A stretch of 64,000 nucleotides of DNA from a virus. The stretch covers positions 47,871-111,870 of IMG/VR virus record IMGVR_UViG_3300028027_000002; one strand, given 5' to 3'. This document shows positions 1-64,000 of this stretch, in pieces. How positions within the stretch are numbered: position 1 is the stretch's first letter; every line of letters starts with the position of its first letter. The notes under the pieces were generated by a model that worked only from the letters and a program-made list of their open reading frames with translations, was not told the DNA's origin and made no database searches. The translations under genes were made by a program, and so were the position numbers.

Positions 1-3000
1 AAACCTAAAACTCCAATTACACCAGAGTTTAGAGCAGTTTCTGCTGCAGGTTTTGAGGGAATTACACAAGAAACAAATAAAGAACTAGACCTAGGCACAG
101 CAAGTGTTACTAAGTTTGTTGATGAATTTACTAATTTAGATCCAATTGAAAAGTGGGGGACAAGTCTTAGAAATGCTGGACTTGATATTGATGCTCATGC
201 AGAAGATATCAGGCAACTCGATGCAATTTATCAAGAGCACCTAAGAACTTTTGCTGAGAGTAACACCTCTGGTGTAATGAGTGACTCAGACCTAGCAACA
301 ATTAGAGAGCAAGCACTAAATGATCCTAGGTCAAATCCAACTGTAGTCGCAGCAGCAAGAAGATCTTCTAATAATGTTTCAGGAATAAGATCAAGCGGTG
401 TTGGACAAGAGCAAGAAGATATGATTATGGAGGCATACGCAAATGGAGAGATCCCTCTTCCAGAAGGTGTAGACTCTGTACCTGAAAAATTATTTCCAAA
501 ATCAGGCTCAGCAATTGGTGGAGAAGCAGGAAGAAAGAAAAGACTTGGAGTATTTGATCAAGAAGTAGAAGATCAGTTAGCCCCACTTGTTGTTGCTACT
601 CCAGAAGCAGAAGCAAATGCTGAAGCAGAAGGTGAAAAGATTGGTAAAGCGGCGACAAGAGGTGTAAAGAAGGGTGCAAAAACAGAATCTCCTTCTACAG
701 ATGGAATTGAAGTTGGTAAGGATATTGCAGAAGGGGTTGTCATTGGTTTGCAAGAAGGAGAGGCTTCAGTTGCTTCTCAGGGTGCACAACTTGGTTCTTC
801 TGCTGTACCTAAAAAACCAAGAACTGCAGCAGAAACACAAGCAAGAGTTGATAAGATGGATCTTGACAACAAGGCTTTCTACGATGACCTTGATACTCCA
901 GAATTTCGTGATGAAAGACAAGTTCTTAAGTCTTTAGATAGACAAAGAAGAAAGCGTGGCGCTACGGGAACCGTAGGCAGTGGTCCAGCAACACCACCAG
1001 TCCCAGGACCATCTTCTTTAACTGTTGCCTCAACAGCAAGAACTGAAGCAGCAGCAGAAGATTTAGCGGTAAGTACAGAGCAGGCTGCAACAGCGCAAGC
1101 ACAAGTTGTGCAGCAAATTAATGATGAAAGTAGATCAAGAGTTACTATCAAGGGTAATACTGTTAACATTCAAAAGGCTCGTGAAGAAGCAGACAAGGCT
1201 GAAAACGAAGCAGCAATTACAAGAGCACGTGCCCATGCACTTGAAAGTGAGCAGTTAAAGCAAAAGAAGTCTAATTCACCAACCACCATCACTGATGAAC
1301 AAGTCCTGGCTGCTAAAGAAAAGGCTAATGCTGCAGAACTAGAGTATGCAAGAATAAGACAAGAACTAGCAGAGCAAGGAATCACTGCAGCACAACCAGG
1401 AGAGATGCAAGAAGTTGCTATACAGGATCCAGTTAAGACTCCAGCAAAGGTTAAAAAAGCAGAAGATATTATTTCTAACGGAACAGTCGAGCAAGGAGAT
1501 GGCCTAAGACGAATTGTTGATGGCACAGAGGACACAGCAGATTCAACTCTGCTAGTTGCAGAACAAACAGATGAGATTGCAACAGTAACTGGAGATATTA
1601 TTCCAGCACAGACAGATAACTTAGATAATGTGATAACAACAGCATCACTAAACGATGCAATTGTAAACACTACTGGAGATATTCACGGATCAACAATAGA
1701 AACAGCAATGTCTCAAGAAGAAATAGTTGCACTACAAGAACAAGAACAGGTTTTAAGAGAGCAATTAAATGCAAATCTTAGACGACAAAGTGATGCTGTT
1801 TTATCAGGTAGTGACCTTAGCCCAACAGGTAAAAGGAGACTAACCGAGCAGGAAGCACTAGACGAAGCATTTGGAAGAGATCCAGGAACAAATGGACCAG
1901 ACGACTTAGGTCAAAAGGGGTACACAAGAAATAAAAAGGGAGAAATATTATTTGATCCAGAAACTGGTCAGCCAACAACTATGGATGAAAAACAAATAAC
2001 TAAAAAGAAACGTGGTATGCGTAAAGAGAAGGTTGGAAAGTTTTCTGGTAAAGCAGCAGGTGCTTTGGGTATGGCAACAATGGTTGCTGGAGCAGTTGGT
2101 GCACCACCACAAGTTACAGCAGCATTAGGAACAGCAGCGACAGTTGCACAATTTGCCCCAATGATTGCTGGAATGGGTCCAGTAGGTCTAGCAGTTACTG
2201 CAATCGCAGCAGTTGGTGTTGGTCTGATGGCATTGAATAAGAGACTTCAAGCGTCCTATGATGCTCAAGCAAAGTTTGTTCGTGAAACATCTGCATCAAC
2301 AAAGAAGATGGCAGAAATCGGAGCAATCACTGGTAAAGTTGGTGCTTCTGAAATTATGGCCAAAAAGAGGGCAACTGGAACCACAAGAGACTATATTGTT
2401 AGAGAAAGAGCGGGATCTTCATTTGGAGACACCTTTATGCAATCTGATACTGGTAAAGCAATGTCAAAAACTCTTCAGGCAAATATTACAAAGTCTGGAG
2501 CAAAAGAAGCAGCAGAAACATTTGCAACTGAGATCGCAGCATATGTTCAAGATGGAGTTTTAACTGCAGAGCAGGCTCAGGACATTGCATATCAAATTGG
2601 TGTTAACTTTAAAGATACATCTCTTGGAATTAAAGTTGATGCAAACCTTTCAGCATTAATCGGACCAAATGGAGAAGATCTTGCAAAAGATCCTATGGTT
2701 GTCGGAATGAGGCTTGTACAGTCTGCAGAAAGAGGCTCTTTAAATTCAGTTAAAAGTATTGATGAAGCAAAAAGCCATGGTCTATCTGGAGCAACAGAAG
2801 CAGCAGATCTTGGTGCAAGAGAGGCCGTTGCTATGCAGATGGCTCAGATGCAAGCAGACGCAGTTGCCAGAAGGTACGATGATGAAATCAGAGCATTAGA
2901 AGCACAAGTTGCACAAACTAAAAATAAACAAGAACAGATAAAACTTGAAGATAAACTAACTGCTCTAAAAGAAAAAGCATATGATGCAGAATCTCAGATG

Positions 3001-6000
3001 AACAACATAGTTGCTAATCAAACAGATATGGCAATGCAAAGATTTACTGAAGAAATTCAGCACCAAAGTGTAGTTTGGGATGCTGTAACACTTGGACTGT
3101 ATAAACTTTGGGGAGCAGGAAACCAAAGAGAAGCAGCATATACTCGAGCACTTAATGGGGCAATAACTGATAAGTATGCAAATACAGAACAAGCAACTGA
3201 AGCAGCAACAGTTTCGGACAGACTTGCAAAGTTTGCTGATGGTAAGACTCTTGGTTTTGGTACAAATAATTATGAAGACGCAGGGTTTGCAGGGGGCAAA
3301 GAGGCTCAGCAGTTTGAAGTAAAGATGAAACTATTGATGGCAAATGGAACGCTTACTCCAAACCAAACAACAGCGATGCTTGACTTATTTGAAGGTAACC
3401 TTCCAAGACTTGAAACAGTGTTAGATATTGGAACAAGAATGCACGGAGCATCTGCAACAGCAGAAATTATAATGCTATTGACAAACTTCCAAGATAAAGA
3501 GTATGCACAAAAAATAGCCTTAGAAGTAACTACACAAGACAATGAGTCATTTAAAAAGTTGTCAGATATTTTTGGACTTGCAGCCCAACTTGATGGTAAA
3601 GAAATTAACATGGAAGTTGTTGTTACAGAAGTGGGTGGGGTTGCTGGATTAGAATACTATATTGAAAGACTTGACGAACTTGAAACAAAAATAAAGGGAC
3701 TTAAAGGTAAGTCTATAACACAAGAAGATGTTGCTCAATTTACAAAAGATACAAATGTAAAGGTAGACGACGGTTTCCTTGACTATATAAATACAGAGTT
3801 TAAAGGTGATGGAAAGAAGCAAGCAGATGCAATAAGAGCCTATACCCTTGTATACAAGCAAATTATGTCAATGGACTATGCAAGTGAAGAAGCAAGAGAC
3901 TACTTTAGATCACAAGCAGGTCAGATGGCAGTTGATAAATTAAATGAACTTAGAAAAGCAGGAAATGCTCCAGCAGATATTGAGACATATATAAAGAACC
4001 AAACAGAAATTGAGATTGATGCTTTAATTACAAAAGTAAAGGTCGATCCAACAGCAGTTACAGGTGACAAAGTTGAGACTTATCTAGGAACCAAACCAGT
4101 AGTTGATAGCAATACTGGACCTGGCGGTAATAAAGATGGAGGAACAAAGAAAGAAGATCCTCTAGCATTCTTAGAATCTCTTGCTATGCGTATCAAGATG
4201 GTTAGAGATCAGGCATTTAACGCAAAGAAGCCAATTGAGTCAATGCTTGCAGCATTCAATAGTCCTGCTGCAAAGAAAAATGTTGCAAACATGTTTACAC
4301 TATTTGACGGGTTACAACAAAAACTTATTGCTCTAAAGGTTCCAGAAGAATTTAGAGACTATATTGCAGGATTAGATGCCCAGCAACTTGAGGATTTGAA
4401 AAAGGCTGACCTTGACAAAAAGAAAAAGGGACAGCAAGGAATATTCCTTTATGGTGAAAAGAAAGACAAAGATGGAAAAACTGTAAAGGATAAAAAGGGT
4501 AATGTTGTTTATGATACTTCAAGAATTGTTGGAATATCAAAAGAAGGTAAGGCTATTATGGCAGCCTATAACGAAGCCCCACTGGACAAATTTAATATTG
4601 CACAGCGCAAGGTAGTAACTGACACTGACATGCAGTTTAAGGCTTTTAATAAATTAAAGGCAGCAGGAATAGATACAGGAGTTGCTCTAGAAACTGTCTC
4701 AGACTCAGTTCTTGCAGCATCCATTGCTTCAAGTGCTCTACAGGGAACTGACCTAAAAATATTCATTGATGATTTAAAGAAATCTGCATCTGCAGCAGAA
4801 AAGGCTGCTGTCATGGCAGACTTACTAAAAAAGAACGCAGACTTTAAATTTAAGAACGAGACATTCCCTAAACTTGCTTCTTCATTAAAGATTGCAGGGC
4901 TTTCTGCTGAAAACATTGCAACAGTACTTCAAGATCCAGCATTAGCAAAGCAGTTAATGGCAGACCTAGAAGATGGAAAGATAGACTCTAAGGCAATTGC
5001 TGATTACTTAAATAGTATAAAAGAAGAAAAAATTGTTGAGATTCGTGGTAAGTTTAATGCTGGAGATTTTGCTGCAGCAGCAGCACCAGGCATGGAACTT
5101 GTTAACAAGATGTTTGCAACGCAGGAAGCATTGATTAGAACTGGTATTGATGGTAGATCTAAAGCCATGGTTGCAAGACTTAAGGATTTAAAGGAAGTTA
5201 ACGAAAACCTACAACTTGATATACAAAAAATAACTTTTAATCTAATACGACCACTAGAAAAGGCTATTGAGAAGGCAACTAGAGATCTTGAAATAAAGGT
5301 TACTCGGAAGATCGAGGCTTATCAAGAAGAAGTAAGTGACCTTCAAAGAATTATTGAAATTGCTTTTGAAAGACCAATAGCAGCGATCAATGCAGAAAAT
5401 ACAATCATGTCTAATGACATGGAAATAATGAACAAGGCTGCAGAAGAAATCAACAAGAGATATGACGAACAGGCAGAAGCGTTGTCTAAGGTTGCAGCAA
5501 TTAATGCTGAAATTGTTGCCCAAGAAAAGGAACAACTCGATCTAGCAGACGCACTGTCTAAGGGTGATATAGCAGCAGCAGCAAGAGCAGTTCAGTCTAT
5601 ACGAGCATCACAGGCTGCAAAAAATGCAGACAATGCGTCAAAGGCTTTAGAGCAATCACGTAAAAATGAAGTTGATAGTCTTAGAGGTCGTGACTCTGGC
5701 CTAAGCAAAGACGAGATTACTGAAAGACAATATCAGAATGCTCAGGCAATTTATGATCTAGAAAACAGAGCGACAACAGATGTCAACGGCAAGTTGATGA
5801 CAAGGCTTCAAATACTAGATGATATTCAAAAGAAGAATGATGAAATTTATAAACTTGAAGAAGATCGTGAGGCAAGACAACTTGCTATCCGTGCACTTGA
5901 AGATAAGATTTACGATATAAATGAACAACAAATTAAGCCAAAGCAAGATATAATTGACGCCAATGCTCTTCAGATTGCTATAGATGAAGATGCACTACAA

Positions 6001-7737
6001 GACCTTGTAGACAACATTACAGTACTTGGAAAAACAAGAGATGTTTGGGATGGCATATCTGCAAAGATTGAAGCGTCATCTCTTGCTGGACAAGACTTTG
6101 ATGGATTAATGGGTGGAATGCTTGCGTCTGTTGATCAAATCGATAAGGGCTGGAAGAGCATAGAAAACACACTAAGTAAGTATTCTTCAGAATCCGCTGC
6201 AGCAGAAGGCTCAGCAATGGATGCAATGAGAGATAGACTCAACGAAGAACTTGCCTTAAATGAAAAAATTGCAAAAGAAAGAGCAGATGCTGCAAAGGCT
6301 GCACAACTTGCAGCAGAACAAAAATACGCAACTGACAAGGCTGCATACGATGCAGAAGTTGCTAACATCAAAAAACTAAGGGGTTATGGGGTTCCAAGTT
6401 TTATTACGGACTCAATGGAGGCAGCACTAAAGGCACCAGTTGCTCCAGGCCCAACTTCAGCAGCCGATAATCCGAATGTAGACTACAACGACCCTACAAA
6501 AAATGCTGCAAATGATATTTATAAAACTGGATTATTTGATGGTAAAACAACAAGTAGTGCTGGAGGAAAATCTAGTACTACTGGTGGTGGAACTACTGGT
6601 GGTGGAACTACTGGTGGTGGAACAACTGGTGGTGGAACAACTGGTGGAACAACTGACCCAGTTCCAAGTCCTGGGCAAAAGACTCCTCCAGGAGGGGTAA
6701 AGAAAAATACTAATGCTGATACTGCTGCAGGTACAGCAATGACCCAAGAAGAAAAAGCAATTTTGCAAATGGCATCCACAAAACGAATGGATCAACTAAA
6801 AAATATAGCAATTAACAGACCAAAGTTTGCTCTTAGCAACATGAAAATAAAGTATGGAACTAATACTAAAGATAGTGATATATACAAAAACTTAACTGGA
6901 GAAAAAAGAGTATCCTTTGACAAAGACTACGCAGCGTATGAGGCTCTTAAAGAAGAGGCCACTAAATGGACAACAACCGATGATGGAGTTACTACTAGTT
7001 ATGCTTATTCTTCTGCAGCAGGTGAGGCTGAAGAAGCAAGACTTCTTAAACTTTTACCCGATTGGGTGCAAAAAGCGGTAGAGTTAGTAGACAAAAGAAC
7101 TGATCTAGCGAATACAGATTTTGCAAAGTTTAAAGAAGTAAGAGATAGATACTACGATGCAAAAGATGAAATGAAGATTGGGCCCAACTGGTCATTTAAA
7201 GACATTGAAGCATACGAACCATTTATGAAGAAGTATGGAAGTCTATATAGAGAGTATAGAGCAATCCATTCAAAACTACAAGATACAAACAACGCCACGG
7301 ACTTGGCCAGAGAGAACCTACTTAAGGCTGGATACAATGACCAAAACTTAGGCTGGGCTTTTAAGAGTGCTACAAGTGCTTACCGATTTACTAATCAAAC
7401 ACCAAAAGGCTTTGTGCCATCTACTAGTTTTAATTATTATTCTAAGGGTGGGTCTGTTGCTTCTAGATTTGCACAAAGTGGATTAAGTATAGGAACAGAC
7501 ACGGTTCCAGCCATGCTTACTCCTGGTGAGTTTGTCATGAGTAAGTTTGCTGTACAATCACATGGCACAGAAAAAATGAAGGCAATAAATAATGGCTCAT
7601 CAGTAGGTGACGCAGTGTATAATTATAGTATTAGCGTAAATGTTAAGTCTGAGTCAAACCCAGATGAGATAGCAAGAACAGTCATTGCCCAGATAAAGAG
7701 CGTTGACGCACAGAAGATTAGAGGAGTTAGAATATAA
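1..7737 (+). CDS. Tail tape measure protein (5' truncated; frame is open from base 1)
   Basis: >2500 aa, Ala-rich/coiled-coil, hydrophobic segment around aa 590-650, C-terminal GTDTVPAMLTPGEFV motif typical of tape measure proteins; followed by tail genes; no stop in frame 1 between 1 and 277. Confidence 0.85.
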   Translation, partial: KPKTPITPEFRAVSAAGFEGITQETNKELDLGTASVTKFVDEFTNLDPIEKWGTSLRNAGLDIDAHAEDIRQLDAIYQEHLRTFAESNTSGVMSDSDLATIREQALNDPRSNPTVVAAARRSSNNVSGIRSSGVGQEQEDMIMEAYANGEIPLPEGVDSVPEKLFPKSGSAIGGEAGRKKRLGVFDQEVEDQLAPLVVATPEAEANAEAEGEKIGKAATRGVKKGAKTESPSTDGIEVGKDIAEGVVIGLQEGEASVASQGAQLGSSAVPKKPRTAAETQARVDKMDLDNKAFYDDLDTPEFRDERQVLKSLDRQRRKRGATGTVGSGPATPPVPGPSSLTVASTARTEAAAEDLAVSTEQAATAQAQVVQQINDESRSRVTIKGNTVNIQKAREEADKAENEAAITRARAHALESEQLKQKKSNSPTTITDEQVLAAKEKANAAELEYARIRQELAEQGITAAQPGEMQEVAIQDPVKTPAKVKKAEDIISNGTVEQGDGLRRIVDGTEDTADSTLLVAEQTDEIATVTGDIIPAQTDNLDNVITTASLNDAIVNTTGDIHGSTIETAMSQEEIVALQEQEQVLREQLNANLRRQSDAVLSGSDLSPTGKRRLTEQEALDEAFGRDPGTNGPDDLGQKGYTRNKKGEILFDPETGQPTTMDEKQITKKKRGMRKEKVGKFSGKAAGALGMATMVAGAVGAPPQVTAALGTAATVAQFAPMIAGMGPVGLAVTAIAAVGVGLMALNKRLQASYDAQAKFVRETSASTKKMAEIGAITGKVGASEIMAKKRATGTTRDYIVRERAGSSFGDTFMQSDTGKAMSKTLQANITKSGAKEAAETFATEIAAYVQDGVLTAEQAQDIAYQIGVNFKDTSLGIKVDANLSALIGPNGEDLAKDPMVVGMRLVQSAERGSLNSVKSIDEAKSHGLSGATEAADLGAREAVAMQMAQMQADAVARRYDDEIRALEAQVAQTKNKQEQIKLEDKLTALKEKAYDAESQMNNIVANQTDMAMQRFTEEIQHQSVVWDAVTLGLYKLWGAGNQREAAYTRALNGAITDKYANTEQATEAATVSDRLAKFADGKTLGFGTNNYEDAGFAGGKEAQQFEVKMKLLMANGTLTPNQTTAMLDLFEGNLPRLETVLDIGTRMHGASATAEIIMLLTNFQDKEYAQKIALEVTTQDNESFKKLSDIFGLAAQLDGKEINMEVVVTEVGGVAGLEYYIERLDELETKIKGLKGKSITQEDVAQFTKDTNVKVDDGFLDYINTEFKGDGKKQADAIRAYTLVYKQIMSMDYASEEARDYFRSQAGQMAVDKLNELRKAGNAPADIETYIKNQTEIEIDALITKVKVDPTAVTGDKVETYLGTKPVVDSNTGPGGNKDGGTKKEDPLAFLESLAMRIKMVRDQAFNAKKPIESMLAAFNSPAAKKNVANMFTLFDGLQQKLIALKVPEEFRDYIAGLDAQQLEDLKKADLDKKKKGQQGIFLYGEKKDKDGKTVKDKKGNVVYDTSRIVGISKEGKAIMAAYNEAPLDKFNIAQRKVVTDTDMQFKAFNKLKAAGIDTGVALETVSDSVLAASIASSALQGTDLKIFIDDLKKSASAAEKAAVMADLLKKNADFKFKNETFPKLASSLKIAGLSAENIATVLQDPALAKQLMADLEDGKIDSKAIADYLNSIKEEKIVEIRGKFNAGDFAAAAAPGMELVNKMFATQEALIRTGIDGRSKAMVARLKDLKEVNENLQLDIQKITFNLIRPLEKAIEKATRDLEIKVTRKIEAYQEEVSDLQRIIEIAFERPIAAINAENTIMSNDMEIMNKAAEEINKRYDEQAEALSKVAAINAEIVAQEKEQLDLADALSKGDIAAAARAVQSIRASQAAKNADNASKALEQSRKNEVDSLRGRDSGLSKDEITERQYQNAQAIYDLENRATTDVNGKLMTRLQILDDIQKKNDEIYKLEEDREARQLAIRALEDKIYDINEQQIKPKQDIIDANALQIAIDEDALQDLVDNITVLGKTRDVWDGISAKIEASSLAGQDFDGLMGGMLASVDQIDKGWKSIENTLSKYSSESAAAEGSAMDAMRDRLNEELALNEKIAKERADAAKAAQLAAEQKYATDKAAYDAEVANIKKLRGYGVPSFITDSMEAALKAPVAPGPTSAADNPNVDYNDPTKNAANDIYKTGLFDGKTTSSAGGKSSTTGGGTTGGGTTGGGTTGGGTTGGTTDPVPSPGQKTPPGGVKKNTNADTAAGTAMTQEEKAILQMASTKRMDQLKNIAINRPKFALSNMKIKYGTNTKDSDIYKNLTGEKRVSFDKDYAAYEALKEEATKWTTTDDGVTTSYAYSSAAGEAEEARLLKLLPDWVQKAVELVDKRTDLANTDFAKFKEVRDRYYDAKDEMKIGPNWSFKDIEAYEPFMKKYGSLYREYRAIHSKLQDTNNATDLARENLLKAGYNDQNLGWAFKSATSAYRFTNQTPKGFVPSTSFNYYSKGGSVASRFAQSGLSIGTDTVPAMLTPGEFVMSKFAVQSHGTEKMKAINNGSSVGDAVYNYSISVNVKSESNPDEIARTVIAQIKSVDAQKIRGVRI
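6577..6655 (+). repeat. 15-nt tandem repeat (ACTGGTGGTGGAACW) encoding (TGGGT)n linker in tape measure
   Basis: Seen directly: TTGGGTTGGGTTGGGTTGGGTTGGTT. Confidence 0.9.
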
Positions 7738-8396
7738 TGGCAACTAATGCATATATGGCAGGTCGTAAAAAATATCAAAGACCTCAAGGACTTCTCTTTG
7801 CAGATAACCAGGGTATCAAGGTAGACGGATTTCATATCCCAGAGGGAGACGAGATAGGGTCATTAGCAGCCTCTACAGACGGATATGGAGAGTTCTTAAT
7901 ACTTTCCGATAATAATAGGTCACCCATAGACTTTAAGACCACTAGAATTGAAAAAAGAGAAAGAATGATTAATGGTCGTATGAGGTCTTACCATACTGCT
8001 GACAAACTAACTATTACAGTATCCTGGGATATGCTCCCATCAAGAGCCTATGATACATACGCAGGGTTTAATTCTAATGGAGATCCAAACCTAGTAAAAA
8101 ATATAAATACCAGACCAAACCCATTAGAGTTTACTACAGATGGTGGAGCAGGTGGAGTAGAACTGCTTGACTGGTATAAAAATCATAGCGGATCATTTTG
8201 GGTTTATCTTGCTTACGACAAATACACTAACTTTAAAGACACGTACGAGACTGCACCAGATGAAAGATTTAATAATATAAACAAATATAATGAAGTTATA
8301 GAAGTATTTTTTTCAGACTTTAACTATTCAGTTCAAAAAAGAAGCGGATTAAACTTTGATTTCTGGAATGTATCTTTAACTTTGGAAGAAGTATAA
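7737..8396 (+). CDS. Minor tail / distal tail-like protein
   Basis: Directly downstream of tape measure, TAATG-coupled; ERMINGRMRSYH motif; position-based. Confidence 0.6.
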   Translation: MATNAYMAGRKKYQRPQGLLFADNQGIKVDGFHIPEGDEIGSLAASTDGYGEFLILSDNNRSPIDFKTTRIEKRERMINGRMRSYHTADKLTITVSWDMLPSRAYDTYAGFNSNGDPNLVKNINTRPNPLEFTTDGGAGGVELLDWYKNHSGSFWVYLAYDKYTNFKDTYETAPDERFNNINKYNEVIEVFFSDFNYSVQKRSGLNFDFWNVSLTLEEV

Positions 8397-11300
8397 TGTT
8401 TCAAGACAAAGATTTACTAAATCATATAGAGACAAGTTCGTCTATTAAGACACAGTCTGCAGTTATTGCTGAATGGAATATGAATATACATACAAATATT
8501 CTAGCAGTTGGAAATTATAGGTACCGTCCAAACCAATCATCTTCTATTTATAGAACAATTCCAAATACTTTTGCTTTAGAAAATAAAAATACTACTACAG
8601 CATTCTACTACGGTGCAACTGATGCAGATGTAGTTGTTGACGCAGGGTTTGAAAACAATGACTTACCAATGAGACTTGTTCCTAAAAAAGATAAACTAAA
8701 AATGCTTTACTCTTTAGAAGATTGCTTAAAGTCATTTAGACCAAGGTCTGGAATCAATAAGGCAATGTTTTTGGACGGAAGATTTCTTCACAATCCAGAT
8801 ATAAACATGGCTAGAAAACCAAGATATTATATGCCAGACAAAAATGATCCATTTAAATATTGGACATCATATAGAACTGAAAATGGAACTGAATATGGCA
8901 TATCTAATAAGACAATCAATGGAAGACATGCAATTGAAGATGCTGCTCCATTTGTTGTTTATAAAGAAAAGATTCCAGCAAATAGAATTGTCGTAAAGAT
9001 GCAAACAAACACAGGAGATATTAATTCTGGAGTATACACAAAAAAGTCTGGGTCTTTTTCAGATCCCTATTTTGGAGAACTAAATCAAACCACTCCAAGT
9101 GTTTGGAAAATTCAAGTATTAAAAAATAATAGTTGGGTCGATGCATTATCATTCTCTGATCAAACCAGAAGAAAAGATGGAACACCAATAATACAGTCAG
9201 ATGGATATGTTGAAATATCTTATGGTCTTGTAGTACCAAAAATCTATTCAGAAGTTTTTACTTATCGTGGAGAACTTTCATCAGTATCTCTTAAGCCAAT
9301 TGTTGGAACAAGAGAAGGTGATGCCTTCCTAGTTATTGAAAATTCTGGGGATATTGGAGAGTATCATATTTGGTATAAGGATGAGTGGAAGATATTCGTT
9401 CCAACCTATGGCTGGAAGTTTCAAGAGCCAGAAGTTGATAGTTTTACAAATTTTGTTACTGAGTTGTCAGATCCTACAAAGTATATAGTAAGCGGAGAAA
9501 CAAAATATAAAGAGTTTGAATATATTTCTGGAATAAGAGTTGTTGTTGATAGCATGAAGAAGTTTGACTCATCTTTTGACCTTATCGAACTTTCTCCAAG
9601 ACTGACTGCAGACCTTTCAGACAGGGTAACATCTTTTAATATTAATAAAAGTGCTTCAGATTTAGGTGTAAGCGGTATGCCAGTAGGACAACTTCTTGCT
9701 TCTACTGGTAGCATTTCTTTTTTTGATTTTGATGATTCATTTAACGATAACAACATAAAAAGCATTGTTGCTAATAAAAAAATAAAAAATGTTCAAATTA
9801 AAATATATGAAGTTTTAACAGACGCCATTGGTATAAGTTACTATGTTCCAGTCAAGACAATGTATTCCGATGGATTTCCAAAAACAAACAATCAGTCAAA
9901 AGAGGTTTCTTTAGATTTAAGAGATCTGTATTTTTATTTTGAGTCGCAAACTGCTCCAGAAATATTATCTACAAGCACATCCGTAAGTGCTGCAGTGTCA
10001 TTACTTCTTGACTCTATTGGGTTTTCTAATTACATATTTAAAAGGGTAGAGGGAGAATCTGAAATGGTAATTCCATATTTTTTCATTCCTCCAGACAAAA
10101 GCGTTGCAGAAGTCCTAGAGTCATTAGCCATTTCTACCCAGACAGCAATGTTCTTTGATGAGTATAACAATTTTGTAATGATGAGCAAAGATTATATAAT
10201 GCCAACAGAAGCACAAAGACCTACGGACCTAACATTTTACGGTTCATCAGACTCTGACGATGTCGAAGTTATAAAAAATAAAACAATCAAACCTAAACTT
10301 TCAAACATTATTGAGTTAACTAGTCAAAACAATCAGGTTTATAATGGCGGGCAAATATCCTACACCACAAGGCATATACAAAGATCAGTTGGAACTATTA
10401 AAGAAGCCCTTATGGTTGACAGAGAAAGATCTTATACATATAAACCAGTTCCTCTTTGGGAAGTCTCTGGGACAGAGTTTACAAAATCAATAAACCAAGA
10501 AGTTGGAAACATGTCTAGTTATTCTCTTAGCGCAATACCTTTAAACTCTTCACTCTCTTCTCTGGTTCCAACAGTTTCTAGCGGTAGGATTATTAACAAT
10601 ACTATCGATCTAGGGGAAGCAATATATTATATATCAAGATACAATGGATATTTTTACGCAAATGCAGAAATTATAAAGTATGATGCAGTTCAGTATAATG
10701 TTTCAGGTTCTGGAGATGTATGGATTAACAGTGTTGAGGAATACAGCAAGTACTTTGCGTCACTGCCTTTTAATGGGAAAATATATCCAACAGGTCTTAT
10801 AAGAATATACTCTGAGCCAAACTATGAAGAAGTTAATGGTTTTTCTAGATTAAAAAATGGCGAGGTTGCAAAGCATGGAAGAGGACAGTTTGGAACTCCT
10901 GTTGTAGAGCATACGGCTGGACTAAGTGATCACTGGTCAAACAATGATAACGTAAGAGGATGTAATATGGAATCTAAGTATTTGTTTAGGTTTAATCAGA
11001 CTCTTCCAGCAACGACTCAAGATGTCTCAGCGGGAATCAACAATACTCTTGCTACAAAAACGACTAGAAACGGAATTATTAAAAATTTTTATTCTTCCAA
11101 ATATATTGCAGAGTCTGAGATTAACAAAATGCTTTCAGTTCAGGCAGGCACTGTACAGTCCTCAGCCCTAGTAATGAATGGTGCAGGATTCAAAACAACA
11201 GAATCCCCTACAGACTTTATCTCTTATGTATACAAACCCCTAGACAACAACTATAAGCATTTTGGAACAAGGCTTAGAGTGATAGGAAGAATTAATGATA

Positions 11301-12694
11301 ATGAAAAAAACGGTCAAACCCCAGTAGGACTGGCAGAACTATACACTGTACCAGGTAAGACAGCGGATGAAAAAATAACTATATCTGGTGGTGGTGGAGG
11401 CCTTGGAATCATGGTTGATCCAAAAACAAACGCTGGATACTTTTTTGAGATAATTGCTCTTGATGCAACTAAATTAACAGACAAACAAAGACAAAATGTT
11501 CATAACATTATTTTTTATAAAACTGCTCGTAAAGCAACAGAAACTGATCCAACCAAGCCAGCAATTCCAATTAAACTATATGAGGGTCTTGCAAACATAT
11601 CTGTAGATGGAGGAGATTTTGCAGGACAGTATAGGCTATCTGCTGAGCAAGATCCAACTGTGTATGACCTATCAGTAGAGTATCAGGATATTGGGTCAAG
11701 AAGAAAGTTTTTCTTATATTTAAATAATAATCTTATTGCTACAGTATTTGATGATTCGCCACTAAAGGTATATAACAATGTTGCTCTTTTTGTTAGAGGG
11801 TCATCCAGAGTTATGTTTGAAAATGTATATGCATTAGCAAATAACTACTCTCAAAATACTTCATTCGAACTAAACACTCCAATATCAAGTGTATTCGGTG
11901 ACTCGAATGTAAATGCACACGACTCATTTAGAAAATATTCGATGAGCGGAATGGTTCAGGCATCCTATCTTTCTGGCATAGGTTCTTCACAGCCACCAAA
12001 GTTTAGCATGTACTTTGATGAGTTCGGAACTATAATGAGAGAAGCCTCATCATTTAATTTTAAATATGATTTGGCATATCCAGCACTTTATGCAGAACTA
12101 TCTCCGACTTTTAACAAACTAAAAGGATATGTAGTTTCTGGATTTAGGGCAAGATCTTATGGAGCAGAGTTTTTAGTTTTCAATACAACAGATACTGCTT
12201 TAAATTTAGACGAAACAAGTCAAAACTATTTGAGAGTTCAGGGAGTTGCTTTTACTAATCAATCTCCAAACAACTTTACTGTTGACGAATACTTTTTAAA
12301 AAATAGTGACATGTCAGACCCACAGTTTGACTCAACTGGTTTAATAACATCGGTAGGCAAAATAGCAAAGAACTATCAAGACATAAAGGCAAGCAGAATG
12401 CTATACGGAAGAAAAGATTTTTCTTTAGATGTCCCATATGTTCAATCCAAAGACGATGCTGAATCATTAATGTCTTGGCTTGTACAGAAAATAACAAAGC
12501 CAAGAAAGTCTATAGGTCTTAAAATATTTGCAAACCCTATGATACAACTTGGGGATATTGTAAAGGTAGACTATGTAGAAAAGGGTATAAACAAAATTGA
12601 CGAGGATGACTCTAGGTTTGTAGTGTACAATATAGAGTATTCAAAAACAAAAGATGGCCCAGAAATGTCTATATTCTTAAGTGAGGTATTGTAA
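8396..12694 (+). CDS. Large minor tail / baseplate hub-like protein
   Basis: 1432 aa, beta-rich, C-terminal NPMIQLGDIVKV motif typical of hub/Tal proteins; synteny. Confidence 0.6.
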   Translation: MFQDKDLLNHIETSSSIKTQSAVIAEWNMNIHTNILAVGNYRYRPNQSSSIYRTIPNTFALENKNTTTAFYYGATDADVVVDAGFENNDLPMRLVPKKDKLKMLYSLEDCLKSFRPRSGINKAMFLDGRFLHNPDINMARKPRYYMPDKNDPFKYWTSYRTENGTEYGISNKTINGRHAIEDAAPFVVYKEKIPANRIVVKMQTNTGDINSGVYTKKSGSFSDPYFGELNQTTPSVWKIQVLKNNSWVDALSFSDQTRRKDGTPIIQSDGYVEISYGLVVPKIYSEVFTYRGELSSVSLKPIVGTREGDAFLVIENSGDIGEYHIWYKDEWKIFVPTYGWKFQEPEVDSFTNFVTELSDPTKYIVSGETKYKEFEYISGIRVVVDSMKKFDSSFDLIELSPRLTADLSDRVTSFNINKSASDLGVSGMPVGQLLASTGSISFFDFDDSFNDNNIKSIVANKKIKNVQIKIYEVLTDAIGISYYVPVKTMYSDGFPKTNNQSKEVSLDLRDLYFYFESQTAPEILSTSTSVSAAVSLLLDSIGFSNYIFKRVEGESEMVIPYFFIPPDKSVAEVLESLAISTQTAMFFDEYNNFVMMSKDYIMPTEAQRPTDLTFYGSSDSDDVEVIKNKTIKPKLSNIIELTSQNNQVYNGGQISYTTRHIQRSVGTIKEALMVDRERSYTYKPVPLWEVSGTEFTKSINQEVGNMSSYSLSAIPLNSSLSSLVPTVSSGRIINNTIDLGEAIYYISRYNGYFYANAEIIKYDAVQYNVSGSGDVWINSVEEYSKYFASLPFNGKIYPTGLIRIYSEPNYEEVNGFSRLKNGEVAKHGRGQFGTPVVEHTAGLSDHWSNNDNVRGCNMESKYLFRFNQTLPATTQDVSAGINNTLATKTTRNGIIKNFYSSKYIAESEINKMLSVQAGTVQSSALVMNGAGFKTTESPTDFISYVYKPLDNNYKHFGTRLRVIGRINDNEKNGQTPVGLAELYTVPGKTADEKITISGGGGGLGIMVDPKTNAGYFFEIIALDATKLTDKQRQNVHNIIFYKTARKATETDPTKPAIPIKLYEGLANISVDGGDFAGQYRLSAEQDPTVYDLSVEYQDIGSRRKFFLYLNNNLIATVFDDSPLKVYNNVALFVRGSSRVMFENVYALANNYSQNTSFELNTPISSVFGDSNVNAHDSFRKYSMSGMVQASYLSGIGSSQPPKFSMYFDEFGTIMREASSFNFKYDLAYPALYAELSPTFNKLKGYVVSGFRARSYGAEFLVFNTTDTALNLDETSQNYLRVQGVAFTNQSPNNFTVDEYFLKNSDMSDPQFDSTGLITSVGKIAKNYQDIKASRMLYGRKDFSLDVPYVQSKDDAESLMSWLVQKITKPRKSIGLKIFANPMIQLGDIVKVDYVEKGINKIDEDDSRFVVYNIEYSKTKDGPEMSIFLSEVL

Positions 12695-13203
12695 TGGCAG
12701 TAGATGCAACAGCAAATCAGGCAACAACAACTTGGGTATCTGACTTTGGTCGCAGTTCTGTAAAGGATCCAATTAAAGTAGCAACCCCAAATTTGGTAGA
12801 AATATTAAATCCACCACTTGACTACAATACCATGACAGAACTTATATTTCAGGATATAGGTGGGCAAGAAATGATTAATATTTCTAGGTCTGATGCAATT
12901 AATGGACAAAATATTATGTATAGCATTATAAAAAATTTAAAAAATATAATGCTTGACTATAATTCTAATAATATAATCAAACTTCAGGGCACCTCCGATG
13001 TATATTTTAAGAACTTTGCAATAAGGCTTGAGGACAAACTGCCTATTCAGGCCTCATCAGAGCAGACACCAAACGTATATATTGAAAACAGCACTAACAA
13101 TATAGTGGTTGAGTTAGTTAATCTTGAAGAAGATGAGCAGGTAGAGATCGAGATAATAAGCCAAGGATCTTACTTTGATGATATAATTGAGGATGGGGAA
13201 TAA
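12694..13203 (+). CDS. Putative virion structural protein
   Basis: Coupled ORF in tail operon. Confidence 0.5.
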   Translation: MAVDATANQATTTWVSDFGRSSVKDPIKVATPNLVEILNPPLDYNTMTELIFQDIGGQEMINISRSDAINGQNIMYSIIKNLKNIMLDYNSNNIIKLQGTSDVYFKNFAIRLEDKLPIQASSEQTPNVYIENSTNNIVVELVNLEEDEQVEIEIISQGSYFDDIIEDGE

Positions 13204-13206
13204 TAG

Positions 13207-14370
13207 ATGATAACTAATGAAGGTAAAGGTATTTTAGCAAAATATCTTGTAGGTCAGGCTCCAGCATTTGCTTCTTTTATTGCTATTGGTTGTGGAGCAA
13301 CGCCAGTCTCTTCCTCCCACATTTTTTCAAATTCTGAATTAAATGAAATAAAAAATAAAAAATCTTTAGACTTTGAGATGTTTCGTGTACCAGTAACCTC
13401 TAGAGGATATGTTACTGAAAACGGTGTAGACAAGATTGTCTTTACTGGAGAACTCCCTACACTAGAAAGATATGAAATAACAGAAGTTGGACTTTGGTCA
13501 GCAGGATCTAATCCTAGCGCAAACTTTAATGACAGTCGACCAATATTTTTGTTTAATGAGAATGAGTCTTGGCAAAATGTTAACACTCCTGGATCAGTAG
13601 TTGAACTAACACCATATACTGACAGACTAGACTTAGATGGTGTACTAATCCCTACTGAAAAATCATTTATAACAAATTCAGACAACCCAACCTTCTTAAG
13701 ACCAAAACGCTCTGGTAAGTATGAAGGATCTAGATTTTTAAATAATGTTATAGTTCTTAGAGGAGACCTATCAAAGATAGATACAGATCCAGATACTGGA
13801 ATTTTGGAAATAAATCCAACCTCACCTAGCCATTTAAGACTAACGGCAGCGACACTAGATTTTGACAAGTCATCTCCAAAAGATGAGTTCAGATTGGCAT
13901 TTTCTGTAATAAACAAAGATGAAGACAGGGATAATATACAGCCTGAGAATGTAAAAATTGTTATAGAGTTTTCAGATAAGGATGTATTAGATGATAGTGA
14001 AAAAGAATATGCAAGGTTTGAAACAGTTCTTAATAAAGATGATGTTGACTTTGCAAATCAAAGATACTTTGTTTCTGTTACAAAATTTGAAGATCTATCT
14101 AGGAGTCCTGGTTTTACATGGAAGATAGCAAATTTGGTAAAAATTTATGTAACGATAGAGGAAAAAAATCCAAACACAAATATTGTTGCTATATCTGATC
14201 AATACTATGTTTGTCTTGACGCACTAAGACTAGAAAATACAACGAACCTTAATCCTATATATGGATTAACAGGGTATTCAATTATAAAGACTGTAGACTC
14301 AAAACCTATTGTAAAAATTTCTAACAGTTCAAACCACATTGAATTTAGATTTGGTCTGGATGTTTTGTAG
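13207..14370 (+). CDS. Putative tail/baseplate protein
   Basis: N-terminal MITNEGKGILAKYL...IAIGCG and ITEVGL motifs resemble tail collar/fibre-attachment domains; synteny. Confidence 0.5.
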   Translation: MITNEGKGILAKYLVGQAPAFASFIAIGCGATPVSSSHIFSNSELNEIKNKKSLDFEMFRVPVTSRGYVTENGVDKIVFTGELPTLERYEITEVGLWSAGSNPSANFNDSRPIFLFNENESWQNVNTPGSVVELTPYTDRLDLDGVLIPTEKSFITNSDNPTFLRPKRSGKYEGSRFLNNVIVLRGDLSKIDTDPDTGILEINPTSPSHLRLTAATLDFDKSSPKDEFRLAFSVINKDEDRDNIQPENVKIVIEFSDKDVLDDSEKEYARFETVLNKDDVDFANQRYFVSVTKFEDLSRSPGFTWKIANLVKIYVTIEEKNPNTNIVAISDQYYVCLDALRLENTTNLNPIYGLTGYSIIKTVDSKPIVKISNSSNHIEFRFGLDVL

Positions 14371-14870
14371 TGCTAGATCAAGGAATAAAAAAGGCGACAG
14401 TGTCAGAAGAAGACTTACCTTCTTTTAATGCAAGCAACTTGGGATATTTTGTTAGGTATAGAATTATCTCTAGTGATAAAAATAGATATTCACACTGGTC
14501 TCCATACTATTTTTTGCTTAAAGGGATAGTTCCAAAAGTTCCTTGCTCTGTTAGTGTTACAGGCACCTCTCTAAAGGTTATTAATATGGTTTGGCAACAT
14601 CCAAAAATTTCAGATGATGCCGAAGAAACTGAAATATCGATATTTAAAGAATATGACATATACATAAGGACAAATCTTACATTTGACCCACTAGATCTTG
14701 ACGATCCTTTGAATGGTTTTATTAGTATTGGAAGTTCTTCATCAACTCAGTTTTCAACTCTAGCACCTTCTGGCATATCTTGGTTTCAGGTTGCAATCCA
14801 GGTTCCTGTCTATCCAAAAGCCTATTCTTCAAATGCTGCAATTTTTACTTCAGCACAGACAAGCCTTTAG
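14370..14870 (+). CDS. Putative virion protein (Fn3/Ig-like fragment)
   Basis: YFVRYRIIS...SHWSP motif; GTG start overlapping upstream stop. Confidence 0.4.
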   Translation: MLDQGIKKATVSEEDLPSFNASNLGYFVRYRIISSDKNRYSHWSPYYFLLKGIVPKVPCSVSVTGTSLKVINMVWQHPKISDDAEETEISIFKEYDIYIRTNLTFDPLDLDDPLNGFISIGSSSSTQFSTLAPSGISWFQVAIQVPVYPKAYSSNAAIFTSAQTSL

Positions 14871-14885
14871 TGGTATAATTATAGT

Positions 14886-15329
14886 ATGGCAAAAATACCC
14901 TTACCTGAGCGTGGTCAACCACTAGACGTTACATATATCTATGAAATGGCACAAGCAATAAATGATTTGTCTAAAGAAGTATCTCCAGCCACCTATGACT
15001 ATGTGACTGTTCAAACAGCAGACAATGGCCCACAAAACAGAAAGATTACAGAAGTCAGAATGCTTGGGGCATTGGCCAAGGTTGCAAGCAGCAGATCCGT
15101 TCTTGCTGGGGATCAATTGCCATTCAGTGTTTCTTTTGCTGGAGAGTTTAGGTTTCCACCAATTGTTACTGCAACTGCAGTCAATGCTGGTCAAACCCCA
15201 GCAGGTGCAAATGTCACATTAATTTTAAATGATCCTTCAACATCTTCTGTTAATGGATTTGTTAAGTTTAACACTTCTGGTCTAGTGTCAGTCAATGTTA
15301 ACTTAATGATTATGGGAATACCAAATTAA
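14886..15329 (+). CDS. Putative tail fibre-related protein
   Basis: C-terminal F...F..PPIV...VNLMIMG pattern like gp53/H-type lectin-like tail domains; leaderless promoter. Confidence 0.4.
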   Translation: MAKIPLPERGQPLDVTYIYEMAQAINDLSKEVSPATYDYVTVQTADNGPQNRKITEVRMLGALAKVASSRSVLAGDQLPFSVSFAGEFRFPPIVTATAVNAGQTPAGANVTLILNDPSTSSVNGFVKFNTSGLVSVNVNLMIMGIPN

Positions 15330-15520
15330 TGCTTAAGTGTACAAAGTGCAAAGGAAGAATGTTTCTTGACAGACAGTACAGCACCATTGGTCACCTTGAA
15401 ACATATTGCATGTCTTGTGGGAACAGAATTTTTTTTAATCCACCAACAAGTTCTGCGGAGGGTTTATGGCTATTAAAAAGGGAAGTATCGAGAGCGAAGG
15501 CTACAATGTCCTCCCTGTAA
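15329..15520 (+). CDS. Small zinc-ribbon protein
   Basis: CTKC...CMSC. Confidence 0.55.
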   Translation: MLKCTKCKGRMFLDRQYSTIGHLETYCMSCGNRIFFNPPTSSAEGLWLLKREVSRAKATMSSL

Positions 15521-16008
15521 TTCCAGGGAATCAAAAAGTTTGGTTTCTTAATGGAGACCTTGTAAGAGTTTACCATCTAAACAAGTCTAATGGAATAATG
15601 TCTGTTTACAATATCACAAAAGATCAGATTGAAAGTTGTTTAATTTCTGATTTTAAAAAGAATCGTGAAAGAGCATACACTGTTAGAGAGACTGCTGATT
15701 TAGTTAATCGTCACAAAAAATATATGCCATCATTAATGAAACGAGGAGTCATTCCGTTTCCAATGGGGTCTCAAAAGGGTGGTGCAAGAGGATTTCAGGT
15801 AAGATCATATTACTCAGAATCGCAAGTAAGAGAGATACGTGATATACTTGCTACATACCATATTGGTAGACCAAGAAAAGATAATTTAATAACAAATGAT
15901 ATCACCCCAAGCAAGCAAGAGTTGACACGAAGAATGGGCGATGGTATACTTACATATACAAGAACTGAAGATGGTCGATTCATTCCAATCTGGTCTGAAT
16001 CTATTTAA
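15466..16008 (+). CDS. HTH (MerR-like) DNA-binding protein
   Basis: YTVRETADLVNRH...RSYYSESQVREIR resembles MerR-type HTH plus wing. Confidence 0.55.
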   Translation: MAIKKGSIESEGYNVLPVIPGNQKVWFLNGDLVRVYHLNKSNGIMSVYNITKDQIESCLISDFKKNRERAYTVRETADLVNRHKKYMPSLMKRGVIPFPMGSQKGGARGFQVRSYYSESQVREIRDILATYHIGRPRKDNLITNDITPSKQELTRRMGDGILTYTRTEDGRFIPIWSESI

Positions 16009-16021
16009 CGAAGGGTATGAA

Positions 16022-16228
16022 ATGGAAAACGAAGACACAAAGGTATCTGTTACACTTGGATACACACTTAACCTTGGCAACTTTCAATCGCTAAGACTTG
16101 ATCTTGGAATTGTTGACTCAAGACGTAATGGAGAAACCGCAGATCAGGCTTTTGAGCGTGTTTACAAGTTTGTTGAAGATAAGTTAACAGATAAAATTAA
16201 CGAAGCAAAGGCAGAGATTAACGAATAA
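16022..16228 (+). CDS. Hypothetical protein
   Basis: ATG 16022 with GAAGGG upstream; TLNLGNFQSLRLD motif. Confidence 0.55.
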   Translation: MENEDTKVSVTLGYTLNLGNFQSLRLDLGIVDSRRNGETADQAFERVYKFVEDKLTDKINEAKAEINE

Positions 16229-16536
16229 TGGCTGAGCGCAAAGACCGAATGGCTTTGCTTTCAAGATACAGCAAGTATCATACCGCAAGGTACGAATCAA
16301 AGCCATCCCTTAATCTAAATGTAGAACAGTGGGCTTCAGATGCCCTTGTTGAATCATATGGCATTTCAGGATGTTACGATATACTTGAGTATTACTTTAA
16401 GGTTGCAGAGAATCCTTCTTGGAACTACTTTGCATACAATGCAGAAAAGATTTTACAGGCACAAAAAGATAAAAGCAGAGACGATAACGAGAGAGCAGAG
16501 CGTAGAAGAATGGCGAAGGAGTGGCTAAGTGAATAA
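16228..16536 (+). CDS. Hypothetical protein (possible helicase accessory)
   Basis: Coupled directly upstream of dnaB. Confidence 0.5.
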   Translation: MAERKDRMALLSRYSKYHTARYESKPSLNLNVEQWASDALVESYGISGCYDILEYYFKVAENPSWNYFAYNAEKILQAQKDKSRDDNERAERRRMAKEWLSE

Positions 16537-17749
16537 TACAGAGTCCAAACTAATTACTGCAGTTCTTCAAGACAAGCAGATCCATGTGCTACTACAAGCA
16601 AATGTAGACAATCTTCTTAGAACTCATGGAGATATCTGGAACTTTATAAGGCTATACTTTGAAAACAATAAGTCTCTTCCTCCTGCAGAACTTGTTACAG
16701 AAAAGTTTAGAGACTTCTCTCCAATATCAAATGTTGGAGCAACTAAGCACCACCTTGAAGAGTTGCAGGGTGAGTACTTAAACGATAGTTTAAAAGATAT
16801 TTTGCGTTCAGCAGCAACTAATGTTCAAAACAATCAAGGTAATGTCGCATTAAATGATTTAATTACACAAACCTCAGAGTTAAAGAAAAACACTTCAGCA
16901 ATCCGTGATATTGATGTAACAGACCTAGAGTCTGCAATTGCATACTTTGAAAACTTAAAGATCCAGCAAGCAGCAGGTCATGTTGGAATCAAAACAAATC
17001 TGCCAGGGTTTGACAACTATCTTCCATCTGGAATTATGCCAGGGCAGTTAGGAGTCTTTCTAGCATACCCAGGTATAGGAAAGTCATGGATGGCTTTGTA
17101 CTTCGCTGTACAGGCCTGGAAGCAGGGTAAGACACCCCTTGTAATTTCTCTTGAGATGTCAGAGACAGAAGTTCGTAATCGTGTATTTACAATTATGGGT
17201 GAGGGTCTTTGGTCTCACAGAAAGTTAAGCAATGGAGATGTGGAACTAGATACTTTAAAGGCTTGGCATGCTAAGCATCTGCAGGGCAAGCCAGAGTTTC
17301 ACATTATCTCTAACGATCAGGGTGGAGAAATTAATCCATCAGTTCTTCGTGGAAAGATTGACCAGTACAAGCCAGACTTTGTAATTGTTGACTACCTTCA
17401 GTTAATGGCTCCTAATCAGAAGTCAGATAATGAAACGGTACGAATGAAGAACCTTTCAAGAGAACTTAAACTCATGGCTATTGGCGAAGAGGTTCCTATT
17501 ATTGCTATCTCTTCTGCTACACCAGATGATGTTAATGATCTTAGTGGTGTTCCTACTTTGGGACAAACTGCTTGGTCAAGACAGATTGCATACGATGCTG
17601 ACTGGGTTATTGCCTTGGGACGAGCATCAAACAGCGATATCATTGAGTGCGCCTTTAGAAAGAACCGTAATGGCTTTATGGGAGACTTTTTGGTTCAGGT
17701 TGATTTTGACAAGGGATACTACAGGTATAAAGATTATGAAGATAAGTAG
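16529..17749 (+). CDS. dnaB: Replicative DNA helicase, DnaB-like
   Basis: Walker A AYPGIGKS, ISLEMS, VIVDYLQLM, SRELKLMA, AYDADWV, KNRNG motifs. Confidence 0.93.
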   Translation: MNNTESKLITAVLQDKQIHVLLQANVDNLLRTHGDIWNFIRLYFENNKSLPPAELVTEKFRDFSPISNVGATKHHLEELQGEYLNDSLKDILRSAATNVQNNQGNVALNDLITQTSELKKNTSAIRDIDVTDLESAIAYFENLKIQQAAGHVGIKTNLPGFDNYLPSGIMPGQLGVFLAYPGIGKSWMALYFAVQAWKQGKTPLVISLEMSETEVRNRVFTIMGEGLWSHRKLSNGDVELDTLKAWHAKHLQGKPEFHIISNDQGGEINPSVLRGKIDQYKPDFVIVDYLQLMAPNQKSDNETVRMKNLSRELKLMAIGEEVPIIAISSATPDDVNDLSGVPTLGQTAWSRQIAYDADWVIALGRASNSDIIECAFRKNRNGFMGDFLVQVDFDKGYYRYKDYEDK

Positions 17750-17761
17750 GTATAATATGGT

Positions 17762-18115
17762 ATGTCGAAAAGTACGGAGAATGCTCCACCTACCTTCTAT
17801 CATCATAAGCCTATCAAAAAGTTTTATCTTGATGGGGTTATACACGATGAGTCGGCACTTGGTAGGCTTAAAGCAGAGTATGTCAGACTCCTTGAGTCAG
17901 AGATGCGACTTTCGGGGTATGTTCCAAGAATCGATATATTACCAGACTTTACATTAGACTATAACCACAAGAAAAAATATTTTGAATTTCAATTAACAGT
18001 ACACGGAACATATACGGGGAGAAAACAAAGCGAATGGATAGCAGGAATAGACGGAAGCACAGCAATCTATACACAAAAGAGCAAATCAAAAGAGTTCTCA
18101 CAGGAACAGGTGTAA
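17762..18115 (+). CDS. Hypothetical protein
   Basis: ORF with leaderless -10 (TATAAT 17751) upstream. Confidence 0.55.
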   Translation: MSKSTENAPPTFYHHKPIKKFYLDGVIHDESALGRLKAEYVRLLESEMRLSGYVPRIDILPDFTLDYNHKKKYFEFQLTVHGTYTGRKQSEWIAGIDGSTAIYTQKSKSKEFSQEQV

Positions 18116-18978
18116 CGATTGAGTCTGAGGTTGACTCAGACTATATTATTTTCTGTCCATATCACAACAACAACAGAACCCCAGCAGGAGAAATAGATAA
18201 GAACAATGGAACTTTCTTTTGTTTTGCATGTCACCACGTAACTGGATTTATCGAATTTGTTATGCACATGTCAAACAGGACATACTTTGAGGCTGCAAGA
18301 TTTATAAAGAGCAAAGAGACAGAGACAAGTATTGAAACAGACATTGACAAGGCTCTATATAAAAAGCCAGAGTTTATAATGTTTGATGAACTAGTTCTTA
18401 AACGATTGCACAACAATCTTATTTTATCTGATAGAGCAAAAGATTATTTTACTTATAGAAAAATAACAAAAGAGTCTGCCTCTAAATTTTCTTTAGGGTA
18501 TTCAGATAAACAAGACATGGTAACTGTTCCAGTTCATAGTCCAGATGGTTTGCCAATTGGTTTTGTTGGAAGATCAATTGAGGGCAAGGAGTTTAAGAAT
18601 ACCCCAGGACTTCCAAAGTCTAAAACATTATTTAATTTGCATAGAGTAAAAAGTTCTGGAACAGTCTATGTTGTTGAGTCATCGTTTGATGCTATCAGAC
18701 TTGACCAAGTAGGGCTTCCTGCAATTGCTACCCTTGGATCAAATGTTTCTAACATACAAATAGATTTGCTTCAAAAGTACTTCAATGATATAATTGTTAT
18801 TGCGGATAATGATGAAGCAGGTGGAAATATGAAAACTAAGATAGTTGAAAAACTTGGTTCTCGTGTATCCGTAATACAACTAAATAAGCAATATAAAGAT
18901 ATAGGCGACATGGACGATAAGTCAATTAAAGAACTGGATTTCCAGTTTGACAAATCAATACAGTCTATGCTAAACTAA
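18034..18978 (+). CDS. dnaG: DNA primase (CHC2 zinc finger + TOPRIM)
   Basis: CPYH...FFCFAC zinc finger, GFVGRS, VVESSFDA, DNDEAG, KDIGD. Confidence 0.9.
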   Translation: MDSRNRRKHSNLYTKEQIKRVLTGTGVTIESEVDSDYIIFCPYHNNNRTPAGEIDKNNGTFFCFACHHVTGFIEFVMHMSNRTYFEAARFIKSKETETSIETDIDKALYKKPEFIMFDELVLKRLHNNLILSDRAKDYFTYRKITKESASKFSLGYSDKQDMVTVPVHSPDGLPIGFVGRSIEGKEFKNTPGLPKSKTLFNLHRVKSSGTVYVVESSFDAIRLDQVGLPAIATLGSNVSNIQIDLLQKYFNDIIVIADNDEAGGNMKTKIVEKLGSRVSVIQLNKQYKDIGDMDDKSIKELDFQFDKSIQSMLN

Positions 18979-19002
18979 CATAACACAGAAAAGAGAAAAC
19001 AA

Positions 19003-19656
19003 ATGGCAATACTAAGAGGAATCAAAGAAATGGGCCCAGTACTAGACGGCCCAAAGGGTGGCGACGGCCCAAAGGTTAAGTGGCTAAAACTTGCAGATGG
19101 ACAGTCTGTAAAGATTAGATTCGTAGAAGAACTTGATGAGGACTCAGCAAACTACAGTCCTGATCGTGGTCTAGCAATCGTTGTATCAGAACACACAAAT
19201 CCAAAGGACTACAAGCGTAAGGCTGTAGACACAATGGACACAGAAGGTCGTGACTGGGCAGAAGAGATGCATCGTAAGGATCCAAAGGCTGGCTGGAGAG
19301 CCCGTCTTCGTTTCTATTGCAACGTAGTTGTAGATGACGGCATTGAAGCACCTTATGTTGCAATCTGGTCAATGGGTATTAGCAAGCAATCATCATTCAA
19401 CACAATTCGTGAGTATGCACTTGAAACAGGAAGCATCTCAAATGTACAGTGGAAGTTAAAGCGTAATGGTCAGGGAACTGAAACAAATTACACATTGATT
19501 CCATCTGCACCAGATAAGGAACCATTCAACTGGGGAGACATTAAGCCTTACCCACTAGAGTCTGCACTACGCAAGGTTCCATACGCAGAACAAGAAGCGT
19601 TCTACTTGGGCTTTGACGGCCCATCTGCCACTTCAGCAACAAACGCTGATTGGTAA
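19003..19656 (+). CDS. ssb: Single-stranded DNA-binding protein (gp32-like)
   Basis: WLKLADGQSVKIRF, KRNGQGTETNYTL, aromatic/acidic C-terminal tip; between primase and polymerase. Confidence 0.7.
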   Translation: MAILRGIKEMGPVLDGPKGGDGPKVKWLKLADGQSVKIRFVEELDEDSANYSPDRGLAIVVSEHTNPKDYKRKAVDTMDTEGRDWAEEMHRKDPKAGWRARLRFYCNVVVDDGIEAPYVAIWSMGISKQSSFNTIREYALETGSISNVQWKLKRNGQGTETNYTLIPSAPDKEPFNWGDIKPYPLESALRKVPYAEQEAFYLGFDGPSATSATNADW

Positions 19657-19657
19657 T

Positions 19658-22600
19658 ATGAACTACGTCGGCTTACATGTCCACACCCATTTTAGTTTAT
19701 TTGATGGGATTGCTACTCCAGAAGAATACGTTGAACGTGCAGTTGAGTTAGGGATGCCAGCAATTGCCATCACTGACCACGGTACTTTATCTGGGCATAG
19801 GGAACTGCACCGTATTGCAAAAGCAAAGGGCATTAAGCCAATTCTAGGTCTAGAAGGATACATGTGTTCAGACATATCTGATAAAAGAGATAAGTCTGAA
19901 AGAGAAGGTCAACAAGATCTTGTCTACAATCACATTATCCTTCTAGCCAAGAATCAAATTGGTTTAGAAAACCTCAACAAGATTAGTGAACTATCTTGGA
20001 CAGATGGTTTCTTTAAAAAGCCACGATTTGACTTTACTATTTTAGAAAAATACAAAGAAGGAATCATTGTTTCCTCTGCTTGCCCAAGTAGCGTTTTAGT
20101 TAAAGCACTTGAAGAAGAAGAGTTTGCTCTTGCTAAGAAGTACATCTCTTGGTTTAAAGAGCGCTTTGCAGATGATTATTATATTGAGGTAATGCCTCAC
20201 AATGAAGCACACATTAACAAATATCTCATAGAACTTGCAGATGAGTTTGGCATTAAGGTTATTGTAACCCCAGACTGCCACCATGTTGATCCATCACAAA
20301 AAGAAATTCAAGAGTTTAAGTTGCTAATGAATACACATGGTAAGTTCGTAAAAGATGCAACATATGAAAAGTCAAAGAAAAAGGGCAGCATGATGGAGCG
20401 CCTTGACTATCTATATGGCGAAGATCGTCAGATGTCATTTAATAAATTTGACATCCATTTGCTATCTTATGAAGAGATTAAAGCAGCCATGGAAGCGCAG
20501 GGTATTGATCGACCAGACATTTACTCAAACACAATACTATTAGCAGAGACAGTAGGAGACTATGGCATTCAAGAAGGACTAAACCTTCTACCAGTACAGT
20601 ACAAGAGTCCTGACAAGGAACTTGCAAAGGTGGCATTAGAAGGTTTGGCAGAGCGAGGTTTGTCAGAGAATCAAGAGTACCTTGACAGACTTGAGGAAGA
20701 GTTGCAGATTATTAAGGACAAGAAGTTTGCTCCATACTTCCTGGTTGTAAGCAATATGATTAACTGGGCTAAGAAAGAAGAGATTATGGTAGGACCAGGT
20801 CGTGGTTCATCTGCTGGCTCTCTTGTTTGCTACGCATTAAAGATTACAGACATTGATCCTATCGAGCATAACCTCTTATTCTTCCGTTTTATTAATCCAG
20901 AGCGTAACGACTTCCCAGATATTGATACAGATATTCAGGACACTCGTCGTGAAGAGGTAAAGGATTATCTTGTTAGACAGTATCGGCATGTTGCATCTAT
21001 TGCTACCTTCCTTGAGTTCACAGGTAAGGGAATTGTTAGAGATGTTTCAAGAGTTCTAAATATTCCTTTGTCAGATGTAAACAAGGTTTTGAAAACTGTA
21101 GACTCATGGGATGATTTCTGTACATCAAAATCAACATACGAGTTTCGTGAGAAGTATCCAGAGGTAGAGGTTTACGGAGAACAACTTCGTGGTCGAATTC
21201 GTGGCACAGGTATTCACGCTGCTGGTGTTGTTACTGCAAAAGAACCAATCTTTAGGTATGCACCACTTGAAACAAGATCATCTACTGGGTCTGACGAAAG
21301 AATTCCAGTAGTTGGTGTTGACATGGAAGAGGCTGAAAGAATTGGTTTAATTAAGATTGATGCACTTGGTCTTAAGACTTTGTCTGTTCTTAAGAACACA
21401 ATTGATATTATTAAAGAGCGAGATGGCAAAAAGATTGATCTTCTTAAGATCAAGATGGACGATGCAAATGTATATCAGATGCTATCAGATGGATATACAA
21501 AGGGTGTATTTCAGTGTGAAGCAGCACCATATACAAACCTTCTTGTTAAGATGGGTGTAAAGAATCTAAATGAACTTGCAGCATCAAACGCACTTGTTCG
21601 TCCAGGTGCAATGAATACTATTGGAAAGGACTATGTTGATCGTAAACATGGTCGTCAGAATATTTCTTATACACACCAAGTACTAAAACAATTTACGGAG
21701 GACACTTATGGCTGTATTCTTTACCAGGAACAAGTTATGCAAGCATGCGTACACCTTGGCGGTATGTCCATGTCGGAAGCAGATAAAGTTAGAAAGATCA
21801 TTGGCAAGAAAAAAGATGCTAAAGAATTTGATCAGTTTAAAGAGAAGTTCGTAGAGGGTGCATCAAAGTTTATTTCGCCCAACCTTGCTCGTGATCTATG
21901 GCATGACTTTGAGGCTCACGCAGGGTACTCATTTAATAAGTCTCACGCAGTAGCATACTCAACGCTATCATATTGGACAGCATGGCTAAAGTATTACTAC
22001 CCACTTGAGTTTATGTACTCAGTGCTAAAGAACGAAAAGGATAAAGATGCGAGAACTGAATATCTTATTGAAGCAAAGAGAATGGGCATTAGCGTTAAGT
22101 TACCTCACATTAACGATTCGGATATCGATTTTAAAATTGAGGGTAAGGGTATTAGGTTTGGGCTCACTGCTATCAAGTTCATATCTGACAAAATTGCAGA
22201 AAGATATATTGCAGCACGACCATTTGGTTCGTACAAAGAACTTGAAGAGTTTACATTTACCAAAGGCAACGGAGTAAACAGTCGTGCACTTCAAGCACTT
22301 AGGGTAATCGGTGCAGCAACATTTAATGATAATCCTAGAAATGATCAGGAGATTAAAGAGAACCTGTATGAATACTTAAACCTTCCAGAGTTTAATATTA
22401 CAATACCTTCTCACTACTATGCCTTCATTCAGGATATTGTTGACTTTGAAGAAAAAGGGTCATACATTTTTATGGGTATGGTAAAATCAATTAAACGAGG
22501 AACAGGATGGTCACGAGTTGAAATTTTGGACAAAACTGGCAGTGTCGGTATATTTGATGATGAAAATACGACTATTGAGACAGGTCGTTCTTATCTGGTC

Positions 22601-22933
22601 TTGTGTAATGATAACAGGATTGTTTCTTTCATACCTTCAGATGAGATAAAAGAATCATCACACGCTCTTGTAAAGTTCTTAAGTTATAAGCAACTTCCAT
22701 ACAAGGATGATGAGATGTTTGTGGTTTCATTTAAGCCAAGAATTACAAAGACTGGAAAGAAGATGGCATCTCTTACTCTTGCAGATACAAGCAGGGACCT
22801 GCATTCAATTACAGTTTTCCCTACATCGTTTGCAAAAGCATACATGCATATCGAAGAAGGAAAATCTTATAAGTTTGATTTTGGCAAGACTAAAGACGGA
22901 ACAGTAACATTGGAGGATGTACATGTCAGTTAG
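19658..22933 (+). CDS. dnaE: DNA polymerase III alpha subunit
   Basis: PHP domain HVHTHFSLFDG, ITDHG; GRGSSAGSLV, PDIDTD, HAAGVV, KIDALGL, YSFNKSHA. Confidence 0.97.
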   Translation: MNYVGLHVHTHFSLFDGIATPEEYVERAVELGMPAIAITDHGTLSGHRELHRIAKAKGIKPILGLEGYMCSDISDKRDKSEREGQQDLVYNHIILLAKNQIGLENLNKISELSWTDGFFKKPRFDFTILEKYKEGIIVSSACPSSVLVKALEEEEFALAKKYISWFKERFADDYYIEVMPHNEAHINKYLIELADEFGIKVIVTPDCHHVDPSQKEIQEFKLLMNTHGKFVKDATYEKSKKKGSMMERLDYLYGEDRQMSFNKFDIHLLSYEEIKAAMEAQGIDRPDIYSNTILLAETVGDYGIQEGLNLLPVQYKSPDKELAKVALEGLAERGLSENQEYLDRLEEELQIIKDKKFAPYFLVVSNMINWAKKEEIMVGPGRGSSAGSLVCYALKITDIDPIEHNLLFFRFINPERNDFPDIDTDIQDTRREEVKDYLVRQYRHVASIATFLEFTGKGIVRDVSRVLNIPLSDVNKVLKTVDSWDDFCTSKSTYEFREKYPEVEVYGEQLRGRIRGTGIHAAGVVTAKEPIFRYAPLETRSSTGSDERIPVVGVDMEEAERIGLIKIDALGLKTLSVLKNTIDIIKERDGKKIDLLKIKMDDANVYQMLSDGYTKGVFQCEAAPYTNLLVKMGVKNLNELAASNALVRPGAMNTIGKDYVDRKHGRQNISYTHQVLKQFTEDTYGCILYQEQVMQACVHLGGMSMSEADKVRKIIGKKKDAKEFDQFKEKFVEGASKFISPNLARDLWHDFEAHAGYSFNKSHAVAYSTLSYWTAWLKYYYPLEFMYSVLKNEKDKDARTEYLIEAKRMGISVKLPHINDSDIDFKIEGKGIRFGLTAIKFISDKIAERYIAARPFGSYKELEEFTFTKGNGVNSRALQALRVIGAATFNDNPRNDQEIKENLYEYLNLPEFNITIPSHYYAFIQDIVDFEEKGSYIFMGMVKSIKRGTGWSRVEILDKTGSVGIFDDENTTIETGRSYLVLCNDNRIVSFIPSDEIKESSHALVKFLSYKQLPYKDDEMFVVSFKPRITKTGKKMASLTLADTSRDLHSITVFPTSFAKAYMHIEEGKSYKFDFGKTKDGTVTLEDVHVS

Positions 22934-23933
22934 TATAGAAGAAGCGTTAGCACAACTTGATCCTAAGTTGAGAAAGAGATTAGGTAGCGGAGTAGGGGTT
23001 AACTATGAATATCAGCCTACACCTAGTTTTGGTTTAAACCGTGCTTTAGGAGGAGGACTGCCTTATGGTAGACAAGTTCTTATCTGGGGCTCTAAGTCTT
23101 CTGCAAAGTCCTCTATGTGCCTTCAGATGATTGCTCTAGCACAAGCAGAGGGAAAGTTGTGTGCTTGGATTGACTCAGAGATGTCCTACTCAGAAGACTG
23201 GGCTAGAACACTTGGGGTAGATCCAGAAAAACTAATCTATTCACAAGCAAGAACTATTAGCGATATGGTGGATGTAGGTGTTGGATTAATGAATGCAGGA
23301 GTTGATTTAATTGTGGTAGACTCTATTACATCGATGCTTCCTGCAATTTATTTTGAAAAGGATACAGATGAGATGAAGGCTTTGGAAAACACAAAGCAGA
23401 TTGGAGCAGAATCCCGTGACTTTAGTAACGCATGGAAAATGCTTAACTATGCAAACAATAAAGTTAAGCCAACTTTGCTTGTTCTTATTTCTCAGTCTCG
23501 TAATAATATTAATGCTATGTATACTAGCCAGCAGCCTTCTGGTGGTCAGGCTACTAAGTTTTATTCCTCATGTATTATTAAACTCTTTTCTTCAGAGTCA
23601 GACAATCAAGCGATTAAGGGCAAGATTAAGGTAGGAGATAAATTAATTGAAGAAAAAATTGGTAGGACTATTAAGTGGGAACTCCAGTTCTCCAAAACCT
23701 CTCCAGGGTTCCAGTCTGGTGAGTACGATTTTTATTTTAGAGGTGACGATATTGGTCTTGATACCATTGGTGATCTGGTTACTACCGCAGAACTAAATGG
23801 TATTGTAGAGCGCACAGGAGCATGGTATATACTTCCTGACGGATCAAAAGTGCAGGGCAAAGAAGCATTTGTTAATCGTGTAAGGGAGGATCTTGATTTG
23901 CAAGAATCAATCAAGGCTAAACTAAATGCCTAG
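22923..23933 (+). CDS. recA: RecA-like recombinase
   Basis: GGGLPYGR, WIDSE, LIVVDS, LISQSR, SGGQATKFY, GAWY, QGKE. Confidence 0.92.
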   Translation: MSVSIEEALAQLDPKLRKRLGSGVGVNYEYQPTPSFGLNRALGGGLPYGRQVLIWGSKSSAKSSMCLQMIALAQAEGKLCAWIDSEMSYSEDWARTLGVDPEKLIYSQARTISDMVDVGVGLMNAGVDLIVVDSITSMLPAIYFEKDTDEMKALENTKQIGAESRDFSNAWKMLNYANNKVKPTLLVLISQSRNNINAMYTSQQPSGGQATKFYSSCIIKLFSSESDNQAIKGKIKVGDKLIEEKIGRTIKWELQFSKTSPGFQSGEYDFYFRGDDIGLDTIGDLVTTAELNGIVERTGAWYILPDGSKVQGKEAFVNRVREDLDLQESIKAKLNA

Positions 23934-24102
23934 TTATACAGTCTATAATGGAAAGTTTGTTTGTCATGAATGCAAAGCAGAAGTTAAATCTCTTAGGCTT
24001 TATGCTGAGACAAAGACAATGACCTGGATGTGTCCAGCAAAACATCTAAGCACTGTCAAGTTTGGTAAGCAGAAATATAAAGGCAATGACAGAGAAAAGT
24101 GA
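23926..24102 (+). CDS. Small zinc-binding protein (not in ORF track)
   Basis: MPSYTVYNGKFVCHEC...WMCPAKH, 58 aa, fills the gap between recA and the next gene. Confidence 0.6.
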   Translation: MPSYTVYNGKFVCHECKAEVKSLRLYAETKTMTWMCPAKHLSTVKFGKQKYKGNDREK

Positions 24103-24367
24103 GTCTAAGAGAATAGGTGCCAAGCAGCACAAAAACTCTGGTCGTAATACTCAAAAAGGAGATGCCTCCTGGAAAAACTTTGTCGTAGATTTTAAAGAAG
24201 TTGGAAAGTCTTTTACTTTAAATAAAGAGGTTTGGGCAAAGGCTACTACTGATGCCATGAAGAATGGCAAAGACCCTGCCATAGTTGTCGTGATGGGCGA
24301 GGGTAACTCCAAAGTAAGACTTGCTATAATTGAGATGAGTATATTAGAAGATCTAGTGGAGGAATAA
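24086..24367 (+). CDS. PD-(D/E)XK nuclease, Holliday junction resolvase-like
   Basis: E...SGR...KGD...VDFKE pattern. Confidence 0.6.
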   Translation: MTEKSESKRIGAKQHKNSGRNTQKGDASWKNFVVDFKEVGKSFTLNKEVWAKATTDAMKNGKDPAIVVVMGEGNSKVRLAIIEMSILEDLVEE

Positions 24368-24672
24368 TGGAACAACAAGGAACAACGATAGATATGGTGA
24401 ATGGTTTGGCAGAGATTGCAGACTATATGCAAGACGAAGAACTTACAGTTGCACTTACAATGATTGCTAAACTAATTATAAAGCCAGACATCCCAATCAA
24501 TGTTGCTCACGTAGAGATTGTAAGACTACAAGCAATCGCTGCTAAGATGGCTTTCAAGGCAACCTGGATGGCCAATGTTGACAAGTCGGATCGTGGAAAG
24601 AAGAATCTTTATTACACGGCAGCAGAGTCGTTAAACAATTTAGTATCTGCGCTAAAGTATATTACACGGTAA
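24367..24672 (+). CDS. Hypothetical protein
   Basis: Coupled ORF with GGAGG RBS. Confidence 0.55.
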   Translation: MEQQGTTIDMVNGLAEIADYMQDEELTVALTMIAKLIIKPDIPINVAHVEIVRLQAIAAKMAFKATWMANVDKSDRGKKNLYYTAAESLNNLVSALKYITR

Positions 24673-24707
24673 TATGCTATACTTATACTAATAGAAACGA
24701 GCAAAAT

Positions 24708-25508
24708 ATGACAAAAAGTTTATTACAACAAATTATGGTTAAGCAGGAAAAGCCACCAGTACACTCAATAGATGTTGCTGGTTTGACTGAAAAAATTCAG
24801 TCTGGATATACTGTTAATCGTATTGAAAAACAAACACAGAAGAAAACCTTTGCGCCATCTACTATTGCCTATGGTCATGGAGAATGTCCAAGATATTGGT
24901 ACTTAGCGTTTGACGGGCAGATGTTTGAGGATGATGCAACTCCATATAGTGCAGCAAATATGACAGCAGGAACTAAGTCTCATGAAAGAATTCAGGAAGC
25001 AATGGGAAATGTTCCAGACTTCCTTGTTGATTCAGAATTTAAAATAACAAATAACGATCCGCCAATCTTTGGTTATGGAGATGTTATTGTTAACTGGCAA
25101 GGAGAAGAACTTCTTGGTGAAATTAAAACAATGATGAATGAAGGTTTTGAGTACCGCAAGGCTCACATGAAACCAAAGACTGGTCACCTAGTCCAGTTAC
25201 TTATCTACATGAAGATTCTAAAGAAGCCTAAAGCAGTTCTTATTTATGAAAATAAAAACAATCATGAGTTGCTTATCCTTCCAGTAGAAGTAAATGATTA
25301 TTATCGTCGGTGGGTAGACCAGACGTTTGAATGGATGAGATCAGTTCGTAAGGCTTGGGTCGACAGAACCCTGCCTGAAAAGAATTATCGCTCAAATTCA
25401 AAAATTTGCAAATCATGTCCTATTAAAAAGGCTTGTGCAGATGCTGGCAAGGGAGACTTTAAACTAAAGTCCTTGGAGCCTATAGATGAAGCATTGTCAA
25501 TGGTGTGA
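24708..25508 (+). CDS. Cas4-like / RecB-family exonuclease
   Basis: ECPRYWY, GTKSHERIQ, GYGD, GEIKT, QLLIY, C-terminal CKSCPIKKAC (Fe-S cysteines). Confidence 0.82.
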   Translation: MTKSLLQQIMVKQEKPPVHSIDVAGLTEKIQSGYTVNRIEKQTQKKTFAPSTIAYGHGECPRYWYLAFDGQMFEDDATPYSAANMTAGTKSHERIQEAMGNVPDFLVDSEFKITNNDPPIFGYGDVIVNWQGEELLGEIKTMMNEGFEYRKAHMKPKTGHLVQLLIYMKILKKPKAVLIYENKNNHELLILPVEVNDYYRRWVDQTFEWMRSVRKAWVDRTLPEKNYRSNSKICKSCPIKKACADAGKGDFKLKSLEPIDEALSMV

Positions 25509-25761
25509 TAAACAATTTAAAACAGATATAACATATCAAATATATTGTTCACCAGAGTGTAGAGACATGTCAACAAAAGAAAAAATTGCTGCAAGGTATA
25601 TGATTTCTAGAAGACAAAAAAGAAAAGGCAGGGAAAGAAATTGTAAGTCATGCAAAGAGCCTTTGTCAATATATAATGATGAAAGTCTTTGTGTAAAATG
25701 CAATGTCAATCCTTCCGATGTAGCAAAAGCATTAAAAGAAATTAAGGATAACTTAAAATGA
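25486..25761 (+). CDS. Cys-rich zinc-binding protein
   Basis: CQWC, YCSPEC, CKSC, CVKC. Confidence 0.6.
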   Translation: MKHCQWCDKQFKTDITYQIYCSPECRDMSTKEKIAARYMISRRQKRKGRERNCKSCKEPLSIYNDESLCVKCNVNPSDVAKALKEIKDNLK

Positions 25762-26354
25762 AATTAGCAGAGGCAATAGGAACTAAACTTCCAAAAACTA
25801 TTTGTGCTATAGACGCAAGCACGAATAGCCTTGCCTTTGCTATTTTCGATACTCAACAAAAAACTTTAGAGTCAGTAGGAAAGATTACTTTTAAAGGCAA
25901 GAACACTTACGAAAAGGTTATGGATGCAGGACAAAAGGTTAAACTATTCCTTGATATGTATGGTGGATTTGAGGCAATTGTAATTGAGCATACTGTATTT
26001 ATGAATAGCCCTAAGACTGCTGCAGACCTTGCACTAGTTCAGGGTGCAATTCTTGGATCAGCAGGTCAGTCTGGAACCAAGACTATTGGCAAGGTCGCAC
26101 CTATTACTTGGCAAAACTTTATTGGCAATAAGAAAATATCTAAAGATGAAAAACTATTTATTAAATCACAAAATCCAGGGAAATCAGAGTCATGGCTTAA
26201 ATCTTATGAGAGAGACCTAAGAAAACAAAGGACTATCAACTTTATTAACATTAACTACGACAGATCAATCACTGACAATGATGTAGCAGATGCCTGTGGA
26301 ATAGGCCATTGGGCATTAAAAAACTGGAACAAGGCAATAGGAGAGGACATATAA
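25758..26354 (+). CDS. ruvC: RuvC-like Holliday junction resolvase
   Basis: AIDAST, IVIEH, LALVQGA, DNDVADACGI catalytic acidic motifs. Confidence 0.8.
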   Translation: MKLAEAIGTKLPKTICAIDASTNSLAFAIFDTQQKTLESVGKITFKGKNTYEKVMDAGQKVKLFLDMYGGFEAIVIEHTVFMNSPKTAADLALVQGAILGSAGQSGTKTIGKVAPITWQNFIGNKKISKDEKLFIKSQNPGKSESWLKSYERDLRKQRTINFININYDRSITDNDVADACGIGHWALKNWNKAIGEDI

Positions 26355-26998
26355 TGCCAGAGTTAAATGCAAACATTCCACCAATACACTGTTATGTAAG
26401 AGGAAACTACTTAAGAAACCATCAAGATAGCCACGATAAATATTTTGAATGTGTGGTATTTGGTGTTTCAAGTTTAAAGTCTAGAAGCCCTTTGTTTCAT
26501 ATCCTGATGCCAGATGGTGGACTTTGGTGGAGACTTCCAATTTCTGCATTCTGTACTGAGCCAGGCATACCTGAAGTAGATCTTCACAATTTAGTTTTGT
26601 GGAACTCGTTTAGCCACCATGTGTCCGTAACTCAGTTTGAAAACTTAACAAACCTTAGAATGTCTTACATAGATAGAACAAAGACAATGCATAAGGGCAC
26701 CTACCTGTTTACACTAGACTGGCACAACCCAGATACAAATGTTTTGGATGATGGGTATTCAGAGAGTCCAGCAGACCATAAGTGTGGTCATGTTATACAA
26801 AGAGATGACGGAAACTTTGCTATTCAGCCTAACAATAGGGTTAGGGTATACGAGCCATCCTTTACTCTTGAAAAAGAGTATTTGATTGATAGAATTATTA
26901 ATGAAAGAAAATATGATGTTGAAAATCAAGACAAGTGGATCATGGAAAACTCTGATAGGTTTAACTATGATATTAGCGAGAAAGAAGTTGACAATTAA
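26354..26998 (+). CDS. Hypothetical phage protein
   Basis: ATG 26354 with GAGG RBS; YLFTLDW...HKCGH...QPNNRV. Confidence 0.6.
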   Translation: MPELNANIPPIHCYVRGNYLRNHQDSHDKYFECVVFGVSSLKSRSPLFHILMPDGGLWWRLPISAFCTEPGIPEVDLHNLVLWNSFSHHVSVTQFENLTNLRMSYIDRTKTMHKGTYLFTLDWHNPDTNVLDDGYSESPADHKCGHVIQRDDGNFAIQPNNRVRVYEPSFTLEKEYLIDRIINERKYDVENQDKWIMENSDRFNYDISEKEVDN

Positions 26999-27002
26999 TA
27001 CC

Positions 27003-27158
27003 ATGGGTAGTAGAATGTATACATCAGAAGTTTTTATGCGTAAGAGATATCTTGTGGATAAAAAAACACCAGAAGACATTGCAAAGGAATGCGGTTGCTC
27101 ATTGGAGACCGTCTATGTCTACCTTGCTAAATTTGGATTAAGGAAGTCAAAGCGATGA
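27003..27158 (+). CDS. Small HTH protein
   Basis: TPEDIAKECGCSLETVYVYLAKFG helix-turn-helix. Confidence 0.65.
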   Translation: MGSRMYTSEVFMRKRYLVDKKTPEDIAKECGCSLETVYVYLAKFGLRKSKR

Positions 27159-27277
27159 AAAAGATTAAATATGTTTTGTTTATACTGTCACTTGTTGCAG
27201 CGGTTGGTATCTCATATGCAACTTTGACACTAAAGGGAATGCCAGATACTTTTGAAATGGAGGACGATGATGAGTGA
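27155..27277 (+). CDS. Small membrane protein (not in ORF track)
   Basis: MKKIKYVLFILSLVAAVGISYATL..., ATGA overlap with upstream gene. Confidence 0.5.
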   Translation: MKKIKYVLFILSLVAAVGISYATLTLKGMPDTFEMEDDDE

Positions 27278-27512
27278 AAGTCTAAATATCACAGTTGATC
27301 AAGTAAACAATCCACTACACTACACTTCAGATCCATCTGGCATTGAGTGCATAGAGATTACTAGACACCGTAATTTTAATATTGGGAATGCTTTTAAGTA
27401 CCTTTGGAGAGCAGGCCTCAAAGATGAAGAGAAAACTATTCAAGATTTAGAAAAAGCAATCTTTTATATCAAGGATGAAATCAATAGGTTAGAAGGTAAG
27501 TATGTCAACTGA
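27270..27512 (+). CDS. DUF3310 (T7 gp1.7/SaV-like) protein
   Basis: VNNPLHY...IECIE...GNAFKYLWRAGLK...DLEKAIFY. Confidence 0.85.
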   Translation: MSESLNITVDQVNNPLHYTSDPSGIECIEITRHRNFNIGNAFKYLWRAGLKDEEKTIQDLEKAIFYIKDEINRLEGKYVN

Positions 27513-28044
27513 AGATGATTTAGTCAAGCACCTTGATCAAGTGAATCAGGTAGTAGAAGAATACCTAAAGGGCAATGACCCAACAGTTATTTCTAAGCAA
27601 CTTGCAATACCACGACAAAAGGTTGTCACACTTATTAATGAGTGGAAAGTTATGGCATCTGCTAACGATGCTATTCGTGCTCGTGCTAAAGAAGCCCTTG
27701 CTGCTGCAGACACACACTACAGCAAGTTAGTATCTCGCACATACGAAGTTATTGATGAGGCATCAATGACAAACAATCTTAGTGCTAAGACTGCAGCAAT
27801 TAAACTTGTGATGGATATAGAATCTAAAAGAATTGACATGCTTCAAAAGGCTGGGCTTCTTGAGAACAAAGAACTTGCAGAAGAGATGATTGAGATTGAG
27901 AGAAGACAGGAAGTTCTTGTCGGAATATTAAAAGACATAGCATCTGAACACCCACAAATAAGAGATCTAGTAATGCACAGACTTTCTTCTATTGCAAAAG
28001 AAGGTCAGGTAGTAACTATAGTTTCTGAGGTCCACAATGAGTAG
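27502..28044 (+). CDS. Putative terminase small subunit
   Basis: N-terminal HTH, helical body, located upstream of terL. Confidence 0.55.
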   Translation: MSTEDDLVKHLDQVNQVVEEYLKGNDPTVISKQLAIPRQKVVTLINEWKVMASANDAIRARAKEALAAADTHYSKLVSRTYEVIDEASMTNNLSAKTAAIKLVMDIESKRIDMLQKAGLLENKELAEEMIEIERRQEVLVGILKDIASEHPQIRDLVMHRLSSIAKEGQVVTIVSEVHNE

Positions 28045-28570
28045 TTTAAACCAAATATCTATAATAGAGTTTAAAGATATAGGTTTAGAGTATGTTTTAG
28101 AACACTGCAATGATGAATCTTGGAAAGATGGTGGCGTTGCAAAATCTAGATATTCTGCAGAAAAAGGTGCTGCTATAAATAAAAGTATTAGAGATGTAAG
28201 AGTTGCTGACATGCCAAACTCATTTTACAAGCATTTAGATTCAGTAATCGAACCACATATAAAAAAATATGCTCAAGATAATAGGATAGACATATCAAAA
28301 AATACTGCGTACATAGTTACAAGATACAACGAAGGTCAGTTTTTTGTTGAGCACACAGATTCAACAGAAGAGTTCCCAAGAAAAGTTTCTGCAATCCTCT
28401 ACTTAAACGATAATTATGATGGTGGAACACTAACATTTACAAAATTTAATAAATCATTTAAGCCTAAAGCAGGCAGTCTTTTTATTTTTCCATCTCACGA
28501 AGAGTTTTCCCACTCCGCTGATCCAGTTACGAATGGAACTAAATATGTTATAGTTGGGTTTTGGGAATAA
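28037..28570 (+). CDS. 2OG-Fe(II) oxygenase (prolyl-4-hydroxylase-like)
   Basis: HTD...SAILYLNDNYDGGTL...H...GTKY. Confidence 0.88.
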   Translation: MSSLNQISIIEFKDIGLEYVLEHCNDESWKDGGVAKSRYSAEKGAAINKSIRDVRVADMPNSFYKHLDSVIEPHIKKYAQDNRIDISKNTAYIVTRYNEGQFFVEHTDSTEEFPRKVSAILYLNDNYDGGTLTFTKFNKSFKPKAGSLFIFPSHEEFSHSADPVTNGTKYVIVGFWE

Positions 28571-30351
28571 TGGCAGACATGTTTGACGAATTCCTTGAAG
28601 CACTACAGGATGATCACTTTCAAGAGATGCCAGTAGACGCAAGAACATTTGTTGAGGGTGAGGCATACCTTGGCCAACCACCATTGTCTGATATCCAGTA
28701 CGATATTGTTGAGGCCATGAGCCAAATCTATCGTAAAGAAGATTTAATAAATCTTTTAGGTGAAGAAAAAGGATCAAGGTACTACGACAAGTACACAAAG
28801 AATGAAATCATTCTGCAACTTGGCAAGGGATCTGGAAAAGACTTCACATCAACAGTAGCATGCTCATACATCGTATACAAACTTCTATGTTTAAAAGACC
28901 CAGCAAAATATTTTGGCAAGCCATCTGGAGATGCTATTGACCTAATCAATGTAGCAATCAACGCACAACAAGCAAAGAATGTTTTCTTTAAGGGCTTCAA
29001 AACCAAGATTGAAAAGTCTCCTTGGTTTGTTGGAAAGTACAATGCAAAAGCAGACTCAGTTGAGTTTGATAAATCAATAACTGTTTATTCTGGTCACTCA
29101 GAAAGAGAGTCACATGAAGGCTTGAACTTGTTACTTGCAGTTCTTGATGAGATCTCTGGCTTTGCTTCTGAGATTGGAACAGGAAATGACCAAGGCAAGA
29201 CTGCTGACAATATCTACAGAGCATTTCGTGCTTCCGTAGACTCTCGTTTCCCAGACTTAGGTAAAGTTGTTTTACTTTCATTTCCAAGATATCCAGGAGA
29301 CTTTATTTCAGAAAGATATGATGCAGTAATTGCTGAAAAGGAGTCAATTGAAAAGACTCACAGATTTATTATTAATCCAATCTTGCCAGAAGATGATCCA
29401 GATAACTACTTTGATATTTCCTGGGACGAAGATCAAATCCTTTCATACAAATATCCAGGAGTATTTGCATTAAAGAAACCAACATGGGAAGTAAATCCAA
29501 CAAGAAAGATTGAAGATTTTAAGATTGCCTTTTTAACAGACATAGGTGATGCTATGCAAAGATTTGCATGCGTACCAACCTTTGCATCAGATGCATTTTT
29601 TAAACAGTCTGAAAAGGTAAGATCCTGCATGACATTAAGAAATCCAGTGGACAACTTCAGAAGGTTTGATGAATCTTTTAAGCCAGATCCAGACAAGGTT
29701 TATTATGTTCATGCTGACCTTGCACAAAAACATGACAAGTGTGCAGTAGCAATTGCTCATGTAGAAAAATGGGTAAATATTCAGGTAATTAATAATTATG
29801 AACAAGTTGCACCAATGGTAGTGGTGGATGCAGTTGCATGGTGGGAGCCAAAGGTCGAAGGCCCAGTTAATCTATCTGAAGTGAAGATGTGGATTCAGAA
29901 CCTTCGTAGACTTGGATTTAATATTGGAATGGTTTCATTTGACCGTTGGCAATCATTTGATATTCAAAATGAACTAAAGCAGGTAGGCATGAGAACTGAT
30001 ACTGTTTCTGTTGCCAAGAAACACTATGAGGATATGGCTATGCTTGTGTACGAGGAAAGACTTGCTATGCCAGCAATCGAACTTTTGTTTGATGAACTAA
30101 CACAGTTAAAGATTATGAAAAATAATAGAGTTGACCATCCACGAAAGAAGTCAAAGGACTTGGCAGATGCCGTGTGTGGAGCAATATTTGGGGCAATATC
30201 ACACACCCCAAAGGACCAAAATCAGGTCGTAGAAGTTCATACTATTAGTGATCGACCTAAGCAGGTTGACACAGGTAGAGACAATGTGATAGAATATAAA
30301 CCTATGCCAGATGATGTAAAAGATTATCTGGATAGATTCAATCTACTATAA
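28570..30351 (+). CDS. terL: Terminase large subunit
   Basis: Walker A GKGSGKD, Walker B AVLDE, nuclease HADLA...D, SFDRWQS, DHP...SKDLADA. Confidence 0.92.
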   Translation: MADMFDEFLEALQDDHFQEMPVDARTFVEGEAYLGQPPLSDIQYDIVEAMSQIYRKEDLINLLGEEKGSRYYDKYTKNEIILQLGKGSGKDFTSTVACSYIVYKLLCLKDPAKYFGKPSGDAIDLINVAINAQQAKNVFFKGFKTKIEKSPWFVGKYNAKADSVEFDKSITVYSGHSERESHEGLNLLLAVLDEISGFASEIGTGNDQGKTADNIYRAFRASVDSRFPDLGKVVLLSFPRYPGDFISERYDAVIAEKESIEKTHRFIINPILPEDDPDNYFDISWDEDQILSYKYPGVFALKKPTWEVNPTRKIEDFKIAFLTDIGDAMQRFACVPTFASDAFFKQSEKVRSCMTLRNPVDNFRRFDESFKPDPDKVYYVHADLAQKHDKCAVAIAHVEKWVNIQVINNYEQVAPMVVVDAVAWWEPKVEGPVNLSEVKMWIQNLRRLGFNIGMVSFDRWQSFDIQNELKQVGMRTDTVSVAKKHYEDMAMLVYEERLAMPAIELLFDELTQLKIMKNNRVDHPRKKSKDLADAVCGAIFGAISHTPKDQNQVVEVHTISDRPKQVDTGRDNVIEYKPMPDDVKDYLDRFNLL

Positions 30352-30368
30352 ATAAGGAGAAATACCGA

Positions 30369-31508
30369 ATGAATTCATTCAAGAAAATCGCACTAGCCGT
30401 GGTTGCAGCCATGACTTTGGGCATGGTCGCAGTAGCACCTGCAAATGCTACAGTAATGACAGTAGCGGTAACACTAGATTCAGTAGCAAACACTACTAAC
30501 GGTGTAATCGCAACACCTGCTACATTGCCAGTCCCAGCAGATAACACAATCGATGCAGCAGATGCACTACGCTTTGTGGCAACAGTAGCAGCAGGAACAT
30601 CAGTTTCTGCAGTAGCAACTAACGCAACAATCGTATCAGCACTACACACATCAGCAGCACCAGTCGGAGCATCGTCAGGATCATCATCTTTGACAATTGC
30701 AACAGGCACTGGAACAACTGCAACATTCTATGTCTATACAAAGACAACAGCAATTGGCACAGTTGTAATCAACAACGGTGGAACAACTCTTACATACTAT
30801 GTACAGGGTACTGCTGGCAAGATCAACAACCTAACAGTTTCAGCACCTTCAGCAGGCGCAGCAGGAACTAAGCAGGATATCGTTGTAACTGCAACAGATG
30901 CATTTGGAAACAAGGTATCTGGCAAGTCAATTACAGCAACCGTATTTGCTTCAACAGCAGTTATGGATACAGCAACAGTAACAACTGGTGCTACTCTAAC
31001 AGACTTTGGAACAGCAACCTTTAAGGCTACTCTTCCAACAACAGGAACACGCTCACTAATTACTTTTGCACCAACAACATCATCAGATGCAGTTGCAGCA
31101 GCAGTAGTTGGTTTGACTGCTCCAACACTTGCACCATTCGCAGAGATTGCAGTTCGTGATCTAGTATCAGAACTTGCTGCTGAGAAGGCTGCAAAGGATG
31201 CAGCACTTGCTGCTAAGGCTATTTCAGATGCTGCAGTTGTAAAGGCTAACGCTGATGCTGCTGCTGCACTAGCAACAGAGAAGGCAGCATCTGCTGCTGC
31301 TCTTGCTGCTGAGAAGGCTGCTTCTACAAAGGCTCTTGCTGATGCAAAGGTCGCTTCTGATGCAGCACTTGCTGCTAAGGATGCACAGATTGCCAAGTTG
31401 ACTGCAGATAATGCAGCAGCACTTGCTTCTTTGAAGAAGGCATTCAACACACTAGCAAACAATTGGAACAAGAAGAATCCAAAGGCAAAGGTTACTCTAG
31501 TTAAGTAA
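30369..31508 (+). CDS. Secreted Ala/Thr-rich surface-like protein with C-terminal coiled coil
   Basis: Signal peptide ending APANA, Ig-like TATDAFGN motif, AEKAA repeats, strong codon bias, AAGGAG RBS. Confidence 0.7.
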   Translation: MNSFKKIALAVVAAMTLGMVAVAPANATVMTVAVTLDSVANTTNGVIATPATLPVPADNTIDAADALRFVATVAAGTSVSAVATNATIVSALHTSAAPVGASSGSSSLTIATGTGTTATFYVYTKTTAIGTVVINNGGTTLTYYVQGTAGKINNLTVSAPSAGAAGTKQDIVVTATDAFGNKVSGKSITATVFASTAVMDTATVTTGATLTDFGTATFKATLPTTGTRSLITFAPTTSSDAVAAAVVGLTAPTLAPFAEIAVRDLVSELAAEKAAKDAALAAKAISDAAVVKANADAAAALATEKAASAAALAAEKAASTKALADAKVASDAALAAKDAQIAKLTADNAAALASLKKAFNTLANNWNKKNPKAKVTLVK

Positions 31509-31522
31509 TTTAGTCCAACACT

Positions 31523-31555
31523 AAAGGGGTTGCCAATTATGGTAGCCCCTTTTTT
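31523..31555 (+). terminator. Rho-independent terminator
   Basis: AGGGGTTGCC-loop-GGTAGCCCCT followed by T-run. Confidence 0.85.
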
Positions 31556-31614
31556 GTGCAATAAAATGGTATAATCATCCTATCAGACATCAGGTCTGCA
31601 AGGGGGAAAGGTAA

Positions 31615-33747
31615 ATTAAAAGACTAATACGCATACTAGCAGCCACACTTTTAGCATTCGGCTGGCTCATTATCTCCCCAGAAGGTGCCCACTCTGACGA
31701 TCCACTCACAGTTGCAGCCCAAGAAATACAGGAACTTAACGATAGCGTAGACGATCTTGGCTACCAAGATGATTTTATAGATCTTATAGATATAGCAGAA
31801 AACAAGTTCACCTATGCCAAAAATGCGATGGAACTTAGAGATGATTCCTACGATGCTCATGAGTATGCAGTAGAGGCAGAGACCACAGCCTTAGAAGCAA
31901 AGAACCTTGCCCAGTCAAATGTGGATGGTCAGACAGTCACAGTAGCCTTGGCCCTTGAACATAAAGACAACGCTCTTGAAGAAAAGAATGATGCTCAAGA
32001 TGCACTAAGCATAGCCAATATTAATGTTCAAACCACTCAATCAAATATGCAGGCTGCTGCAGGGCAAGGTTTGGCATATACTGTCTATTATTTGACGAGA
32101 ACATTCCCTGGAATAGCAACTCCAAGTGGAGTTATCTGTTCTGGTACCTGGAACTCAAGCAGCATGCAACTTCCAGTTTGCGGTAATAGATACGAAAACT
32201 TTATAGTTAAATTTACTGGACAGATAACAGTTCCAGAATGGTTCACATCAACAAAATTTGCAGGTTACACAGATGATGGATTCAAGATGTATATTGACGG
32301 ACAACTTGCTATTGATAATTGGCAAGAGCAGGGAACAGAGTGGAGCCCATATTCACCAACCTATGATGTTACAACAGATAAGACTTTTAATGTAGAAATC
32401 TGGTGGTATAACGGTGGAGGGCCAGGTTCCTATCATCTTGGCTGGGCTATACCTGGTGGATGGACTGGAGCAGGATGTGATTATGCTGGAAATCCAAGAG
32501 TCTGGGGACAAAATTTTAGTTGTAATCTTAATACATTTTCTTCTGGATCAGGACCAACTCAATCACAAATAAATGCTTACAATGATGCTGTTGCAGCACA
32601 GGCTATAGCACAAACAAACTATAACAATAAATTGGCAGTATACAATGACAAACTAAGCGTATACAACTCTGAGAATGCAACACTGTCATCAATGAATCAG
32701 GTTTTGCAAACTAAGACACAGGAACATCTTGATGCCGTTGAAGATACAGAAGATGCTTTAGAGTTGAAGAATAGCAGAATAGAAATATACAATCAGTCAA
32801 TCCTTGACTTAAATAATGCTATTAGTGATGCTTGGGAATATTATTATGATCAGGCAGAAAGAGAACTTAATGCTGCTATTGCTCAAGCAGCAGCAAATGC
32901 TGCAGCCAATCAGCCTACCCCAGAACCCACACCAGAACCTTCTCCAGAACCGACTGAAGAACCTACACCAGAGCCATCCCCAGACCCAACAGATGAACCG
33001 ACTGAAGAACCTACACCAGAGCCATCCCCAGAGCCTACAGTAGACCCTACAGACGAGCCTACACCTGAACCTACCCCAGAGGTTACACCAGATCCAGAAC
33101 CAACTGAGGAGCCAGTTGTAGAGCCTACTGAAGAACCTACACCAGAGCCTTCTCCAGAACCTGGACCAGATCCAGAGCCAGAAGATAATCCTTGGACTGA
33201 ACCAGATGCAGAAATCAAAGATGAAGTATTGGCAGCCCTCATTCCTGAAAAGGGAACTGGTACATCAGAAGATTTATCTGGAGTTATTGCTAACCTTACA
33301 AGCAAGGATAATAAGTTAGTTACTCTTTCCCCTGAACAAGTTACAGCAGTTAGCCAAACACTCAAAGCATTGACGCAAGAAGCAAAAGTAGAAGTTGCAG
33401 AAGACCTTGGTATTAAGCCGTCAGAAGTTGCACAGATTGCTGAGCAGATGAAGTCTAACCCAGCACTGGCAGAAGCATTCGTTGAGTTTACAGATAGAGC
33501 AGAATCAGCAGGGGATACACCAATGCCATTTACATTAGCAGATGCAGTAACAGAAGTACAAACAGAGGCATTTCTTGAGGATCCACTTGGTGCAGTATTT
33601 GAAGTGGATGTAGCAGAACTCCTATCTAATTTCTCTGAATTAGGTATGGACATGACAGATGATCAGAGAGAAAAAGCCCAGGAAGTCATTATCCCAGTAA
33701 TCATTGTTTCACAGATTGCAAATGTAATGATTGGGATGAGGAGGTAA
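31615..33747 (+). CDS. Secreted/membrane-anchored PA14-domain protein with Pro-Thr-Glu linker (probable ATT start)
   Basis: PA14 motifs ENFIVKFTG, TDDGFKMYIDGQLAIDNW, WYNGGG; PTPEP repeats; C-terminal hydrophobic helix; frame opens at 31615 with a signal peptide, 71 codons before the first ATG. Confidence 0.75.
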   Translation: MKRLIRILAATLLAFGWLIISPEGAHSDDPLTVAAQEIQELNDSVDDLGYQDDFIDLIDIAENKFTYAKNAMELRDDSYDAHEYAVEAETTALEAKNLAQSNVDGQTVTVALALEHKDNALEEKNDAQDALSIANINVQTTQSNMQAAAGQGLAYTVYYLTRTFPGIATPSGVICSGTWNSSSMQLPVCGNRYENFIVKFTGQITVPEWFTSTKFAGYTDDGFKMYIDGQLAIDNWQEQGTEWSPYSPTYDVTTDKTFNVEIWWYNGGGPGSYHLGWAIPGGWTGAGCDYAGNPRVWGQNFSCNLNTFSSGSGPTQSQINAYNDAVAAQAIAQTNYNNKLAVYNDKLSVYNSENATLSSMNQVLQTKTQEHLDAVEDTEDALELKNSRIEIYNQSILDLNNAISDAWEYYYDQAERELNAAIAQAAANAAANQPTPEPTPEPSPEPTEEPTPEPSPDPTDEPTEEPTPEPSPEPTVDPTDEPTPEPTPEVTPDPEPTEEPVVEPTEEPTPEPSPEPGPDPEPEDNPWTEPDAEIKDEVLAALIPEKGTGTSEDLSGVIANLTSKDNKLVTLSPEQVTAVSQTLKALTQEAKVEVAEDLGIKPSEVAQIAEQMKSNPALAEAFVEFTDRAESAGDTPMPFTLADAVTEVQTEAFLEDPLGAVFEVDVAELLSNFSELGMDMTDDQREKAQEVIIPVIIVSQIANVMIGMRR
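32914..33205 (+). repeat. Low-complexity PTPEP/PTEEP coding repeats
   Basis: Repeated ACTGAAGAACCTACACCAGAGCC units. Confidence 0.9.
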
Positions 33748-33748
33748 T

Positions 33749-33955
33749 ATGAAAATAATAACAAAGGTTGTGAAGGGATTCTTCACATGGCTAAAAGATG
33801 CAGGGGTGGAGATAATCGCACAAGCCTTTACCCTCCTTGGCTTCTTCATAGCGTGGCTAACTTTGACGGGATCAGCAAGAGACATTGTTGGTATTGCAGT
33901 ACTTGCAACCACAATCATCTGGCTAATCACAATCCCGCTAAGAAAGGAGGACTAA
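33749..33955 (+). CDS. Small two-TM membrane protein
   Basis: Two hydrophobic helices; GAGGAGG RBS. Confidence 0.6.
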   Translation: MKIITKVVKGFFTWLKDAGVEIIAQAFTLLGFFIAWLTLTGSARDIVGIAVLATTIIWLITIPLRKED

Positions 33956-33957
33956 AT

Positions 33958-34242
33958 ATGGCAACTAAAAAGGTAGTAGAGCCTCCTAAGAAGGAGCACC
34001 CACAAAAGGCAATCACTAATATTTTAATGAGAATCCTAGCAGTCTTTGCAGCATCTGGTCTATCAGTACTTGGTGCTGGAGCAGTGGTTGGAATTGACAC
34101 AATGCAGGCAGTATTCTTAGCAGGACTATTAGGCGTAGCAACAGTCATTGAAAGACTGGCAAGGGCTTTTTTGGACGATGGAAAACTCACATTGGCAGAG
34201 ATCAATGATGCGTTTAAGACGGTAGACAAAAAGGCTAATTAG
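33958..34242 (+). CDS. Holin-like membrane protein
   Basis: Two TM helices, C-terminal DDGKLTLAEINDAF; AAGGAGG RBS. Confidence 0.5.
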   Translation: MATKKVVEPPKKEHPQKAITNILMRILAVFAASGLSVLGAGAVVGIDTMQAVFLAGLLGVATVIERLARAFLDDGKLTLAEINDAFKTVDKKAN

Positions 34243-34258
34243 TCATTATTGACGGTAG

Positions 34259-34288
34259 TTGACAGCCCTCTCTGGGCAATGGTATACT
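34259..34288 (+). promoter_or_regulatory. Sigma-A type promoter embedded in an inverted repeat
   Basis: TTGACA-18-TATACT. Confidence 0.7.
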
Positions 34289-34319
34289 TAAGTATCACCT
34301 ATCTGGAGAGGGCTTTGTC

Positions 34320-34844
34320 ATGACCTGTATTGTTGCTTTACGCCATGAAGATAAAATTTATATGGCTGGAGATCGTGGAGCATCAGATGATGGTGTTATT
34401 CTTTCACTTGAATCACCAAAGGTTTGGAAGGTTGGACCTTACTTAATTGGATACGCTGGATCAATGGATGGTGACAGAATTAGACACAACTTTAGACCAT
34501 CAGCACCCAACATTAAAGACACAGATAAATATATGCACACCAAGTTCATTAAGGAACTTCGTGAATTTTATAACGAGTTCTGGATTGACACATCTAAAGA
34601 TGGCGAACTTAGTTTGATCATTGGTATTCGTGGAGAAATCTATGAGCATAGTTCTGGAGATATGTCTTTATCCAAGTATTCATTACCATATGTTTCTATT
34701 GGCTCTGGATCAGAGTATGCCTATGGTGTTTTATATGCAACAGACAAGCAAAAAAATGCAAGGAATAGAGTTAATCAGGCAGTATCTGCAGCAATTAAAT
34801 TTAACCCATCGTGCATGGGACCAGTTGACATCATAAGCGCTTAG
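34320..34844 (+). CDS. HslV/proteasome-beta-like Ntn hydrolase
   Basis: N-terminal (M)TCIVA, MAGD, KV, GYAGS, SIGSGSEYAYG. Confidence 0.8.
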   Translation: MTCIVALRHEDKIYMAGDRGASDDGVILSLESPKVWKVGPYLIGYAGSMDGDRIRHNFRPSAPNIKDTDKYMHTKFIKELREFYNEFWIDTSKDGELSLIIGIRGEIYEHSSGDMSLSKYSLPYVSIGSGSEYAYGVLYATDKQKNARNRVNQAVSAAIKFNPSCMGPVDIISA

Positions 34845-34859
34845 GGGTATACTTAATAT

Positions 34860-35063
34860 ATGAATCACACACATGATGATTTGTCACCTGAAGAACAAGA
34901 GTTCGGTATATGGCTTGAAAATGGTATTGAAAGAGGATGGGTAACTCCACCATACTGCAATACTCATGATGGCGGATACGAGTATATGGGTGAAGAAGAA
35001 ATTGAGGAGTGGGACCAAGGTGGTGACCCGTGTTGTCATGTCGTAAGACTGATGATCTCATAA
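34860..35063 (+). CDS. Hypothetical protein (CNTHDG...DPC motif)
   Basis: TTGACA-17-TATACT promoter with leaderless ATG. Confidence 0.6.
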   Translation: MNHTHDDLSPEEQEFGIWLENGIERGWVTPPYCNTHDGGYEYMGEEEIEEWDQGGDPCCHVVRLMIS

Positions 35064-35079
35064 ATAGAAAAGGAATAAA

Positions 35080-35940
35080 ATGAAAAAAGTACTACTAGCA
35101 CTACTATCAGTTGCAATTGCATTTACAGCAATCGCACCAGCACAAGCACAAGATCAAAAGGTTTTAGCAATCATTGATTCAGCAGTCGATTACAAGAAGA
35201 TTCCTTCAGTAATCTATGAAGCATGTTTCACAACTAATCTTTCATGTCCAAATAAAACAAACTTTATGGAAGGCAAGGGGTCTGCAAATTCAAATGTATG
35301 GCCTTCGTCAATTATTAATTCTATTTATCATGGTCACAACATGACTCAGGCTGCACTTACAGTAGACCCAAGCATCAAGATCGTCTTTGTTAGAGTTGCC
35401 AATGTTACAAGTTCTGGTAATATTCTTCAAGATACTAAGTCTTTGCGATCAGCAATTGACTGGGTATCAAAGAACGCTGAAAAATATAGCATCGATGCAG
35501 TTTCAGTTAGTTTATCCTCTATATCTAAAAACAATCTAACCGAATGCACAACAGACTCTGTTGTTTTGACAGCAGTGTCTTATCTTAATTCAAAAAATAT
35601 TCCAACATTTGCAGCAACTGGAAATGATGGCTCATTGAATGTAGTTGGATATCCGTCATGTGTCTCTGGTGTAATTGGAGTTGGAGCATCATGGTTTGAC
35701 ACTACAACAAAGTCTCACATTTTTGCAAAGTCTACAAATCGTGGTCCTGGTCTTGACATTCTTGGTGTAGCAGAAGCACTAGTTGTAAGATACCACGGAA
35801 CAACAGTAGAGACATCTGGAACTTCTGGAGCAACTGTTCTTACGGCAGCAAAGTATGTTTCTAAAAATACATACAAAACCTTTGGAGAATATGTATCATC
35901 TCTTCCAAAGATGCTATCATATCCATATAACGGCAAGTAG
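35080..35940 (+). CDS. Secreted subtilisin-like S8 peptidase
   Basis: Signal peptide; triad AIIDS, HGHNM, GTSGA; oxyanion AATGNDG. Confidence 0.85.
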   Translation: MKKVLLALLSVAIAFTAIAPAQAQDQKVLAIIDSAVDYKKIPSVIYEACFTTNLSCPNKTNFMEGKGSANSNVWPSSIINSIYHGHNMTQAALTVDPSIKIVFVRVANVTSSGNILQDTKSLRSAIDWVSKNAEKYSIDAVSVSLSSISKNNLTECTTDSVVLTAVSYLNSKNIPTFAATGNDGSLNVVGYPSCVSGVIGVGASWFDTTTKSHIFAKSTNRGPGLDILGVAEALVVRYHGTTVETSGTSGATVLTAAKYVSKNTYKTFGEYVSSLPKMLSYPYNGK

Positions 35941-35945
35941 TTTTA

Positions 35946-35972
35946 AGTCCTAGGCATGACTAAAACTGCCTA
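35946..35972 (+). ncRNA. Repeated H-type pseudoknot motif, copy 1
   Basis: AGTC-C-TAGGCA-T-GACT-AAAAC-TGCCTA. Confidence 0.65.
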
Positions 35973-35976
35973 ACCT

Positions 35977-36049
35977 TGCCCTATAACTCAGTTGGTAGAG
36001 TGCCGAACTGTTAATTCGGATGTCCCTGGATCGAGGCCAGGTGGGGCAG
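35977..36049 (+). tRNA. tRNA-Asn(GTT)
   Basis: Cloverleaf; anticodon arm CCGAA-CTGTTAA-TTCGG; T-loop ATCGAGG; no encoded CCA. Confidence 0.9.
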
Positions 36050-36090
36050 CGTGATATAATTGTATTGTCATACCTACAAGGAGGAATATC

Positions 36091-36729
36091 ATGGCAGCAA
36101 AAGGTAGTTTAGAAGCAATCATTGAGGTTGCAAAGAAGGAAGTGGGAACAATTGAAGGCCCTAAAGATAACGAAACAAAGTACGGTGCATGGATCAAGGT
36201 TAATTTTCAGCCATGGTGCCAGTCCTTCGTTTCTTGGTGTGCATTTACTTCGGGAGTAAAGTCATTCCCTAAGTCTGCATCAACAGTTGCAGCAGCAGAC
36301 TGGTTCAAGAAGGCTGAGCGTTGGTCAGATGCTCGCAACGATGATCCACAAGCAGGAGATTGGATCTATTTTGATTTCCCAGAAGATGGTGTAAATCGTA
36401 TTTCACATGTTGGTCTTTGCATTAAGAACAACGGAGATGGAACAATCCAAGTTATTGAGGGAAATACTTCAGGAACTGCAAAGGGAGATCAGCGCAATGG
36501 CGGAATGTGCGTAGAAAAAACTCGTGCATATGTAAAGAATAACAAGAAGAAGTTAGTTAACGCTGTAGTTGGTTGGGGCCGTCCAGTCTATACTGGTGAA
36601 GAGAATGCTCCACTACTAAACAAGGTAGTTGCATCTGCAACAACTGCAGCACCAGTTAAGAAAGCAGCACCAAAGCCAGCAGCAAAGAAGTCTTCTGGTG
36701 GCGGAGGAAAGGGCAGTGTGGCACTATAA
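36091..36729 (+). CDS. Endolysin, CHAP domain
   Basis: QPWCQSFVSW, PQAGD, SHVG, IEGNT. Confidence 0.88.
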   Translation: MAAKGSLEAIIEVAKKEVGTIEGPKDNETKYGAWIKVNFQPWCQSFVSWCAFTSGVKSFPKSASTVAAADWFKKAERWSDARNDDPQAGDWIYFDFPEDGVNRISHVGLCIKNNGDGTIQVIEGNTSGTAKGDQRNGGMCVEKTRAYVKNNKKKLVNAVVGWGRPVYTGEENAPLLNKVVASATTAAPVKKAAPKPAAKKSSGGGGKGSVAL

Positions 36730-36929
36730 TGGAATCAACTAAGAGGTCATCACTTAAAACAATTAGTTGGGAAACATTTCACCTTGTAGTTCTTGCTGGA
36801 ATCATTTACATATTTACTGGTGAATGGGAGTACGCAAGTCTTGGTGCAATTCTTTACATCGCTATTGAAGCATTAGGATACTTTGTACACGAAAGACTGT
36901 GGGCAAGGTTTGGAAAGAAGGTAAAGTAA
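36729..36929 (+). CDS. DUF2061 membrane protein
   Basis: RSSLKTISW...YFVHERLW. Confidence 0.8.
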   Translation: MESTKRSSLKTISWETFHLVVLAGIIYIFTGEWEYASLGAILYIAIEALGYFVHERLWARFGKKVK

Positions 36930-37033
36930 TGAGAATTAAAATTATTAAGTTTGTAGTAAAGGCTTTGGGTTATGAGTGGGGTGGAGACAAACTAAACCTA
37001 CCTTATTGGACAGTAAAAGCAAAGAAGAAATAA
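36929..37033 (+). CDS. Small hypothetical protein (not in ORF track)
   Basis: 34 aa, TAATG coupling. Confidence 0.45.
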   Translation: MRIKIIKFVVKALGYEWGGDKLNLPYWTVKAKKK

Positions 37034-37035
37034 AC

Positions 37036-37221
37036 ATGGCCTTGTACGAATATGATTGTATGCCATGTGCACAAAGATATATAAAGGAACGGTCTATTAA
37101 GGACAATGATCCTGGATATACATGTGAAACTTGCAATACTTCTTTGGTTCGTGTATACTCTAATGTAGGAGCAGTTTTCAACGGTAGTGGATTTTATTCC
37201 ACTGATAACAGAAAGAAATAG
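37036..37221 (+). CDS. FmdB-family zinc-ribbon protein
   Basis: MALYEYDC..C...C..C...FNGSGFYSTD. Confidence 0.85.
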   Translation: MALYEYDCMPCAQRYIKERSIKDNDPGYTCETCNTSLVRVYSNVGAVFNGSGFYSTDNRKK

Positions 37222-37231
37222 GCAGTATACT

Positions 37232-37459
37232 ATGAATACCATGATAGAAACACCTGAAGAAATCAAAGAATGGGTGCTTAAGGCAACCGATAGATGTGAT
37301 TCATGTGCAGCAGAAGCCTTAGTTCAAGTTGTTGGGCTAAATGGAGAACTGTTATTTTGTGGTCATCACTACAATAAGATTATGGATGATTCAGTCGGAT
37401 ATGAAAAGATGATGAAGTTTGCAATTACTGTTACTGACGAACGAGAAAAGTTAAGATAA
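37232..37459 (+). CDS. Actinobacterial-type small zinc-binding protein
   Basis: DRCDSCAAEA...LLFCGHH. Confidence 0.65.
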   Translation: MNTMIETPEEIKEWVLKATDRCDSCAAEALVQVVGLNGELLFCGHHYNKIMDDSVGYEKMMKFAITVTDEREKLR

Positions 37460-38302
37460 GTGCTAAAGTTTCACTACATGTTTAGAGGAAATCCCTTAGA
37501 CGCTAAAGGTTTGAGGGATCTTTCTTTTCAATTAGAGTCTTTTGGGTATGAATCGGTTCTATTGACATTTCATTCAGACTCTCCAGACTATCTTGTAAAA
37601 AGTGCTGCTGCACTTGTTCCAGGACAAAAGTTAAAATATATGATTGCTCTAAGGCCATACCATATAAGCCCACAATATTGTGCCATGGTAACAGAGGCCT
37701 TTAATCAAATAGAGCCCGATAGGTTAATTTTTAACTGGATCGCTGGAGATGAAAAAAGTACCTCTGGAGAAAAACCACAGATGGATGTCTATGGAGACAC
37801 AGAAGCATTAGATAGTATAGTAAAAAGAACAACATTTTTAAGGAATTTTATTAAACAATATAATGAAATGCCAGTGATAAGTAAAAAACCAGAAATGGTA
37901 TTTAGTGGTTTTTCAGAGTATACAGTAGAGACTGCTAGAATGTTTTCTGAAACTTCTTTATCAGTTATTGATGATTACAAAAATAATATGGACAGGTTTA
38001 AAGGAATAAAAAAAATAATGGTTATGGCTACACCTGTTATACTAGAAACAGAAAAAGAAGTTGAAGATTACAAAGAGTACCTATTTAAACAAAGTTCTAG
38101 ATTTCTAGATATGTCAACAATTGGTACAAGAGATAGCGTAAAAAAACAACTTCTTGAACTTGAAGAGTATGGAGTATCAGATGTTCTGATCAACACTCAC
38201 AGGTGGGACTTGTTTGGAAAAGATAGCCCGTTAAAAGAAAAAGATAATATTTTAATTAATGATTTAATTAAAGAAATAAATGAAGAGATGGGAAAAAAAT
38301 GA
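37460..38302 (+). CDS. Luciferase-like (LLM-class, SsuD-like) monooxygenase, copy 1
   Basis: ESFGYESVLL...LKYMIALRPYHISPQY...DRLIFNWIAG resembles the SsuD LKFLVALRP...GRALFNLVTG segment. Confidence 0.75.
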   Translation: MLKFHYMFRGNPLDAKGLRDLSFQLESFGYESVLLTFHSDSPDYLVKSAAALVPGQKLKYMIALRPYHISPQYCAMVTEAFNQIEPDRLIFNWIAGDEKSTSGEKPQMDVYGDTEALDSIVKRTTFLRNFIKQYNEMPVISKKPEMVFSGFSEYTVETARMFSETSLSVIDDYKNNMDRFKGIKKIMVMATPVILETEKEVEDYKEYLFKQSSRFLDMSTIGTRDSVKKQLLELEEYGVSDVLINTHRWDLFGKDSPLKEKDNILINDLIKEINEEMGKK

Positions 38303-39057
38303 TTATTCAGATTATAGGTCTGCCAGGTGCAGGCAAGACAGAGTTAGCCAAGGCACTCAAAGAAAGAATTAACGCTATTCATCTTAATGCAGATGAGGTT
38401 CGTGCAACAGTAAACTCAGACCTAGGCTTTAGCCCTGAAGACAGAATTGAGCAGGCACGGCGCATGGGAGATATGGCTCGCCTTATCTCTAAGCAAGGTG
38501 TTGCTCCAGTAATTGTTGACTTTGTATGCCCAACAGACTTGACTCGTGCAGCATTTGGCAAGCCAGATATTTTAGTTTGGGTAGACAGAATTGAGTCTGG
38601 AAGATTTGAAGATACAAACAAGATGTGGGAAGATCCAGAGTCCTGCGATGTCCGAATCCCTTGTGGTATGACAGTAGAAGAAGAGGCTGATTTAATCATT
38701 GCTGCTTGCCAGTTACACGATTGGACAGCCCCTACAACCCTTATGCTGGGCAGATATCAGCCATGGCATGAAGGACACCACGCCCTTTACAAAGAGGCAG
38801 GTAAGAGAACAGAGCAGGTTTTGCTGGGAGTTCGTAATACCTATAATACCAGTGAGAAAGATCCACTTAAGTTTGATCAGGTAAAAGAATATATTGCCAA
38901 GGACGACTTTATGGATGGTGCATTAGTACTAAGACTACCTAACATTACTAACATCGTATACGGTAGAGATGTAGGATACAAGATTGAACAAGTAGATTTG
39001 GGGGCAGACATTCATGCTATTTCGGCTACTGAAAAACGCAAGCAGTTGGGTCTTTAA
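38299..39057 (+). CDS. cysC: Adenylylsulfate kinase fused to HxGH nucleotidyltransferase domain
   Basis: GLPGAGKT, LNADEVR, DLGFSPEDRIEQARR; second domain GRYQPWHEGH...ISATEKR. Confidence 0.82.
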   Translation: MIIQIIGLPGAGKTELAKALKERINAIHLNADEVRATVNSDLGFSPEDRIEQARRMGDMARLISKQGVAPVIVDFVCPTDLTRAAFGKPDILVWVDRIESGRFEDTNKMWEDPESCDVRIPCGMTVEEEADLIIAACQLHDWTAPTTLMLGRYQPWHEGHHALYKEAGKRTEQVLLGVRNTYNTSEKDPLKFDQVKEYIAKDDFMDGALVLRLPNITNIVYGRDVGYKIEQVDLGADIHAISATEKRKQLGL

Positions 39058-39122
39058 TTATTTAGAAGAGTCTGGTCGCTTAATGAACGAAGCAGAAGAG
39101 CGAATAATGTTTGGAGACAAAG

Positions 39123-39326
39123 ATGAGCGTAAAGAAAAGTAGATCACTTGTTAAGTCTTTAACATGGAGAGTTGTCGCAATGGTTTCAGGGTTTGTAACT
39201 CTTTATGCTTTGAGCGAAGATATTAGTCTGGCTACTATTGCTACACTAATAACCAATGGGGTTAACTTTGTGGCATACTATTATCATGAAAGAATTTGGA
39301 ATGCTGTTGGGTGGGGCAAAGAATGA
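39123..39326 (+). CDS. DUF2061 membrane protein
   Basis: RSLVKSLTWR...YYYHERIW. Confidence 0.82.
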   Translation: MSVKKSRSLVKSLTWRVVAMVSGFVTLYALSEDISLATIATLITNGVNFVAYYYHERIWNAVGWGKE

Positions 39327-39526
39327 AAGTAACCAAAACAAGATCATTTGTTAAGGCATTAAGTTATCGCATATGGGGAACACTTTCCTCTGTTGCTGTT
39401 GCCTATGTCATAACAAGAAATACTGCTCTTTCTGTAACGATTGCGTTTTGGGAAACGGTAGTTAAAATATTCATCTACTACGCACATGAGCGTGGATGGA
39501 ACTATATACAATGGGGGAGAAAGTAA
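39323..39526 (+). CDS. DUF2061 membrane protein
   Basis: RSFVKALSYR...YYAHERGW. Confidence 0.82.
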   Translation: MKVTKTRSFVKALSYRIWGTLSSVAVAYVITRNTALSVTIAFWETVVKIFIYYAHERGWNYIQWGRK

Positions 39527-39933
39527 TGTTTGAATATTATGTAAAGAAAGTAACAAAGGTCGTTGATGGAGATACCATCGATGTCGATATTGATTTAGGG
39601 TTTGACATTTCTTTTAGTTCTAGAGTGAGACTGGCTGGTATCGACACGCCTGAGTCTCGCACAGCAGACAAGGCTGAAAAGGCTTTAGGACTGGAAGCAA
39701 AGGCTTATTTGAAGGCTGCTATTGACAGTGCTAAGTCTGTAGTCATCAAGACAGAGAAGATGGACTCTTCGGAGAAGTATGGTCGTATTCTTGGCTGGGT
39801 ATACCTTGATGGAGATACAGAGTCTATCAATGACAAGATGATTAATGATGGTCATGCTTGGGGCTATATGGGGGAAACAAAGATCAAAGATTTTCAAGCA
39901 CTTGCAAAGGCTAGAAAGATTTCTGGAAAGTGA
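39526..39933 (+). CDS. Thermonuclease (SNase-like)
   Basis: VVDGDTI, VRLAGIDTPE, KYGRILG. Confidence 0.9.
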   Translation: MFEYYVKKVTKVVDGDTIDVDIDLGFDISFSSRVRLAGIDTPESRTADKAEKALGLEAKAYLKAAIDSAKSVVIKTEKMDSSEKYGRILGWVYLDGDTESINDKMINDGHAWGYMGETKIKDFQALAKARKISGK

Positions 39934-40556
39934 TCACAAAAAATATTTTAGAAAAAAATGTATACTATTATGAAAATGTTATACAAGATCCTTTAAAGTT
40001 GGTTGAGGATATAGAAAAAATAGATCACCTATTAACAGATAAAACTGGAATTTCTAAATGGTTCAAGTGGGCAGCATATCAGTCTACATATGTATTTGGA
40101 AAACAAAAGATGATAAGAGAACATCTTTTTGATAAAAATCATGAAGCATATAGCCAATGTAGGGACATAGAAAAGCAAATAACTGATGCAATACTCTATG
40201 CATCAAAAGACTATGAGTCTTTTCATACTGGACTTAGTATTGGTTTGCTATGTCCAATATCAATAAGCAAATATTCTGTTGGAGGTGAGATGGGCAAACA
40301 TACAGACACCTATGATGACGATAAGTCAAGAACTATCTCTGTTGTTCTTTATTTAAATGACGACTACACTGGTGGTGAGATTGAATTTGAAGATCAAGGT
40401 ATTTTTATAAAGCCAACTGCTGGAAGCATTATGGTGTTCCCATCAAGGAAGCCTTACTTCCATGCTTCAAAGCCAGTTCTCTCAGGAGAAAAGTATATTG
40501 TTCCAGGGTTCTGGGAAAATAGAGTTGAGTTTCAGACTGGATGGCAAAATGGATGA
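39930..40556 (+). CDS. 2OG-Fe(II) oxygenase
   Basis: HTD...YLNDDYTGGEIEF...FH...GEKY. Confidence 0.88.
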   Translation: MITKNILEKNVYYYENVIQDPLKLVEDIEKIDHLLTDKTGISKWFKWAAYQSTYVFGKQKMIREHLFDKNHEAYSQCRDIEKQITDAILYASKDYESFHTGLSIGLLCPISISKYSVGGEMGKHTDTYDDDKSRTISVVLYLNDDYTGGEIEFEDQGIFIKPTAGSIMVFPSRKPYFHASKPVLSGEKYIVPGFWENRVEFQTGWQNG

Positions 40557-40878
40557 GTTTGATGAAATAGACAGGCTTATCCTTAACGGATGTTTGGAGG
40601 TTGCAGGGATAGATATTGAAACTGGGGAACCATTGTACAACTTTACAGAAAAATTAATTGAAGTAAATCCACAACTTCACGAAGAAATATCAAGATATTT
40701 TTCTAACGAAGCAATGTCGTTGTGGAGTGAAGGATTTTTAGACATGGATGTGACAGAAAAAAATCCAATGGTAAGCCTTACACCAAAGGCATTGAATGAA
40801 GAAGAGGTTGCAAAACTAACTAAAGATAAACAGTACACGCTAAAAGAGATCATGCGTGTTATTGGTTTAGATAGGTAG
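40549..40878 (+). CDS. Hypothetical protein
   Basis: ORF coupled to upstream gene. Confidence 0.55.
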   Translation: MDEFDEIDRLILNGCLEVAGIDIETGEPLYNFTEKLIEVNPQLHEEISRYFSNEAMSLWSEGFLDMDVTEKNPMVSLTPKALNEEEVAKLTKDKQYTLKEIMRVIGLDR

Positions 40879-40899
40879 TATAATTGTTGTGGAGGAACT

Positions 40900-41319
40900 A
40901 TGGAATATTTTCTTGGATCTGCAATAACTATGATAGCCATGTTCGTAACAACACGGCTAATTTCTTCCCAAAAAACAAACATTAAAAAGAATGATTTTGT
41001 ATATAGACAAAGCCATATACATGAAATCATTTCTCCATTAATACCATACATGATGCCACATAAAAAAGAAATAGTTAGACAGTCCAGCAACCATGAAGAA
41101 AAAACAAACATAAAGGTTGTTATTTTTGACAACAAGGCCTATTTTGTTAAGGATGGTACATTTTATTGTGCAGAAATGCACGGTACAGATATAGATGGGG
41201 CCAACGCAACCCTAGTTGACACGATGGCTATGGATAAGGTACAATTAGATAAGATGCTGTTTATAATGGATCAACTTAGAGATGGGAAGAAAAATGATAG
41301 TGGGGATTCAAGGAACTAG
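40900..41319 (+). CDS. Hypothetical protein with N-terminal TM helix
   Basis: GGAGG RBS; hydrophobic N-terminus. Confidence 0.55.
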   Translation: MEYFLGSAITMIAMFVTTRLISSQKTNIKKNDFVYRQSHIHEIISPLIPYMMPHKKEIVRQSSNHEEKTNIKVVIFDNKAYFVKDGTFYCAEMHGTDIDGANATLVDTMAMDKVQLDKMLFIMDQLRDGKKNDSGDSRN

Positions 41320-41644
41320 TAGTTTTGATGACTACCAGGTTTTTCTTAGAGCCATGGCCGTTACGATGTCTTCTTTAAAAGAAGGTGATCCGTACTTCTA
41401 TCTCTATTCTGCAGGACCAGCCAATATTAACTTAATGGCTATGGAGTTTGCTAATCTGTCAGAGAGAGGTCTTAAGGCTCGTGGTAAAAGTATTAAGTAT
41501 AAGGCTGTGCCACCTTCGTGGATTACAGAAAATATTTTAGATATAAACTACTTTGCTTTTTTAAGTAAGGAAAGAGAACAGGTGTCAAAACTTGTTGACG
41601 ATGCAAAAACAAATAATGTCGAATACGGCATTTTTAGGTACTAG
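41294..41644 (+). CDS. YspA/SLOG-like hypothetical protein
   Basis: MIVGIQGTSSFDDY start resembles the SLOG/DUF2493 N-terminus. Confidence 0.4.
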   Translation: MIVGIQGTSSFDDYQVFLRAMAVTMSSLKEGDPYFYLYSAGPANINLMAMEFANLSERGLKARGKSIKYKAVPPSWITENILDINYFAFLSKEREQVSKLVDDAKTNNVEYGIFRY

Positions 41645-41653
41645 GAGATCATA

Positions 41654-41863
41654 ATGGAAATCAAGTCATTAGAACAAATGGAAACAATTGTTAAGAATAA
41701 CAAGGGTTTGGTATGGGATGGGTGGACAGTAGTTAATTCTTATCCTTCTGAGAAGGGTAGAACAGCCCCACAAGGGGCATTCGTGGATGGTAAATGGCAT
41801 CTGCAGCGTCGCTTTGTACCTTCTAAGAATGGATGGGATATACCAGACAAGTTTGTGAGTTAA
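41654..41863 (+). CDS. Hypothetical protein
   Basis: AGGAG RBS; WDGW motif. Confidence 0.55.
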   Translation: MEIKSLEQMETIVKNNKGLVWDGWTVVNSYPSEKGRTAPQGAFVDGKWHLQRRFVPSKNGWDIPDKFVS

Positions 41864-41864
41864 T

Positions 41865-42149
41865 ATGCCAAAGCACGAATGGAAAGATGATGCTTTGTGT
41901 TTAGATTACGACACAAATATATTCTTTGAAAAGTATGAAGATGATGAACTTCTAAGACCTGCAGTAGACAAACTTTGTTCTATGTGTCCAGTGTCTAAGA
42001 TGTGTTTTGCTGTTGGTGTTTCACAAAAAGAGTGGGGTATCTGGGGTGGAGTTTATCTCGAAGGTGGACAAATATCTAAAGAGTTTTCAAAACATAAGTC
42101 TAAAACAGACTGGGCAAATACTTGGCAAAGACTAACAACGGAGCAATAA
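41865..42149 (+). CDS. whiB: WhiB-family Fe-S transcription regulator
   Basis: W...ALC...FF...C..CPV...C...GIWGG. Confidence 0.92.
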   Translation: MPKHEWKDDALCLDYDTNIFFEKYEDDELLRPAVDKLCSMCPVSKMCFAVGVSQKEWGIWGGVYLEGGQISKEFSKHKSKTDWANTWQRLTTEQ

Positions 42150-42150
42150 T

Positions 42151-42387
42151 ATGTATACAGATTCAATGAGACGAGCCTTTCGATCACTTAGGGGACCAAA
42201 AGGATTTGAACTTCAAATAGTTGATAATGACAACTTCTTGACTGTAAAAGCAAGTGAGAAGCAGTTTATGAGTCTTTCTGGAGAAGAAAGAAAACAGGCT
42301 GTAGAGTATATGGTTCGTGCAAAAAAAGCACTTGAGGATAATGGTGCGATTGTTTTGTTGGTTAGAGAGGGTGGGGAAGAATTGTGA
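42151..42387 (+). CDS. Hypothetical protein
   Basis: ORF in operon. Confidence 0.55.
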   Translation: MYTDSMRRAFRSLRGPKGFELQIVDNDNFLTVKASEKQFMSLSGEERKQAVEYMVRAKKALEDNGAIVLLVREGGEEL

Positions 42388-42809
42388 TAGAGTTAATTTC
42401 ATTTTCTATTTTTATTATTTTGTTCTTTATGTTAATTTTTAACAATGTTAGATTAAACATAAAGTTGTCTGAACTTAGGCTTGAAGTTATAAAGGCTTAC
42501 CTAGAAAAAACAATCGTATCTGAAAAGTTAATAGAAATATCTGAAGAAAAAAATAAAAAAGACGACTATTCATCTGAAGCATTCTTAAAATTTATTTCAG
42601 ATTCTAGAGACTGGGCATATCAGTATATAGATGAAGTTCAAGAAGGAATAAATAAGTTTGTTACTGATATTGAGCCTGAAATATCATACTTTGATGAGTA
42701 TGGCGCAGTTGGTTCTGCGTATCCTCACTACCACTCTATGAAGAAAATTTCTGGGGCATATAAAGAACTAAAGAAACTGATACCAGAAGACTATGATAGA
42801 ATAGAGTAA
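42384..42809 (+). CDS. Membrane-anchored hypothetical protein
   Basis: N-terminal TM; FLKFISDSRDWAYQYI. Confidence 0.55.
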   Translation: MIELISFSIFIILFFMLIFNNVRLNIKLSELRLEVIKAYLEKTIVSEKLIEISEEKNKKDDYSSEAFLKFISDSRDWAYQYIDEVQEGINKFVTDIEPEISYFDEYGAVGSAYPHYHSMKKISGAYKELKKLIPEDYDRIE

Positions 42810-42954
42810 TGATCGTACTTAAATCAACTAAAAATCTTAACATGTTTATATGTGAAGAAGAGTTGTGCCAAGATGAAAGCACAAAAGTTTGGGCAAATTC
42901 TGAGAGCAGAATCGCAGACCTTTGCGATTTCCATTATTCTGAGGCAAGTAAGCC

Positions 42955-43749
42955 ATGAATTTTTTTTGGTTTGAAAGATCAAATTCTTATGATATAAAAG
43001 AAATATCTTTAGAGTTAGAAAAATCTGGTTTTTATGGGGTTCTTTTGGTGTACTCGTTTTATAGTGATGATCAATTTGTAAAAATAGCAAATGCAATAGA
43101 TGTAAATCAAAAAATAAAATATATGGTTGCCATAAGACCTCATGTTATATCTCCACAATATTTGTCTATGATAAACAATTCATTTCAAAAAATATCAAAA
43201 GACAGAATCATAATTAATTTTATAACTGGTTGGATATCGGAATATGACAAACAGGTGGGTGGAATTCAAGGTGAAGTAAATGACCTTTCTTCAAACCTAG
43301 AAAGATCTGAGAACTTGGTAGAATATTTAAAGGTTTTAAAAAATACCGCTGGAGAAACACCAAACTTTTATGTGTCTGTTACTAATCCTATTTTACTGGA
43401 AAAGGTTTCTGGCGATAAAGTTATTATTCCATACCAGTCATACAAGCAAAACAATTTTAGCACTAATGATTCAAGCAAAATAATGATCTATATTTCTCCA
43501 GTAATAAGAAAAACAAGAGAAGAACTTTTACCACTGATAGAAAAAAATACAAGAAGTGATGTTCAGCACTTTACCTTTGATGAGTTTGAAGCATTATTAA
43601 ACGAATTAAAAAATAAAAATATAAACAATATTTTAATGGACGAAGCAGAACCCAACGAATATATAGAAAAAAAGCACACGCTAAGTTTTGTTAGTTATTT
43701 TACTAACAAAGAAACAAATATCCTAGGAGGAAAAAATGACACACCATAA
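42955..43749 (+). CDS. Luciferase-like (LLM-class, SsuD-like) monooxygenase, copy 2
   Basis: EKSGFYGVLL...IKYMVAIRPHVISPQY...DRIIINFITG. Confidence 0.75.
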   Translation: MNFFWFERSNSYDIKEISLELEKSGFYGVLLVYSFYSDDQFVKIANAIDVNQKIKYMVAIRPHVISPQYLSMINNSFQKISKDRIIINFITGWISEYDKQVGGIQGEVNDLSSNLERSENLVEYLKVLKNTAGETPNFYVSVTNPILLEKVSGDKVIIPYQSYKQNNFSTNDSSKIMIYISPVIRKTREELLPLIEKNTRSDVQHFTFDEFEALLNELKNKNINNILMDEAEPNEYIEKKHTLSFVSYFTNKETNILGGKNDTP

Positions 43750-44053
43750 CGAAACAAACTCACAGATCAAGGCAGCACTTGCATCATACGGACGCTCAGT
43801 CCTTGGTGCAGCAACAGCGATGTATGCATCTGGAGTTACAGATCCGCAGACACTAGCATACTCACTACTTGGAGCACTTGTGCCCGTAGTATTAAGAGCA
43901 GCCAACCCTAATGACAAGGCATTTGGAAAGATGCCTTCAGTAGATGAGGTAGACGCAGCAGTTAAGTCTGCAAAGGTAGTAAAGAAGACCGCTAAGAAGG
44001 CTCCTGCAAAGAAGTCATCAGGCGGAGGCAAGACAACCAATCAAGTAAAATAA
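43736..44053 (+). CDS. Holin-like membrane protein with Lys/Ala tail
   Basis: ASYGRS...VPVVLRAANPNDKAFG, two hydrophobic helices; AGGAGG RBS. Confidence 0.55.
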   Translation: MTHHNETNSQIKAALASYGRSVLGAATAMYASGVTDPQTLAYSLLGALVPVVLRAANPNDKAFGKMPSVDEVDAAVKSAKVVKKTAKKAPAKKSSGGGKTTNQVK

Positions 44054-44070
44054 TATAGTATAATTTATAC

Positions 44071-44190
44071 TATTCCGATCTAAGACTTTAAAAGGTTTTA
44101 CAACGGATGCTCTTATGAGAAGAGAGTTAGCAGGAGTCGAACCTTCGTGGCTAATAGACCTGAGCAGTCGTCTATAAACTGCTCATTTCT
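44071..44190 (+). ncRNA. Candidate structured small RNA ending in pseudoknot copy 2 (44154-44185)
   Basis: TATAAT at 44059, no ORF, several hairpins, ATAGAC-C-TGAGCA-GTC-GTCTAT-AAAC-TGCTCA. Confidence 0.5.
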
Positions 44191-44234
44191 TATGCTATAA
44201 TATTAATACCTGCCCAAATGGGGGGTAAATTAAC

Positions 44235-44261
44235 TTATTCGCTTGAAAGGGGAATAACATG
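44235..44261 (+). promoter_or_regulatory. ROSE-like RNA thermometer hairpin over the hsp20 RBS
   Basis: TTATTCGCTT-GAA-AGGGGAATAA pairs UCGCU against the SD, 1 nt before ATG. Confidence 0.6.
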
Positions 44262-44663
44262 GTAAAAACAGCACTGGATCTTTTTAATGATCCATTTTTC
44301 AATACCTTCTCAAATTTTCAGAAGGTAACAACAACAACAAACTATCCACCTTATAACCAAATCAAACTAAATGATACAGAGTATATTCTTTCATTTGCCT
44401 TGGCTGGGTTCTCTAAGGATGATGTCTCAGTGTCGCTAGACAATCGCAAACTTACAATCAAGGGCGAGAAGCAGGATGCTGAGTTACCAGAGGGTGCGGA
44501 GTATCTACATAAGGGCATTGCTGCTCGTAAGTTTACTGATATCTTTACCCTTCCTGAGTTTGTTGAGGTAGTTGGGGCTGAGTTTAAGGATGGTATCTTA
44601 GATATCAGACTTGAAAAGCAGATCCCAGAAGACAAACTGCCAAAAACAATCGCAATTAAGTAG
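44259..44663 (+). CDS. Small heat shock protein (Hsp20/IbpA-like)
   Basis: NYPPYN, ALAGFS, YLHKGIAARKF, AEFKDGIL. Confidence 0.95.
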   Translation: MVKTALDLFNDPFFNTFSNFQKVTTTTNYPPYNQIKLNDTEYILSFALAGFSKDDVSVSLDNRKLTIKGEKQDAELPEGAEYLHKGIAARKFTDIFTLPEFVEVVGAEFKDGILDIRLEKQIPEDKLPKTIAIK

Positions 44664-44675
44664 TACAATATAAAT

Positions 44676-44760
44676 GTCCCCACACAGGACCTTAGTGATG
44701 GATTAGTTACCCATTGGATAGAGACCGTGGCGCAAGTCAGGTGAATTGCCTGTGTGGGGC
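44676..44760 (+). ncRNA. Candidate ~85-nt small RNA with 11-bp terminal stem
   Basis: TACAAT at 44664; CCCCACACAGG (44678-88) pairs CCTGTGTGGGG (44749-59); internal hairpins. Confidence 0.55.
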
Positions 44761-44787
44761 TTAATATTTGGCGGTATACTTAGATTA

Positions 44788-45057
44788 ATGACTGACAAAG
44801 AGTTAGACCATTATAATAAGCAGCAGTATAAAAAGATGCTTGCTAAAATAAAAGAAGATTCTGGCTGTGTAGATTGTGGTGTTGGTAACCATATAATTTT
44901 AGACTTTGATCACATAAGAGACAAAAAATATAACATATCTAGAATGATCCACGATGGGTTTTCATGGAAGGCTATTAAGAAAGAGATAGAAAAGTGTGAG
45001 GTGGTTTGTGCCAACTGCCACAGAATAAGAACACACAACAGACTTAATGAGCAGTAG
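44788..45057 (+). CDS. HNH endonuclease
   Basis: CVDCG...DFDH...CEVVCANCHRIRT. Confidence 0.85.
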   Translation: MTDKELDHYNKQQYKKMLAKIKEDSGCVDCGVGNHIILDFDHIRDKKYNISRMIHDGFSWKAIKKEIEKCEVVCANCHRIRTHNRLNEQ

Positions 45058-45071
45058 TATTTATTACTTAA

Positions 45072-45647
45072 CTATCTAGTCCACCAAGAAAGACTATATC
45101 GTGTTGTCTTCATAACCTCATTAACACCATGCTCATATTCTTTATTGCCTGGATGCATTACGAGAGACAAAGGCTTTGGCTTAATAGATAAACCCTTTTG
45201 AGGATAGAATATTTCTCCGCCTTCATAATCATCATTTAAATAAACAACAAACCCATGAGTTATTATTTTTTCTAATGGATTATATTGAGGATGATCTGGG
45301 TGAATTTCATCTGTGTGAACGCCAAGACCTGGACCTATTCTTCTAGAAACAGAGTTTATTGGTAGATAGTAGAACTCAGAAATCCCATACTCGCTAGAAA
45401 ATATAGGCTTTGATCTATCCTGAAGCATATACATAAAATCATTATATTCTTTATATTTTTCTTTTAGATTAATTGAGTCAATTCTTAGTTGATTGCCATA
45501 CCATTCTTTTAGACCAGATCCATCGTTGGACCCATCCCAAAGTTTTGGATCCTCTGTGGCCAGAGCAAGAACATAGTCTGCTTCAGCCTGTGTTAAAAAG
45601 TCTTCAACTACTACAATTTCGTTGTCAAAAGGTCTTATTATATTCAT
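45072..45647 (-). CDS. 2OG-Fe(II) oxygenase
   Basis: HTD...YLNDDYEGGEI...EHGV...RYS; leaderless start at 45647. Confidence 0.88.
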   Translation of the reverse strand: MNIIRPFDNEIVVVEDFLTQAEADYVLALATEDPKLWDGSNDGSGLKEWYGNQLRIDSINLKEKYKEYNDFMYMLQDRSKPIFSSEYGISEFYYLPINSVSRRIGPGLGVHTDEIHPDHPQYNPLEKIITHGFVVYLNDDYEGGEIFYPQKGLSIKPKPLSLVMHPGNKEYEHGVNEVMKTTRYSLSWWTR

Positions 45648-45689
45648 ACAACCATTATACACTATATAAGATTATGGTATACTGGATAT

Positions 45690-46568
45690 ATGTTAAAAGA
45701 AGGCGACTTTGTTATGGGATCAACCTCTGAGGGGGTTGTGCATGGTGTTATAGAGCACATTATGATAGAAGGCGGAGTATACGGAGTTCCTGGAACAGAG
45801 TATGCAATCCAGTCGATGCCACCAGATAACCCAGCAATGGCTGTTAGAATTTACGAACAAGAAGATGGTGAGTGGGAGCCAACAGCGTACAGTATTGGTA
45901 TGATGTATCAAGACGCTACAAAAGTAGAAATGGAAACAAACACAATGGATTCAGAAACAGAAATGGCTATGTTTGATGCACAAATAGGCAAGACAGATGA
46001 TTCAATGATGCCAACAAATACCTATCAAAGCAACAAGCAGGCACCGTGCTGGGATGGATATGTACAGCGTGGAATGAAGCCAGGAGCAGACGGAGGTCCA
46101 GTTCCTAACTGTGTTCCTGCTGCAAAAGCAGATGATCTATTTGAAGATGACGACACAGTTGAATACGATACAGACACAGTATCAAAGGCTGAAGGTTACT
46201 CTCCACCAGCAGGAGCAAGATCTGCTGCTCGTAGAGCAATTAAGTTTAAAGAAGATGGAAAGGCTAATGGTGCAGGAACTGCAGTTGGCTGGACTCGTGC
46301 AGGGCAGTTAGCAAGAGGAGAATCAATCTCTCTAAGTACTGTTAAGAGAATGTACTCATACTTCTCACGACATGAAGTAGACAAGAAGGGCAAGGACTGG
46401 GGTAACTCAGAAAACCCATCTAACGGATACATAATGTGGCTTGCATGGGGTGGAGACGCAGGCTATTCATGGTCAAGAGGAATTGCTAATCGTGAAAGAG
46501 ACAAGTCTCTGTTTGCTGATTTTGGTAAAGATTACACAAAAGTACAAACAGAAAGACACTCACTATAA
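45690..46568 (+). CDS. Multidomain phage protein
   Basis: CWDGYVQRGMK...VPNCVP module plus GWTRAGQLA...KRMYSYFSRH...WLAWGGDAG domain seen in phage head-associated proteins. Confidence 0.6.
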   Translation: MLKEGDFVMGSTSEGVVHGVIEHIMIEGGVYGVPGTEYAIQSMPPDNPAMAVRIYEQEDGEWEPTAYSIGMMYQDATKVEMETNTMDSETEMAMFDAQIGKTDDSMMPTNTYQSNKQAPCWDGYVQRGMKPGADGGPVPNCVPAAKADDLFEDDDTVEYDTDTVSKAEGYSPPAGARSAARRAIKFKEDGKANGAGTAVGWTRAGQLARGESISLSTVKRMYSYFSRHEVDKKGKDWGNSENPSNGYIMWLAWGGDAGYSWSRGIANRERDKSLFADFGKDYTKVQTERHSL

Positions 46569-46696
46569 TGCCAAAGAAAAAAGCATCAGCATTTAATCCT
46601 GTTCAGATCAAAGATGGCTGGATTGTTAGACTATATAAAGATGGACGAGTAAAGTCTAAGATAGCACCATACGAACCAAAACATCCTACAAAGTAA
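46568..46696 (+). CDS. Small basic protein (not in ORF track)
   Basis: MPKKKASAFNPVQIKDGWIVRLYKDGRVKSKI, TAATG coupling. Confidence 0.5.
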   Translation: MPKKKASAFNPVQIKDGWIVRLYKDGRVKSKIAPYEPKHPTK

Positions 46697-46698
46697 AG

Positions 46699-46770
46699 CA
46701 CCCCTGGCAGGAATCGAACCTGCGACAAACGGATTAGAAGTCCGCTACTCTTCCGCTGAGTTACAGAGGT
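46699..46770 (-). tRNA. tRNA-Arg(TCT)
   Basis: Cloverleaf; GCGGA-CTTCTAA-TCCGT; GGTTCGATTCC. Confidence 0.92.
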
Positions 46771-46774
46771 ATTG

Positions 46775-46847
46775 TATCTCCAACGGAATTCGAATCCGTG
46801 TTGCTGCCGTGAAAGGGCAGAGTCCTAGGCCACTAGACGATGAAGAC
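46775..46847 (-). tRNA. tRNA-Glu(TTC)
   Basis: Cloverleaf; CTGCC-CTTTCAC-GGCAG. Confidence 0.92.
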
Positions 46848-46851
46848 TTAG

Positions 46852-46925
46852 TACATCTGGAAGGACTTGAACCTTCGGCTCTCTGCATATAAGGCAGGTA
46901 CTCTAACCAACTGAGTTACAGATGT
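46852..46925 (-). tRNA. tRNA-Ile(TAT)
   Basis: Cloverleaf; CTGC-CTTATAT-GCAG; GGTTCAAGTCC. Confidence 0.88.
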
Positions 46926-46929
46926 GTAG

Positions 46930-47004
46930 TACACCAGGTAGGACTTGAACCTACGAATAACCGAATTATGAGTTCGGGGCCTTAACCAACTTGGCTACTG
47001 GTGC
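46930..47004 (-). tRNA. tRNA with CAT anticodon (Met or Ile2)
   Basis: Cloverleaf; CCGAA-CTCATAA-TTCGG; lacks the initiator GGG/CCC anticodon stem. Confidence 0.9.
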
Positions 47005-47010
47005 TAGACC

Positions 47011-47154
47011 TTATGATACTAGTATGCCAAGAAGCATTCCAATTATGAAACATAGTGTTCCAACTGTCCAGTGATAATATGTTTTCATATGCTCTTTGAT
47101 AATATAACGCTTTAAATCTTTTGATATTTTTTCAAACTCTTTATTGTATGTCAT
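47011..47154 (-). CDS. Small membrane protein (not in ORF track)
   Basis: 47 aa, C-terminal TM, leaderless TATACT promoter. Confidence 0.5.
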   Translation of the reverse strand: MTYNKEFEKISKDLKRYIIKEHMKTYYHWTVGTLCFIIGMLLGILVS

Positions 47155-47185
47155 ATACTAAGTATATCAAAAAGAATTACCATTG

Positions 47186-47317
47186 TCAATTCTTGTCTGT
47201 GTTTTTTAAATCAACACTGTCTTTTGTTTCGTCTGCAGGGTTTTTGACTATCTTATCATTGTGAGTGCCATCACAATATGGATATATTTTTGATCTACCA
47301 CAGGTACATTGTCTCAT
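47186..47317 (-). CDS. CDGSH iron-sulfur (NEET-like) mini-protein (not in ORF track)
   Basis: MRQCTCGRSKIYPYCDGTH matches C-x-C-x2-S-x3-P-x-C-D-G-[ST]-H. Confidence 0.8.
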   Translation of the reverse strand: MRQCTCGRSKIYPYCDGTHNDKIVKNPADETKDSVDLKNTDKN

Positions 47318-47366
47318 TATTTAATTGTATCACATGCGAAACAACTAGTCAAGGTGTATTTTTTAT

Positions 47367-48026
47367 TTAGTACTTATTGTTTTCGTAAAAATCTTTTGTC
47401 TTAATAAATCCAACAACAACATATCTCATTGGTCCATCTTTAACAAAATTTACACCATGATGAAACTCTTCTGAGCCTGGGAATATTACCAGGGTTCCTG
47501 GTTTTGGTTTTAGTGTTACATTAATTTTATCAAAGAACAATTCTCCACCAACATAGTCATCATTTAGGTATAGGATAGCAGCGTACTGAATGGATGGGTC
47601 CGTATCCTGGTCCGTATGAGCATACAGTTGAACACCAGCATACATTCTTTGTAATATGTTAGTGCCGTTTACTATTAAATTTGGATCTGCCATTTGAATA
47701 ATGCTAACTATTTTATCGTCTATCTTTTTTGTAACATAATGATCTGAAATAGCAAGATTTTTATCTGTCCAGTTTTGAGTAATTTGCAATTTACCCTCTG
47801 CAACAAGATTGTCTATGTCATCTCTTCCATGCTTAAGTTTTGCAAATGCTTTTAAATTGTTTAGATAAATTTGTCCCCACTGCTCTTCAGTAGTGTTATT
47901 GATAACATCAAACAAACTATCTATATCTTCTTTAGATATGAAGTTTTCTATTGAAAGTATCCCGTTTGACACTTCCTCAAACTTTATTCCAAGTTCAGTT
48001 AACTCTTTAGAAAAAAATGTACTCAT
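47367..48026 (-). CDS. 2OG-Fe(II) oxygenase
   Basis: HTD...YLNDDYVGGELFF...HHGV...RY. Confidence 0.88.
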   Translation of the reverse strand: MSTFFSKELTELGIKFEEVSNGILSIENFISKEDIDSLFDVINNTTEEQWGQIYLNNLKAFAKLKHGRDDIDNLVAEGKLQITQNWTDKNLAISDHYVTKKIDDKIVSIIQMADPNLIVNGTNILQRMYAGVQLYAHTDQDTDPSIQYAAILYLNDDYVGGELFFDKINVTLKPKPGTLVIFPGSEEFHHGVNFVKDGPMRYVVVGFIKTKDFYENNKY

Positions 48027-48053
48027 ATACTAATGATACCACATATTGAAATA

Positions 48054-48512
48054 TTAGGATTTATCCCCATCCCATGTCCCAATTTTGGTTGTAGAAATCC
48101 CGTACTCTTCCCAAAGTCTTATAACATTTGGGTTATCATCTACAGCATGCAGGACATTCCAGTGTTTTTTAATCTTAAGTAATATATCTTTTTTAACTTC
48201 ATAGTCTGGCCTATTGTCTTCATCGCTACGCATATAAAGTGCATGGTGACCAATATCATTTTTAGCAAGCCAAAGCGAAGTTAGTCCACGCCAAACCTCC
48301 TTCCTTGATGTAACAATAAGAATATGCATCTGATCAAAGAAGGCTTCGTTCACCATTTGAATTACTTCAAAGTTTGGCAGGGCATCGATAGAGGCCTCAT
48401 GAAAAGCATTGTAGTCCCTATTGGAGCCACGAACAAGGTGAAGATAAGGATCTACATTGGCCAATGTTCCGTCTACATCAAATATGTATGCTCTAGGCTT
48501 AATCTTGATCAA
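48054..48512 (-). CDS. HAD-family phosphatase (T4 PNK/PseT 3'-phosphatase-like)
   Basis: IFDVDGTLA, VTSR, LYMR...RPDYEVK, VDD. Confidence 0.85.
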   Translation of the reverse strand: MIKIKPRAYIFDVDGTLANVDPYLHLVRGSNRDYNAFHEASIDALPNFEVIQMVNEAFFDQMHILIVTSRKEVWRGLTSLWLAKNDIGHHALYMRSDEDNRPDYEVKKDILLKIKKHWNVLHAVDDNPNVIRLWEEYGISTTKIGTWDGDKS

Positions 48513-48932
48513 CCTTATATGTCATTATAAAGTAGCATAGTGAATACCCAACAATAATAGATGCTGGAATTAAAAACAAAATTTCAATCATTCGAAGTCC
48601 TCCTGTCTTTCAAACATAGTTGTCATATAATTATCTTCTCCTCTTGCAATCTTTGCTGCAAGCATTCTCATACCAACTGCGTTGGTTACTGACTCTTCTA
48701 TTGGAAGAGCCTCAATAGCCCTTGCAATTTCTTCTCTCAATGCCATTTCGTCTATACTCATAGTTTAGCCACCAACTTGGATGCCATTTTAAGCCCCTTG
48801 ACTAGTCCATCATGATAGTCCTGATTTTTAATAACCTTGGTAGTATCCCAAATACGATAGGATTCTTGATCTAGTAGTTGTGCTATTTCTTGATTAGTCA
48901 TATTTCTATTATACAGTTAGTTGCTGTCTTTG

Positions 48933-49709
48933 TCAAGTAAAAAGATTTTTGTTATCTTTAACAAAATTAACTATCTTAATTCTATACTCTTCAGGCCAGT
49001 AACAATAAAACATCACACCTTCTATTCCATCTAACTTTAATTCGTTAATGATTTCTTTTAACTCCAAAGTTGTTGTTAATCTTATATCAGATCCAAGTTC
49101 TTTGCTGTTTTTTAATTTATTAAATTTTTCTTCATCATCTTCTATAAGTGGAAACATAGATAAAACTCTTGGTTTTGATATTTTTTTGTACTTAGCCACT
49201 TCAGCATGTGACTGGTATGCTGCAAAACTGTAGTCTCCATAGTTCTCAACAAGGGAGTTCATATCATCACCTTTACCAGATATGCATATCTTTGTTTCTA
49301 TTTTTAACTTTTTACAAAAATCAAAGAAGATTGGTATATAGTTTTTTAAATATTCTCTTCTTTCATAAAGGCTGGATGTATCATTTATCTCACCGATTAT
49401 CCCGCCCATACTTTTTTCTTCATCTAAAATTTGCCCAGACACAAAATTAATCCAAACCCTGCCAACATCTATAGAGTTTAATGATTTAATTATCATTCCA
49501 AGATTTTGTGGAGAAATTGTGTAAGGTCTGACTGCAACAATGTAAGTAAAATTCTGATCACTTTTAAGTGATCTGGCTATCTGTACAAAATAATCTCCAA
49601 CATCTGACCCATATGGCAAAAGGATTCCGCTGAAGCCATTGCTTTCTAAATCTAAAGACATTTCAGAAAGATTATTGTTGTGAGTTCTTCCAAACCAATA
49701 AACATTCAT
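48933..49709 (-). CDS. Luciferase-like (LLM-class, SsuD-like) monooxygenase, copy 3
   Basis: ESNGFSGILLP...YIVAVRPYTISPQ...GRVWINFVSG. Confidence 0.75.
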   Translation of the reverse strand: MNVYWFGRTHNNNLSEMSLDLESNGFSGILLPYGSDVGDYFVQIARSLKSDQNFTYIVAVRPYTISPQNLGMIIKSLNSIDVGRVWINFVSGQILDEEKSMGGIIGEINDTSSLYERREYLKNYIPIFFDFCKKLKIETKICISGKGDDMNSLVENYGDYSFAAYQSHAEVAKYKKISKPRVLSMFPLIEDDEEKFNKLKNSKELGSDIRLTTTLELKEIINELKLDGIEGVMFYCYWPEEYRIKIVNFVKDNKNLFT

Positions 49710-49922
49710 TTATTTATTTACCTTAACAATGTAATAAGTTCCCCACCACTCATATGGCTTATTAAGATATTTCCACATCTTTGCGTGGTATTTAAATCGT
49801 AAACCCAAGTTATCATCTTCATCTAAATATATAGCCTTGACTAAATGATTACCAGCATAGCCACCAAGAAAATTACCTATCCATCGTAATGGAAGTATAT
49901 TAGTCTTTTGAATCTTTTCCAT
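49710..49922 (-). CDS. Hypothetical protein
   Basis: ORF in minus-strand small-gene array. Confidence 0.5.
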   Translation of the reverse strand: MEKIQKTNILPLRWIGNFLGGYAGNHLVKAIYLDEDDNLGLRFKYHAKMWKYLNKPYEWWGTYYIVKVNK

Positions 49923-50389
49923 CTTGTGGCACCCACACTTTCTTCCCGTTTTTATATACTGGCCAATATCCCAAGGCTCTCCAGTCCATCTTCGTAATCT
50001 TAGGTTCTCTTGGCATTAGTACACCATACATGCCCATCACTCATAGTCTGATGAGTGTCCCAAAACAAGGGATCTTTCTTAGACATCTCGCACTTTAAGC
50101 ATTCGTTATTCATTGTCTATGCCGTTTCTTATTACCAAACTTAGACTTAACCTCAGACTTAGCCCTATCGACTATGGCTTTCGTAATCTCTTCAACACTA
50201 AACTCTTGGTCAAAGGTTTGCTCAGTATCCATTTATTTATCCATTTCAACGACACCCTTAGTGTCAAGACATAGTTTGCATATTTCAAAGAACATAGCAC
50301 CAGATGAGTCTATCCTGTAATCGTAATCACATTCGTGGGGGGTATTTCTCATCTCATTAAACTTTTTCCAAGGGTCTGTCATAAATTCA

Positions 50390-50599
50390 TTAATATCCAT
50401 TTAGGCACTCATTTCTTGTATGATATAGGCGAATCTTTGTCATAATTTTGCGGGATGGAGCATAAAGATCATCCTTACAAGTAGTACACCTATAAGACCA
50501 TTCACCAGTAAAGAAGTCATGAACATAACCCTTAGCGTTAGCATACTTCTTGGCTACGAAGGTTTGAAAAGGATCAGGTATATCGTAATGTTTAAGCAT
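50390..50599 (-). CDS. Small zinc-binding protein
   Basis: CTTC...H...C; likely start MLKHY. Confidence 0.5.
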   Translation of the reverse strand: MLKHYDIPDPFQTFVAKKYANAKGYVHDFFTGEWSYRCTTCKDDLYAPSRKIMTKIRLYHTRNECLNGY

Positions 50600-50822
50600 C
50601 TCGTCTCCAGTGAAGGTATGATCTAATATAAACAGCACCATAGGCTACTGCTGCAAAAATAAATCCGTATTGGTCTGTCACTAAAGCGTAGGCTATCCAT
50701 AGGCACTCATTGAACAATAGGACAAACCATCCCCATAGGGTTTTTCTTCCAACAAAGTAAATACCAGATACACCAATACAGGCAAGTACCCAGTGTGCAT
50801 AGTCAGCAATCCATTGAATCAT
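50592..50822 (-). CDS. PnuC-like small membrane protein
   Basis: Three TM helices, GRK..WGW, NECLWIAY, YIRSY..W. Confidence 0.55.
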   Translation of the reverse strand: MIQWIADYAHWVLACIGVSGIYFVGRKTLWGWFVLLFNECLWIAYALVTDQYGFIFAAVAYGAVYIRSYLHWRRDA

Positions 50823-50849
50823 ATATCCAGTATACCTTAAAGTCAGGGT

Positions 50850-51125
50850 TTAGTCAACTGATGGTTTTTGTTTCCACTTGGTTTTTACCCAAGTGCCTAT
50901 TTTATTAATGTTAACTTTTTCTCTAAGAACTTCTGCAAAATCTGTGCTTATCTCAGATCCAAGGTACTCCTCCCCAGTCTCTAAGTCAATAAGTTTCCAT
51001 TTTCCAGGAGCCTTAGTGTGAATAATTAAATCAACTGGCTTATCAAAAGAGTCAACCTCTGAACCATCTTTGAGTATTCTGCTATTCACTAGGATACAAG
51101 ACCCATAGATAGATGAACTAAGCAC
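50850..51125 (-). CDS. Hypothetical protein
   Basis: TKAPGKWKLIDLETGEEY motif; start uncertain. Confidence 0.5.
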   Translation of the reverse strand: MLSSSIYGSCILVNSRILKDGSEVDSFDKPVDLIIHTKAPGKWKLIDLETGEEYLGSEISTDFAEVLREKVNINKIGTWVKTKWKQKPSVD

Positions 51126-51296
51126 ACATCCGCAACAACATAGTCTTCGTGATCTACAACGATATCGTAATGTGTTGCATCTTTTTCACAAAAGAAGCAC
51201 TTAGATTTATTCATATATCCATTATATCATCTTTAAAGTTCGGCGCAAAATAGGAGTTATAAACCTCCCTATGCCCTAAACGGGCACCATTGGTTA

Positions 51297-51746
51297 CTAT
51301 CCCTGATTTGCCCATTTCCTTAAATTACATAACCCATGTGCTGGTCTAACATTTTCTAATGTATCTGAGCCACCCTTTGCAATAGGAACAACATGATCGA
51401 TATGCAAACCATGCTCCCAGCCATCTACCCCACATTTTCGGGGAGCCATAAAGTCAATTTCTAATCCACATAGGTAGCAATCAATACCATAGACAGATAT
51501 AACCTGGAGTTCATTATAGTCGTTCGTAATCTTTGCTCTGCGTCGCCTATTTTTAGATCGCTCTCGCTCCCTTACTTTCTCAAGGTTTCTTAGGCGATAT
51601 TTAGCAGTTACATGAGCACGATTATTTTTTTGATATCTGGCCTTATTATATAAATTGTTTGCAGTCAAACACTCAAGGCAAGGTTTAGTCTTATGGTTGT
51701 GGTGCTTTTTATATCCAGCATAGGTGCCACAGTTAGGATACATCAT
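51297..51746 (-). CDS. HNH endonuclease with N-terminal CGT...H...C..C motif
   Basis: CYLCG...HIDHVVPIAKGGSDTLENVRPAHGLCNLRK. Confidence 0.9.
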   Translation of the reverse strand: MMYPNCGTYAGYKKHHNHKTKPCLECLTANNLYNKARYQKNNRAHVTAKYRLRNLEKVRERERSKNRRRRAKITNDYNELQVISVYGIDCYLCGLEIDFMAPRKCGVDGWEHGLHIDHVVPIAKGGSDTLENVRPAHGLCNLRKWANQG

Positions 51747-51978
51747 CACTTTCCCACACCACAAGACACTTAGTACACTGGATGCCTGGCTCTCTCATAT
51801 ACCAAGTATGATCACAGCCCTTGGCTTTGTTTTGAGGTAGCCTGTGCTCACCTTTTTTGACCTGTTGTCTAAACTTTCCATTGGGGTCATGGACATGGCA
51901 CTTACCACTTGTTCTCCACTCCTCTACATAAATAGAGCAGGGAGTACCCTTCTTAGTAGTTGATGTACAAGATCTCAT
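51733..51978 (-). CDS. Zinc-binding hypothetical protein
   Basis: C...TKKGTPC...CHVH; CDH...CTKC. Confidence 0.55.
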   Translation of the reverse strand: MRSCTSTTKKGTPCSIYVEEWRTSGKCHVHDPNGKFRQQVKKGEHRLPQNKAKGCDHTWYMREPGIQCTKCLVVWESDDVS

Positions 51979-51987
51979 TAGCCCAAC

Positions 51988-52146
51988 TTACATTGGAAGA
52001 TAAGAGGCTATAAGGCCTTCTCTAATTGACTTCTGTTCTCTCTCAAACCTTGATGTCTTGTGATACGGATTGGCAGAGATTCTCTTCTTATTCTTTTGTG
52101 CTCGCTTTGCCTTGTGCTGGGATACTTTATTGTTAGTTTTTCTCAT
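51988..52146 (-). CDS. Small basic protein
   Basis: Lys/Arg-rich; -10-like element close to ATG. Confidence 0.45.
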   Translation of the reverse strand: MRKTNNKVSQHKAKRAQKNKKRISANPYHKTSRFEREQKSIREGLIASYLPM

Positions 52147-52196
52147 AGTACCAATAGTATCATGATTTGCCACGGTATGTCAAGTATAATGAGTCT

Positions 52197-52514
52197 ATGG
52201 ATGAAGCAGTCTTATACATACTATACAACCCACTACATAAGGCTGTCAAGGTGGGTATATCAGATATATCAGGCAGAAGGTTTGCAAGCCATAGGACCAA
52301 GGGTTGGATACTTATTAAGTATTGGCATTTTTTCGAACGGGATAAGGCAAGAGCCGTAGAAACCCTAGTACTAAGAACACTAAGGGAAAGATATGGACAC
52401 TTTTTGGATAAGGCGGATATGCCTCAAAGCGGATACACAGAGACCTTTGATGCCTCAAAGATAACCCGTAGGGCGTTGATCCGTATGGTCAATAAGGCTA
52501 TAAAGCAGACTTGA
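52197..52514 (+). CDS. GIY-YIG-superfamily nuclease-like protein
   Basis: LYILY...VKVGIS...RRFASH...E; leaderless TATAAT promoter. Confidence 0.55.
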   Translation: MDEAVLYILYNPLHKAVKVGISDISGRRFASHRTKGWILIKYWHFFERDKARAVETLVLRTLRERYGHFLDKADMPQSGYTETFDASKITRRALIRMVNKAIKQT

Positions 52515-52607
52515 TCCCCTGGCATTTTGGACATTGCTTAGTAGGGTTTGACACCCCATAAGGTACTTGAAACATACCCCCACAGTCAAAGCATAGGATA
52601 TCTAACA

Positions 52608-52793
52608 TTACTTACATGCCAGACAGTAGTACGGAGCACGAAGATTGTCTATATGGGTGTAGATGGTTTGAGCACACTTAGCACAGTTAATATGTACCAT
52701 GTTTGGGTCTACAGTAGGCATTGAGAGTTTAAAGTTTTTTGTATAGTATATCTTAGTGGCATACCAGGTGATTAGTATTATAATTATTTCCAT
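52608..52793 (-). CDS. Small membrane/zinc-ribbon protein
   Basis: Hydrophobic N-terminus; CAKC...CLAC. Confidence 0.5.
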   Translation of the reverse strand: MEIIIILITWYATKIYYTKNFKLSMPTVDPNMVHINCAKCAQTIYTHIDNLRAPYYCLACK

Positions 52794-52834
52794 TAGTCTA
52801 TTCTATCACATCAAGGTTAACAGTTATCCACAGG

Positions 52835-53065
52835 TTAGTGTTTATTTAGCCACTCCTGAAAATCTTTTTTGGCTTTCTCTTTTGGCCATCTGGAGAGATC
52901 ATCCCCATTCTTGATAGCCTCTTTTCTTTCATAATCATCCAAACCAATAAAGTATCCAACTATACTCAAACATACTGACCACCAAAAAGATAGTCCAAGA
53001 AGTGCTGAAAATACAATAAAGAATGCAGTTGTTAGTATTGGCTCTGTCTTGATTTTTTGATTCAT
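52835..53065 (-). CDS. Small membrane protein
   Basis: Two TM helices. Confidence 0.5.
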   Translation of the reverse strand: MNQKIKTEPILTTAFFIVFSALLGLSFWWSVCLSIVGYFIGLDDYERKEAIKNGDDLSRWPKEKAKKDFQEWLNKH

Positions 53066-53078
53066 AGTTTCCTATAAG

Positions 53079-53402
53079 TTAAAATGATAGGATTGTAGCA
53101 ACAAATAGAGCAAGGATTAGAAGCCCAAACGAACCACACAAGAAGAGAGCAACACCATTTAGATATACCTGATTCATTGCTGATTTTCTAAGTTGGTTTG
53201 GCTTTGTATAAAACTCTGGATCAATACTTTCTATTAAAGCCCTTGCCTCATTCACAGGAATCTTTTCTTCCCTTGCAGCACCAAAGATATCTCTGACTGC
53301 TTCATCAACATATAGTTTTGCATCTTCTGGAGATAACTCAGACATTTCTTTTTTGATTCTTATCTTAAGGTGTACAAGGCTTTCTCCGTCTTTTAGTATC
53401 AT
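53079..53402 (-). CDS. Membrane protein with C-terminal TM
   Basis: ORF with upstream TTGACA-17-TATACT. Confidence 0.5.
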   Translation of the reverse strand: MILKDGESLVHLKIRIKKEMSELSPEDAKLYVDEAVRDIFGAAREEKIPVNEARALIESIDPEFYTKPNQLRKSAMNQVYLNGVALFLCGSFGLLILALFVATILSF

Positions 53403-54480
53403 TGTAATCTTTCTGTTGTAGTTATATTCTAAGTATATACCCGCAGATGTGGTTTGTCAATAGGACTTATCCACAGATAAATACCCATAAAAATGTTAGT
53501 TATCCACACCTTTATCCACAGATAAATGTTACTGATTATATTATTAGACAGTCTAGAAGTGGAGTGAAGTGGAGGATAGTGGAGTAGGGAGCATCTTTAA
53601 AGAGGGCGTCGTAATCTTTTATAGCGGCCAAACCTCACATCTCCAAACCTTATAGCCCCCTTATACCACATATGAATCATATTGTCAAACCTTTGTATGC
53701 ATGGTTTGGGCATTATATACCAAACCTTTGTATTTGTCAAGCCCATTTTATGCCAAAACCTCATATAAAATTTGCTCAAATTTGCTCAGAAAATAAAGAA
53801 AACCTTCATAAAAATATATAAAGGTTTGGAAAAGTTTTAAAAATCAGGAAATAATTTATAGTGGTTTGTTATGGTGTATATACTATAGGGGATTGTGGGT
53901 TTCATCTTGATCCCCTGGCAAAATCGCCTGGTACGGGGAAGAAAAATGCTCCATCGTAATCTTATTTTGAAAAGCCCTGGTACGGGGAAAAATTTTGCTC
54001 CTTCGTAATCTTTTTTTAGAAGAGCGTCAGTTGTGTATAGACGTTGTCCCCACCTGCGGTGTCCTTAGCAGGATTATGATTCATTTTTAGCGGGGGAGAC
54101 TTAGGAAAGAAAGCCTTAAGAGTAACAATAGAATACAACATACCAGTTAAAGCACCCACTGCTTGATCAAACCCATATGAATCATATGGTGTATCATGTC
54201 TATGTGATTTGCTATTAATCATCTGAGCAAAATGGTCTCTAGGCATATCTTTATTATAACACCAGATATGAAGGTTTGACAAACAAGGTTTGATATGGTA
54301 TAAGGTTTGGTACGGGGAAAAGAATTCGTCCTTCGTAATCTTATTCTGGGAAAAATAAATGAGTGATCGTAATCTTATTTTGGAAATGTGGTTTGTCTAA
54401 TATGTCCGATTTGATATGATTTGACGTCGACGTCCCATAACCCCAGGCTTTTGTCAAGCCCAGGGATCAAGGATAAGATA
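53403..54480. repeat. Largely non-coding repeat-rich region (candidate origin/control region)
   Basis: DnaA boxes at 53467, 53500, 53512; many CAAACCT/AGGTTTG heptamers; AT-rich stretch 53760-53870; three TGGTACGGGGAA...TCGTAATCTT direct repeats. Confidence 0.6.
54016..54246 (-). CDS. Hypothetical protein
   Basis: Leaderless TATAAT-6-ATG (MPRDHF...). Confidence 0.45.
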   Translation of the reverse strand: MPRDHFAQMINSKSHRHDTPYDSYGFDQAVGALTGMLYSIVTLKAFFPKSPPLKMNHNPAKDTAGGDNVYTQLTLF

Positions 54481-54481
54481 G

Positions 54482-54793
54482 TTACTCTTGTGTGTCGGGT
54501 GGTGTGTTTTCTTTTTTGTTGTAGGCAAACGCCAAAATTGAGCCAAGGTCTCTATCTTCAATAGAGCCATCAACTTCTTCCTCAGTGACATTAATTAAAT
54601 CTAGAAACATCTTGAATGTTTCATTAATCATTTCTTCACCAAGTGGTGTTAGGTCTTTAATCAAACCTTGTGCCACCATGTATGCCATTGGACAACCTAG
54701 GTCGTTGTATTCCATAAAATTCTTGAAGTCTTCATCTTCACGGAATTCAATCCATAGTTGACCAATCGTTCCTGCTTTATCTGCGAAGTCCAT
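54482..54793 (-). CDS. Hypothetical acidic protein
   Basis: ORF; FMEYNDLGCPMAY motif. Confidence 0.6.
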   Translation of the reverse strand: MDFADKAGTIGQLWIEFREDEDFKNFMEYNDLGCPMAYMVAQGLIKDLTPLGEEMINETFKMFLDLINVTEEEVDGSIEDRDLGSILAFAYNKKENTPPDTQE

Positions 54794-55016
54794 TTACGGG
54801 TCCTTTCATCTCTAACATAAGTTTATCATACTCTTCCATAGATGTCAAACTCAAAACCTCTAGTCTGTGGTAGTTAATCAAGGGTAGGTTTCTTACCATG
54901 TAGTATCCTACTCTTTCTAAGTCTACCGCAAAATCTTGGGTAAGAAGTCTGCCTAACTGTTCTGCCATTCGTGTTTCTTTATTATGAGTCGCCGTTCGTC
55001 TAATTGAATAAGCCAT
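54777..55016 (-). CDS. Hypothetical protein
   Basis: GAGGAG RBS; TTGCGC-17-TACAAT promoter. Confidence 0.55.
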   Translation of the reverse strand: MAYSIRRTATHNKETRMAEQLGRLLTQDFAVDLERVGYYMVRNLPLINYHRLEVLSLTSMEEYDKLMLEMKGPVNGLRR

Positions 55017-55111
55017 AGGTATCTCCTCTGTTCCATTGTATCAAAAAGTAAGGGGGAGCGCAAGCCTACGAAAACCTACGCTCCACCCTGTTAGTCTAAG
55101 GGACCCACTCC

Positions 55112-55480
55112 TTAGATCTGCTCAACCAAAACCTTTGGCACATAAGCATTAATAAATAACTGCCAGTCAACCTGTAGGTCTCTGCCAGCCTCATAGATAG
55201 TCTCTTTAGCAATATCGATGACTACCGTCGTCTCACCTAGTTCAAAGTTAGTACCAGTAATAGCATAGATACCAAACCCTGTTTCCTCCAGAATTGAATC
55301 TTGCATAAGATAACTAATCATCATACGGGTAAAGTAAGCATAGTCGCTCCACCTAGGTTTTGAATGCTGCAGCGCCATTGCTAGGTCCCGCTGCCACTCA
55401 GTCTCACCCCAGTGGCTATATAGGACTACATGCGCCTCATCTTCAACATCCTTGAATACAAAGTTGATCCGTGCTCCCAT
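55112..55480 (-). CDS. Hypothetical phage protein (LYSHWG motif)
   Basis: AGGAG RBS; MGAR...LYSHWG...YFTRMMI. Confidence 0.6.
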   Translation of the reverse strand: MGARINFVFKDVEDEAHVVLYSHWGETEWQRDLAMALQHSKPRWSDYAYFTRMMISYLMQDSILEETGFGIYAITGTNFELGETTVVIDIAKETIYEAGRDLQVDWQLFINAYVPKVLVEQI

Positions 55481-55770
55481 TAGTCTTGCTCCTTAAAAGA
55501 TACAATTGATAGTTGATTTAAAATTTCATTGCAGAGGTCCTCTTCATTATCTGATTCGGCCTCGTATCTAAATGTCATGTAGTCGCCTGTAGGCTCAAAG
55601 ATTGTTTCAACTTTCCAACTAGGCATTCTCTACCTCAAATGTTTGAATAGTTGTGTAGTGAATAATCTCCTTAACTAAATCCTCTTTTGACCTAGCAGAT
55701 GACTCGTAGTCAAGGATTGTGAGAGATTGCTTTGTTGGTTCAAAAACAAAATACAGGTTGTATTTAGCCA

Positions 55771-56205
55771 TTATTTATTTTCCATTTCTATTAGGGTCAT
55801 TTCTTCAATTGTAGCGCATTGTGGGCACTTTTGCAAGTCTGCCTCGTCAAAGGCATCTCTAACTATATTATCAGGGTCCTCAAACTCAGCATTACAGTTC
55901 TCGCAGTAGAACCAGTTATGGCTTACCAAGACCTGCACGGTATCGTCAGGGGTGAAAGGAATCTCAGTGACAAAGTATCCTATTCTATTAACAAATCCCC
56001 AACCATTCCAGATATATGTGCCACCGTCGTCTCCGTCTCCATACATCCAGATATGGCCATTGCCTGCCTGCTTTACAAACTCTACTTCCTCACCATATGT
56101 TTCAAACATCAATCCGTCGAATGAAGCATTAGTGTCTATATGATTAGTGATAGGCTTGTACTTATCTACCCACTCTTCAAATTCAAGTTCTGTAAAGTTA
56201 CCCAT
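55771..56205 (-). CDS. Hypothetical protein with C-terminal zinc ribbon
   Basis: MFETYG...GFVNRIGYFVT; CENC...CPQC. Confidence 0.6.
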   Translation of the reverse strand: MGNFTELEFEEWVDKYKPITNHIDTNASFDGLMFETYGEEVEFVKQAGNGHIWMYGDGDDGGTYIWNGWGFVNRIGYFVTEIPFTPDDTVQVLVSHNWFYCENCNAEFEDPDNIVRDAFDEADLQKCPQCATIEEMTLIEMENK

Positions 56206-56458
56206 TACTCTTTATCCTATCTGCGATAGCAAATGCTAGGTCATATGTTAATTGGTATACTTCTACATAAGCGTCAAGCATACCCTCTAGATGTAGGCGG
56301 TCTACGGTTTGGTCATACTGCTCATTCTCATGGTCAGTATACTCAGCCAATGCTTGCTCGGTTTGATACATGAGGTTCTTTAATTCCCCATGTAGGATGT
56401 TGGTACCTGATTCACCTAAGTCAATCAGTTTTTGTAGTCTTGGGTCTAATGTTGTCAT
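56198..56458 (-). CDS. Hypothetical protein
   Basis: Leaderless gene under a RecA-NDp-type promoter. Confidence 0.55.
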   Translation of the reverse strand: MTTLDPRLQKLIDLGESGTNILHGELKNLMYQTEQALAEYTDHENEQYDQTVDRLHLEGMLDAYVEVYQLTYDLAFAIADRIKSNG

Positions 56459-56666
56459 TAGTCTATTGTAGCCTCTAGCACTGACAAGAAATGGTAGCAG
56501 GCAAGAATCTGTCCAGTAGTAGAAACATCTTCTAACTCTAAGTCCTTATACTCATCACAGTCAAGGTCATCATAGAAGCCCATTTGCTTCTGTAGTTCCT
56601 CAGAGTCTTGCTCCAAGGACAGCAGGTGTAGTCTTACATATTCTTCGAATGTTTTTAGGTCCATAG
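56458..56666 (-). CDS. Hypothetical acidic protein
   Basis: Likely start MDLKTF; leaderless TTGTCA-17-TATAAT. Confidence 0.5.
56465..56486 (-). promoter_or_regulatory. RecA-NDp/PafBC-type promoter
   Basis: TGTCAG-tgctagaggc-TACAAT. Confidence 0.75.
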
Positions 56667-56668
56667 TA

Positions 56669-56899
56669 TTAATTATACGGGTTGGAGTCGATTTTGACAA
56701 CTGTACGGGGTGTGACCTTGCTCACATCTGTAATGATCGGAGCATAGGCCTCTTCATAACTAATATAGTTTAACATCCTACCACAAGGGCATTTCATTTC
56801 TACAACGCCCAGGGGAAAGCCAAAGCCATCCCTAGCAGTAAACTCAACCATAGCGTCACACTCTTCGGGATCACAGACAAAGGTATACTTACTCCACAT
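56669..56899 (-). CDS. Small zinc-binding protein
   Basis: CDPEEC...CPCG. Confidence 0.55.
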   Translation of the reverse strand: MWSKYTFVCDPEECDAMVEFTARDGFGFPLGVVEMKCPCGRMLNYISYEEAYAPIITDVSKVTPRTVVKIDSNPYN

Positions 56900-57224
56900 T
56901 AGTCAAAGTACCCTTCTGCCCATAGTCCATCTAAGAACTCTGTTGCTTTAAATAGATTATCATGTAGCCAAGGGTCGTTGTTAAAATCAACGGTAGTTAA
57001 AGCAGAATGAATAGCCATAGACATATTGTCTAGATCTTCTTTAGTATAACCTAACATACTTCCTCATCCCACCAGTATTTGACTATAGTATTTAAGGTAG
57101 TGTGAATTGCACAATCACAATCCCCACCGTTCATATTTTCCATGTATTCGAGATGGGACTCGTTGTCCATATACATCTCATTGACTAGTTCGTCAATCGT
57201 TCTCATTGTTTGGGTCATGTATTA

Positions 57225-57246
57225 ATTGTAGCGTATGGGACTGACA
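57225..57246 (-). promoter_or_regulatory. RecA-NDp/PafBC-type promoter
   Basis: TGTCAG-tcccatacgc-TACAAT, ATG 6 nt downstream. Confidence 0.75.
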
Positions 57247-57338
57247 AATGCAAGGTTTGGGGAAAAAATATTTCCTATCGTAAAGAATTTCTGGGAAAAA
57301 TATCAGCCTATCGTAAAGTTATTTAATTAAAAATATTA

Positions 57339-57354
57339 TGTGATGTAGGTCACA
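57339..57354. promoter_or_regulatory. CRP/GlxR-type box
   Basis: TGTGA-TGTAGG-TCACA, perfect consensus. Confidence 0.7.
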
Positions 57355-57403
57355 GCCGACGTCGCAAAATTTTTATGCATTGCGTTGCATATTTATTTAC
57401 TTG

Positions 57404-57477
57404 CGATCCGTATGGGACTTGAACCCATGACCTCCACCGTGACAGGGTGGCGAACTAACCAACTATTCTAACGGACC
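57404..57477 (-). tRNA. tRNA-Asp(GTC)
   Basis: Cloverleaf; CCACC-CTGTCAC-GGTGG; GGTTCAAGTCC. Confidence 0.92.
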
Positions 57478-57481
57478 ATGT

Positions 57482-57511
57482 TGAGCAGTTTTAATTCATG
57501 CTCAGGAAATT
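57482..57511 (-). ncRNA. Repeated pseudoknot motif, copy 3
   Basis: AATTTC-C-TGAGCA-T-GAATT-AAAAC-TGCTCA. Confidence 0.65.
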
Positions 57512-57514
57512 TTG

Positions 57515-58528
57515 TTATGCGTTTGTTAGTTCACGCACAACTTTTAGCAAACGATTTTTTTCTGCGTTGATAGCAGGGTCAAAACCACTTGCAGATGCAA
57601 GAATGGATTCGTTAGAACCACCACGAGCAGAACGGTACCAGTCAAGGCGTTCTGTTAGTGCATTGAAAGCACCCCACGCATTACCAGCAATCATTCCATT
57701 AAACTCGCCTGTATAGATGTCGTTAATAACATCTACCTTGTTTTCCCATTTCTTGAAAGCACCCTTAGAATCCTTTTCAGGCTTTGGGTATGCAGCAAGA
57801 ATGATGTCGTTAAACATCTGAGCAGACACTTCTTTTTCAATCATAGCCTTAGCCATAAGGTCAAAAGAGTCCATGTACTTATGTGCAAGTCCAAGAGTTT
57901 CACGAGCAACGGCAACCTTACCGCTTGCAGTTTGTGTGTGACGAATCTTGAATGATTGCTTTACGCCACCCTTTTTGCGGGTAGTGTTAAGTGCAAGATT
58001 GAGAGTGTTAGCGCACACAACACGAACAGGTGTAATGCTTGCTTGAATAGCGATTGAGCCATCATGTGATGTGTTGATGAGCAAATAAGTTTTTACCTTG
58101 TCTGCAACACCATTAGGGTCAAGAATTGTTTCACGCTCTAGTGCTAAAGCACCGAACACTACACGACCACCCTTGATTGAGCCAGCCGTTTCCCAACGAC
58201 CACCACCATCAAGAATGTTATCACCGAATGAAAATAAATCTTCATTCTGCATTACATGGTAACGCTCACCAACGACACCAAGAATGTCGGTCTGAGTGTT
58301 GTCAGTAGGATTGGTACGCAATACATACTGATAGTTTTTGTCGCTTGTTAGGTGTGTGGGGGTTTCCAAATCCTCAAGACGAACATTCCAGTTGGAAAGG
58401 TTAGCCAAATCTAACATTTCTTTTGTGGTTTTTTCCTCTGTGAATACGGTACCCAATCCATGCCAAGCGGGTTCACGGAAAGATGCAAAAGATGCTTTTC
58501 CGTTTTGTGTTTCTAGGTCATGTGCCAT
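57515..58528 (-). CDS. DUF932 (phage/plasmid-like) protein
   Basis: PAWHGLG, ETAGSIKGGRVVF, NTSHDGS, TPVRVVCANTL, IRHT, AWGAFNALTE. Confidence 0.88.
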   Translation of the reverse strand: MAHDLETQNGKASFASFREPAWHGLGTVFTEEKTTKEMLDLANLSNWNVRLEDLETPTHLTSDKNYQYVLRTNPTDNTQTDILGVVGERYHVMQNEDLFSFGDNILDGGGRWETAGSIKGGRVVFGALALERETILDPNGVADKVKTYLLINTSHDGSIAIQASITPVRVVCANTLNLALNTTRKKGGVKQSFKIRHTQTASGKVAVARETLGLAHKYMDSFDLMAKAMIEKEVSAQMFNDIILAAYPKPEKDSKGAFKKWENKVDVINDIYTGEFNGMIAGNAWGAFNALTERLDWYRSARGGSNESILASASGFDPAINAEKNRLLKVVRELTNA

Positions 58529-58559
58529 GAGTTTTCTCCTTTTTGTTGTTGTTAATTTA

Positions 58560-58581
58560 AGTATACACCCACCCACTGACA
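58560..58581 (-). promoter_or_regulatory. RecA-NDp/PafBC-type promoter
   Basis: TGTCAG-tgggtgggtg-TATACT. Confidence 0.75.
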
Positions 58582-58711
58582 AATGCAAATCGGGATAGTT
58601 AGATGTGGATAAATCGGACATTGTGGTGAAGATCACCTATCGTAAACGGCGTGTCGATTTGACAAAGTTATCCACAGGCGGGACGTCAAAAATTTGCAGG
58701 GATTTTAAAAA

Positions 58712-58740
58712 TGAGCAGTTTTTAAACATGCTCAGGTTTA
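58712..58740 (-). ncRNA. Repeated pseudoknot motif, copy 4
   Basis: TAAAC-C-TGAGCA-T-GTTTA-AAAAC-TGCTCA followed by T-run. Confidence 0.65.
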
Positions 58741-58754
58741 TTAGTAGCCCCCTA

Positions 58755-59174
58755 CTAAATATCCACTCGGTCAATCGATGACGATAACCATGAAATATTA
58801 TCTGAGTTGTATTGCACTGTATCAAAATCAATATCATGAATTAAATTCTGTGCATCCTCTTCATTACGAGCATTGACAGTTACGGAGTACATTACTGTAA
58901 CTTCAACTTCAAATTCTTTTGATAGTTCAAATCCACAGATATCTGCAATTTCTTGTGCTTCTGATTCATTCAATGTACCAGAGTCAAGCGCTTCCAGTGT
59001 CCACTCTTGCATTGCTTCAACGATACGATTCTTATCTGCAGACTCGCCGTATGAGCGTTGTGTTACTACTTGAATATGCTTTTCTAGTTCATCTATGCGT
59101 GTTTTGTTTTGTGCAAGAGTGGTTTCTAAAAACTCTCTTGTCATGTAGTGATTATCGATTACTGGTTGGTCCAT
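58755..59174 (-). CDS. Hypothetical acidic protein
   Basis: GAGG RBS; C-terminal VTVNARNEEDA motif. Confidence 0.6.
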   Translation of the reverse strand: MDQPVIDNHYMTREFLETTLAQNKTRIDELEKHIQVVTQRSYGESADKNRIVEAMQEWTLEALDSGTLNESEAQEIADICGFELSKEFEVEVTVMYSVTVNARNEEDAQNLIHDIDFDTVQYNSDNISWLSSSIDRVDI

Positions 59175-59208
59175 AAGGGCTACCTCTTTCTGTTAGTTGT
59201 TTAGTTTA

Positions 59209-59230
59209 ATTGTACTGGGTACCACTGACA
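59209..59230 (-). promoter_or_regulatory. RecA-NDp/PafBC-type promoter (also TTGACA -35)
   Basis: TTGACAAA-TGTCAG-tggtacccag-TACAAT. Confidence 0.75.
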
Positions 59231-59251
59231 TTTGTCAAGGGCCCTTGCGGG

Positions 59252-59278
59252 GAGCAGTTTTGATACTTACTCAGGTAT
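59252..59278 (-). ncRNA. Repeated pseudoknot motif, copy 5
   Basis: ATAC-C-TGAGTA-A-GTAT-CAAAAC-TGCTC. Confidence 0.55.
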
Positions 59279-59430
59279 TTACACTTCTTGCAGTTGGTGT
59301 GAACTGGCTCTATAGTATTTCTATTATCGCCCTAATCAGCCTGGCGAATGATCCCTAGGGAACGCTTGCTATAAATAGCGTGGAGCGCAAGGGATAATGA
59401 GTGGGGCTTTTACACCCCACCCAATCTCAC

Positions 59431-59853
59431 TTAGAGGTAACGAGCAACCGCATTGTAAGTGCTGGTGCTAACTACTTCCTCATCTGTCATCTTGAGAATA
59501 CGAATTGCGTTTGAGATTTCCTCTTTCTGCTCACGATAGTTATAGATAGAGATTGACTCAAAATCCTTTACAGGCTCTTTTGGCAAATCCTTTTCTGCTA
59601 CTGTGAGGTCGAAGTCAATGTTTAACTGATTGTTCCATGAGCGATAGTTAGTGCGGAAGTTTTCTGCCTTCTTGATGTTTGCTATTGCATAATCAACAAG
59701 TTCCTTTTTCCACTTCTCGTATTGCTTTTGGTACTTTGCTTCGTTTGCTTCTTGTGAGGTGTAATCAAGTTCTAGTTTTGCTAGTGCGCCTTCTAGTGCC
59801 TTGATTACCTTTGGTGTTGCGATTTTTACTGAGATTGCTTTTTGTCGTGCCAT
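59431..59853 (-). CDS. Hypothetical coiled-coil protein
   Basis: ORF under RecA-NDp-type promoter. Confidence 0.6.
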   Translation of the reverse strand: MARQKAISVKIATPKVIKALEGALAKLELDYTSQEANEAKYQKQYEKWKKELVDYAIANIKKAENFRTNYRSWNNQLNIDFDLTVAEKDLPKEPVKDFESISIYNYREQKEEISNAIRILKMTDEEVVSTSTYNAVARYL

Positions 59854-59888
59854 GTTGGTTTCTCTTTTCTTTTTGTGGGTTAGTTTCT

Positions 59889-59910
59889 ATTATAGGGGGT
59901 GGGTCTGACA
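59889..59910 (-). promoter_or_regulatory. RecA-NDp/PafBC-type promoter
   Basis: TGTCAG-acccaccccc-TATAAT. Confidence 0.75.
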
Positions 59911-59993
59911 TTTCCCCCGTAGGGGGGAGAGTTCTTACTTACGACATTGGACTAGATACTCTCCTAAACTGTCCCTGTTTCGATTATCTTATT

Positions 59994-60161
59994 TTACTTT
60001 GCTGTCCAAGTTGTCCAGCGTGTGTTACCATTTACATCTAACTTAACACGAACTGTGTCGCCTGTCTTGCTAGGTGCGATTTCCAAGATTGTGCCTGTTA
60101 CCTTTGACTTCTGTGAAGTGTATAGGTCGCCTACCTTGTATGTTGCGGTTGCTACTGTCAT
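59994..60161 (-). CDS. Small SH3/KOW-like beta protein (not in ORF track)
   Basis: MTVATATYKVGDL...VTGTILEI...VRVKL...RWTTW, AAGGA RBS. Confidence 0.55.
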   Translation of the reverse strand: MTVATATYKVGDLYTSQKSKVTGTILEIAPSKTGDTVRVKLDVNGNTRWTTWTAK

Positions 60162-60273
60162 TTTGTTTTTCCTTTTCTGTTAGGGTTTGTTGCCTTATGT
60201 ATTAAGTATAGCAAAAAATCTAAGAAATAACAAATCCATTTCCAAATAATCTCAAAATGTGAGACATTATCTA

Positions 60274-60289
60274 TGTGATTTGCGTCACT
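60274..60289. promoter_or_regulatory. CRP/GlxR-type box (one mismatch)
   Basis: TGTGA-TTTGCG-TCACT; second near-site GGTGA-GAAACA-TCACA at 60360-60375. Confidence 0.55.
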
Positions 60290-60507
60290 AGGTTTCCTGC
60301 TTATAATACAATTTTAGCAGAAAAATCTCAAAAATACAAATCCTGCCTCAAAACCTGGGGGTGAGAAACATCACATCGTAAACCTGCGTGTTGGGCTTGA
60401 CAAATGACTGGTCAGCCGACGTCCCATTTTTCAGGGGATTAGCCACTACCTCCTAAGATAGAAACCATTACTATTAGTATCATTAGTAAATAGAACCAAG
60501 GGCTCAT

Positions 60508-61242
60508 TTATTTTTTACTTGCACTAAATATGATATCACTCTTAGAGTATACACAAAGTGAGCAAGAAACGCAAGCGCTACCAGCAGTTGAGATAAGTGG
60601 AATTTGTTTATTATTCTCAGGACACTTAGCAGCAGGACGGCCAGTCATTTCTTTTACATCGGCTTGACCAATAGCGAAATTCTTAGCAAGGTATGCCATG
60701 CGAACACCGCTATTAATTTTTAGATCAACCGCTGTTTTTACATTCTCGCTATCTGCAGAGAAGTATAGACTAAGATTAGGAATGTCCTTAAGAATAAGTG
60801 CAGCACTCTTTACACGAGTGTATACCCAGAATTGAACATCCTCATGCTTATCAATAACTACTTTCCATGCATATGTATATGTATCATTAAAGAAATCTCC
60901 GTCCCAGTGGATACGGAATAGCATAGGAGCGTCTTTCTTTATACAGTCATTCTTGAAATCAATGATCATCTCATTAAGCAAGCGGACCATATCTTCACCG
61001 TCTGCGTCTTTAAGCAGATCCCAATTGTGTAATAGGTTAGCCTTTACACCCTTGAAGAGTTTTTCAAGTTTTCCTGCATAGCATACGCTTTCACATACGC
61101 TAGTGGCACCAGGGCACGAGAAAGCCTTTCCAGCAGGTAGACCAAAGGTATTTGCGATTGCGGCTTGCTTTCCATTTTTTGTGACAAGATTAGCCACCTT
61201 TCTATCATTAGAGCGTTTTAGTTTAAGTGTATTAGTAGTCAA
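60508..61242 (-). CDS. GP88-family protein (Cys-rich, radical-SAM-like)
   Basis: FGLPAG...SCPGAT..C...CYA, FRIHWDGDF, FWVYTR, CPEN...CVSCSLC. Confidence 0.75.
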   Translation of the reverse strand: MTTNTLKLKRSNDRKVANLVTKNGKQAAIANTFGLPAGKAFSCPGATSVCESVCYAGKLEKLFKGVKANLLHNWDLLKDADGEDMVRLLNEMIIDFKNDCIKKDAPMLFRIHWDGDFFNDTYTYAWKVVIDKHEDVQFWVYTRVKSAALILKDIPNLSLYFSADSENVKTAVDLKINSGVRMAYLAKNFAIGQADVKEMTGRPAAKCPENNKQIPLISTAGSACVSCSLCVYSKSDIIFSASKK

Positions 61243-61411
61243 GGCCTAGACTCATTTCTAGAGCAATGTCTTCGTTATAAGTATATGACATTTCTTCAAG
61301 AAGGCAATGAGTGCACTTATCTTCATACTCATCTACAGAGTTTTCTTTGCATGAAGGGCACACTGTTGCATAGTACTCATCAAGAATTTCATCGTTTTCG
61401 TAGGTCATGGG

Positions 61412-61558
61412 CTATTCTCCTTTTTGTTGATATTTTAATTGTATCAGTTCGGACTGACATTTCTTTCGATTGTAAGTCCTTTTAGAAGGCACGGCAGAGG
61501 CAGCGTTGCTACGGCGTAGGTCCATAAGCCTGCGGAGTTCCTCATCTGTTTTCTTCAT
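61412..61558 (-). CDS. Small basic protein (not in ORF track)
   Basis: MKKTDEELRRLMDLRRSNAA...; leaderless start. Confidence 0.5.
   Translation of the reverse strand: MKKTDEELRRLMDLRRSNAASAVPSKRTYNRKKCQSELIQLKYQQKGE
61438..61459 (-). promoter_or_regulatory. RecA-NDp/PafBC-type promoter
   Basis: TGTCAG-tccgaactga-TACAAT. Confidence 0.75.
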
Positions 61559-61604
61559 ATAACAATATTAACACACATCCAACAAAAATGTCAAATCTGA
61601 ATCG

Positions 61605-61620
61605 TGTGATTAAAATCACA
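61605..61620. promoter_or_regulatory. CRP/GlxR-type box
   Basis: TGTGA-TTAAAA-TCACA, perfect consensus. Confidence 0.7.
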
Positions 61621-61788
61621 AAAATTTTTCCGAGCCCAGGTTCGGGGAAAAGAAAATTAACCTTCTTAAAGATATTTTATATAGGTTACTGGTGAGTAGG
61701 GCAAGGTTATCCACAGGTTATCCCCAGACACACCCGAACGCGACGTCCAAAAATCGCAGAGTTTTATTTCTGCGATCTTGGTTTTTAT

Positions 61789-62055
61789 TTATTCGTTTTC
61801 TAAATACGATTCAAAATCATTTAGAAAAACACGATACGCAATCGGGTCGCACTCTTTTAGAATGTCAGCAGGATAAAATAAAATTCCTGCAATCACTACT
61901 GGTTCATGCGAATCGTTTATGTATTCGTTGAATTGCTCTTGCAATTCTTGTTCTAACTCATAGTCAGTTTTTTCATCAATCTCATTTAGCAATTCTGCTA
62001 ATACGGGCTCAACTGCTTTTGCAGCAAGGTCTAACTTTTCTTGTAGTGTTTTCAT
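61789..62055 (-). CDS. Hypothetical protein (LKECDPIAYR motif)
   Basis: ORF in early array. Confidence 0.55.
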   Translation of the reverse strand: MKTLQEKLDLAAKAVEPVLAELLNEIDEKTDYELEQELQEQFNEYINDSHEPVVIAGILFYPADILKECDPIAYRVFLNDFESYLENE

Positions 62056-62250
62056 TTATTTAACCAACCCTTCGAACCATTGAGAATAACCACCCATGAA
62101 GAATACCTCTTCACCTTTGTGATTAGTAAGTGTTGCAGTCAATGATTCAGTTTCATCATTAACCTCTAGAATCTCTTTGACAAGATAGTTTTGATCGTTG
62201 GAGATAAACAGTTTTCCAACATTGGTTTTATTTATTAGTGATAGTGACAT
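62056..62250 (-). CDS. Hypothetical protein
   Basis: ORF in early array. Confidence 0.5.
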   Translation of the reverse strand: MSLSLINKTNVGKLFISNDQNYLVKEILEVNDETESLTATLTNHKGEEVFFMGGYSQWFEGLVK

Positions 62251-62553
62251 TAGTTTTCTACTTTCTTTAATTCATGTTGATTGTTAAGGGGGCGATTGTT
62301 ATTGGAGAACATGGCTTCAATAACCGCTTTATCTTTTATTGATTGAGCAATTCTTTTTTCTTGTTGCTCTTTAAGAATTCTATCAAAGGTACTCATTAGT
62401 CAAAGTATCCAAATTCTCCTATGCAAGAACCACAGATACCTGAAAATTCTTGCTCATGCTTTTCGCAATAAGCGACTTTCTTTGTTACATTAGTGTTAGT
62501 CATTTTTGACCTAACCTTTCTTAGTGAGAGTTTCTCACTTTCTTTATACTGTA

Positions 62554-62575
62554 AGTGTAGCATGGGGGACTGACA
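62554..62575 (-). promoter_or_regulatory. RecA-NDp/PafBC-type promoter
   Basis: TGTCAG-tcccccatgc-TACACT. Confidence 0.75.
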
Positions 62576-62614
62576 AATTAGCCTGTTTTTCGGGCGTGTC
62601 GGAAAACTATTTTT

Positions 62615-62663
62615 TGTGATAAGCATCACATGACTTATCCACAGGTTATCCACAGGCGACGTC
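62615..62663. promoter_or_regulatory. Composite block: CRP box + two DnaA boxes + GACGTC
   Basis: TGTGA-TAAGCA-TCACA (62615-30), TTATCCACA (62635, 62646), GACGTC (62658). Confidence 0.75.
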
Positions 62664-62703
62664 GCATTTTTTATGCGGGGAAGTGCATAAAAAATACTTT
62701 TAG

Positions 62704-62946
62704 TTATTCTTCATCTTCAATAAAAACATACAAGGGAATTAAATCGGTGTAAGCAAATTGCACTATTTCTTTTTCACCAAATTCGTTTTCTGTTTGTATG
62801 TCATAGTTATCGCCAGTAGAATCACTCTCAATAAAAAGAATCTCAACAATGTCATCTCCCGTTTTTATCAAATCGCCTAGCATTAGTTGATCTGGTGTTA
62901 AGTTATCTGCGTGTATTAAATCCATAGCAATCATTGTATCAGACAT
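62704..62946 (-). CDS. Hypothetical acidic protein
   Basis: ORF in early array. Confidence 0.5.
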   Translation of the reverse strand: MSDTMIAMDLIHADNLTPDQLMLGDLIKTGDDIVEILFIESDSTGDNYDIQTENEFGEKEIVQFAYTDLIPLYVFIEDEE

Positions 62947-63085
62947 TAAATAAATTCCGCCAAATCTCTATCCATGATCTCATTCATTTCAAGCCCTTCG
63001 CTTTCTGCAATGGCTTCCCATAGATCGTTTTCTGTAAAGTCACCATCAGGGTGCCATTCTGCAAGAATTGAGTATAGGTTTCTCA

Positions 63086-63364
63086 TTAGTATTCCTCATC
63101 TACTGGGTCAATAAACCAAGATAAGTGGTGCTGCTCTACAATTGCTCTTGCTGGTGCGTGGCTCATTCCTTTATAGAATACGCCTTCAGGCATAGCAATA
63201 AATCGCTCATAGTCCTCATCATAGTATGCGTCAATAGCCTCGATACAAGGTTGCACCATACTTAGCGGTACTGGAGGATAGTGATTACCCTGCAAATGAT
63301 ACGCTAATTGTGTTTCCAAATCCAATACGCTATCTGCTAATCCAATTGCTGTAACACTTCCCAT
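63086..63364 (-). CDS. Hypothetical protein (HLQGNHYPPVP motif)
   Basis: GGAGG RBS. Confidence 0.6.
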   Translation of the reverse strand: MGSVTAIGLADSVLDLETQLAYHLQGNHYPPVPLSMVQPCIEAIDAYYDEDYERFIAMPEGVFYKGMSHAPARAIVEQHHLSWFIDPVDEEY

Positions 63365-63583
63365 TTACTTACCTCCTACAATTCCTGAGCGATACAAAAT
63401 CTTTGTATGCATTTTGCCACTAGGCTCTGATAAATTAACTGTACGGAATTCATTAGCAAATCCGTGGTCTGTAAATCTTTCAAAAACTTGCACGGCACTT
63501 AGTGCATCTGAGTAGCGACCAACCCAATTAGGCTTAGCCTCTCCGTCATTAGTAGTAGTAACTGAGTATAGGTATTCGTTCAT
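63365..63583 (-). CDS. Hypothetical protein
   Basis: AAGGA RBS; PSGKMHTK motif. Confidence 0.55.
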   Translation of the reverse strand: MNEYLYSVTTTNDGEAKPNWVGRYSDALSAVQVFERFTDHGFANEFRTVNLSEPSGKMHTKILYRSGIVGGK

Positions 63584-63780
63584 TATGCATTTTCCTTTTC
63601 TTTATTGTGTTCATTTATTTCATTACTAGCGTACCATACGACATAGTCGTTTTCAAGTGACACGCCTTTAGCGCACTCACAAAATTCTGAGTCATACTCG
63701 CCTGATGAGTTACCAAAAAATAGTACGCCCTCATCATAGCAATCAACGCAATCAACCAAAAATTCAATTAAGTTTCCCAT
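63583..63780 (-). CDS. Small Cys-containing protein
   Basis: CVDC...CEC. Confidence 0.5.
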   Translation of the reverse strand: MGNLIEFLVDCVDCYDEGVLFFGNSSGEYDSEFCECAKGVSLENDYVVWYASNEINEHNKEKENA

Positions 63781-63986
63781 TAGTTATCCTGTACCTTTAC
63801 TGCTAGTGTGCGACAAGTAGTTTTCCCACCATTACTAGGGCGAACCTCGACTAGATAACTTTCGCAATCTTTGTACCAAACTGCGTTAGGGTGTTTTTCT
63901 GCTGAAATAATTTCTCCCTGCAAGGTGCGTGAGAAATACATTTTTCCTACAAGTAGGTTTTCTATTGTATAGACATTTGCTGACAT
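63780..63986 (-). CDS. Hypothetical protein
   Basis: GAGG RBS upstream. Confidence 0.55.
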   Translation of the reverse strand: MSANVYTIENLLVGKMYFSRTLQGEIISAEKHPNAVWYKDCESYLVEVRPSNGGKTTCRTLAVKVQDN

Positions 63987-64000
63987 TTGCCAACCTCTTT

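Follow-up and report, generated by a model that had tools for sequence, protein, structure and literature searches.

The closest known RNAs to the element described here are the plant-virus coremin xrRNAs and the luteovirus-type pseudoknots, and it is a member of neither. Luteovirus-type frameshifting pseudoknots (BWYV, PLRV) are about 28 nt long, with a very short, C-containing first loop (L1), a single junction base and an A-rich third loop (L3) suited to minor-groove triples, and are placed 5-10 nt past the codon that occupies the A site of the ribosome; the phage element resembles them in all of these features. The T2/T4 gene 32 leader pseudoknot is similar in its one-base L1 over a second stem (S2) of 6-7 bp. 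Intercistronic or 3' stabilisers include the T7 RNase III sites, Rhodobacter puf, the E. coli malE-malF REP hairpins and the engineered pegRNA 3' pseudoknots evopreQ1 and mpknot. These are dispersed intergenic structures that fix where the upstream RNA segment ends and shield that 3' end, the role proposed below for the phage element. The natural stabilisers are long or G+C-rich hairpins of one lineage, whereas the phage element is a tiny pseudoknot conserved in sequence across phages of many phyla.

The phage element differs from the luteovirus-type pseudoknots, a comparison with which is also made in PMC10321173, in having a stop codon where these have a slippery heptamer, 5-8 nt upstream and inside an ORF, and it is followed not by an extended or -1 frame but by tRNAs, promoters or new starts. 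Of its two stems, the first (S1) is rich in A/U and is shorter than S2, whereas BWYV has the opposite arrangement. In contrast to both the luteovirus-type and the gene 32 pseudoknots, it occurs in many copies per genome, after unrelated genes.

Coremin xrRNA-C and its Watson-Crick variant xrRNA-WCC occur in RNA viruses of eukaryotes, beny- and cucumoviruses among them (PMC6546385, PMC10520033, PMC10321173). The phage element shares with them a short first hairpin with a C-G closing pair (3-5 bp, this pyrimidine-purine pair being required, in coremin; 3-7 bp in the phage S1), a single bridging C that is essential in coremin, a loop ending in A-D, a spacer with the AAAC-U that coremin cannot do without (in several phage copies the sequence is GACGUUAAACU, the same as in BNYVV), loop-to-spacer pairing that yields an H-type pseudoknot, and a usual site in untranslated or intergenic RNA. 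The coremin loop, however, has the consensus YGAD or YGNNAD with G at position 2, whereas the 8-nt phage loop begins C-U-G and matches it at no positions other than the first (Y) and the two at its end (A-D). S2 has 5-6 Watson-Crick pairs in the phage element, against none in xrRNA-C and three in xrRNA-WCC. In the coremin spacer UUAAACUAC, AAA, CU and AC are all essential; the phage element has AAAC-U, partly forced by the search, and then GC instead of AC. The obligatory second hairpin of coremin is missing, a hairpin being found within 0-3 nt in 37 of 478 phage copies, fewer than in shifted controls (62-77). Finally, the phage element occurs in DNA phages and in bacteria, neither of which have Xrn1, and its function is putative.

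Copies in the window and their surroundings

The window, a stretch of 64,000 nt from a 111.9-kb phage genome, contains five copies, all on the sense strand and at the sites given in a preliminary description of this DNA; a sixth lies elsewhere in the genome (Table 1). Three of the spans given there were exact, while 57482-57511 was shortened to 57482-57508, the three extra bases being unpaired, and 59252-59278 became 59251-59278. S1 had been described as different and yet paired in every copy, and all five S1 pairings were verified. The compensatory change claimed for S2 holds for copy 1, and copy 5 combines a G-U wobble with a terminal mismatch.

Table 1. Copies of the pseudoknot and neighbouring features; positions are those of the window unless otherwise indicated
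Feature	Position	Strand	S1	L1	S2	L2	L3	Remarks
Copy 1	35946..35972	+	AGTC 35946-49 / GACT 35958-61	C 35950	TAGGCA 35951-56 / TGCCTA 35967-72	T 35957	AAAAC 35962-66	
Copy 2	44154..44185	+	ATAGAC/GTCTAT	C	TGAGCA/TGCTCA	GTC	AAAC	
Copy 3	57482..57508	-	TTC/GAA		TGAGCA/TGCTCA		TTAAAAC	
Copy 4	58712..58740	-	TAAAC/GTTTA		TGAGCA/TGCTCA		AAAAC	
Copy 5	59251..59278	-	ATAC/GTAT		TGAGTA/TGCTCC		CAAAAC	one G-U pair, terminal S2 pair missing
Sixth copy	G000:C1:296-322	-						same 111.9-kb phage genome, outside the window
286-aa ORF	35080..35940	+						no family match; TAG ends 5 nt before copy 1
tRNA-Asn (GTT)	35977..36050	+						starts 4 nt past copy 1
tRNA-Asp (GTC)	57403..57477	-						starts 4 nt past copy 3
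373-aa DUF932 / phrog_1221 gene	57515..58636	-						TAA ends 6 nt before copy 3
139-aa ORF	58755..59174	-						TAG ends 14 nt before copy 4
Promoter-like site TTGACA-18-TACAAT	59209..59238	-						directly downstream of copy 5

A covariance model trained without copies 1, 2 and 5 returned exactly these five window sites at E <= 2.5e-5, the next match having E = 0.02; the three withheld copies were matched at 23.7 bits and E 2.5e-5 (copy 1), E 8e-10 (copy 2) and E 5e-8 (copy 5). The exact two-box pattern occurs three times in the window and not once in 100 shuffles. Chance origin of the window copies is excluded. Sites reading AAACTGCYY at 32, 9948, 11520, 13036 and 37169 are not copies, nor is the site at 17042-17072 (-), which has no S1 and was missed by the covariance model.

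As had been claimed, two copies (1 and 3) lie between a stop codon and a tRNA, 4 nt before the tRNA. The general placement needs a correction: copies 1, 3 and 4 are the only ones closely following the stop of a sizeable ORF (5, 6 and 14 nt), and copies 2 and 5 lie about 100 and 153 nt past the nearest ORF of at least 50 aa. Copy 2 is also conserved in six other loci (L006, L007, L045, L058, L065, L097), and in the spacer between the DUF932 gene and tRNA-Asp the fold is retained in 80 of 80 relatives though the stem sequences vary. Downstream of copy 2, ahead of an Hsp20 gene, stands an extended -10-like sequence, TGCTATAAT; copy 4 is followed by TTTTT, and copy 5 by the hairpin CCCGCAAGGG and by the promoter-like site. 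T-rich tracts are present downstream of copy 2, copy 4 and the sixth copy. Given where this promoter-like site lies, copy 5 is part of the upstream transcript rather than of the leader that precedes the following gene. More broadly, such sites follow window copies 2, 4 and 5, which puts these copies on the upstream transcript and argues against a role in protecting downstream RNA.

Fold, placement and distribution

The element of about 28 nt is a compact H-type pseudoknot with the order S1 - C - UGAGCA - N - S1' - NNAAAC - UGCUC(A). S1 has 3-7 bp (typically about 4 bp) and is closed by a C-G pair in 91 of the 93 copies in the alignment and in 124 of the 128 from the scan, counts in which the retrieval pattern for most copies fixed this C and left its partner G free. 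L1 is one base (C) crossing the 5-6 bp of S2, the L2 junction is typically one variable base and tolerates inserted hairpins, and the A-rich L3 (NNAAAC) is placed along S1. The 8-nt loop reads C-U-R-R-R-Y-A-W, with U always at position 2, and the 5' strand of S2 follows a purine-only rule. AAAC-U is invariant, partly since the search pattern forced it, and the next bases, G-C, are inside a Watson-Crick stem.

Both S1 and S2 covary among the aligned copies. An unconstrained S1/S2 pseudoknot descriptor gave about 900 matches per strand and was uninformative; it was replaced by an invariants-only skeleton with a reversed-sequence control. In 1.2 Mb of retrieved loci and this 111.9-kb phage genome, all 91 S1-paired matches to the skeleton also had S2 fully paired, 17 of them with an altered S2. 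The G-U wobbles in the stems indicate sense-strand RNA, and the element is read here as a self-contained, cis-acting RNA. Its stability, by a rough nearest-neighbour estimate made by hand, is modest. The positions +2 and +3 past S2 are depleted of G, a base that would there lengthen S2 at the cost of L1 and S1. ACCA directly follows UGCUC in 14 of 142 instances (about 10%). TTTT occurs within 30 nt downstream in 33 of 128 instances, compared with 15 of 128 upstream, and most instances have no U-tract.

Measured from the last base of the stop codon to the start of S2, the distance has a sharp minimum of 10 nt (38 instances at 10, 24 at 11 and 15 at 12), a gap of 4 to 9 nt being found in only 4 of 201, and shows no marked frame preference (79/61/61). 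This minimum corresponds to about 5 nt between the stop and a 4-bp S1, and at that distance a structure abuts the mRNA entry site of a ribosome with the stop codon in its A site. Where a same-strand tRNA follows (78 instances), the gap is 2-8 nt in 74 of 78, with a mode of 3, so that after RNase P cleavage just some 3-4 nt of tail would remain; a tRNA just upstream of the motif was never found among the instances. The next ORF starts 10-39 nt downstream in about 44% of the 168 instances with a downstream ORF called, which makes the motif mostly intercistronic and not a mark of primary transcript ends, and in many instances a ribosome-binding site or tRNA lies within 5-25 nt downstream. The upstream ORFs are unrelated (94 clusters among 138), and no gene association emerged from the 94 upstream and 125 downstream protein clusters. 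An excess of tRNA-Asp is due to the one conserved DUF932 to tRNA-Asp locus.

In a bacterial class of instances, a 20-aa ORF has its UGA stop codon inside the pseudoknot, often with an ordinary intrinsic terminator downstream (e.g. L146, L198). The peptide has no Pfam or NCBIfam match. Selenocysteine insertion or readthrough at this UGA was dismissed, since the frame beyond it, judged by eye, is inconsistent in length and often stops at once, and the stop-to-motif distance shows no marked bias in frame.

A pattern scan and follow-up searches placed the motif in more than 120 IMG/VR contigs, in Lactobacillaceae prophages, in MAGs of many phyla and, as one copy each, in three cultured phages, namely Cyanophage S-RIM4, Mycobacterium phage Labelle and Paracoccus phage ParMal1, of Synechococcus, Mycobacterium and Paracoccus hosts, respectively. 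The carriers span T4-like, T7-like and siphovirus-type phages, Firmicutes prophages and MAGs assigned to phyla from Saccharibacteria to Aminicenantes. In all, the phages that have it right behind a stop codon or right ahead of a tRNA number in the hundreds and are unrelated, and some bacteria place it likewise. Megablast of two window segments against cultured phages gave no match. No family in Rfam 15 matches the motif, at gathering or E-value thresholds, even at E <= 10, which bears out the earlier view that it is not a named family. The papers searched for the motif sequence and for phage gene-end pseudoknots, a set apart from the 10,006 candidate viral RNAs catalogued in 2023 (PMC10690425), contain no description. 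The motif is thus uncatalogued in the RNA catalogue and papers searched.

Possible roles at cistron boundaries

The reading that we tentatively favour, quite possibly correct though short of probable, is that the pseudoknot is a compact barrier that keeps its fold next to a ribosome in termination and, as a cap, protects the message upstream of it from 3' exonucleases. The pseudoknot would mark the 3' boundary of a cistron, with a spacing from the stop codon just sufficient for it to stay folded during termination. Shortly downstream of it a 3' end would be made, whether through RNase P cleavage at a neighbouring tRNA, at a terminator or through an endonucleolytic cut in the tail, which is unstructured and poor in G, and the tail left by the pseudoknot would be too short for 3'-to-5' exonucleases to engage. 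The upstream message may thereby be stabilised and insulated from downstream sequence. Both the blocking of exonucleases and the origin of the 3' end are inferred; a 3'-end cap acting after RNase P, as first suggested, is consistent with the 2-8 nt tRNA gap and with the position past stop codons. By analogy, a cap is favoured by the in vitro arrest of ribosomes and of a processive exonuclease at the related coremin pseudoknots, although the enzyme in those experiments works 5'-to-3' and not 3'-to-5', which counts against it (PMC6546385, PMC10520033, PMC10321173). Other points also weigh against a cap. Where an ORF starts 10-39 nt downstream, a 3' end would require a putative endonucleolytic cut. 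A G+C-rich hairpin would block exonucleases equally well, and the fold is of modest stability. In the small-ORF class, the intrinsic terminator makes a cap redundant, and every ribosome would open the fold to reach the stop codon inside it.

Rather unlikely, by our estimate, is a barrier to machines moving 5'-to-3', namely ribosomes (readthrough or sliding after termination), RNase J or Rho, which would make the element a coremin-xrRNA-like insulator of translation and decay placed right after the stop. Both Xrn1 and scanning ribosomes stall at coremin, which also promotes -1 frameshifting, as screened for in E. coli (PMC6546385, PMC10520033, PMC10321173). With this precedent go the sharp minimal spacing, equal to the reach of a terminating ribosome, the C-G closing pair, one-base L1, A-D loop end and AAAC-U spacer core common to coremin, and the many instances just ahead of the next start codon. 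However, there is little downstream RNA to protect ahead of tRNAs, promoters and terminators, coremin's resistance to Xrn1 needs the second hairpin that is depleted here relative to shifted controls, and a ribosome translating the small ORF must cross the fold to reach its stop codon. To our knowledge, RNase J is also missing from many of the hosts.

As a further point against a cap, the invariant loop bases (C, AAAC and U-R-R-R-Y-A) could reflect recognition by a conserved partner. It seems improbable, though, that the element is a specific binding site, whether for a conserved host factor (such as RNase P, a tRNA-processing enzyme or some ribosomal protein), for a small ligand or for a defence protein that it would decoy, for example as a mimic of type III antitoxin RNA. 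The near-invariant unpaired bases and purine-only S2 strand across phages of unrelated hosts would suit such a site, as would the occasional ACCA, reminiscent of a tRNA acceptor end, and type III antitoxins likewise are A-rich H-type pseudoknots (PMC12283969). Against this, ACCA is rare and no T-arm accompanies it, L1 and L2 of one base each offer no obvious pocket, no gene family co-occurs with the motif, neither TGT nor QueC or another queuosine gene was found in this genome, and no Rfam riboswitch or antitoxin family matches; the aptamer reading of the preliminary description therefore finds no support. Antitoxin RNAs of the ToxI, CptI or TenpI kind would be expected as tandem repeats upstream of an endoribonuclease toxin gene, whereas the copies are single and dispersed with unrelated flanking genes.

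Several specific families were rejected. A preQ1 or queuosine link, prompted by the Asp and Asn tRNAs, fails on the missing TGT and QueC and the missing Rfam match; in addition, a preQ1-I riboswitch would lie in the 5' UTR of queuosine genes, whereas the motif sits after genes, and its L2 is one variable base, not the ligand-reading C. A TYMV-type tRNA-like acceptor pseudoknot would have NCCA behind its 3' strand and a T-arm stacked on it to form a 12-bp helix; only 14 of 142 copies carry ACCA at that place, the motif has no T-arm beside it, and ARAGORN calls no tRNA over it. Integron attC sites, CRISPR-repeat mimics, hammerhead and pistol were dropped on topology and the lack of an Rfam match.

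Very unlikely is that the element itself is an unusual transcription terminator or a processing site cut by a nuclease or by self-cleavage: it is intergenic and strand-specific, TTTT is enriched downstream and T-rich tracts follow three copies of this genome, yet most instances have no U-tract, many require transcription to continue into a tRNA or a ribosome-binding site 5-25 nt downstream, no Rfam ribozyme family matches, and no natural self-cleaving ribozyme as short as 28 nt is known. The self-cleavage suggested earlier finds no support.

It is possible, if doubtful, that coremin xrRNA has a prokaryotic counterpart in some bacteria and in phages of many bacterial phyla: a universal 28-nt barrier at the borders of cistrons that stops processive exonucleases and ribosomes, be they terminating or sliding. 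If so, one portable RNA module would set mRNA stability and translational insulation gene by gene, and in the bacterial 20-aa ORF with its UGA inside the fold this module would serve to sense translation. With one copy in each of three cultured phages, the motif lends itself to direct testing. Should this reading hold, the motif would be among the smallest and most widespread structured RNAs of the phage world, so far uncatalogued. It would tie mRNA decay in bacteria to the exonuclease-resistant RNAs of eukaryotic viruses, supply a 28-nt part with which synthetic transcripts could be stabilised or insulated, and give phages a concrete, portable way to set cistron boundaries and lifetimes in compact polycistronic messages.

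Motif copies in the phage genome

The motif is laid out in the window as S1-C-UNNGYA-1-3 nt-S1'-(N)AAAC-UGCNN, with loops L1 (C), L2 (a one-base junction) and L3 (NNAAAC) connecting stems S1/S1' and S2/S2'. A preliminary description of five sites agrees base for base with the sequence of all five, including its observation that S1 is unlike in every copy with pairing kept in each. Three copies have TGAGCA/TGCTCA as S2. The S2 of copy 1, TAGGCA/TGCCTA, does represent the proposed compensatory change, at two pairs, and copy 5 (TGAGTA/TGCTCC) has lost the outer pair and contains one G-U pair. The strict two-box pattern occurred zero times in 100 shuffles of the window, and its remaining AAACTGC sites were rejected as motif copies. 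The whole IMG/VR record (111,870 bp, with ends overlapping by 99 bp) contains one additional copy outside the window.

ARAGORN and Rfam both support the reported spacing of 4 nt between a motif copy and tRNA-Asn (35977) or tRNA-Asp (57477). Stop codons lie 5, 6 and 14 nt from copies 1, 3 and 4, respectively, and the nearest sizeable ORF is ~100 nt from copy 2 and ~153 nt from copy 5. Promoter-like sites come after copies 2, 4 and 5, which places these copies on the upstream transcript.

Several other features were observed nearby. In the window phage lineage (also in the relatives L025, L070, L090, L038, L099 and L066), the motif is often followed at once by a small CCC-tetraloop-GGG hairpin, whose loop is UUCG, GCAA or another tetraloop, with a TTGACA promoter after it; such hairpins are not enriched after the motif when all carriers are counted. 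The 100-nt gap separating a 105-aa ORF from copy 2 contains GGAGTCGAACC, whose reverse complement is similar to the T-arm of a tRNA (GGTTCGACTCC). This stretch, in which ARAGORN made no call, could be what is left of a tRNA, or the core of an attachment site. The 150 nt upstream of copy 5 are devoid of any ORF of at least 50 aa, and their end (CTGCAAGARGTGTAA) is kept in the relatives L037 and L038; an unannotated small gene or non-coding RNA may reside here. Among the phage's genes are ones for an HslV/proteasome-like peptidase and for a small heat-shock protein, Hsp20.

Coordinates of motif copies and associated features (a 20-aa ORF also occurs at 14 more bacterial loci; L-numbers denote fetched phage or bacterial loci)
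Feature	Sequence	Position	Strand	Remark
Copy 1	window	35946-35972	+	
Copy 2	window	44154-44185	+	upstream of Hsp20 gene
Copy 3	window	57482-57508	-	DUF932 to tRNA-Asp spacer
Copy 4	window	58712-58740	-	
Copy 5	window	59251-59278	-	
Additional copy	phage genome	296-322	-	
CCC-tetraloop-GGG hairpin	window	59239-59251	-	
T-arm-like stretch	window	44115-44150	+	
Stretch upstream of copy 5	window	59279-59430	-	
HslV/proteasome-like peptidase	window	34320-34844		
Hsp20 protein	window	44259-44663		
20-aa ORF	L182	7517-7579	-	
20-aa ORF	L135	109-171	+	
20-aa ORF	L209	1648-1710	+	
20-aa ORF	L198	2742-2804	-	
L2 hairpin insert	L062	6625-6676		
L2 hairpin insert	L071	3078-3144		
AAAAG-GCUCA variant	L063	1974-2010		pattern variant
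AAAAG-GCUCA variant	L037	3672-3708		pattern variant
AAAAG-GCUCA variant	L037	3322-3358		pattern variant
AAAAG-GCUCA variant	L073	4516-4552		pattern variant
AAAAG-GCUCA variant	L010	11355-11375		pattern variant
AAAAG-GCUCA variant	L057	2947-2967		pattern variant
Prophage head-module copy	L177	4553-6204		gene neighbourhood
Prophage head-module copy	L189	117-1949		gene neighbourhood

Evidence for the fold and comparison with known RNAs

An exact pattern (CCTGAGCA, a gap of 4-12 and AAACTGCTC, with S1 left unconstrained) matched at least 120 IMG/VR contigs. Among the matches listed, 104 of 146 share a 7-nt gap, and 141 of 146 can form an S1 of at least 3 bp from dozens of distinct sequences. S2 was examined without assuming its pairing, by scanning a skeleton of invariant bases only over the phage genome together with fetched loci totalling 1.19 Mb. 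Where S1 was fully paired, the four inner S2 positions were fully paired in 91/91 matches, 17 of them with non-canonical S2 (GGGU/ACCC, GGAC/GUCC, AGAC/GUCU, AAGC/GCUU, GAGU/ACUC and G-U wobbles). S2 was paired in just 3/31 matches with unpaired S1 and in 0/19 matches of a reversed-sequence control. A gap-free alignment of 93 copies is paired in 97.8% of cells vs 23-39% after sliding the partners, with changes on both sides in 8/10 pairs; these copies had been pre-selected for pairing, and the invariants-only scan is the unbiased test. The H-type pseudoknot with covariation claimed from the window is thus upheld for both stems. Its assignment to the sense strand also stands, since the G-U and U-G pairs would become A-C mismatches on the opposite strand; the motif therefore acts as sense-strand RNA. 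In the window, a covariance model (R1) recovers the five copies, three of which were absent from its training set, and yields no other match below E = 0.02.

Variation in the fold was also noted. At two loci an inserted hairpin replaces the L2 base, implying that a third helix is tolerated at that point. A shorter variant ends in AAAAG-GCUCA, not AAAAC-UGCUCA, with one base fewer and a 5-bp S2.

The absence of a named family is borne out by Rfam 15, which gave no match at gathering thresholds over the whole window, nor at E <= 5-10 for its motif-bearing stretches, five bacterial loci and three cultured phages. Full-text literature searches, whose scope did not include the unnamed candidate RNAs in a 2023 viral catalogue, turned up no description of the motif sequence or of phage gene-end pseudoknots. 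Plant-virus coremin xrRNAs share a first hairpin of 3-5 bp with an obligatory C-G closing pair, a loop that closes with A-D and one bridging base that is essential (PMC6546385, PMC10520033, PMC10321173). The AAAC-U core that is essential in the coremin spacer is also seen in the motif, where its invariance is due in part to the search pattern and where GC, not AC, comes next. However, loop position 2 is U in the motif and G in coremin, the motif has a 5-6 bp Watson-Crick S2, and it lacks a second hairpin. Thus, the motif is not a member of the coremin family, although by analogy it may operate in a coremin-like fashion. The luteoviral and T4 gene 32 pseudoknots have its architecture but not its context.

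Distribution and placement

The motif does not behave as a family trait of the window phage. Single copies occur in S-RIM4 (a T4-like cyanophage), Labelle (a mycobacteriophage, Patiencevirus) and ParMal1 (a T7-like Paracoccus phage), all intergenic with a stop codon 6-10 nt before. In species-representative bacterial genomes, S1 was paired in ~91 of 123 pattern matches, and the ~26 without S1 pairing roughly equal chance expectation. Bacterial matches include MAGs assigned to Saccharibacteria, Lachnospiraceae, Aminicenantes, Anaerolineae and Omnitrophota and isolates such as Calothrix, Lactobacillaceae and Paenibacillus; in two Lactobacillaceae isolates the motif lies between the genes for minor capsid protein and scaffold in the SPP1-like head module of a prophage. 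Relatives of the window phage have at least two copies, with five counted in one 115.7-kb genome. The fold of the DUF932 to tRNA-Asp spacer is kept in 80/80 fetched relatives, while the sequences of spacer and stems diverge, with S2 changing to TAAGCA/TGCTT or TAGGCA/TGCCT.

No gene family accompanies the motif: 138 upstream ORFs fell into 94 clusters and 168 downstream ORFs into 125. The constant feature of its context is the end of an ORF upstream. From the end of the stop codon to the first S2 base there is a hard floor at 10 nt (n=38 at 10, 24 at 11, 15 at 12 and a long tail beyond), with distances of 4-9 nt in just 4/201 cases; in a further 13 the stop codon is the motif's own UGA. The distance to S1 has its mode at 5-6 nt. 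By established ribosome geometry, this is the first place where a structure can escape unwinding while the A site holds the stop codon, and frameshift pseudoknots use the same spacing.

Downstream, the next ORF starts within 10-39 nt in 74 of 168 instances. A same-strand tRNA follows in 78 instances, 74 of them with a gap of 2-8 nt (mode 3), and no instance has a tRNA immediately upstream. The first 10 nt 3' of the motif contain 8% G; G is nearly absent at positions +2/+3 after S2, where its pairing to L1 and to the closing base of S1 would lengthen S2. Hairpins directly 3' of the motif are less frequent than at shifted control positions.

At 18 bacterial loci from several phyla, the motif UGA, the first triplet of S2, is the stop codon of a conserved 20-aa ORF with a strong Shine-Dalgarno sequence and the consensus MKRFMVPRVAHCxEGCxxxS. 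Carriers are MAGs of Aminicenantes, Thermodesulfobacteriota, Eubacteriales, Actinomycetes and Spirochaetota. Housekeeping genes adjoin these loci, an intrinsic terminator often lies 15-25 nt downstream, and the peptide gave zero Pfam or NCBIfam matches.

Possible roles of the motif

Geometrically, the fold is a classic compact pseudoknot. In Pleij-type and luteoviral pseudoknots, a single L1 base is able to cross the deep groove of an S2 of 5-6 bp, and the shallow groove of a short S1 accommodates an A-rich L3. Triple interactions of this kind, predicted here as C+.G-C and A-minor triples, would conserve just such features as the invariant C, the AAAC and a 5' strand of S2 made up of purines throughout.

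Read from its placement, the fold has to survive beside a terminating ribosome and belongs with the upstream ORF; it also often sits a few bases from where a 3' end will be made, most clearly at the tRNA RNase P site. On these three grounds, we tentatively favour a cistron-end cap that would deny 3' exonucleases a usable tail and insulate the upstream message. Against this count the many copies internal to operons and the modest stability estimated by calculation for the pseudoknot. The main rival is a barrier to 5'-to-3' machines. The coremin literature and the spacing from the stop codon, which is the size of a ribosome, both point to it, but it accounts poorly for copies ahead of tRNAs, promoters and terminators and seems rather unlikely. 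A binding site for a specific factor or ligand is less probable still, and a termination or processing signal is the least probable. All four readings poorly explain the bacterial small-ORF class, in which the ribosome must unfold the pseudoknot in order to terminate; this class hints at a role linked to translation.

Follow-up and report, generated by a model that had tools for sequence, protein, structure and literature searches.

Known arrangements of DnaA boxes

The basal unwinding system (BUS) of bacterial replication origins was reportedly also treated by Richardson in 2016 and 2019. As it occurs at bacterial oriC, it consists of tandem DnaA boxes, a spacer, DnaA-trios, and an AT-rich region (Pelliciari 2021, PMC8287927). 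How replication starts in large lytic phages that have their own replisome and no initiator is mostly unknown. The injection-stop (iss) region of T5 is said to have been described by Heusterspreute in 1987, and the role of the T5 DnaA boxes has been a standing question since that year. The terminal repeat of T5-like phages includes a large untranslated region, rich in repeats, with 8 DnaA boxes in pairs 3 bp apart, and this region was proposed to be an injection-stop signal (Davison, bioRxiv 10.1101/866236; PMC13250531). In Escherichia coli, datA and DARS1/2 are nonorigin clusters of DnaA boxes that alter the availability or the nucleotide state of DnaA (PMC5835720). Here, we describe a T5-like DnaA-box signature in a second, independent phage family, together with a module that has the layout of a BUS.

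Number and distribution of boxes

The window analyzed corresponds to the final 64 kb of a contig (111,870 bp) from a freshwater relative of the large Streptomyces phages (Stanwilliamsviridae). The contig ends overlap by 99 bp, indicating a circular assembly. We found 10 exact matches to TTATCCACA in the window, compared with 0.66 ± 0.83 expected from dinucleotide shuffles (largest shuffle count, 4), while one-mismatch variants were not enriched (24 versus 21), so that the excess is specific to the exact consensus. The 9-mer is an exact high-affinity (R-type) DnaA box of the TTWTNCACA class. A first-pass annotation had recognized the motif as such and listed nine perfect boxes (plus strand, 52824, 53467, 53500, 53512, 58668, 61707, 62635, and 62646; minus strand, 58604) as well as the variant TTATCCCCA at 61718, all of which were recovered at these positions and far above chance. 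It had noticed none in the first 52 kb, where one perfect copy was overlooked (27053, minus strand).

Extending the exact count to the full genome (111.8-kb circular assembly) gave 13 perfect boxes, which were not evenly spread: 10 of them lie within one 13.3-kb block (12% of the genome) of small leftward early genes, and the other 3 are inside ORFs of 677, 1,346, and 90 amino acids. The cluster continues across the contig end with a further pair at genome positions 2190/2201, TTATACACA-gg-TTATCCACA. The changes in the partner variants TTATACACA and TTATCCCCA are at positions 5 and 7 of the box. The 10 boxes of the block were all outside mapped genes, and the earlier description of the listed boxes as intergenic holds, the only ORF sequences that reach boxes 58604 and 62635 being 5′ extensions from GTG starts, which lie upstream of the mapped promoters. 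The GC skew tracked gene direction and was uninformative on the origin. Two classes could be distinguished, class I being an oriC-like module (53467-53590) and class II consisting of boxes in early-promoter cassettes. The features are as follows.

53500..53520, plus strand: class I tandem perfect pair, TTATCCACA-cct-TTATCCACA, reading TGTGGATAA on the gene (minus) strand
53467..53475, plus strand: third perfect box of class I, on the upstream side of the minus-strand promoter that follows and 6 nt from its −35 hexamer
53521..53550, no strand assigned: AT-rich tract adjoining the pair, with the invariant word ATCAGTAA and A at every third position
53559..53584, plus strand: three GTGGAG repeats (CTCCAC on the gene strand) in exact 10-bp phase, in conserved alignment columns
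53432..53460, minus strand: sigma-70-type promoter TTGACA-17-TATACT (11/12 matches), directly downstream of the third box
53600..54480, minus strand: repeat field, largely untranslated, upstream of the class I module
52824..52832, plus strand: a perfect box on its own, preceding the promoter of the gene at 52793-52608
58604..58676, no strand assigned: class II cassette upstream of the DUF932 gene, with GACGTC, box 58668 (plus), box 58604 (minus), and promoter TTGTCAGTG-N8-TATACT
61707..61726, plus strand: class II pair TTATCCACA-gg-TTATCCCCA, 2 nt from a promoter-like site TTGCCC-17-TATAAA (minus strand)
62635..62663, plus strand: class II pair TTATCCACA-gg-TTATCCACA, followed by ggc-GACGTC
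27053..27061, minus strand: isolated perfect box inside the 90-amino-acid ORF, which has a weak HTH match; probably outside the DnaA-box system

Conservation among related loci

We examined 80 related IMG/VR loci, amounting to 1.35 Mb. The exact 9-mer was present in 403 copies and took first place among 1,680 letter permutations (median, 14; reversed word, 10); it was also far more common than any one-mismatch variant, each of which was near background. Only 8% of the boxes fell in ORFs and 92% outside, when ATG-ORFs of at least 70 amino acids, covering 56% of the sequence, were considered. A perfect tandem pair with a gap of 2 to 4 bp was found in 66 of the 80 loci, and the start-to-start spacing of tandem partners was 11 to 12 bp in 86 of 88 cases. 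In the alignment, boxes were kept while spacers and flanks varied. Judging from these patterns, the boxes are under selection throughout the phage family.

An oriC-like module

On the gene strand, class I is made up of the three phased CTCCAC repeats, the AT-rich tract, the tandem pair, the third box, and the promoter. Of 81 sequences, 61 had a perfect pair with a 2- to 3-bp gap at the syntenic position, with conserved boxes and a variable gap, and the module remained constant in these sequences though the downstream genes differ. The third box was 33 to 55 bp from the pair in most relatives, and the TTGACA-17-TATACT promoter, which from its sequence drives the genes at 53402-52835, also follows the boxes in several of them. 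The repeat field upstream contains 12 CAAACC/GGTTTG words plus AAGATTACGA repeats, one small, moderately conserved ORF (ca. 54246-54016), and two conserved promoters, one at 54282-54253 and another, TTGACA-17-TATAAT, at 53740-53712, which is directed into the module.

This layout conforms to the published search rules for a BUS (PMC8287927). Where these allow tandem boxes up to 3 bp apart, the gap is 3 bp in the window and 2 to 3 bp in class I relatives; where they ask for a minimum of 3 NAN DnaA-trios on the DUE side, no more than 16 bp from the box, the tract in the window has 7 NAN triplets after a 5-bp spacer, and the orientation is that of E. coli DUE-R1. Among relatives, 4 to 10 consecutive NAN triplets (mean, 6.6) precede TGTGGATAA on its 5′ side, compared with 2.3 on the opposite flank and 1.2 at class II pairs, and a value of 6 is attained in just 4.9% of A-rich background windows; as independent evidence, this periodicity is weak because it lies inside the conserved word ATCAGTAA and the relatives are closely related. 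The tract is also among the three least stable 30-mers of the 52.7- to 54.7-kb region (dG of −29.7 versus a mean of −36.1), and we regard it as a candidate unwinding element with DnaA-trios. Unlike a bacterial BUS, class I is on a lytic phage genome, away from dnaA/dnaN, TAA, CAG, and GAT predominate among its triplets in place of TAG, and it is flanked by the phased CTCCAC repeats and a promoter reading in. These repeats could be either iteron-like or weak DnaA-like sites sharing the TCCAC core.

Boxes in early-promoter cassettes

Class II boxes, in pairs or singly, belong to cassettes formed by GACGTC, box, CRP-like palindrome, and promoter, and occur in either orientation. On the gene strand at 62635..62663, GACGTC and the pair are followed by a CRP-like TGTGA-N6-TCACA and a TTGTCAG promoter at 62576. 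A GACGTC is also found at 61742-61747, near the 61707..61726 pair, and at the DUF932-gene cassette, relatives have a tandem pair oriented either way. In some relatives, the unit formed by box 52824 and its promoter comes directly after the trio; L022, L024, and L036 have this downstream sequence behind their third box. Given that class II pairs are found in either orientation and have no trios, they need a second role.

We know of no datA/DARS systems used by Actinobacteria. The resemblance to datA and DARS lies in clusters of 3 to 5 consensus boxes outside the origin, several of them in promoter regions; neither IHF nor Fis sites were identified at this locus, however.

Replication genes and the search for an initiator

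The replication proteins reported in the first-pass annotation (DnaB, DnaG, DnaE, and SSB) are indeed encoded, as are RecA and Cas4-like and RuvC-like proteins. The phage encodes WhiB, which makes an actinobacterium its likely host. The accompanying remark that there was no obvious initiator is supported: DnaA domains (PF08299 and PF00308) were not found in the phage, and neither Pfam nor PHROGs revealed a Rep, O, or loader family among the ORFs around the helicase. The ten early-block proteins scanned belonged to PHROG families without known function or had no match, and none was annotated as T5 A1/A2.

Iteron plasmid and P1 oriR origins with auxiliary DnaA boxes share with class I the succession of phased short repeats, AT-rich tract, and tandem boxes at the edge. 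However, the repeats here are hexamers, while iterons are ca. 19 bp, and neither the vicinity nor the rest of the phage genome yielded a gene for a Rep-type initiator; a search of the replication module and early block with Pfam/PHROGs gave no Rep, O, or DnaA family that could serve as the cognate Rep of an iteron origin, although some small ORFs have no assigned function.

Cultured Streptomyces phages

Similar box clusters, in long untranslated gaps, are carried by cultured Stanwilliamsviridae. The trio of EGole is outside the 11,341-bp right repeat, 50 to 94 bp from the point where this repeat starts, and in Bmoc the boxes are 82 to 114 bp outside an 11,063-bp repeat; Circinus has a repeat of just 2,056 bp, with the cluster 5 kb away. 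EGole and the window have a common gene order, with the DUF932 operon, an untranslated region with TTACGA repeats, and the boxes. The BUS arrangement, present in the freshwater clade (61/81 sequences), is absent from the Circinus and EGole clusters: EGole has its AT-richer flank 3′ of TGTGGATAA, and Circinus has no trios. The best DnaA box of the Streptomyces host is TTGTCCACA (PMC4285127), and these phages use TTATCCACA instead.

Possible roles of the boxes

Binding of DnaA, unwinding, origin activity, and promoter control are what we infer from the observed identity, enrichment, conservation, and architecture of the motif. With no initiator gene found, the phage probably uses the DnaA of its host. 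The reading that we tentatively prefer, although we would put it at somewhat less than an even chance, is that the boxes are selected host-DnaA sites, class I acting as a DnaA-dependent origin or unwinding element and the others as parts of DnaA-sensitive early promoters. Host DnaA-ATP would bind the tandem high-affinity pair of class I and then oligomerize onto the adjacent A-periodic tract, melting the DNA as at the BUS of oriC, and the phage replisome of DnaB, DnaG, and DnaE would be loaded at the melted site. The promoter at 53740 probably assists by transcriptional activation and the CTCCAC repeats by binding an accessory protein. The third box and class II boxes, a short way upstream of early promoters, most likely make early transcription responsive to the DnaA state of the host, with some DnaA being soaked up as a side effect. 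The trio at 53.4 to 53.5 kb, singled out in the first-pass annotation as a possible host-DnaA-dependent origin, remains the best candidate, in view of the conserved module, the tandem pair in the correct orientation, the 5-bp spacer with its 7 NAN triplets, and the adjoining phased repeats. If class I were a DnaA-driven unwinding element, the minimal opening module of oriC would be portable to viruses and would offer a compact probe with which to study DnaA in freshwater actinobacteria that are uncultured. Against an origin, the Streptomyces relatives do not preserve the BUS-like orientation and have TTATCCACA in place of TTGTCCACA, the best box of their host, and the EGole and Bmoc clusters, at 50 to 114 bp from the terminal-repeat boundary, point to an end-related function.

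The location of those clusters raises a serious rival, although on balance a rather unlikely one, in which a long terminal repeat would hold the pre-early genes, as in T5, and the cluster at the inner edge of this block would bind membrane-associated DnaA, thereby pausing or anchoring the entering DNA (an injection-stop signal) or helping terminase or replication at the repeat boundary. As in T5, the window has boxes in pairs with gaps of 2 to 3 bp, they sit in a repeat-rich, untranslated stretch of 1 kb that forms the far end of the early gene block, and the boxes are conserved across a family with diverging coding regions; moreover, the gene order matches that of EGole, and the early operon is transcribed towards the boxes, as expected of a first-entering segment. 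However, the T5 DnaA model is itself a hypothesis, the window phage is a circular contig assembly without mapped ends, and the Circinus cluster is far from its short repeat. The phage family and host phylum are also unrelated to those of T5, whose boxes are inside the repeat and embedded in IRC/IRD inverted repeats, while those of EGole and Bmoc are just outside it and no inverted repeats of this type were seen at the boxes here. Such a function would leave unexplained the conserved A-periodic tract and the boxes in promoter cassettes, which are an additional difference from T5. By analogy, one might go further and suppose, though we consider it doubtful, that T5-like phages of Proteobacteria and Stanwilliamsviridae-like phages of Actinobacteria converged on DnaA as a repeat-boundary checkpoint, both of these unrelated siphophage families with long terminal repeats placing tandem host-DnaA boxes at the inner edge of the first-expressed gene block. 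DnaA, being membrane associated and present in almost all bacteria, may hold or open DNA at the repeat boundary and so may couple DNA entry, replication start, and repeat duplication to one host protein; in the freshwater clade, the site may have evolved into a complete oriC-like unwinding module. Since the family includes the cultured EGole, Bmoc, and Circinus, with mapped ends, the question is testable in a tractable system.

An unlikely explanation is that the boxes are only operators for host DnaA, in its ATP or ADP form, activating or repressing early promoters and jointly disturbing host initiation as a sink or modulator of the datA/DARS kind, while replication starts elsewhere, e.g., by recombination (phage RecA) or from a transcript. 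Promoter control or a datA-like sink had been suggested for the dispersed boxes in the first-pass annotation. Most boxes are in promoter cassettes beside CRP-like palindromes, the third box abuts the −35 hexamer (with the 6-nt gap shared by the window and relatives L002 and L005), and cassettes D and F have no boxes, making the box an optional regulatory add-on. The orientation of class II pairs, the RecA, Cas4-like, and RuvC-like proteins, and the inverted and tandem boxes of Circinus and EGole, which loosely recall three-box DARS cores, are in keeping with this as well. On the other hand, boxes and promoters are separated by variable distances (2 to about 75 bp), 10 to 13 boxes per genome are a small sink until phage DNA has replicated, and the class I pair goes together with the AT tract and the phased repeats instead of with a particular promoter, being kept while downstream promoters and genes change. 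If boxes gate entry or early promoters instead of opening an origin, the phage would be reading the replication state of its host. It is very improbable, in turn, that the 9-mer is the site of a phage-encoded or other host DNA-binding protein and its DnaA consensus coincidental. The use of TTATCCACA rather than TTGTCCACA in the Streptomyces relatives would fit, as would the many early ORFs without known function and the private repeats used by the family, of which the second family-specific word TCAAACCTT (349 copies) shows almost as strong an enrichment. However, no DnaA domain IV-like fold was detectable by Pfam in phage proteins, the nearly universal 9-mer is matched exactly with one-mismatch variants near background, and a tandem spacing of 11 to 12 bp is what DnaA arrays typically show. 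Unrelated T5-like phages also use this word, as do distant cultured relatives whose DnaE is only 54% identical, which fits a conserved host protein better than a coevolving phage protein.

Distribution and conservation of exact DnaA boxes

The high-affinity 9-mer DnaA box TTATCCACA (here, the box) was found 10 times in the window, compared with 0.66 ± 0.83 expected from dinucleotide-preserving shuffles, in which the highest count was 4. The enrichment is specific to the exact consensus, since one-mismatch variants remained at the background level (24 versus 21). The first-pass annotation had placed nine perfect boxes between 52824 and 62654, and TTATCCACA was indeed present at every position that it named, as was the variant TTATCCCCA at 61718. 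However, its remark that none was noticed in the first 52 kb has to be corrected, since an exact copy sits at 27053 on the minus strand, within a 90-aa ORF. The contig from which the window was taken (its final 64 kb) is 111,870 bp long and has a 99-bp overlap between its ends; the assembly is thus circular (111,771 bp), and the box cluster extends across the circle junction to a pair at genome positions 2190 and 2201 (TTATACACA-gg-TTATCCACA). The motif count over the full genome bore out the suspected clustering: 10 of the 13 exact boxes were concentrated within a 13.3-kb segment representing 12% of the genome, while the other three fell within ORFs of 677, 1346, and 90 aa. This early block of small minus-strand genes spans from a divergent junction (genome 2.2 to 2.7 kb) to a tRNA cluster at window 47.0 kb. 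The tRNA genes in this part of the window were as follows.

46698-47004, minus strand, tRNA-Arg, -Glu, -Ile, and -Met, end of the early block
57403-57477, lone tRNA-Asp, immediately downstream of the DUF932 gene

Using the DUF932 gene (57515-58636) as an anchor, we found more than 597 relatives in IMG/VR, from which 80 loci were taken (1.35 Mb in total). They contained 403 exact boxes (0.30 per kb), placing the box first when all 1,680 rearrangements of its letters were ranked by count (median of 14 and mean of 18 copies), with only 10 copies of the reversed word. The commonest one-mismatch variant, TTATCAACA, had 83 copies, and every such variant was far below the exact box. ATG-initiated ORFs of 70 aa or more make up 56% of the sequence but contain only 8% of the boxes. 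At least one box was present in 78 of the 80 loci and a perfect tandem pair with a gap of 2 to 4 bp in 66, the partners being 11 or 12 bp apart (start to start) in 86 of 88 cases. Along similar lines, five complete relatives had 4 to 12 boxes apiece versus 0 to 3 copies of the control word. It is almost certain that these sites are DnaA boxes and that they are under selection.

A conserved module resembling a basal unwinding system

The module at 53467-53590 (class I), which contains a tandem pair and a third box, was found in 61 of 81 sequences, followed by genes that vary among relatives. Read on the gene strand, it starts with three CTCCAC copies in exact 10-bp phase and ca. 30 bp of AT-rich sequence with an invariant ATCAGTAA, continues with TGTGGATAA-N2-3-TGTGGATAA (TGTGGATAA being the box as read on this strand) and a third box 33 to 55 bp farther on, and ends with a promoter. 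When 55 relatives were aligned, conservation was seen in the boxes but neither in the gap within the pair nor in the stretch ahead of the third box. Counted from the proximal box, positions -7, -10, -13, -16, -19, -22, and -25 were occupied by A in 74 to 100% of the sequences. The runs of NAN triplets on the AT-tract side had a length of 4 to 10 (mean, 6.6), compared with 2.3 on the opposite flank and a mean of 1.2 at the pairs located in early-promoter cassettes (class II), which led us to reject the latter as additional unwinding modules; runs of at least 6 were found in only 4.9% of A-rich background windows.

Published rules for finding the basal unwinding system (BUS) of bacterial oriC ask for tandem boxes no more than 3 bp apart, a spacer of up to 16 bp, and a minimum of three NAN trios (PMC8287927). 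With a gap of 3 bp, a spacer of 5 bp, and 7 triplets, the class I module of the window falls within these limits. It is oriented as in Escherichia coli oriC, which has its unwinding element 5' of TGTGGATAA (R1); the oriC segment compared was matched in full at 100% identity by the best-scoring E. coli genomes, with a single match per chromosome. The AT tract was also one of the three least stable 30-mers within 52.7 to 54.7 kb. Cumulative GC skew turned only at the gene-direction flip (ca. 46.6 kb) and was thus uninformative as an origin marker.

Boxes in early-promoter cassettes

The early block carries many sigma-70-like minus-strand promoters, several of them of the form TTGTCAGNN-N8-TAnnnT.

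58582-58554, 57246-57209, 62576-62548, and others: early promoters, TTGTCAG(T/A)(G/C)(G/C)-N8-TAnnnT

The class II boxes belong to cassettes which, on the gene strand, consist of a T-run, GACGTC, a box pair or single box, a CRP-like TGTGA-N6-TCACA, and a TTGTCAG-type promoter. In the cassettes at 57.3 and 60.4 kb, GACGTC was present and the box absent, so the box is an optional part. Its distance from the promoter varied from 2 to ca. 75 bp, and the pair upstream of DUF932 was seen in both orientations among relatives. In some relatives, the box and promoter unit at 52824 directly follows the class I trio; an insertion of two genes seems to have separated the unit from the trio in this phage. 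The CRP/GlxR-like TGTGA-N6-TCACA palindromes and GACGTC recur in cassettes at window 57339-62630 and genome 2440-2455.

Host and replication genes

Genes for DnaB, DnaG, SSB, and DnaE lie in the plus-strand part of the window, in agreement with the replisome described in the first-pass annotation, together with genes for RecA, a Cas4-like nuclease, and a RuvC-like resolvase. Among cultured phages, the closest are Stanwilliamsviridae of Streptomyces (BillNye, Circinus, Wakanda, Blueeyedbeauty, Bmoc, and EGole), which share the helicase-primase-SSB-DnaE-RecA order and have DnaE proteins 51 to 55% identical. For the 52- to 60-kb stretch, near and distant DNA searches of the phage collection gave no close cultured phage; apart from tRNA matches, the sole hit was 275 bp of DUF932 sequence in EGole. 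A WhiB-like ORF (41880-42053) matched PF02467 above the cutoff (42 bits), and the stretch was present in 20 public runs, from subsurface and lake-water metagenomes. Given these relatives, the WhiB-like protein, and these habitats, the host is likely a freshwater or groundwater actinobacterium.

The view that the phage lacks an obvious initiator held: a six-frame search of the whole genome gave no match to PF08299 or PF00308, both of which were matched in control genomes, and Pfam and PHROGs searches detected no initiator or helicase-loader family among the early-block ORFs or those neighboring the helicase. Since many small ORFs have no assigned family, there may be a novel phage initiator among them. 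No Lsr2 was found in the phage.

Boxes at terminal repeats of cultured relatives and their possible roles

In Circinus, whose terminal repeat measures 2,056 bp, a 1.27-kb untranslated gap located 5 kb from this repeat contains four exact TTATCCACA copies in 290 bp; a tandem pair and a third, inverted box are among them. In EGole, three boxes (124,219-124,263) lie 50 to 94 bp outside the start (124,313) of the 11,341-bp right terminal repeat, and in Bmoc (121,709-121,823), one exact and one 1-mismatch box lie 82 to 114 bp outside the 11,063-bp right repeat. At the start of both right repeats is an inverted repeat capable of forming a hairpin (GTTCC-GGGCG-GGAAC in EGole and ATGTTCCG-CGC-CGGAACAT in Bmoc). 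The EGole repeat holds the DUF932 operon, transcribed towards the boxes across a 1.2-kb untranslated stretch with TTCGTAA-type repeats, and the order in the window is the same: DUF932, an untranslated field with TTACGA repeats, and then boxes. By analogy, a terminal repeat of ca. 12.7 kb may exist in this phage, from ca. 53.56 kb to genome 2.3 kb, with a box pair at each edge; inspection of the window by eye revealed no evident homologue of the EGole or Bmoc end sequence.

We tentatively favor class I as a candidate DnaA-dependent origin or unwinding element and the promoter-proximal boxes as DnaA-sensitive operators, a reading that is plausible while falling short of probable. The BUS-like arrangement is consistent with it, but the orientation of class I is not retained in EGole or Circinus. 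Moreover, the best DnaA box of Streptomyces is TTGTCCACA (PMC4285127), and the expectation that the Streptomyces relatives would use this host-type box had to be rejected, as their clusters all consist of TTATCCACA, with TTGTCCACA found only as scattered singles. Both observations argue against a simple family-wide DnaA-origin reading. Alternatively, the boxes could act at the terminal-repeat boundary during DNA entry or the processing of ends, which is possible if unlikely. In 25 T5-like phages, DnaA-box pairs 3 bp apart are conserved in a large untranslated, repeat-rich part of the terminal repeat, and it has been hypothesized that membrane DnaA binds them, stopping DNA injection (bioRxiv 10.1101/866236). 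The positions in EGole and Bmoc recall this arrangement. Such a role does not account for the A-periodic AT tract of class I. That the boxes are purely regulatory or titrating, as the promoter cassettes could suggest, seems rather unlikely, and binding by a protein other than DnaA appears very improbable beside an excess confined to the exact consensus. These four mechanistic readings are not mutually exclusive. No paper found in full-text searches linked Stanwilliamsviridae or Streptomyces phages with DnaA boxes; the main value of the feature is that cultured relatives with mapped ends are now usable to test what phage-borne DnaA boxes do.

Repeats at the divergent junction and upstream of class I

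At the divergent junction where the early block starts, two GACGTC sites bracket two sets of four repeats, one of the CCCCTATATA type and one of direct repeats ca. 26 bp long (genome 2215-2480), adjoining the box pair at 2190/2201. In EGole and Bmoc, words of the CCCCTATATA type are likewise found on the flanks of the DnaA cluster and the terminal-repeat boundary. The other repeat boundary, or a second origin-like site, may be located in this region of the phage genome.

The ca. 1 kb upstream of class I is mostly untranslated and holds AAGATTACGA repeats and two conserved promoters, one of which reads into the module.

53740-53712, conserved promoter reading into the class I module

Within this field, 12 copies of CAAACC/GGTTTG, in both orientations, are packed into 760 bp (53629-54390). 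In the early regions of the 80 relatives' loci, TCAAACCTT and CAAACCTTT had 349 and 291 copies versus a median of 14, an overrepresentation nearly at the level of the box, and the word is probably a site for some DNA-binding protein. A 42-nt direct repeat (CCTGGTACGGGGAA...TCGTAATCTTATTTT) has six copies, at window 53927-54381, 57251-57292, and 61637-61678; two of them, near 53927-54017, are absent in most relatives, where the AAGATTACGA core is kept.

Follow-up and report, generated by a model that had tools for sequence, protein, structure and literature searches.

The early arm of this phage strings together at least ten autonomous early transcription units, and its non-coding blocks share one order on the minus strand: a hairpin or T-run, the hexamer GACGTC, then DnaA-box pairs, CRP-type palindromes, and CGTGTC and TTACGA elements, and finally a promoter. 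We tentatively read each block as an insulated multi-input control region whose upstream edge may be marked by a word for a strict, lineage-variable reader of double-stranded DNA. The anatomy of the blocks, the enrichment of their elements and the conservation of their order are direct observations. The case for a reader comes from the relatives, which keep the layout but each with its own GC-rich word, suggesting that some factor reads it.

Anatomy of the early-arm blocks

The source is a freshwater actinobacterial phage of ~112 kb. The window, that is, the whole 64-kb stretch that was analyzed, comprises bases 47871-111870 of a 111,870-bp contig; its coordinates are marked w and genome positions g. 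Since the contig ends overlap by 99 bp, the assembly is circular. The early arm occupies the minus strand from w47.3 kb to w64 kb and continues to about g2400. Within the window, GACGTC is found at w54423 and w54429 (in tandem), 57358, 58682, 60418, 61742 and 62658. The seven sites all fall inside the six intergenic blocks for which the original prediction had proposed a shared minus-strand order, and all six blocks are present with their elements in place. The number of sites is unremarkable (7 versus 3.05 expected, with 5 of 100 shuffles reaching 7). It is their placement that stands out: the whole genome has 11 copies, every one of them in the non-coding blocks of the early, minus-strand arm, where non-coding DNA amounts to 4.2% of the genome. 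By a crude ORF mask, nine of the 11 are non-coding (binomial P = 2e-11), and the other two, coding by that mask, were judged non-coding by inspection. Four extra blocks absent from the original prediction lie past the window end, across the circular junction, at g279, 1192, 2213 and 2374. Every one of the 11 slots in the genome holds the perfect hexamer with no near-cognate, and the near-cognates GACGTG and CACGTC have zero occurrences within the 64-kb window. Two of the words flank an iteron array (g2213-2374) and have no terminator at their slots. In one block outside the window, a LexA-type box, TCGAAC-N4-GTTCGT, directly follows the word.

Upstream of each slot there is a hairpin (dG -8.9 to -22 kcal/mol) and/or an A/T run. 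The features of the six window blocks, in w coordinates, are as follows.

Block A
62664..62697, minus: hairpin with a 13-bp stem, an A/T-rich inverted repeat with ACTTCCCC loop (RNAfold dG -13.2); end of the upstream cassette
62658..62663, no strand: boundary word GACGTC, exact match
62635..62654, minus: DnaA pair, two exact boxes (TGTGGATAA) 11 bp apart (62646, 62635)
62615..62630, no strand: perfect CRP/GlxR-type palindrome TGTGA-N6-TCACA
62593..62600, minus: GACACGCC element (reverse complement GGCGTGTC)
62554..62575, minus: promoter TGTCAG-N10-TAnnnT

Block B
61750..61779, minus: terminator hairpin, then T-run (dG -14.4); a two-way hairpin at 61753-61776 in the plus-strand scan
61742..61747, no strand: boundary word GACGTC, exact match
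61707..61726, minus: DnaA pair, TGGGGATAA (61718, one mismatch) and TGTGGATAA (61707), 11 bp apart
61605..61620, no strand: perfect CRP-type palindrome
61565..61594, minus: sigma-A-type promoter TTGACA-18-TAATAT

Block C (no strong hairpin found ahead of the word; dG -8.9)
60418..60423, no strand: boundary word GACGTC, exact match, preceded by CCCCTGAAAAATGG
60406..60413, minus: GACCAGTC, core shared with the iteron repeats near g2300
60274..60392, minus: AACACGC (60386, a looser GACACGCC variant), TTACGA (60376) and two CRP-type sites
60360-60375 and 60274-60289, minus: the CRP-type sites, one mismatch each
60205..60233, minus: sigma-A-type promoter TTGTTA-17-TATACT with TG

Block D
58712..58736, minus: family hairpin CCTGAGCA..AAACTGCTCA (dG -9.1)
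58682..58687, no strand: boundary word GACGTC, exact match
58604..58676, no strand: two inverted DnaA boxes (58668 minus, 58604 plus) around GACACGCC (58648), TTACGA (58640) and ATGTCCG
58560..58581, minus: promoter TGTCAG-N10-TAnnnT, upstream of the DUF932 gene

Block E
57375..57506, minus: family hairpin (57482-57506), tRNA-Asp (57403-57477) and a second hairpin (57375-57390), all ahead of the slot
57358..57363, no strand: boundary word GACGTC, exact match
57339..57354, no strand: perfect CRP-type palindrome, 3 bp past the word
57259..57316, minus: TTACGA...TTTTTCCC unit, twice (TTACGA at 57311, 57278)
57225..57246, minus: promoter TGTCAG-N10-TAnnnT

Block F
54441..54465, minus: GC-rich terminator hairpin (dG about -21)
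54423..54434, no strand: tandem boundary word GACGTCGACGTC, exact match
54314..54408, minus: CGGACAT, then TTACGA...TTTTCCC unit, twice (TTACGA at 54367, 54333)
54253..54282, minus: promoter TTGTCA-18-TATAAT with TG

The promoters at 61565, 60205 and 54253 form a TTGNCA-17/18-TAnnnT class. Not all elements are present in every block, as the original prediction had it, and its modular panel, as opposed to simple duplication, also stands. TGTCAG-N10-TAnnnT occurs 10 times versus 0.89 expected (0 of 100 shuffles reach 10), and the CRP pattern with at most one mismatch 8 times versus 3.35 (1 of 100 shuffles). Of the 13 exact DnaA boxes in the genome, seven fall in non-coding parts of the early arm (P = 3e-7). 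The predicted DnaA sites match the 9-mer TTATCCACA and form phased pairs in non-coding DNA, while the predicted CRP/GlxR-type operators include three perfect TGTGA-N6-TCACA palindromes within blocks, with promoters downstream. Since both kinds of site are enriched and non-coding, host DnaA and a Crp/GlxR-type protein are plausible inputs to the blocks. In PafBC-dependent (RecA-NDp) promoters, the -35 element is replaced by a TGTC(A/G)G-type element with constant spacing to TAnnnT. The TGTCAG-N10-TAnnnT promoters are candidates for this class.

Conserved layout and a lineage-specific word

The comparison drew on 80 related IMG/VR loci out of at least 597 relatives, and motif order was scored over 302 slots; these come from the 55 loci to which a word could be assigned, after removal of redundant copies. 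Over these 302 slots, no DnaA, TTACGA or promoter motif was found upstream of the word. Downstream of it, DnaA boxes lie at +0 to +60 (151 matches no further than +60 nt from the word), CRP-type sites mostly at +0 to +90, TTACGA and TTTTCCC at +30 to +120, and promoters at +60 to +250; a CRP-type site occurs within 300 nt downstream in 52% of slots. Motif order in relatives had been set beforehand as the check on which the original prediction could fall, and the order is kept. Because it is kept over so many slots, the motif panel is, on comparative grounds, judged functional. Terminator elements recur as well: the hairpin of block A (CTTCCCCGCATAAAAA) also stands ahead of the slot in 27 relatives, and the family hairpin of block D has 227 sense-strand copies in 69 non-redundant loci.

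The word itself is what changes. GACGTC is rare in relatives, with 36 copies in 1.35 Mb, of which five phages account for 28, and the same slot, between conserved flanks, holds GGCGCC, CACGTG, CCTAGG, GCCGGC, GGGCCC, CCCGAG, ACCGCCCC, GCCCGAC or others. There is one word per genome, in 4-11 copies per locus that lie nearly all in the early arm, and it stays single despite strongly mosaic flanking genes, yet it differs between relatives. At orthologous slots whose flanks are 85-95% identical, the word alone differs, as with GCCGGC in L026 versus CACGTG in L008 and GACGTC in L045 versus GGCGCC in L005. The slot orthologous to block D carries GGCGCC, CACGTG, CCTAGG, GGGCCC and other words in relatives, and that orthologous to block F carries GACGTCcGACGTC in L036. 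Among whole records, the share of word copies inside the early arm is 11/11 in G000, 5/5 in G001, 8/8 in G006, 9/9 in G003, 10/10 in G005, 7/7 in G013, and 7/9 in both G008 and G010. Outside the arm, CCTAGG is depleted about 8-fold in the phages that use it, with 2 copies in about 212 kb of CCTAGG-type records versus about 0.09 per kb in other types; the case for depletion outside slots comes mainly from this word, CACGTG giving weaker evidence. A cruder test, with an unreliable ORF mask, found no depletion of the word inside early-arm ORFs. Asymmetric words appear in both orientations (CCCGAG 41 forward and 53 reverse, ACCGCCCC 8 and 6), which excludes an RNA-level or directional element. Graded variants also exist, with CACGTG and GACGTG together in three phages and GGGCCCGAG and GGGCCCGAC alongside CCCGAG types in G008, which is what joint drift of site and reader would produce.

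The reader of the word and rival explanations

In the proposed mechanism, the hairpin or T-run would end the upstream unit and be followed by the exact, short, GC-rich boundary word, here GACGTC. Next would come a variable operator-like set of phased DnaA-box pairs, CRP/GlxR-type palindromes, GGCGTGTCG, TTACGA, ATGTCCG and TTTTCCC, through which host DnaA, a host Crp-family protein and phage factors may tune each early promoter, with a TGTCAG-N10-TAnnnT or sigma-A-type promoter as the last part. The word would be read as double-stranded DNA, in either orientation, by one strict factor whose specificity differs between phage lineages. Sitting on the upstream edge of every control region, this factor could mark or insulate the unit, either as a roadblock to read-through or, stoperator-like, as a common off-switch for the whole early arm. 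Against this reading, searches by covariation and gene content found no reader, and perfect 6-bp palindromes fit restriction-modification enzymes better than repressors.

In the search for a reader, which covered 81 loci, no early-arm protein family covaried with the word when scored by AUC, by type-specific presence or by per-column association. No gene stood out by word type among eight whole genomes, the only ones in which genes outside the arm were compared, and these tests could pass over a specificity that depends on a few residues. An HSP20, a luciferase-like protein, a Cas4-like nuclease, a Zn-ribbon protein, the tail fibre and an HNH protein were considered as readers and rejected, as all track phylogeny or mosaicism. 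The sole HNH gene shows no link to word type, and the tail-fibre protein no correspondence with the word. None of 53 small early-arm ORFs contains a known DNA-binding domain. The phage has no DNA methyltransferase, with PF01555, PF00145 and PF02086 absent.

Alternatively, the words may be targets of host restriction-modification or epigenetic systems that differ between host strains, purged elsewhere and kept at cassette boundaries. Methylation or enzyme binding there might help the phage, perhaps by providing an epigenetic mark with which parental is told from replicated DNA; or cleavage at boundaries might simply leave every transcription unit intact. We consider this unlikely. In its favour, the set of words, made up of exact palindromes of 6 bp and asymmetric words of 6-8 bp in either orientation, resembles a catalogue of restriction-modification specificities, the missing methyltransferase and lack of a covarying phage gene agree with it, as does the CCTAGG depletion, and the DUF932 tree shows at least 24 changes of word state versus a minimum of 12. 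TGCGCA (118 expected), CGATCG and CTCGAG are missing from the whole phage family, implying heavy restriction pressure. Against it, restriction sites are costly to a phage, and we know of no established mechanism that would select for retention of 5-11 of them. Phages that use different words have near-identical modules in common: this GACGTC phage shares one protein at 95% identity with a CCTAGG phage, and DUF932 at 96% identity with a GGCGCC phage. It is therefore probable that such phages meet in the same hosts. The tail fibre does not track the word, and intermediates such as CACGTG with GACGTG better fit a drifting binding specificity than swapped enzymes. That GACGTC belongs to a fixed DnaA/CRP/PafBC host-regulator panel, serving as a sensor of cAMP, replication and DNA damage or as a decoy array, was the original prediction, and is improbable in that form. 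Its shared panel survives, with enriched non-coding DnaA pairs and CRP-type palindromes whose position is kept in relatives, promoters far above chance and a LexA-type box right behind one word; DnaA and Crp/GlxR-type inputs thus remain plausible. GACGTC as the common host-regulator element does not survive, since most relatives lack it and have another word in the same slot, and a conserved host transcription factor therefore cannot be its reader. With one or two sites per block and about 13 exact DnaA boxes in a genome, the array would also be a weak titration sink, and sensor and decoy versions are not told apart.

We regard as very unlikely that the blocks are PeSL-type mobile regulatory cassettes, with the word and terminator-promoter acting as short homologies or cut sites for gene shuffling. 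A terminator plus early promoter between small ORFan genes does resemble PeSLs (PMC2839356), and gene content between blocks is highly mosaic. However, blastn homology ends fall within 30 nt of a slot in 5.2% of cases versus 5.1% for random positions (68 non-redundant relatives), both flanks are often conserved while the word differs, and 6 bp is too short for homologous exchange. It is scarcely credible that the words are functionless, a GC-rich patch aiding termination and kept uniform per genome by gene conversion or descent. Such a patch does lie behind the T-run in all word types, and the efficiency of a terminator is affected by the sequence downstream of it. Yet flanks differ between slots of the same genome, so that conversion of a 6-bp tract would have no homology to act on, the identical hexamer fills 11 slots, including the two terminator-less slots at the iteron array, and the same words recur in distant lineages.

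Comparison with known systems

A close parallel to the boundary word with its proposed reader is the stoperator of Cluster A mycobacteriophages (L5, Bxb1), likewise of actinobacterial phages. Both systems place many copies of one short non-coding site in a genome (here 11, and 4-11 per related locus), both vary the site between related lineages, and in both the proposed role is that of one factor stopping or silencing transcription at many places. Stoperators are 13-bp asymmetric sites, mostly in one orientation relative to transcription and spread over both arms of the genome; the protein that binds them, an immunity repressor, is known and covaries with the site (PMC6550527, PMC9283540). The words, in contrast, are 6-8 bp rather than ~13 bp, often perfect palindromes, independent of orientation and restricted to the early arm, where they border the control regions on the upstream side, and no cognate repressor was found in the early-arm families of 81 loci or in eight whole genomes. 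The promoter-early stem-loops (PeSLs) of T4-type phages consist of a sigma-70 promoter and a stem-loop and mediate recombination (PMC2839356, PMC4122927). Like them, the blocks combine a terminator and early promoter between small variable early genes in a chain of self-contained units; unlike them, they span 150-300 bp, contain many operator-like sites and a lineage-specific word, and show no enrichment of homology breakpoints at slots.

With restriction-modification targets, the words share an exact short palindromic or asymmetric form that tolerates no mismatch and, as in restriction-site avoidance, depletion outside slots and several further palindromes missing family-wide. Unlike Type II or Type IIG targets, which known phages lose, the word persists at all cassette boundaries, and no matching enzyme is encoded by the phage. 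In Escherichia coli, GATC clusters at oriC and the dnaA promoter are read by Dam and SeqA, and GATC is universal in the host clade. Unlike GATC, the word changes between close relatives, although both are short palindromes of the restriction-modification type, concentrated beside DnaA boxes and at an origin-like repeat array.

The early arm and its control regions

The window corresponds to bases 47871-111870 of a 111,870-bp virus contig whose first and last 99 bases are identical, indicating a circular assembly. With a G+C content of 38% and genes for WhiB, a DnaE-type polymerase, DnaB, primase, RecA and a tail fibre, the genome (G000, also locus L081) probably belongs, as read from this gene content, to a lytic-type phage of an actinobacterium, most likely a low-GC freshwater host. 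A search of the GenBank phage collection turned up no near-identical DNA. Used as a host-search query, the phage WhiB gave one match (79% identical) on L142 (CANGYR010000020.1), a 22.9-kb contig from a Chitinophagaceae metagenome bin that is probably a phage contig put in the wrong bin. Plus-strand genes span g2748 to g94438 (g, genome coordinate; w, window coordinate), while the minus-strand early arm runs from w47.3 kb through the window end to about g2100. This arm encodes DUF932 and GP88 (Pfam family 'Gene product 88'), the latter family coming from a mycobacteriophage, and holds the intergenic control regions, termed blocks here.

The original prediction held that six blocks share an ordered host-regulator panel comprising a terminator, GACGTC, DnaA box, CRP box and promoter. 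The shared order is borne out: read on the minus strand, all six blocks consist of a hairpin and/or A/T run that terminates the preceding unit, then GACGTC, then variable short elements, and finally a promoter with a ribosome-binding site. The number of GACGTC copies in the window is unremarkable (7 observed, 3.05 expected), whereas their placement is remarkable. All 11 copies in the genome lie inside blocks, and the early-arm non-coding DNA, which makes up 4.2% of the genome, holds nine of them under a crude ORF mask (P = 2e-11). Enrichment of TGTCAG-N10-TAnnnT (10 observed, 0.89 expected) and of the CRP-type pattern (8 observed, 3.35 expected) further supports the arrangement, as do exact DnaA boxes, which concentrate in early-arm non-coding DNA (P = 3e-7). 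In blocks A and B the DnaA boxes form direct pairs 11 bp apart, one box of B carrying a mismatch.

Features of the early arm
g279, g1192, g2213 and g2374: GACGTC copies beyond the window end, in the same kind of block
w58712-58736 and w57482-57506, also in relatives: hairpin CCTGAGCA-N-G-N-T..AAACTGCTCA, sequence conserved

The family hairpin (CCTGAGCA..AAACTGCTCA) is present in 227 copies, all on the sense strand, in 69 non-redundant loci, where it follows stop codons and lies directly 5' of tRNA-Asp. It has no match in Rfam, and a scan of w46-64 kb against that database returned tRNAs only. Its conservation in sequence as well as in pairing is suggestive of a protein-recognised RNA element.

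Several other features of the arm merit description. Three exact DnaA boxes fall within 54 bp at w53467-53520, with a fourth 640 bp away at w52824, in early-arm non-coding DNA with no GACGTC nearby. Immediately after the GACGTC at g1192 is a LexA/Cheo-type box (TCGAACagatGTTCGt, g1175-1190), through which one early unit might receive an SOS signal. Between early genes, w59175-59430 and w59860-59990 are long non-coding stretches with TGTCAG promoters of their own and no GACGTC; they may be small RNAs or leaders. A tiny hydrophobic ORF (w60440-60506, approximately MSPWFYLLMILIVMVSILGGSG) between the GP88 gene and block C may encode a membrane peptide. Outside the window, at g2213-2374, the stretch between two GACGTC copies contains four ATGACCAGTCTTAGG-type repeats, each about 22 bp long, together with four of TATAGGGG type; a perfect CRP-type palindrome comes before them and a DnaA-box pair after. 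This region adjoins the divergence point of the two transcription arms and looks like an iteron origin or regulatory hub; in relatives whose word is GGGCCC the layout is kept, with their own word in place of GACGTC.

In three lake or freshwater metatranscriptomes from different studies, contigs map to the early genes and are deepest at DUF932 and w59.1-60.3 kb. They thin out over the bins that contain blocks, which a DNA run still covers. Intergenic DNA differs among relatives, whose contigs align poorly to it, so the thin coverage gives no more than a weak indication of low transcription across the blocks.

A boundary word that varies among relatives

With the DUF932 protein as an IMG/VR query, at least 597 relatives were found, and 80 loci (1.35 Mb) were fetched. 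The block vocabulary recurs in them, including the family hairpin, DnaA boxes, TTACGA, ATGTCCG, TTTTCCC and the TGTCAG promoter, and GGCGTGTCG recurs in both orientations. Across 302 slots, the positions at the upstream edge of control regions occupied by GACGTC in G000, the order of elements is fixed. DnaA boxes peak at +0 to +30 and CRP-type sites at +0 to +60 downstream of the slot, TTACGA and TTTTCCC lie at +30 to +120, and promoters at +60 to +250; a TGTCAG-type promoter is found within 300 nt downstream in 65% of slots. Upstream of the slot, all 302 are free of DnaA, TTACGA and promoter motifs.

While the predicted order thus persists in relatives, GACGTC as a shared element of the panel does not. 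In the 80 loci it has 36 copies, of which 28 belong to five phages; elsewhere the orthologous slot holds a different short GC-rich word between the same hairpin and the same downstream elements. Some words are palindromic (GGCGCC, CACGTG, CCTAGG, GCCGGC, GGGCCC) and others asymmetric (CCCGAG/CTCGGG, ACCGCCCC, GCCCGAC, GCCCGGC, TTCCGGC, GGCCAGC, CGAACCG, TCGACCC). Within a phage, nearly all slots carry one and the same word, and where flanks are 85-95% identical, the word is the sole difference.

Table. Word used by each genome and its copies in the early arm (of all copies)
G000 (this genome): GACGTC, 11/11
G001: GACGTC, 5/5
G006: CACGTG, 8/8
G003: CCCGAG, 9/9
G005: CCCGAG, 10/10
G013: GGCGCC, 7/7
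G008: GGGCCC, 7/9
G010: CACGTG, 7/9

In four records of the CCTAGG type (types being named by word), 28 of 30 CCTAGG copies are in the early arm, leaving 2 in about 212 kb elsewhere. In genomes of other types, by comparison, about 0.09 copies per kb are scattered along the whole sequence; the word is thus kept at slots and depleted elsewhere. Within early-arm ORFs the self-word count (17 observed, 13.1 expected) is unreliable, as some slots fall under the crude ORF mask. Recoding of CCTAGG at a conserved Pro-Arg codon pair is seen in two of three CCTAGG-type loci and in two loci of other types, numbers too small to weigh.

Asymmetric words occur at slots in both orientations (CCCGAG, 41 forward and 53 reverse; ACCGCCCC, 8 and 6), which implies that recognition is of double-stranded DNA and directionless. 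The slots of G000 hold no near-cognate, and GACGTG/CACGTC is absent from the 64-kb window. Intermediates exist among relatives: three phages mix CACGTG with GACGTG, and G008 has GGGCCCGAG and GGGCCCGAC beside relatives with CCCGAG. On a DUF932 tree, the 13 word states require 24 changes against 35-40 after shuffling; the word is partly inherited and has switched often. In the comparison across genomes, a GGGACGTCCC palindrome at module edges, matching G001 by its coordinates, the conserved hairpin, phased DnaA boxes, CRP boxes near a CYCGRG site and PafBC-type promoters prove to be parts of one system with a variable word.

Some palindromes are wholly missing from the pooled 80 loci. Under a Markov model, 118 copies of TGCGCA, 26 of CGATCG and 15 of CTCGAG were expected in the 1.35 Mb; CCGCGG, TCCGGA and ACCGGT are likewise absent. 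These absences point to strong restriction-site avoidance by the whole phage family.

The search for a reader of the word

The data call for a reader of double-stranded DNA that is strict, independent of orientation and variable in specificity between lineages. None of the three main Pfam DNA methyltransferase families is represented in G000, and its only HNH gene, found in 14 of 81 loci, has no link to the word. The 53 small early ORFs of G000 contain no known DNA-binding domain. To look for proteins that covary with the word, AUC of identity, presence specific to a type and mutual information per column were computed, and columns consistent with type were sought in eight genomes, none with a convincing result. 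Across the early-arm protein families, four tests detected no covariation with the word.

Candidates considered among the proteins
w24708-25508: 266-aa protein with a C-terminal Cys cluster, which by its sequence looks like a Cas4/RecB-family nuclease; it adjoins the next entry
w25486-25761: basic protein with two Zn-ribbons
About 8 kb upstream of DUF932, opposite strand, in L011, L071 and L077-L080: endonuclease VII/HNH-type protein of 190-200 aa with Zn-ribbon repeats

In the eight complete or large genomes, all candidates track the general phylogeny; this applies to the HSP20 allele, a very divergent luciferase-like protein, the Cas4-like nuclease, a collagen-like protein and the small protein pair at w54.5-55.0 kb. 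The GP88 variable region does not track the word either. A 588-aa protein that looked exclusive to the two complete genomes with GACGTC proved to be a tail fibre, the C-terminal part of which is equally similar in CACGTG and CCTAGG phages. The Zn-ribbon protein shares 95% identity with its counterpart in a CCTAGG-type phage but only 70% with that in the other GACGTC genome. Endonuclease VII is absent from G000 and present in some, not all, CACGTG-type relatives; the protein of 190-200 aa is limited to some phages of the CACGTG and CACGTG/GACGTG types.

The tail fibre and Zn-ribbon protein are therefore common to phages of different word types. Such sharing indicates that modules are exchanged between types, and hence that uniformity of the word within a genome is maintained by selection. 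Slots show no enrichment of homology breakpoints, so the words are not recombination joints.

Possible roles of the word and comparison with known systems

That the early arm strings together insulated transcription units, under control regions that take multiple inputs, can be stated with high confidence, and host DnaA and a Crp-family protein are plausible sources of input. Placement of the word at the upstream edge of each control region and on both sides of the g2213-2374 iterons suggests that it may serve as a boundary or roadblock, or as a common shut-off operator. In this tentative first reading, which is possible although somewhat short of probable, a lineage-variable reader would recognise the word in one of these capacities. 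The main rival, that the words are host restriction-modification-type target sites co-opted by the phage, is rather unlikely. The repertoire of words and the absence of any phage determinant speak for it; the cost of such sites to a phage and the sharing of modules between word types speak against it. Slightly less likely again is that the words are restriction-modification or epigenetic sites, variable with the host strain and kept at control-region edges and origin-like repeats, where the host's enzyme or methyl mark would act as a switch or insulator and a lineage would retune all its slots on moving to hosts with a different system.

Should the reader prove to be host-encoded, phages would for the first time be seen to favour restriction-type sites and not to lose them. 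The word set has been swapped among close relatives at least a dozen times, and the phages form a large family, abundant in lakes, that numbers at least 597 contigs in IMG/VR. The family therefore offers a natural series of matched site variants with which a new kind of sequence-specific reader could be found, and with which one may ask how a phage keeps many dispersed sites matched to their reader. The conserved DnaA-box pairs and CRP-type sites, in turn, open host-state control of early genes to direct testing in freshwater Actinobacteria of uncultured type.

In phages, both chained terminator-promoter cassettes and repeated operator sites have precedents. A targeted full-text literature search found no short exact word that marks every early control region, is uniform across a genome despite heavy mosaicism and is swapped as a set among close relatives. 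The closest known system is that of the stoperators of Cluster A mycobacteriophages. The boundary words are not members of that system, because they differ from stoperators in length, symmetry and orientation of the site and the search yielded no repressor.
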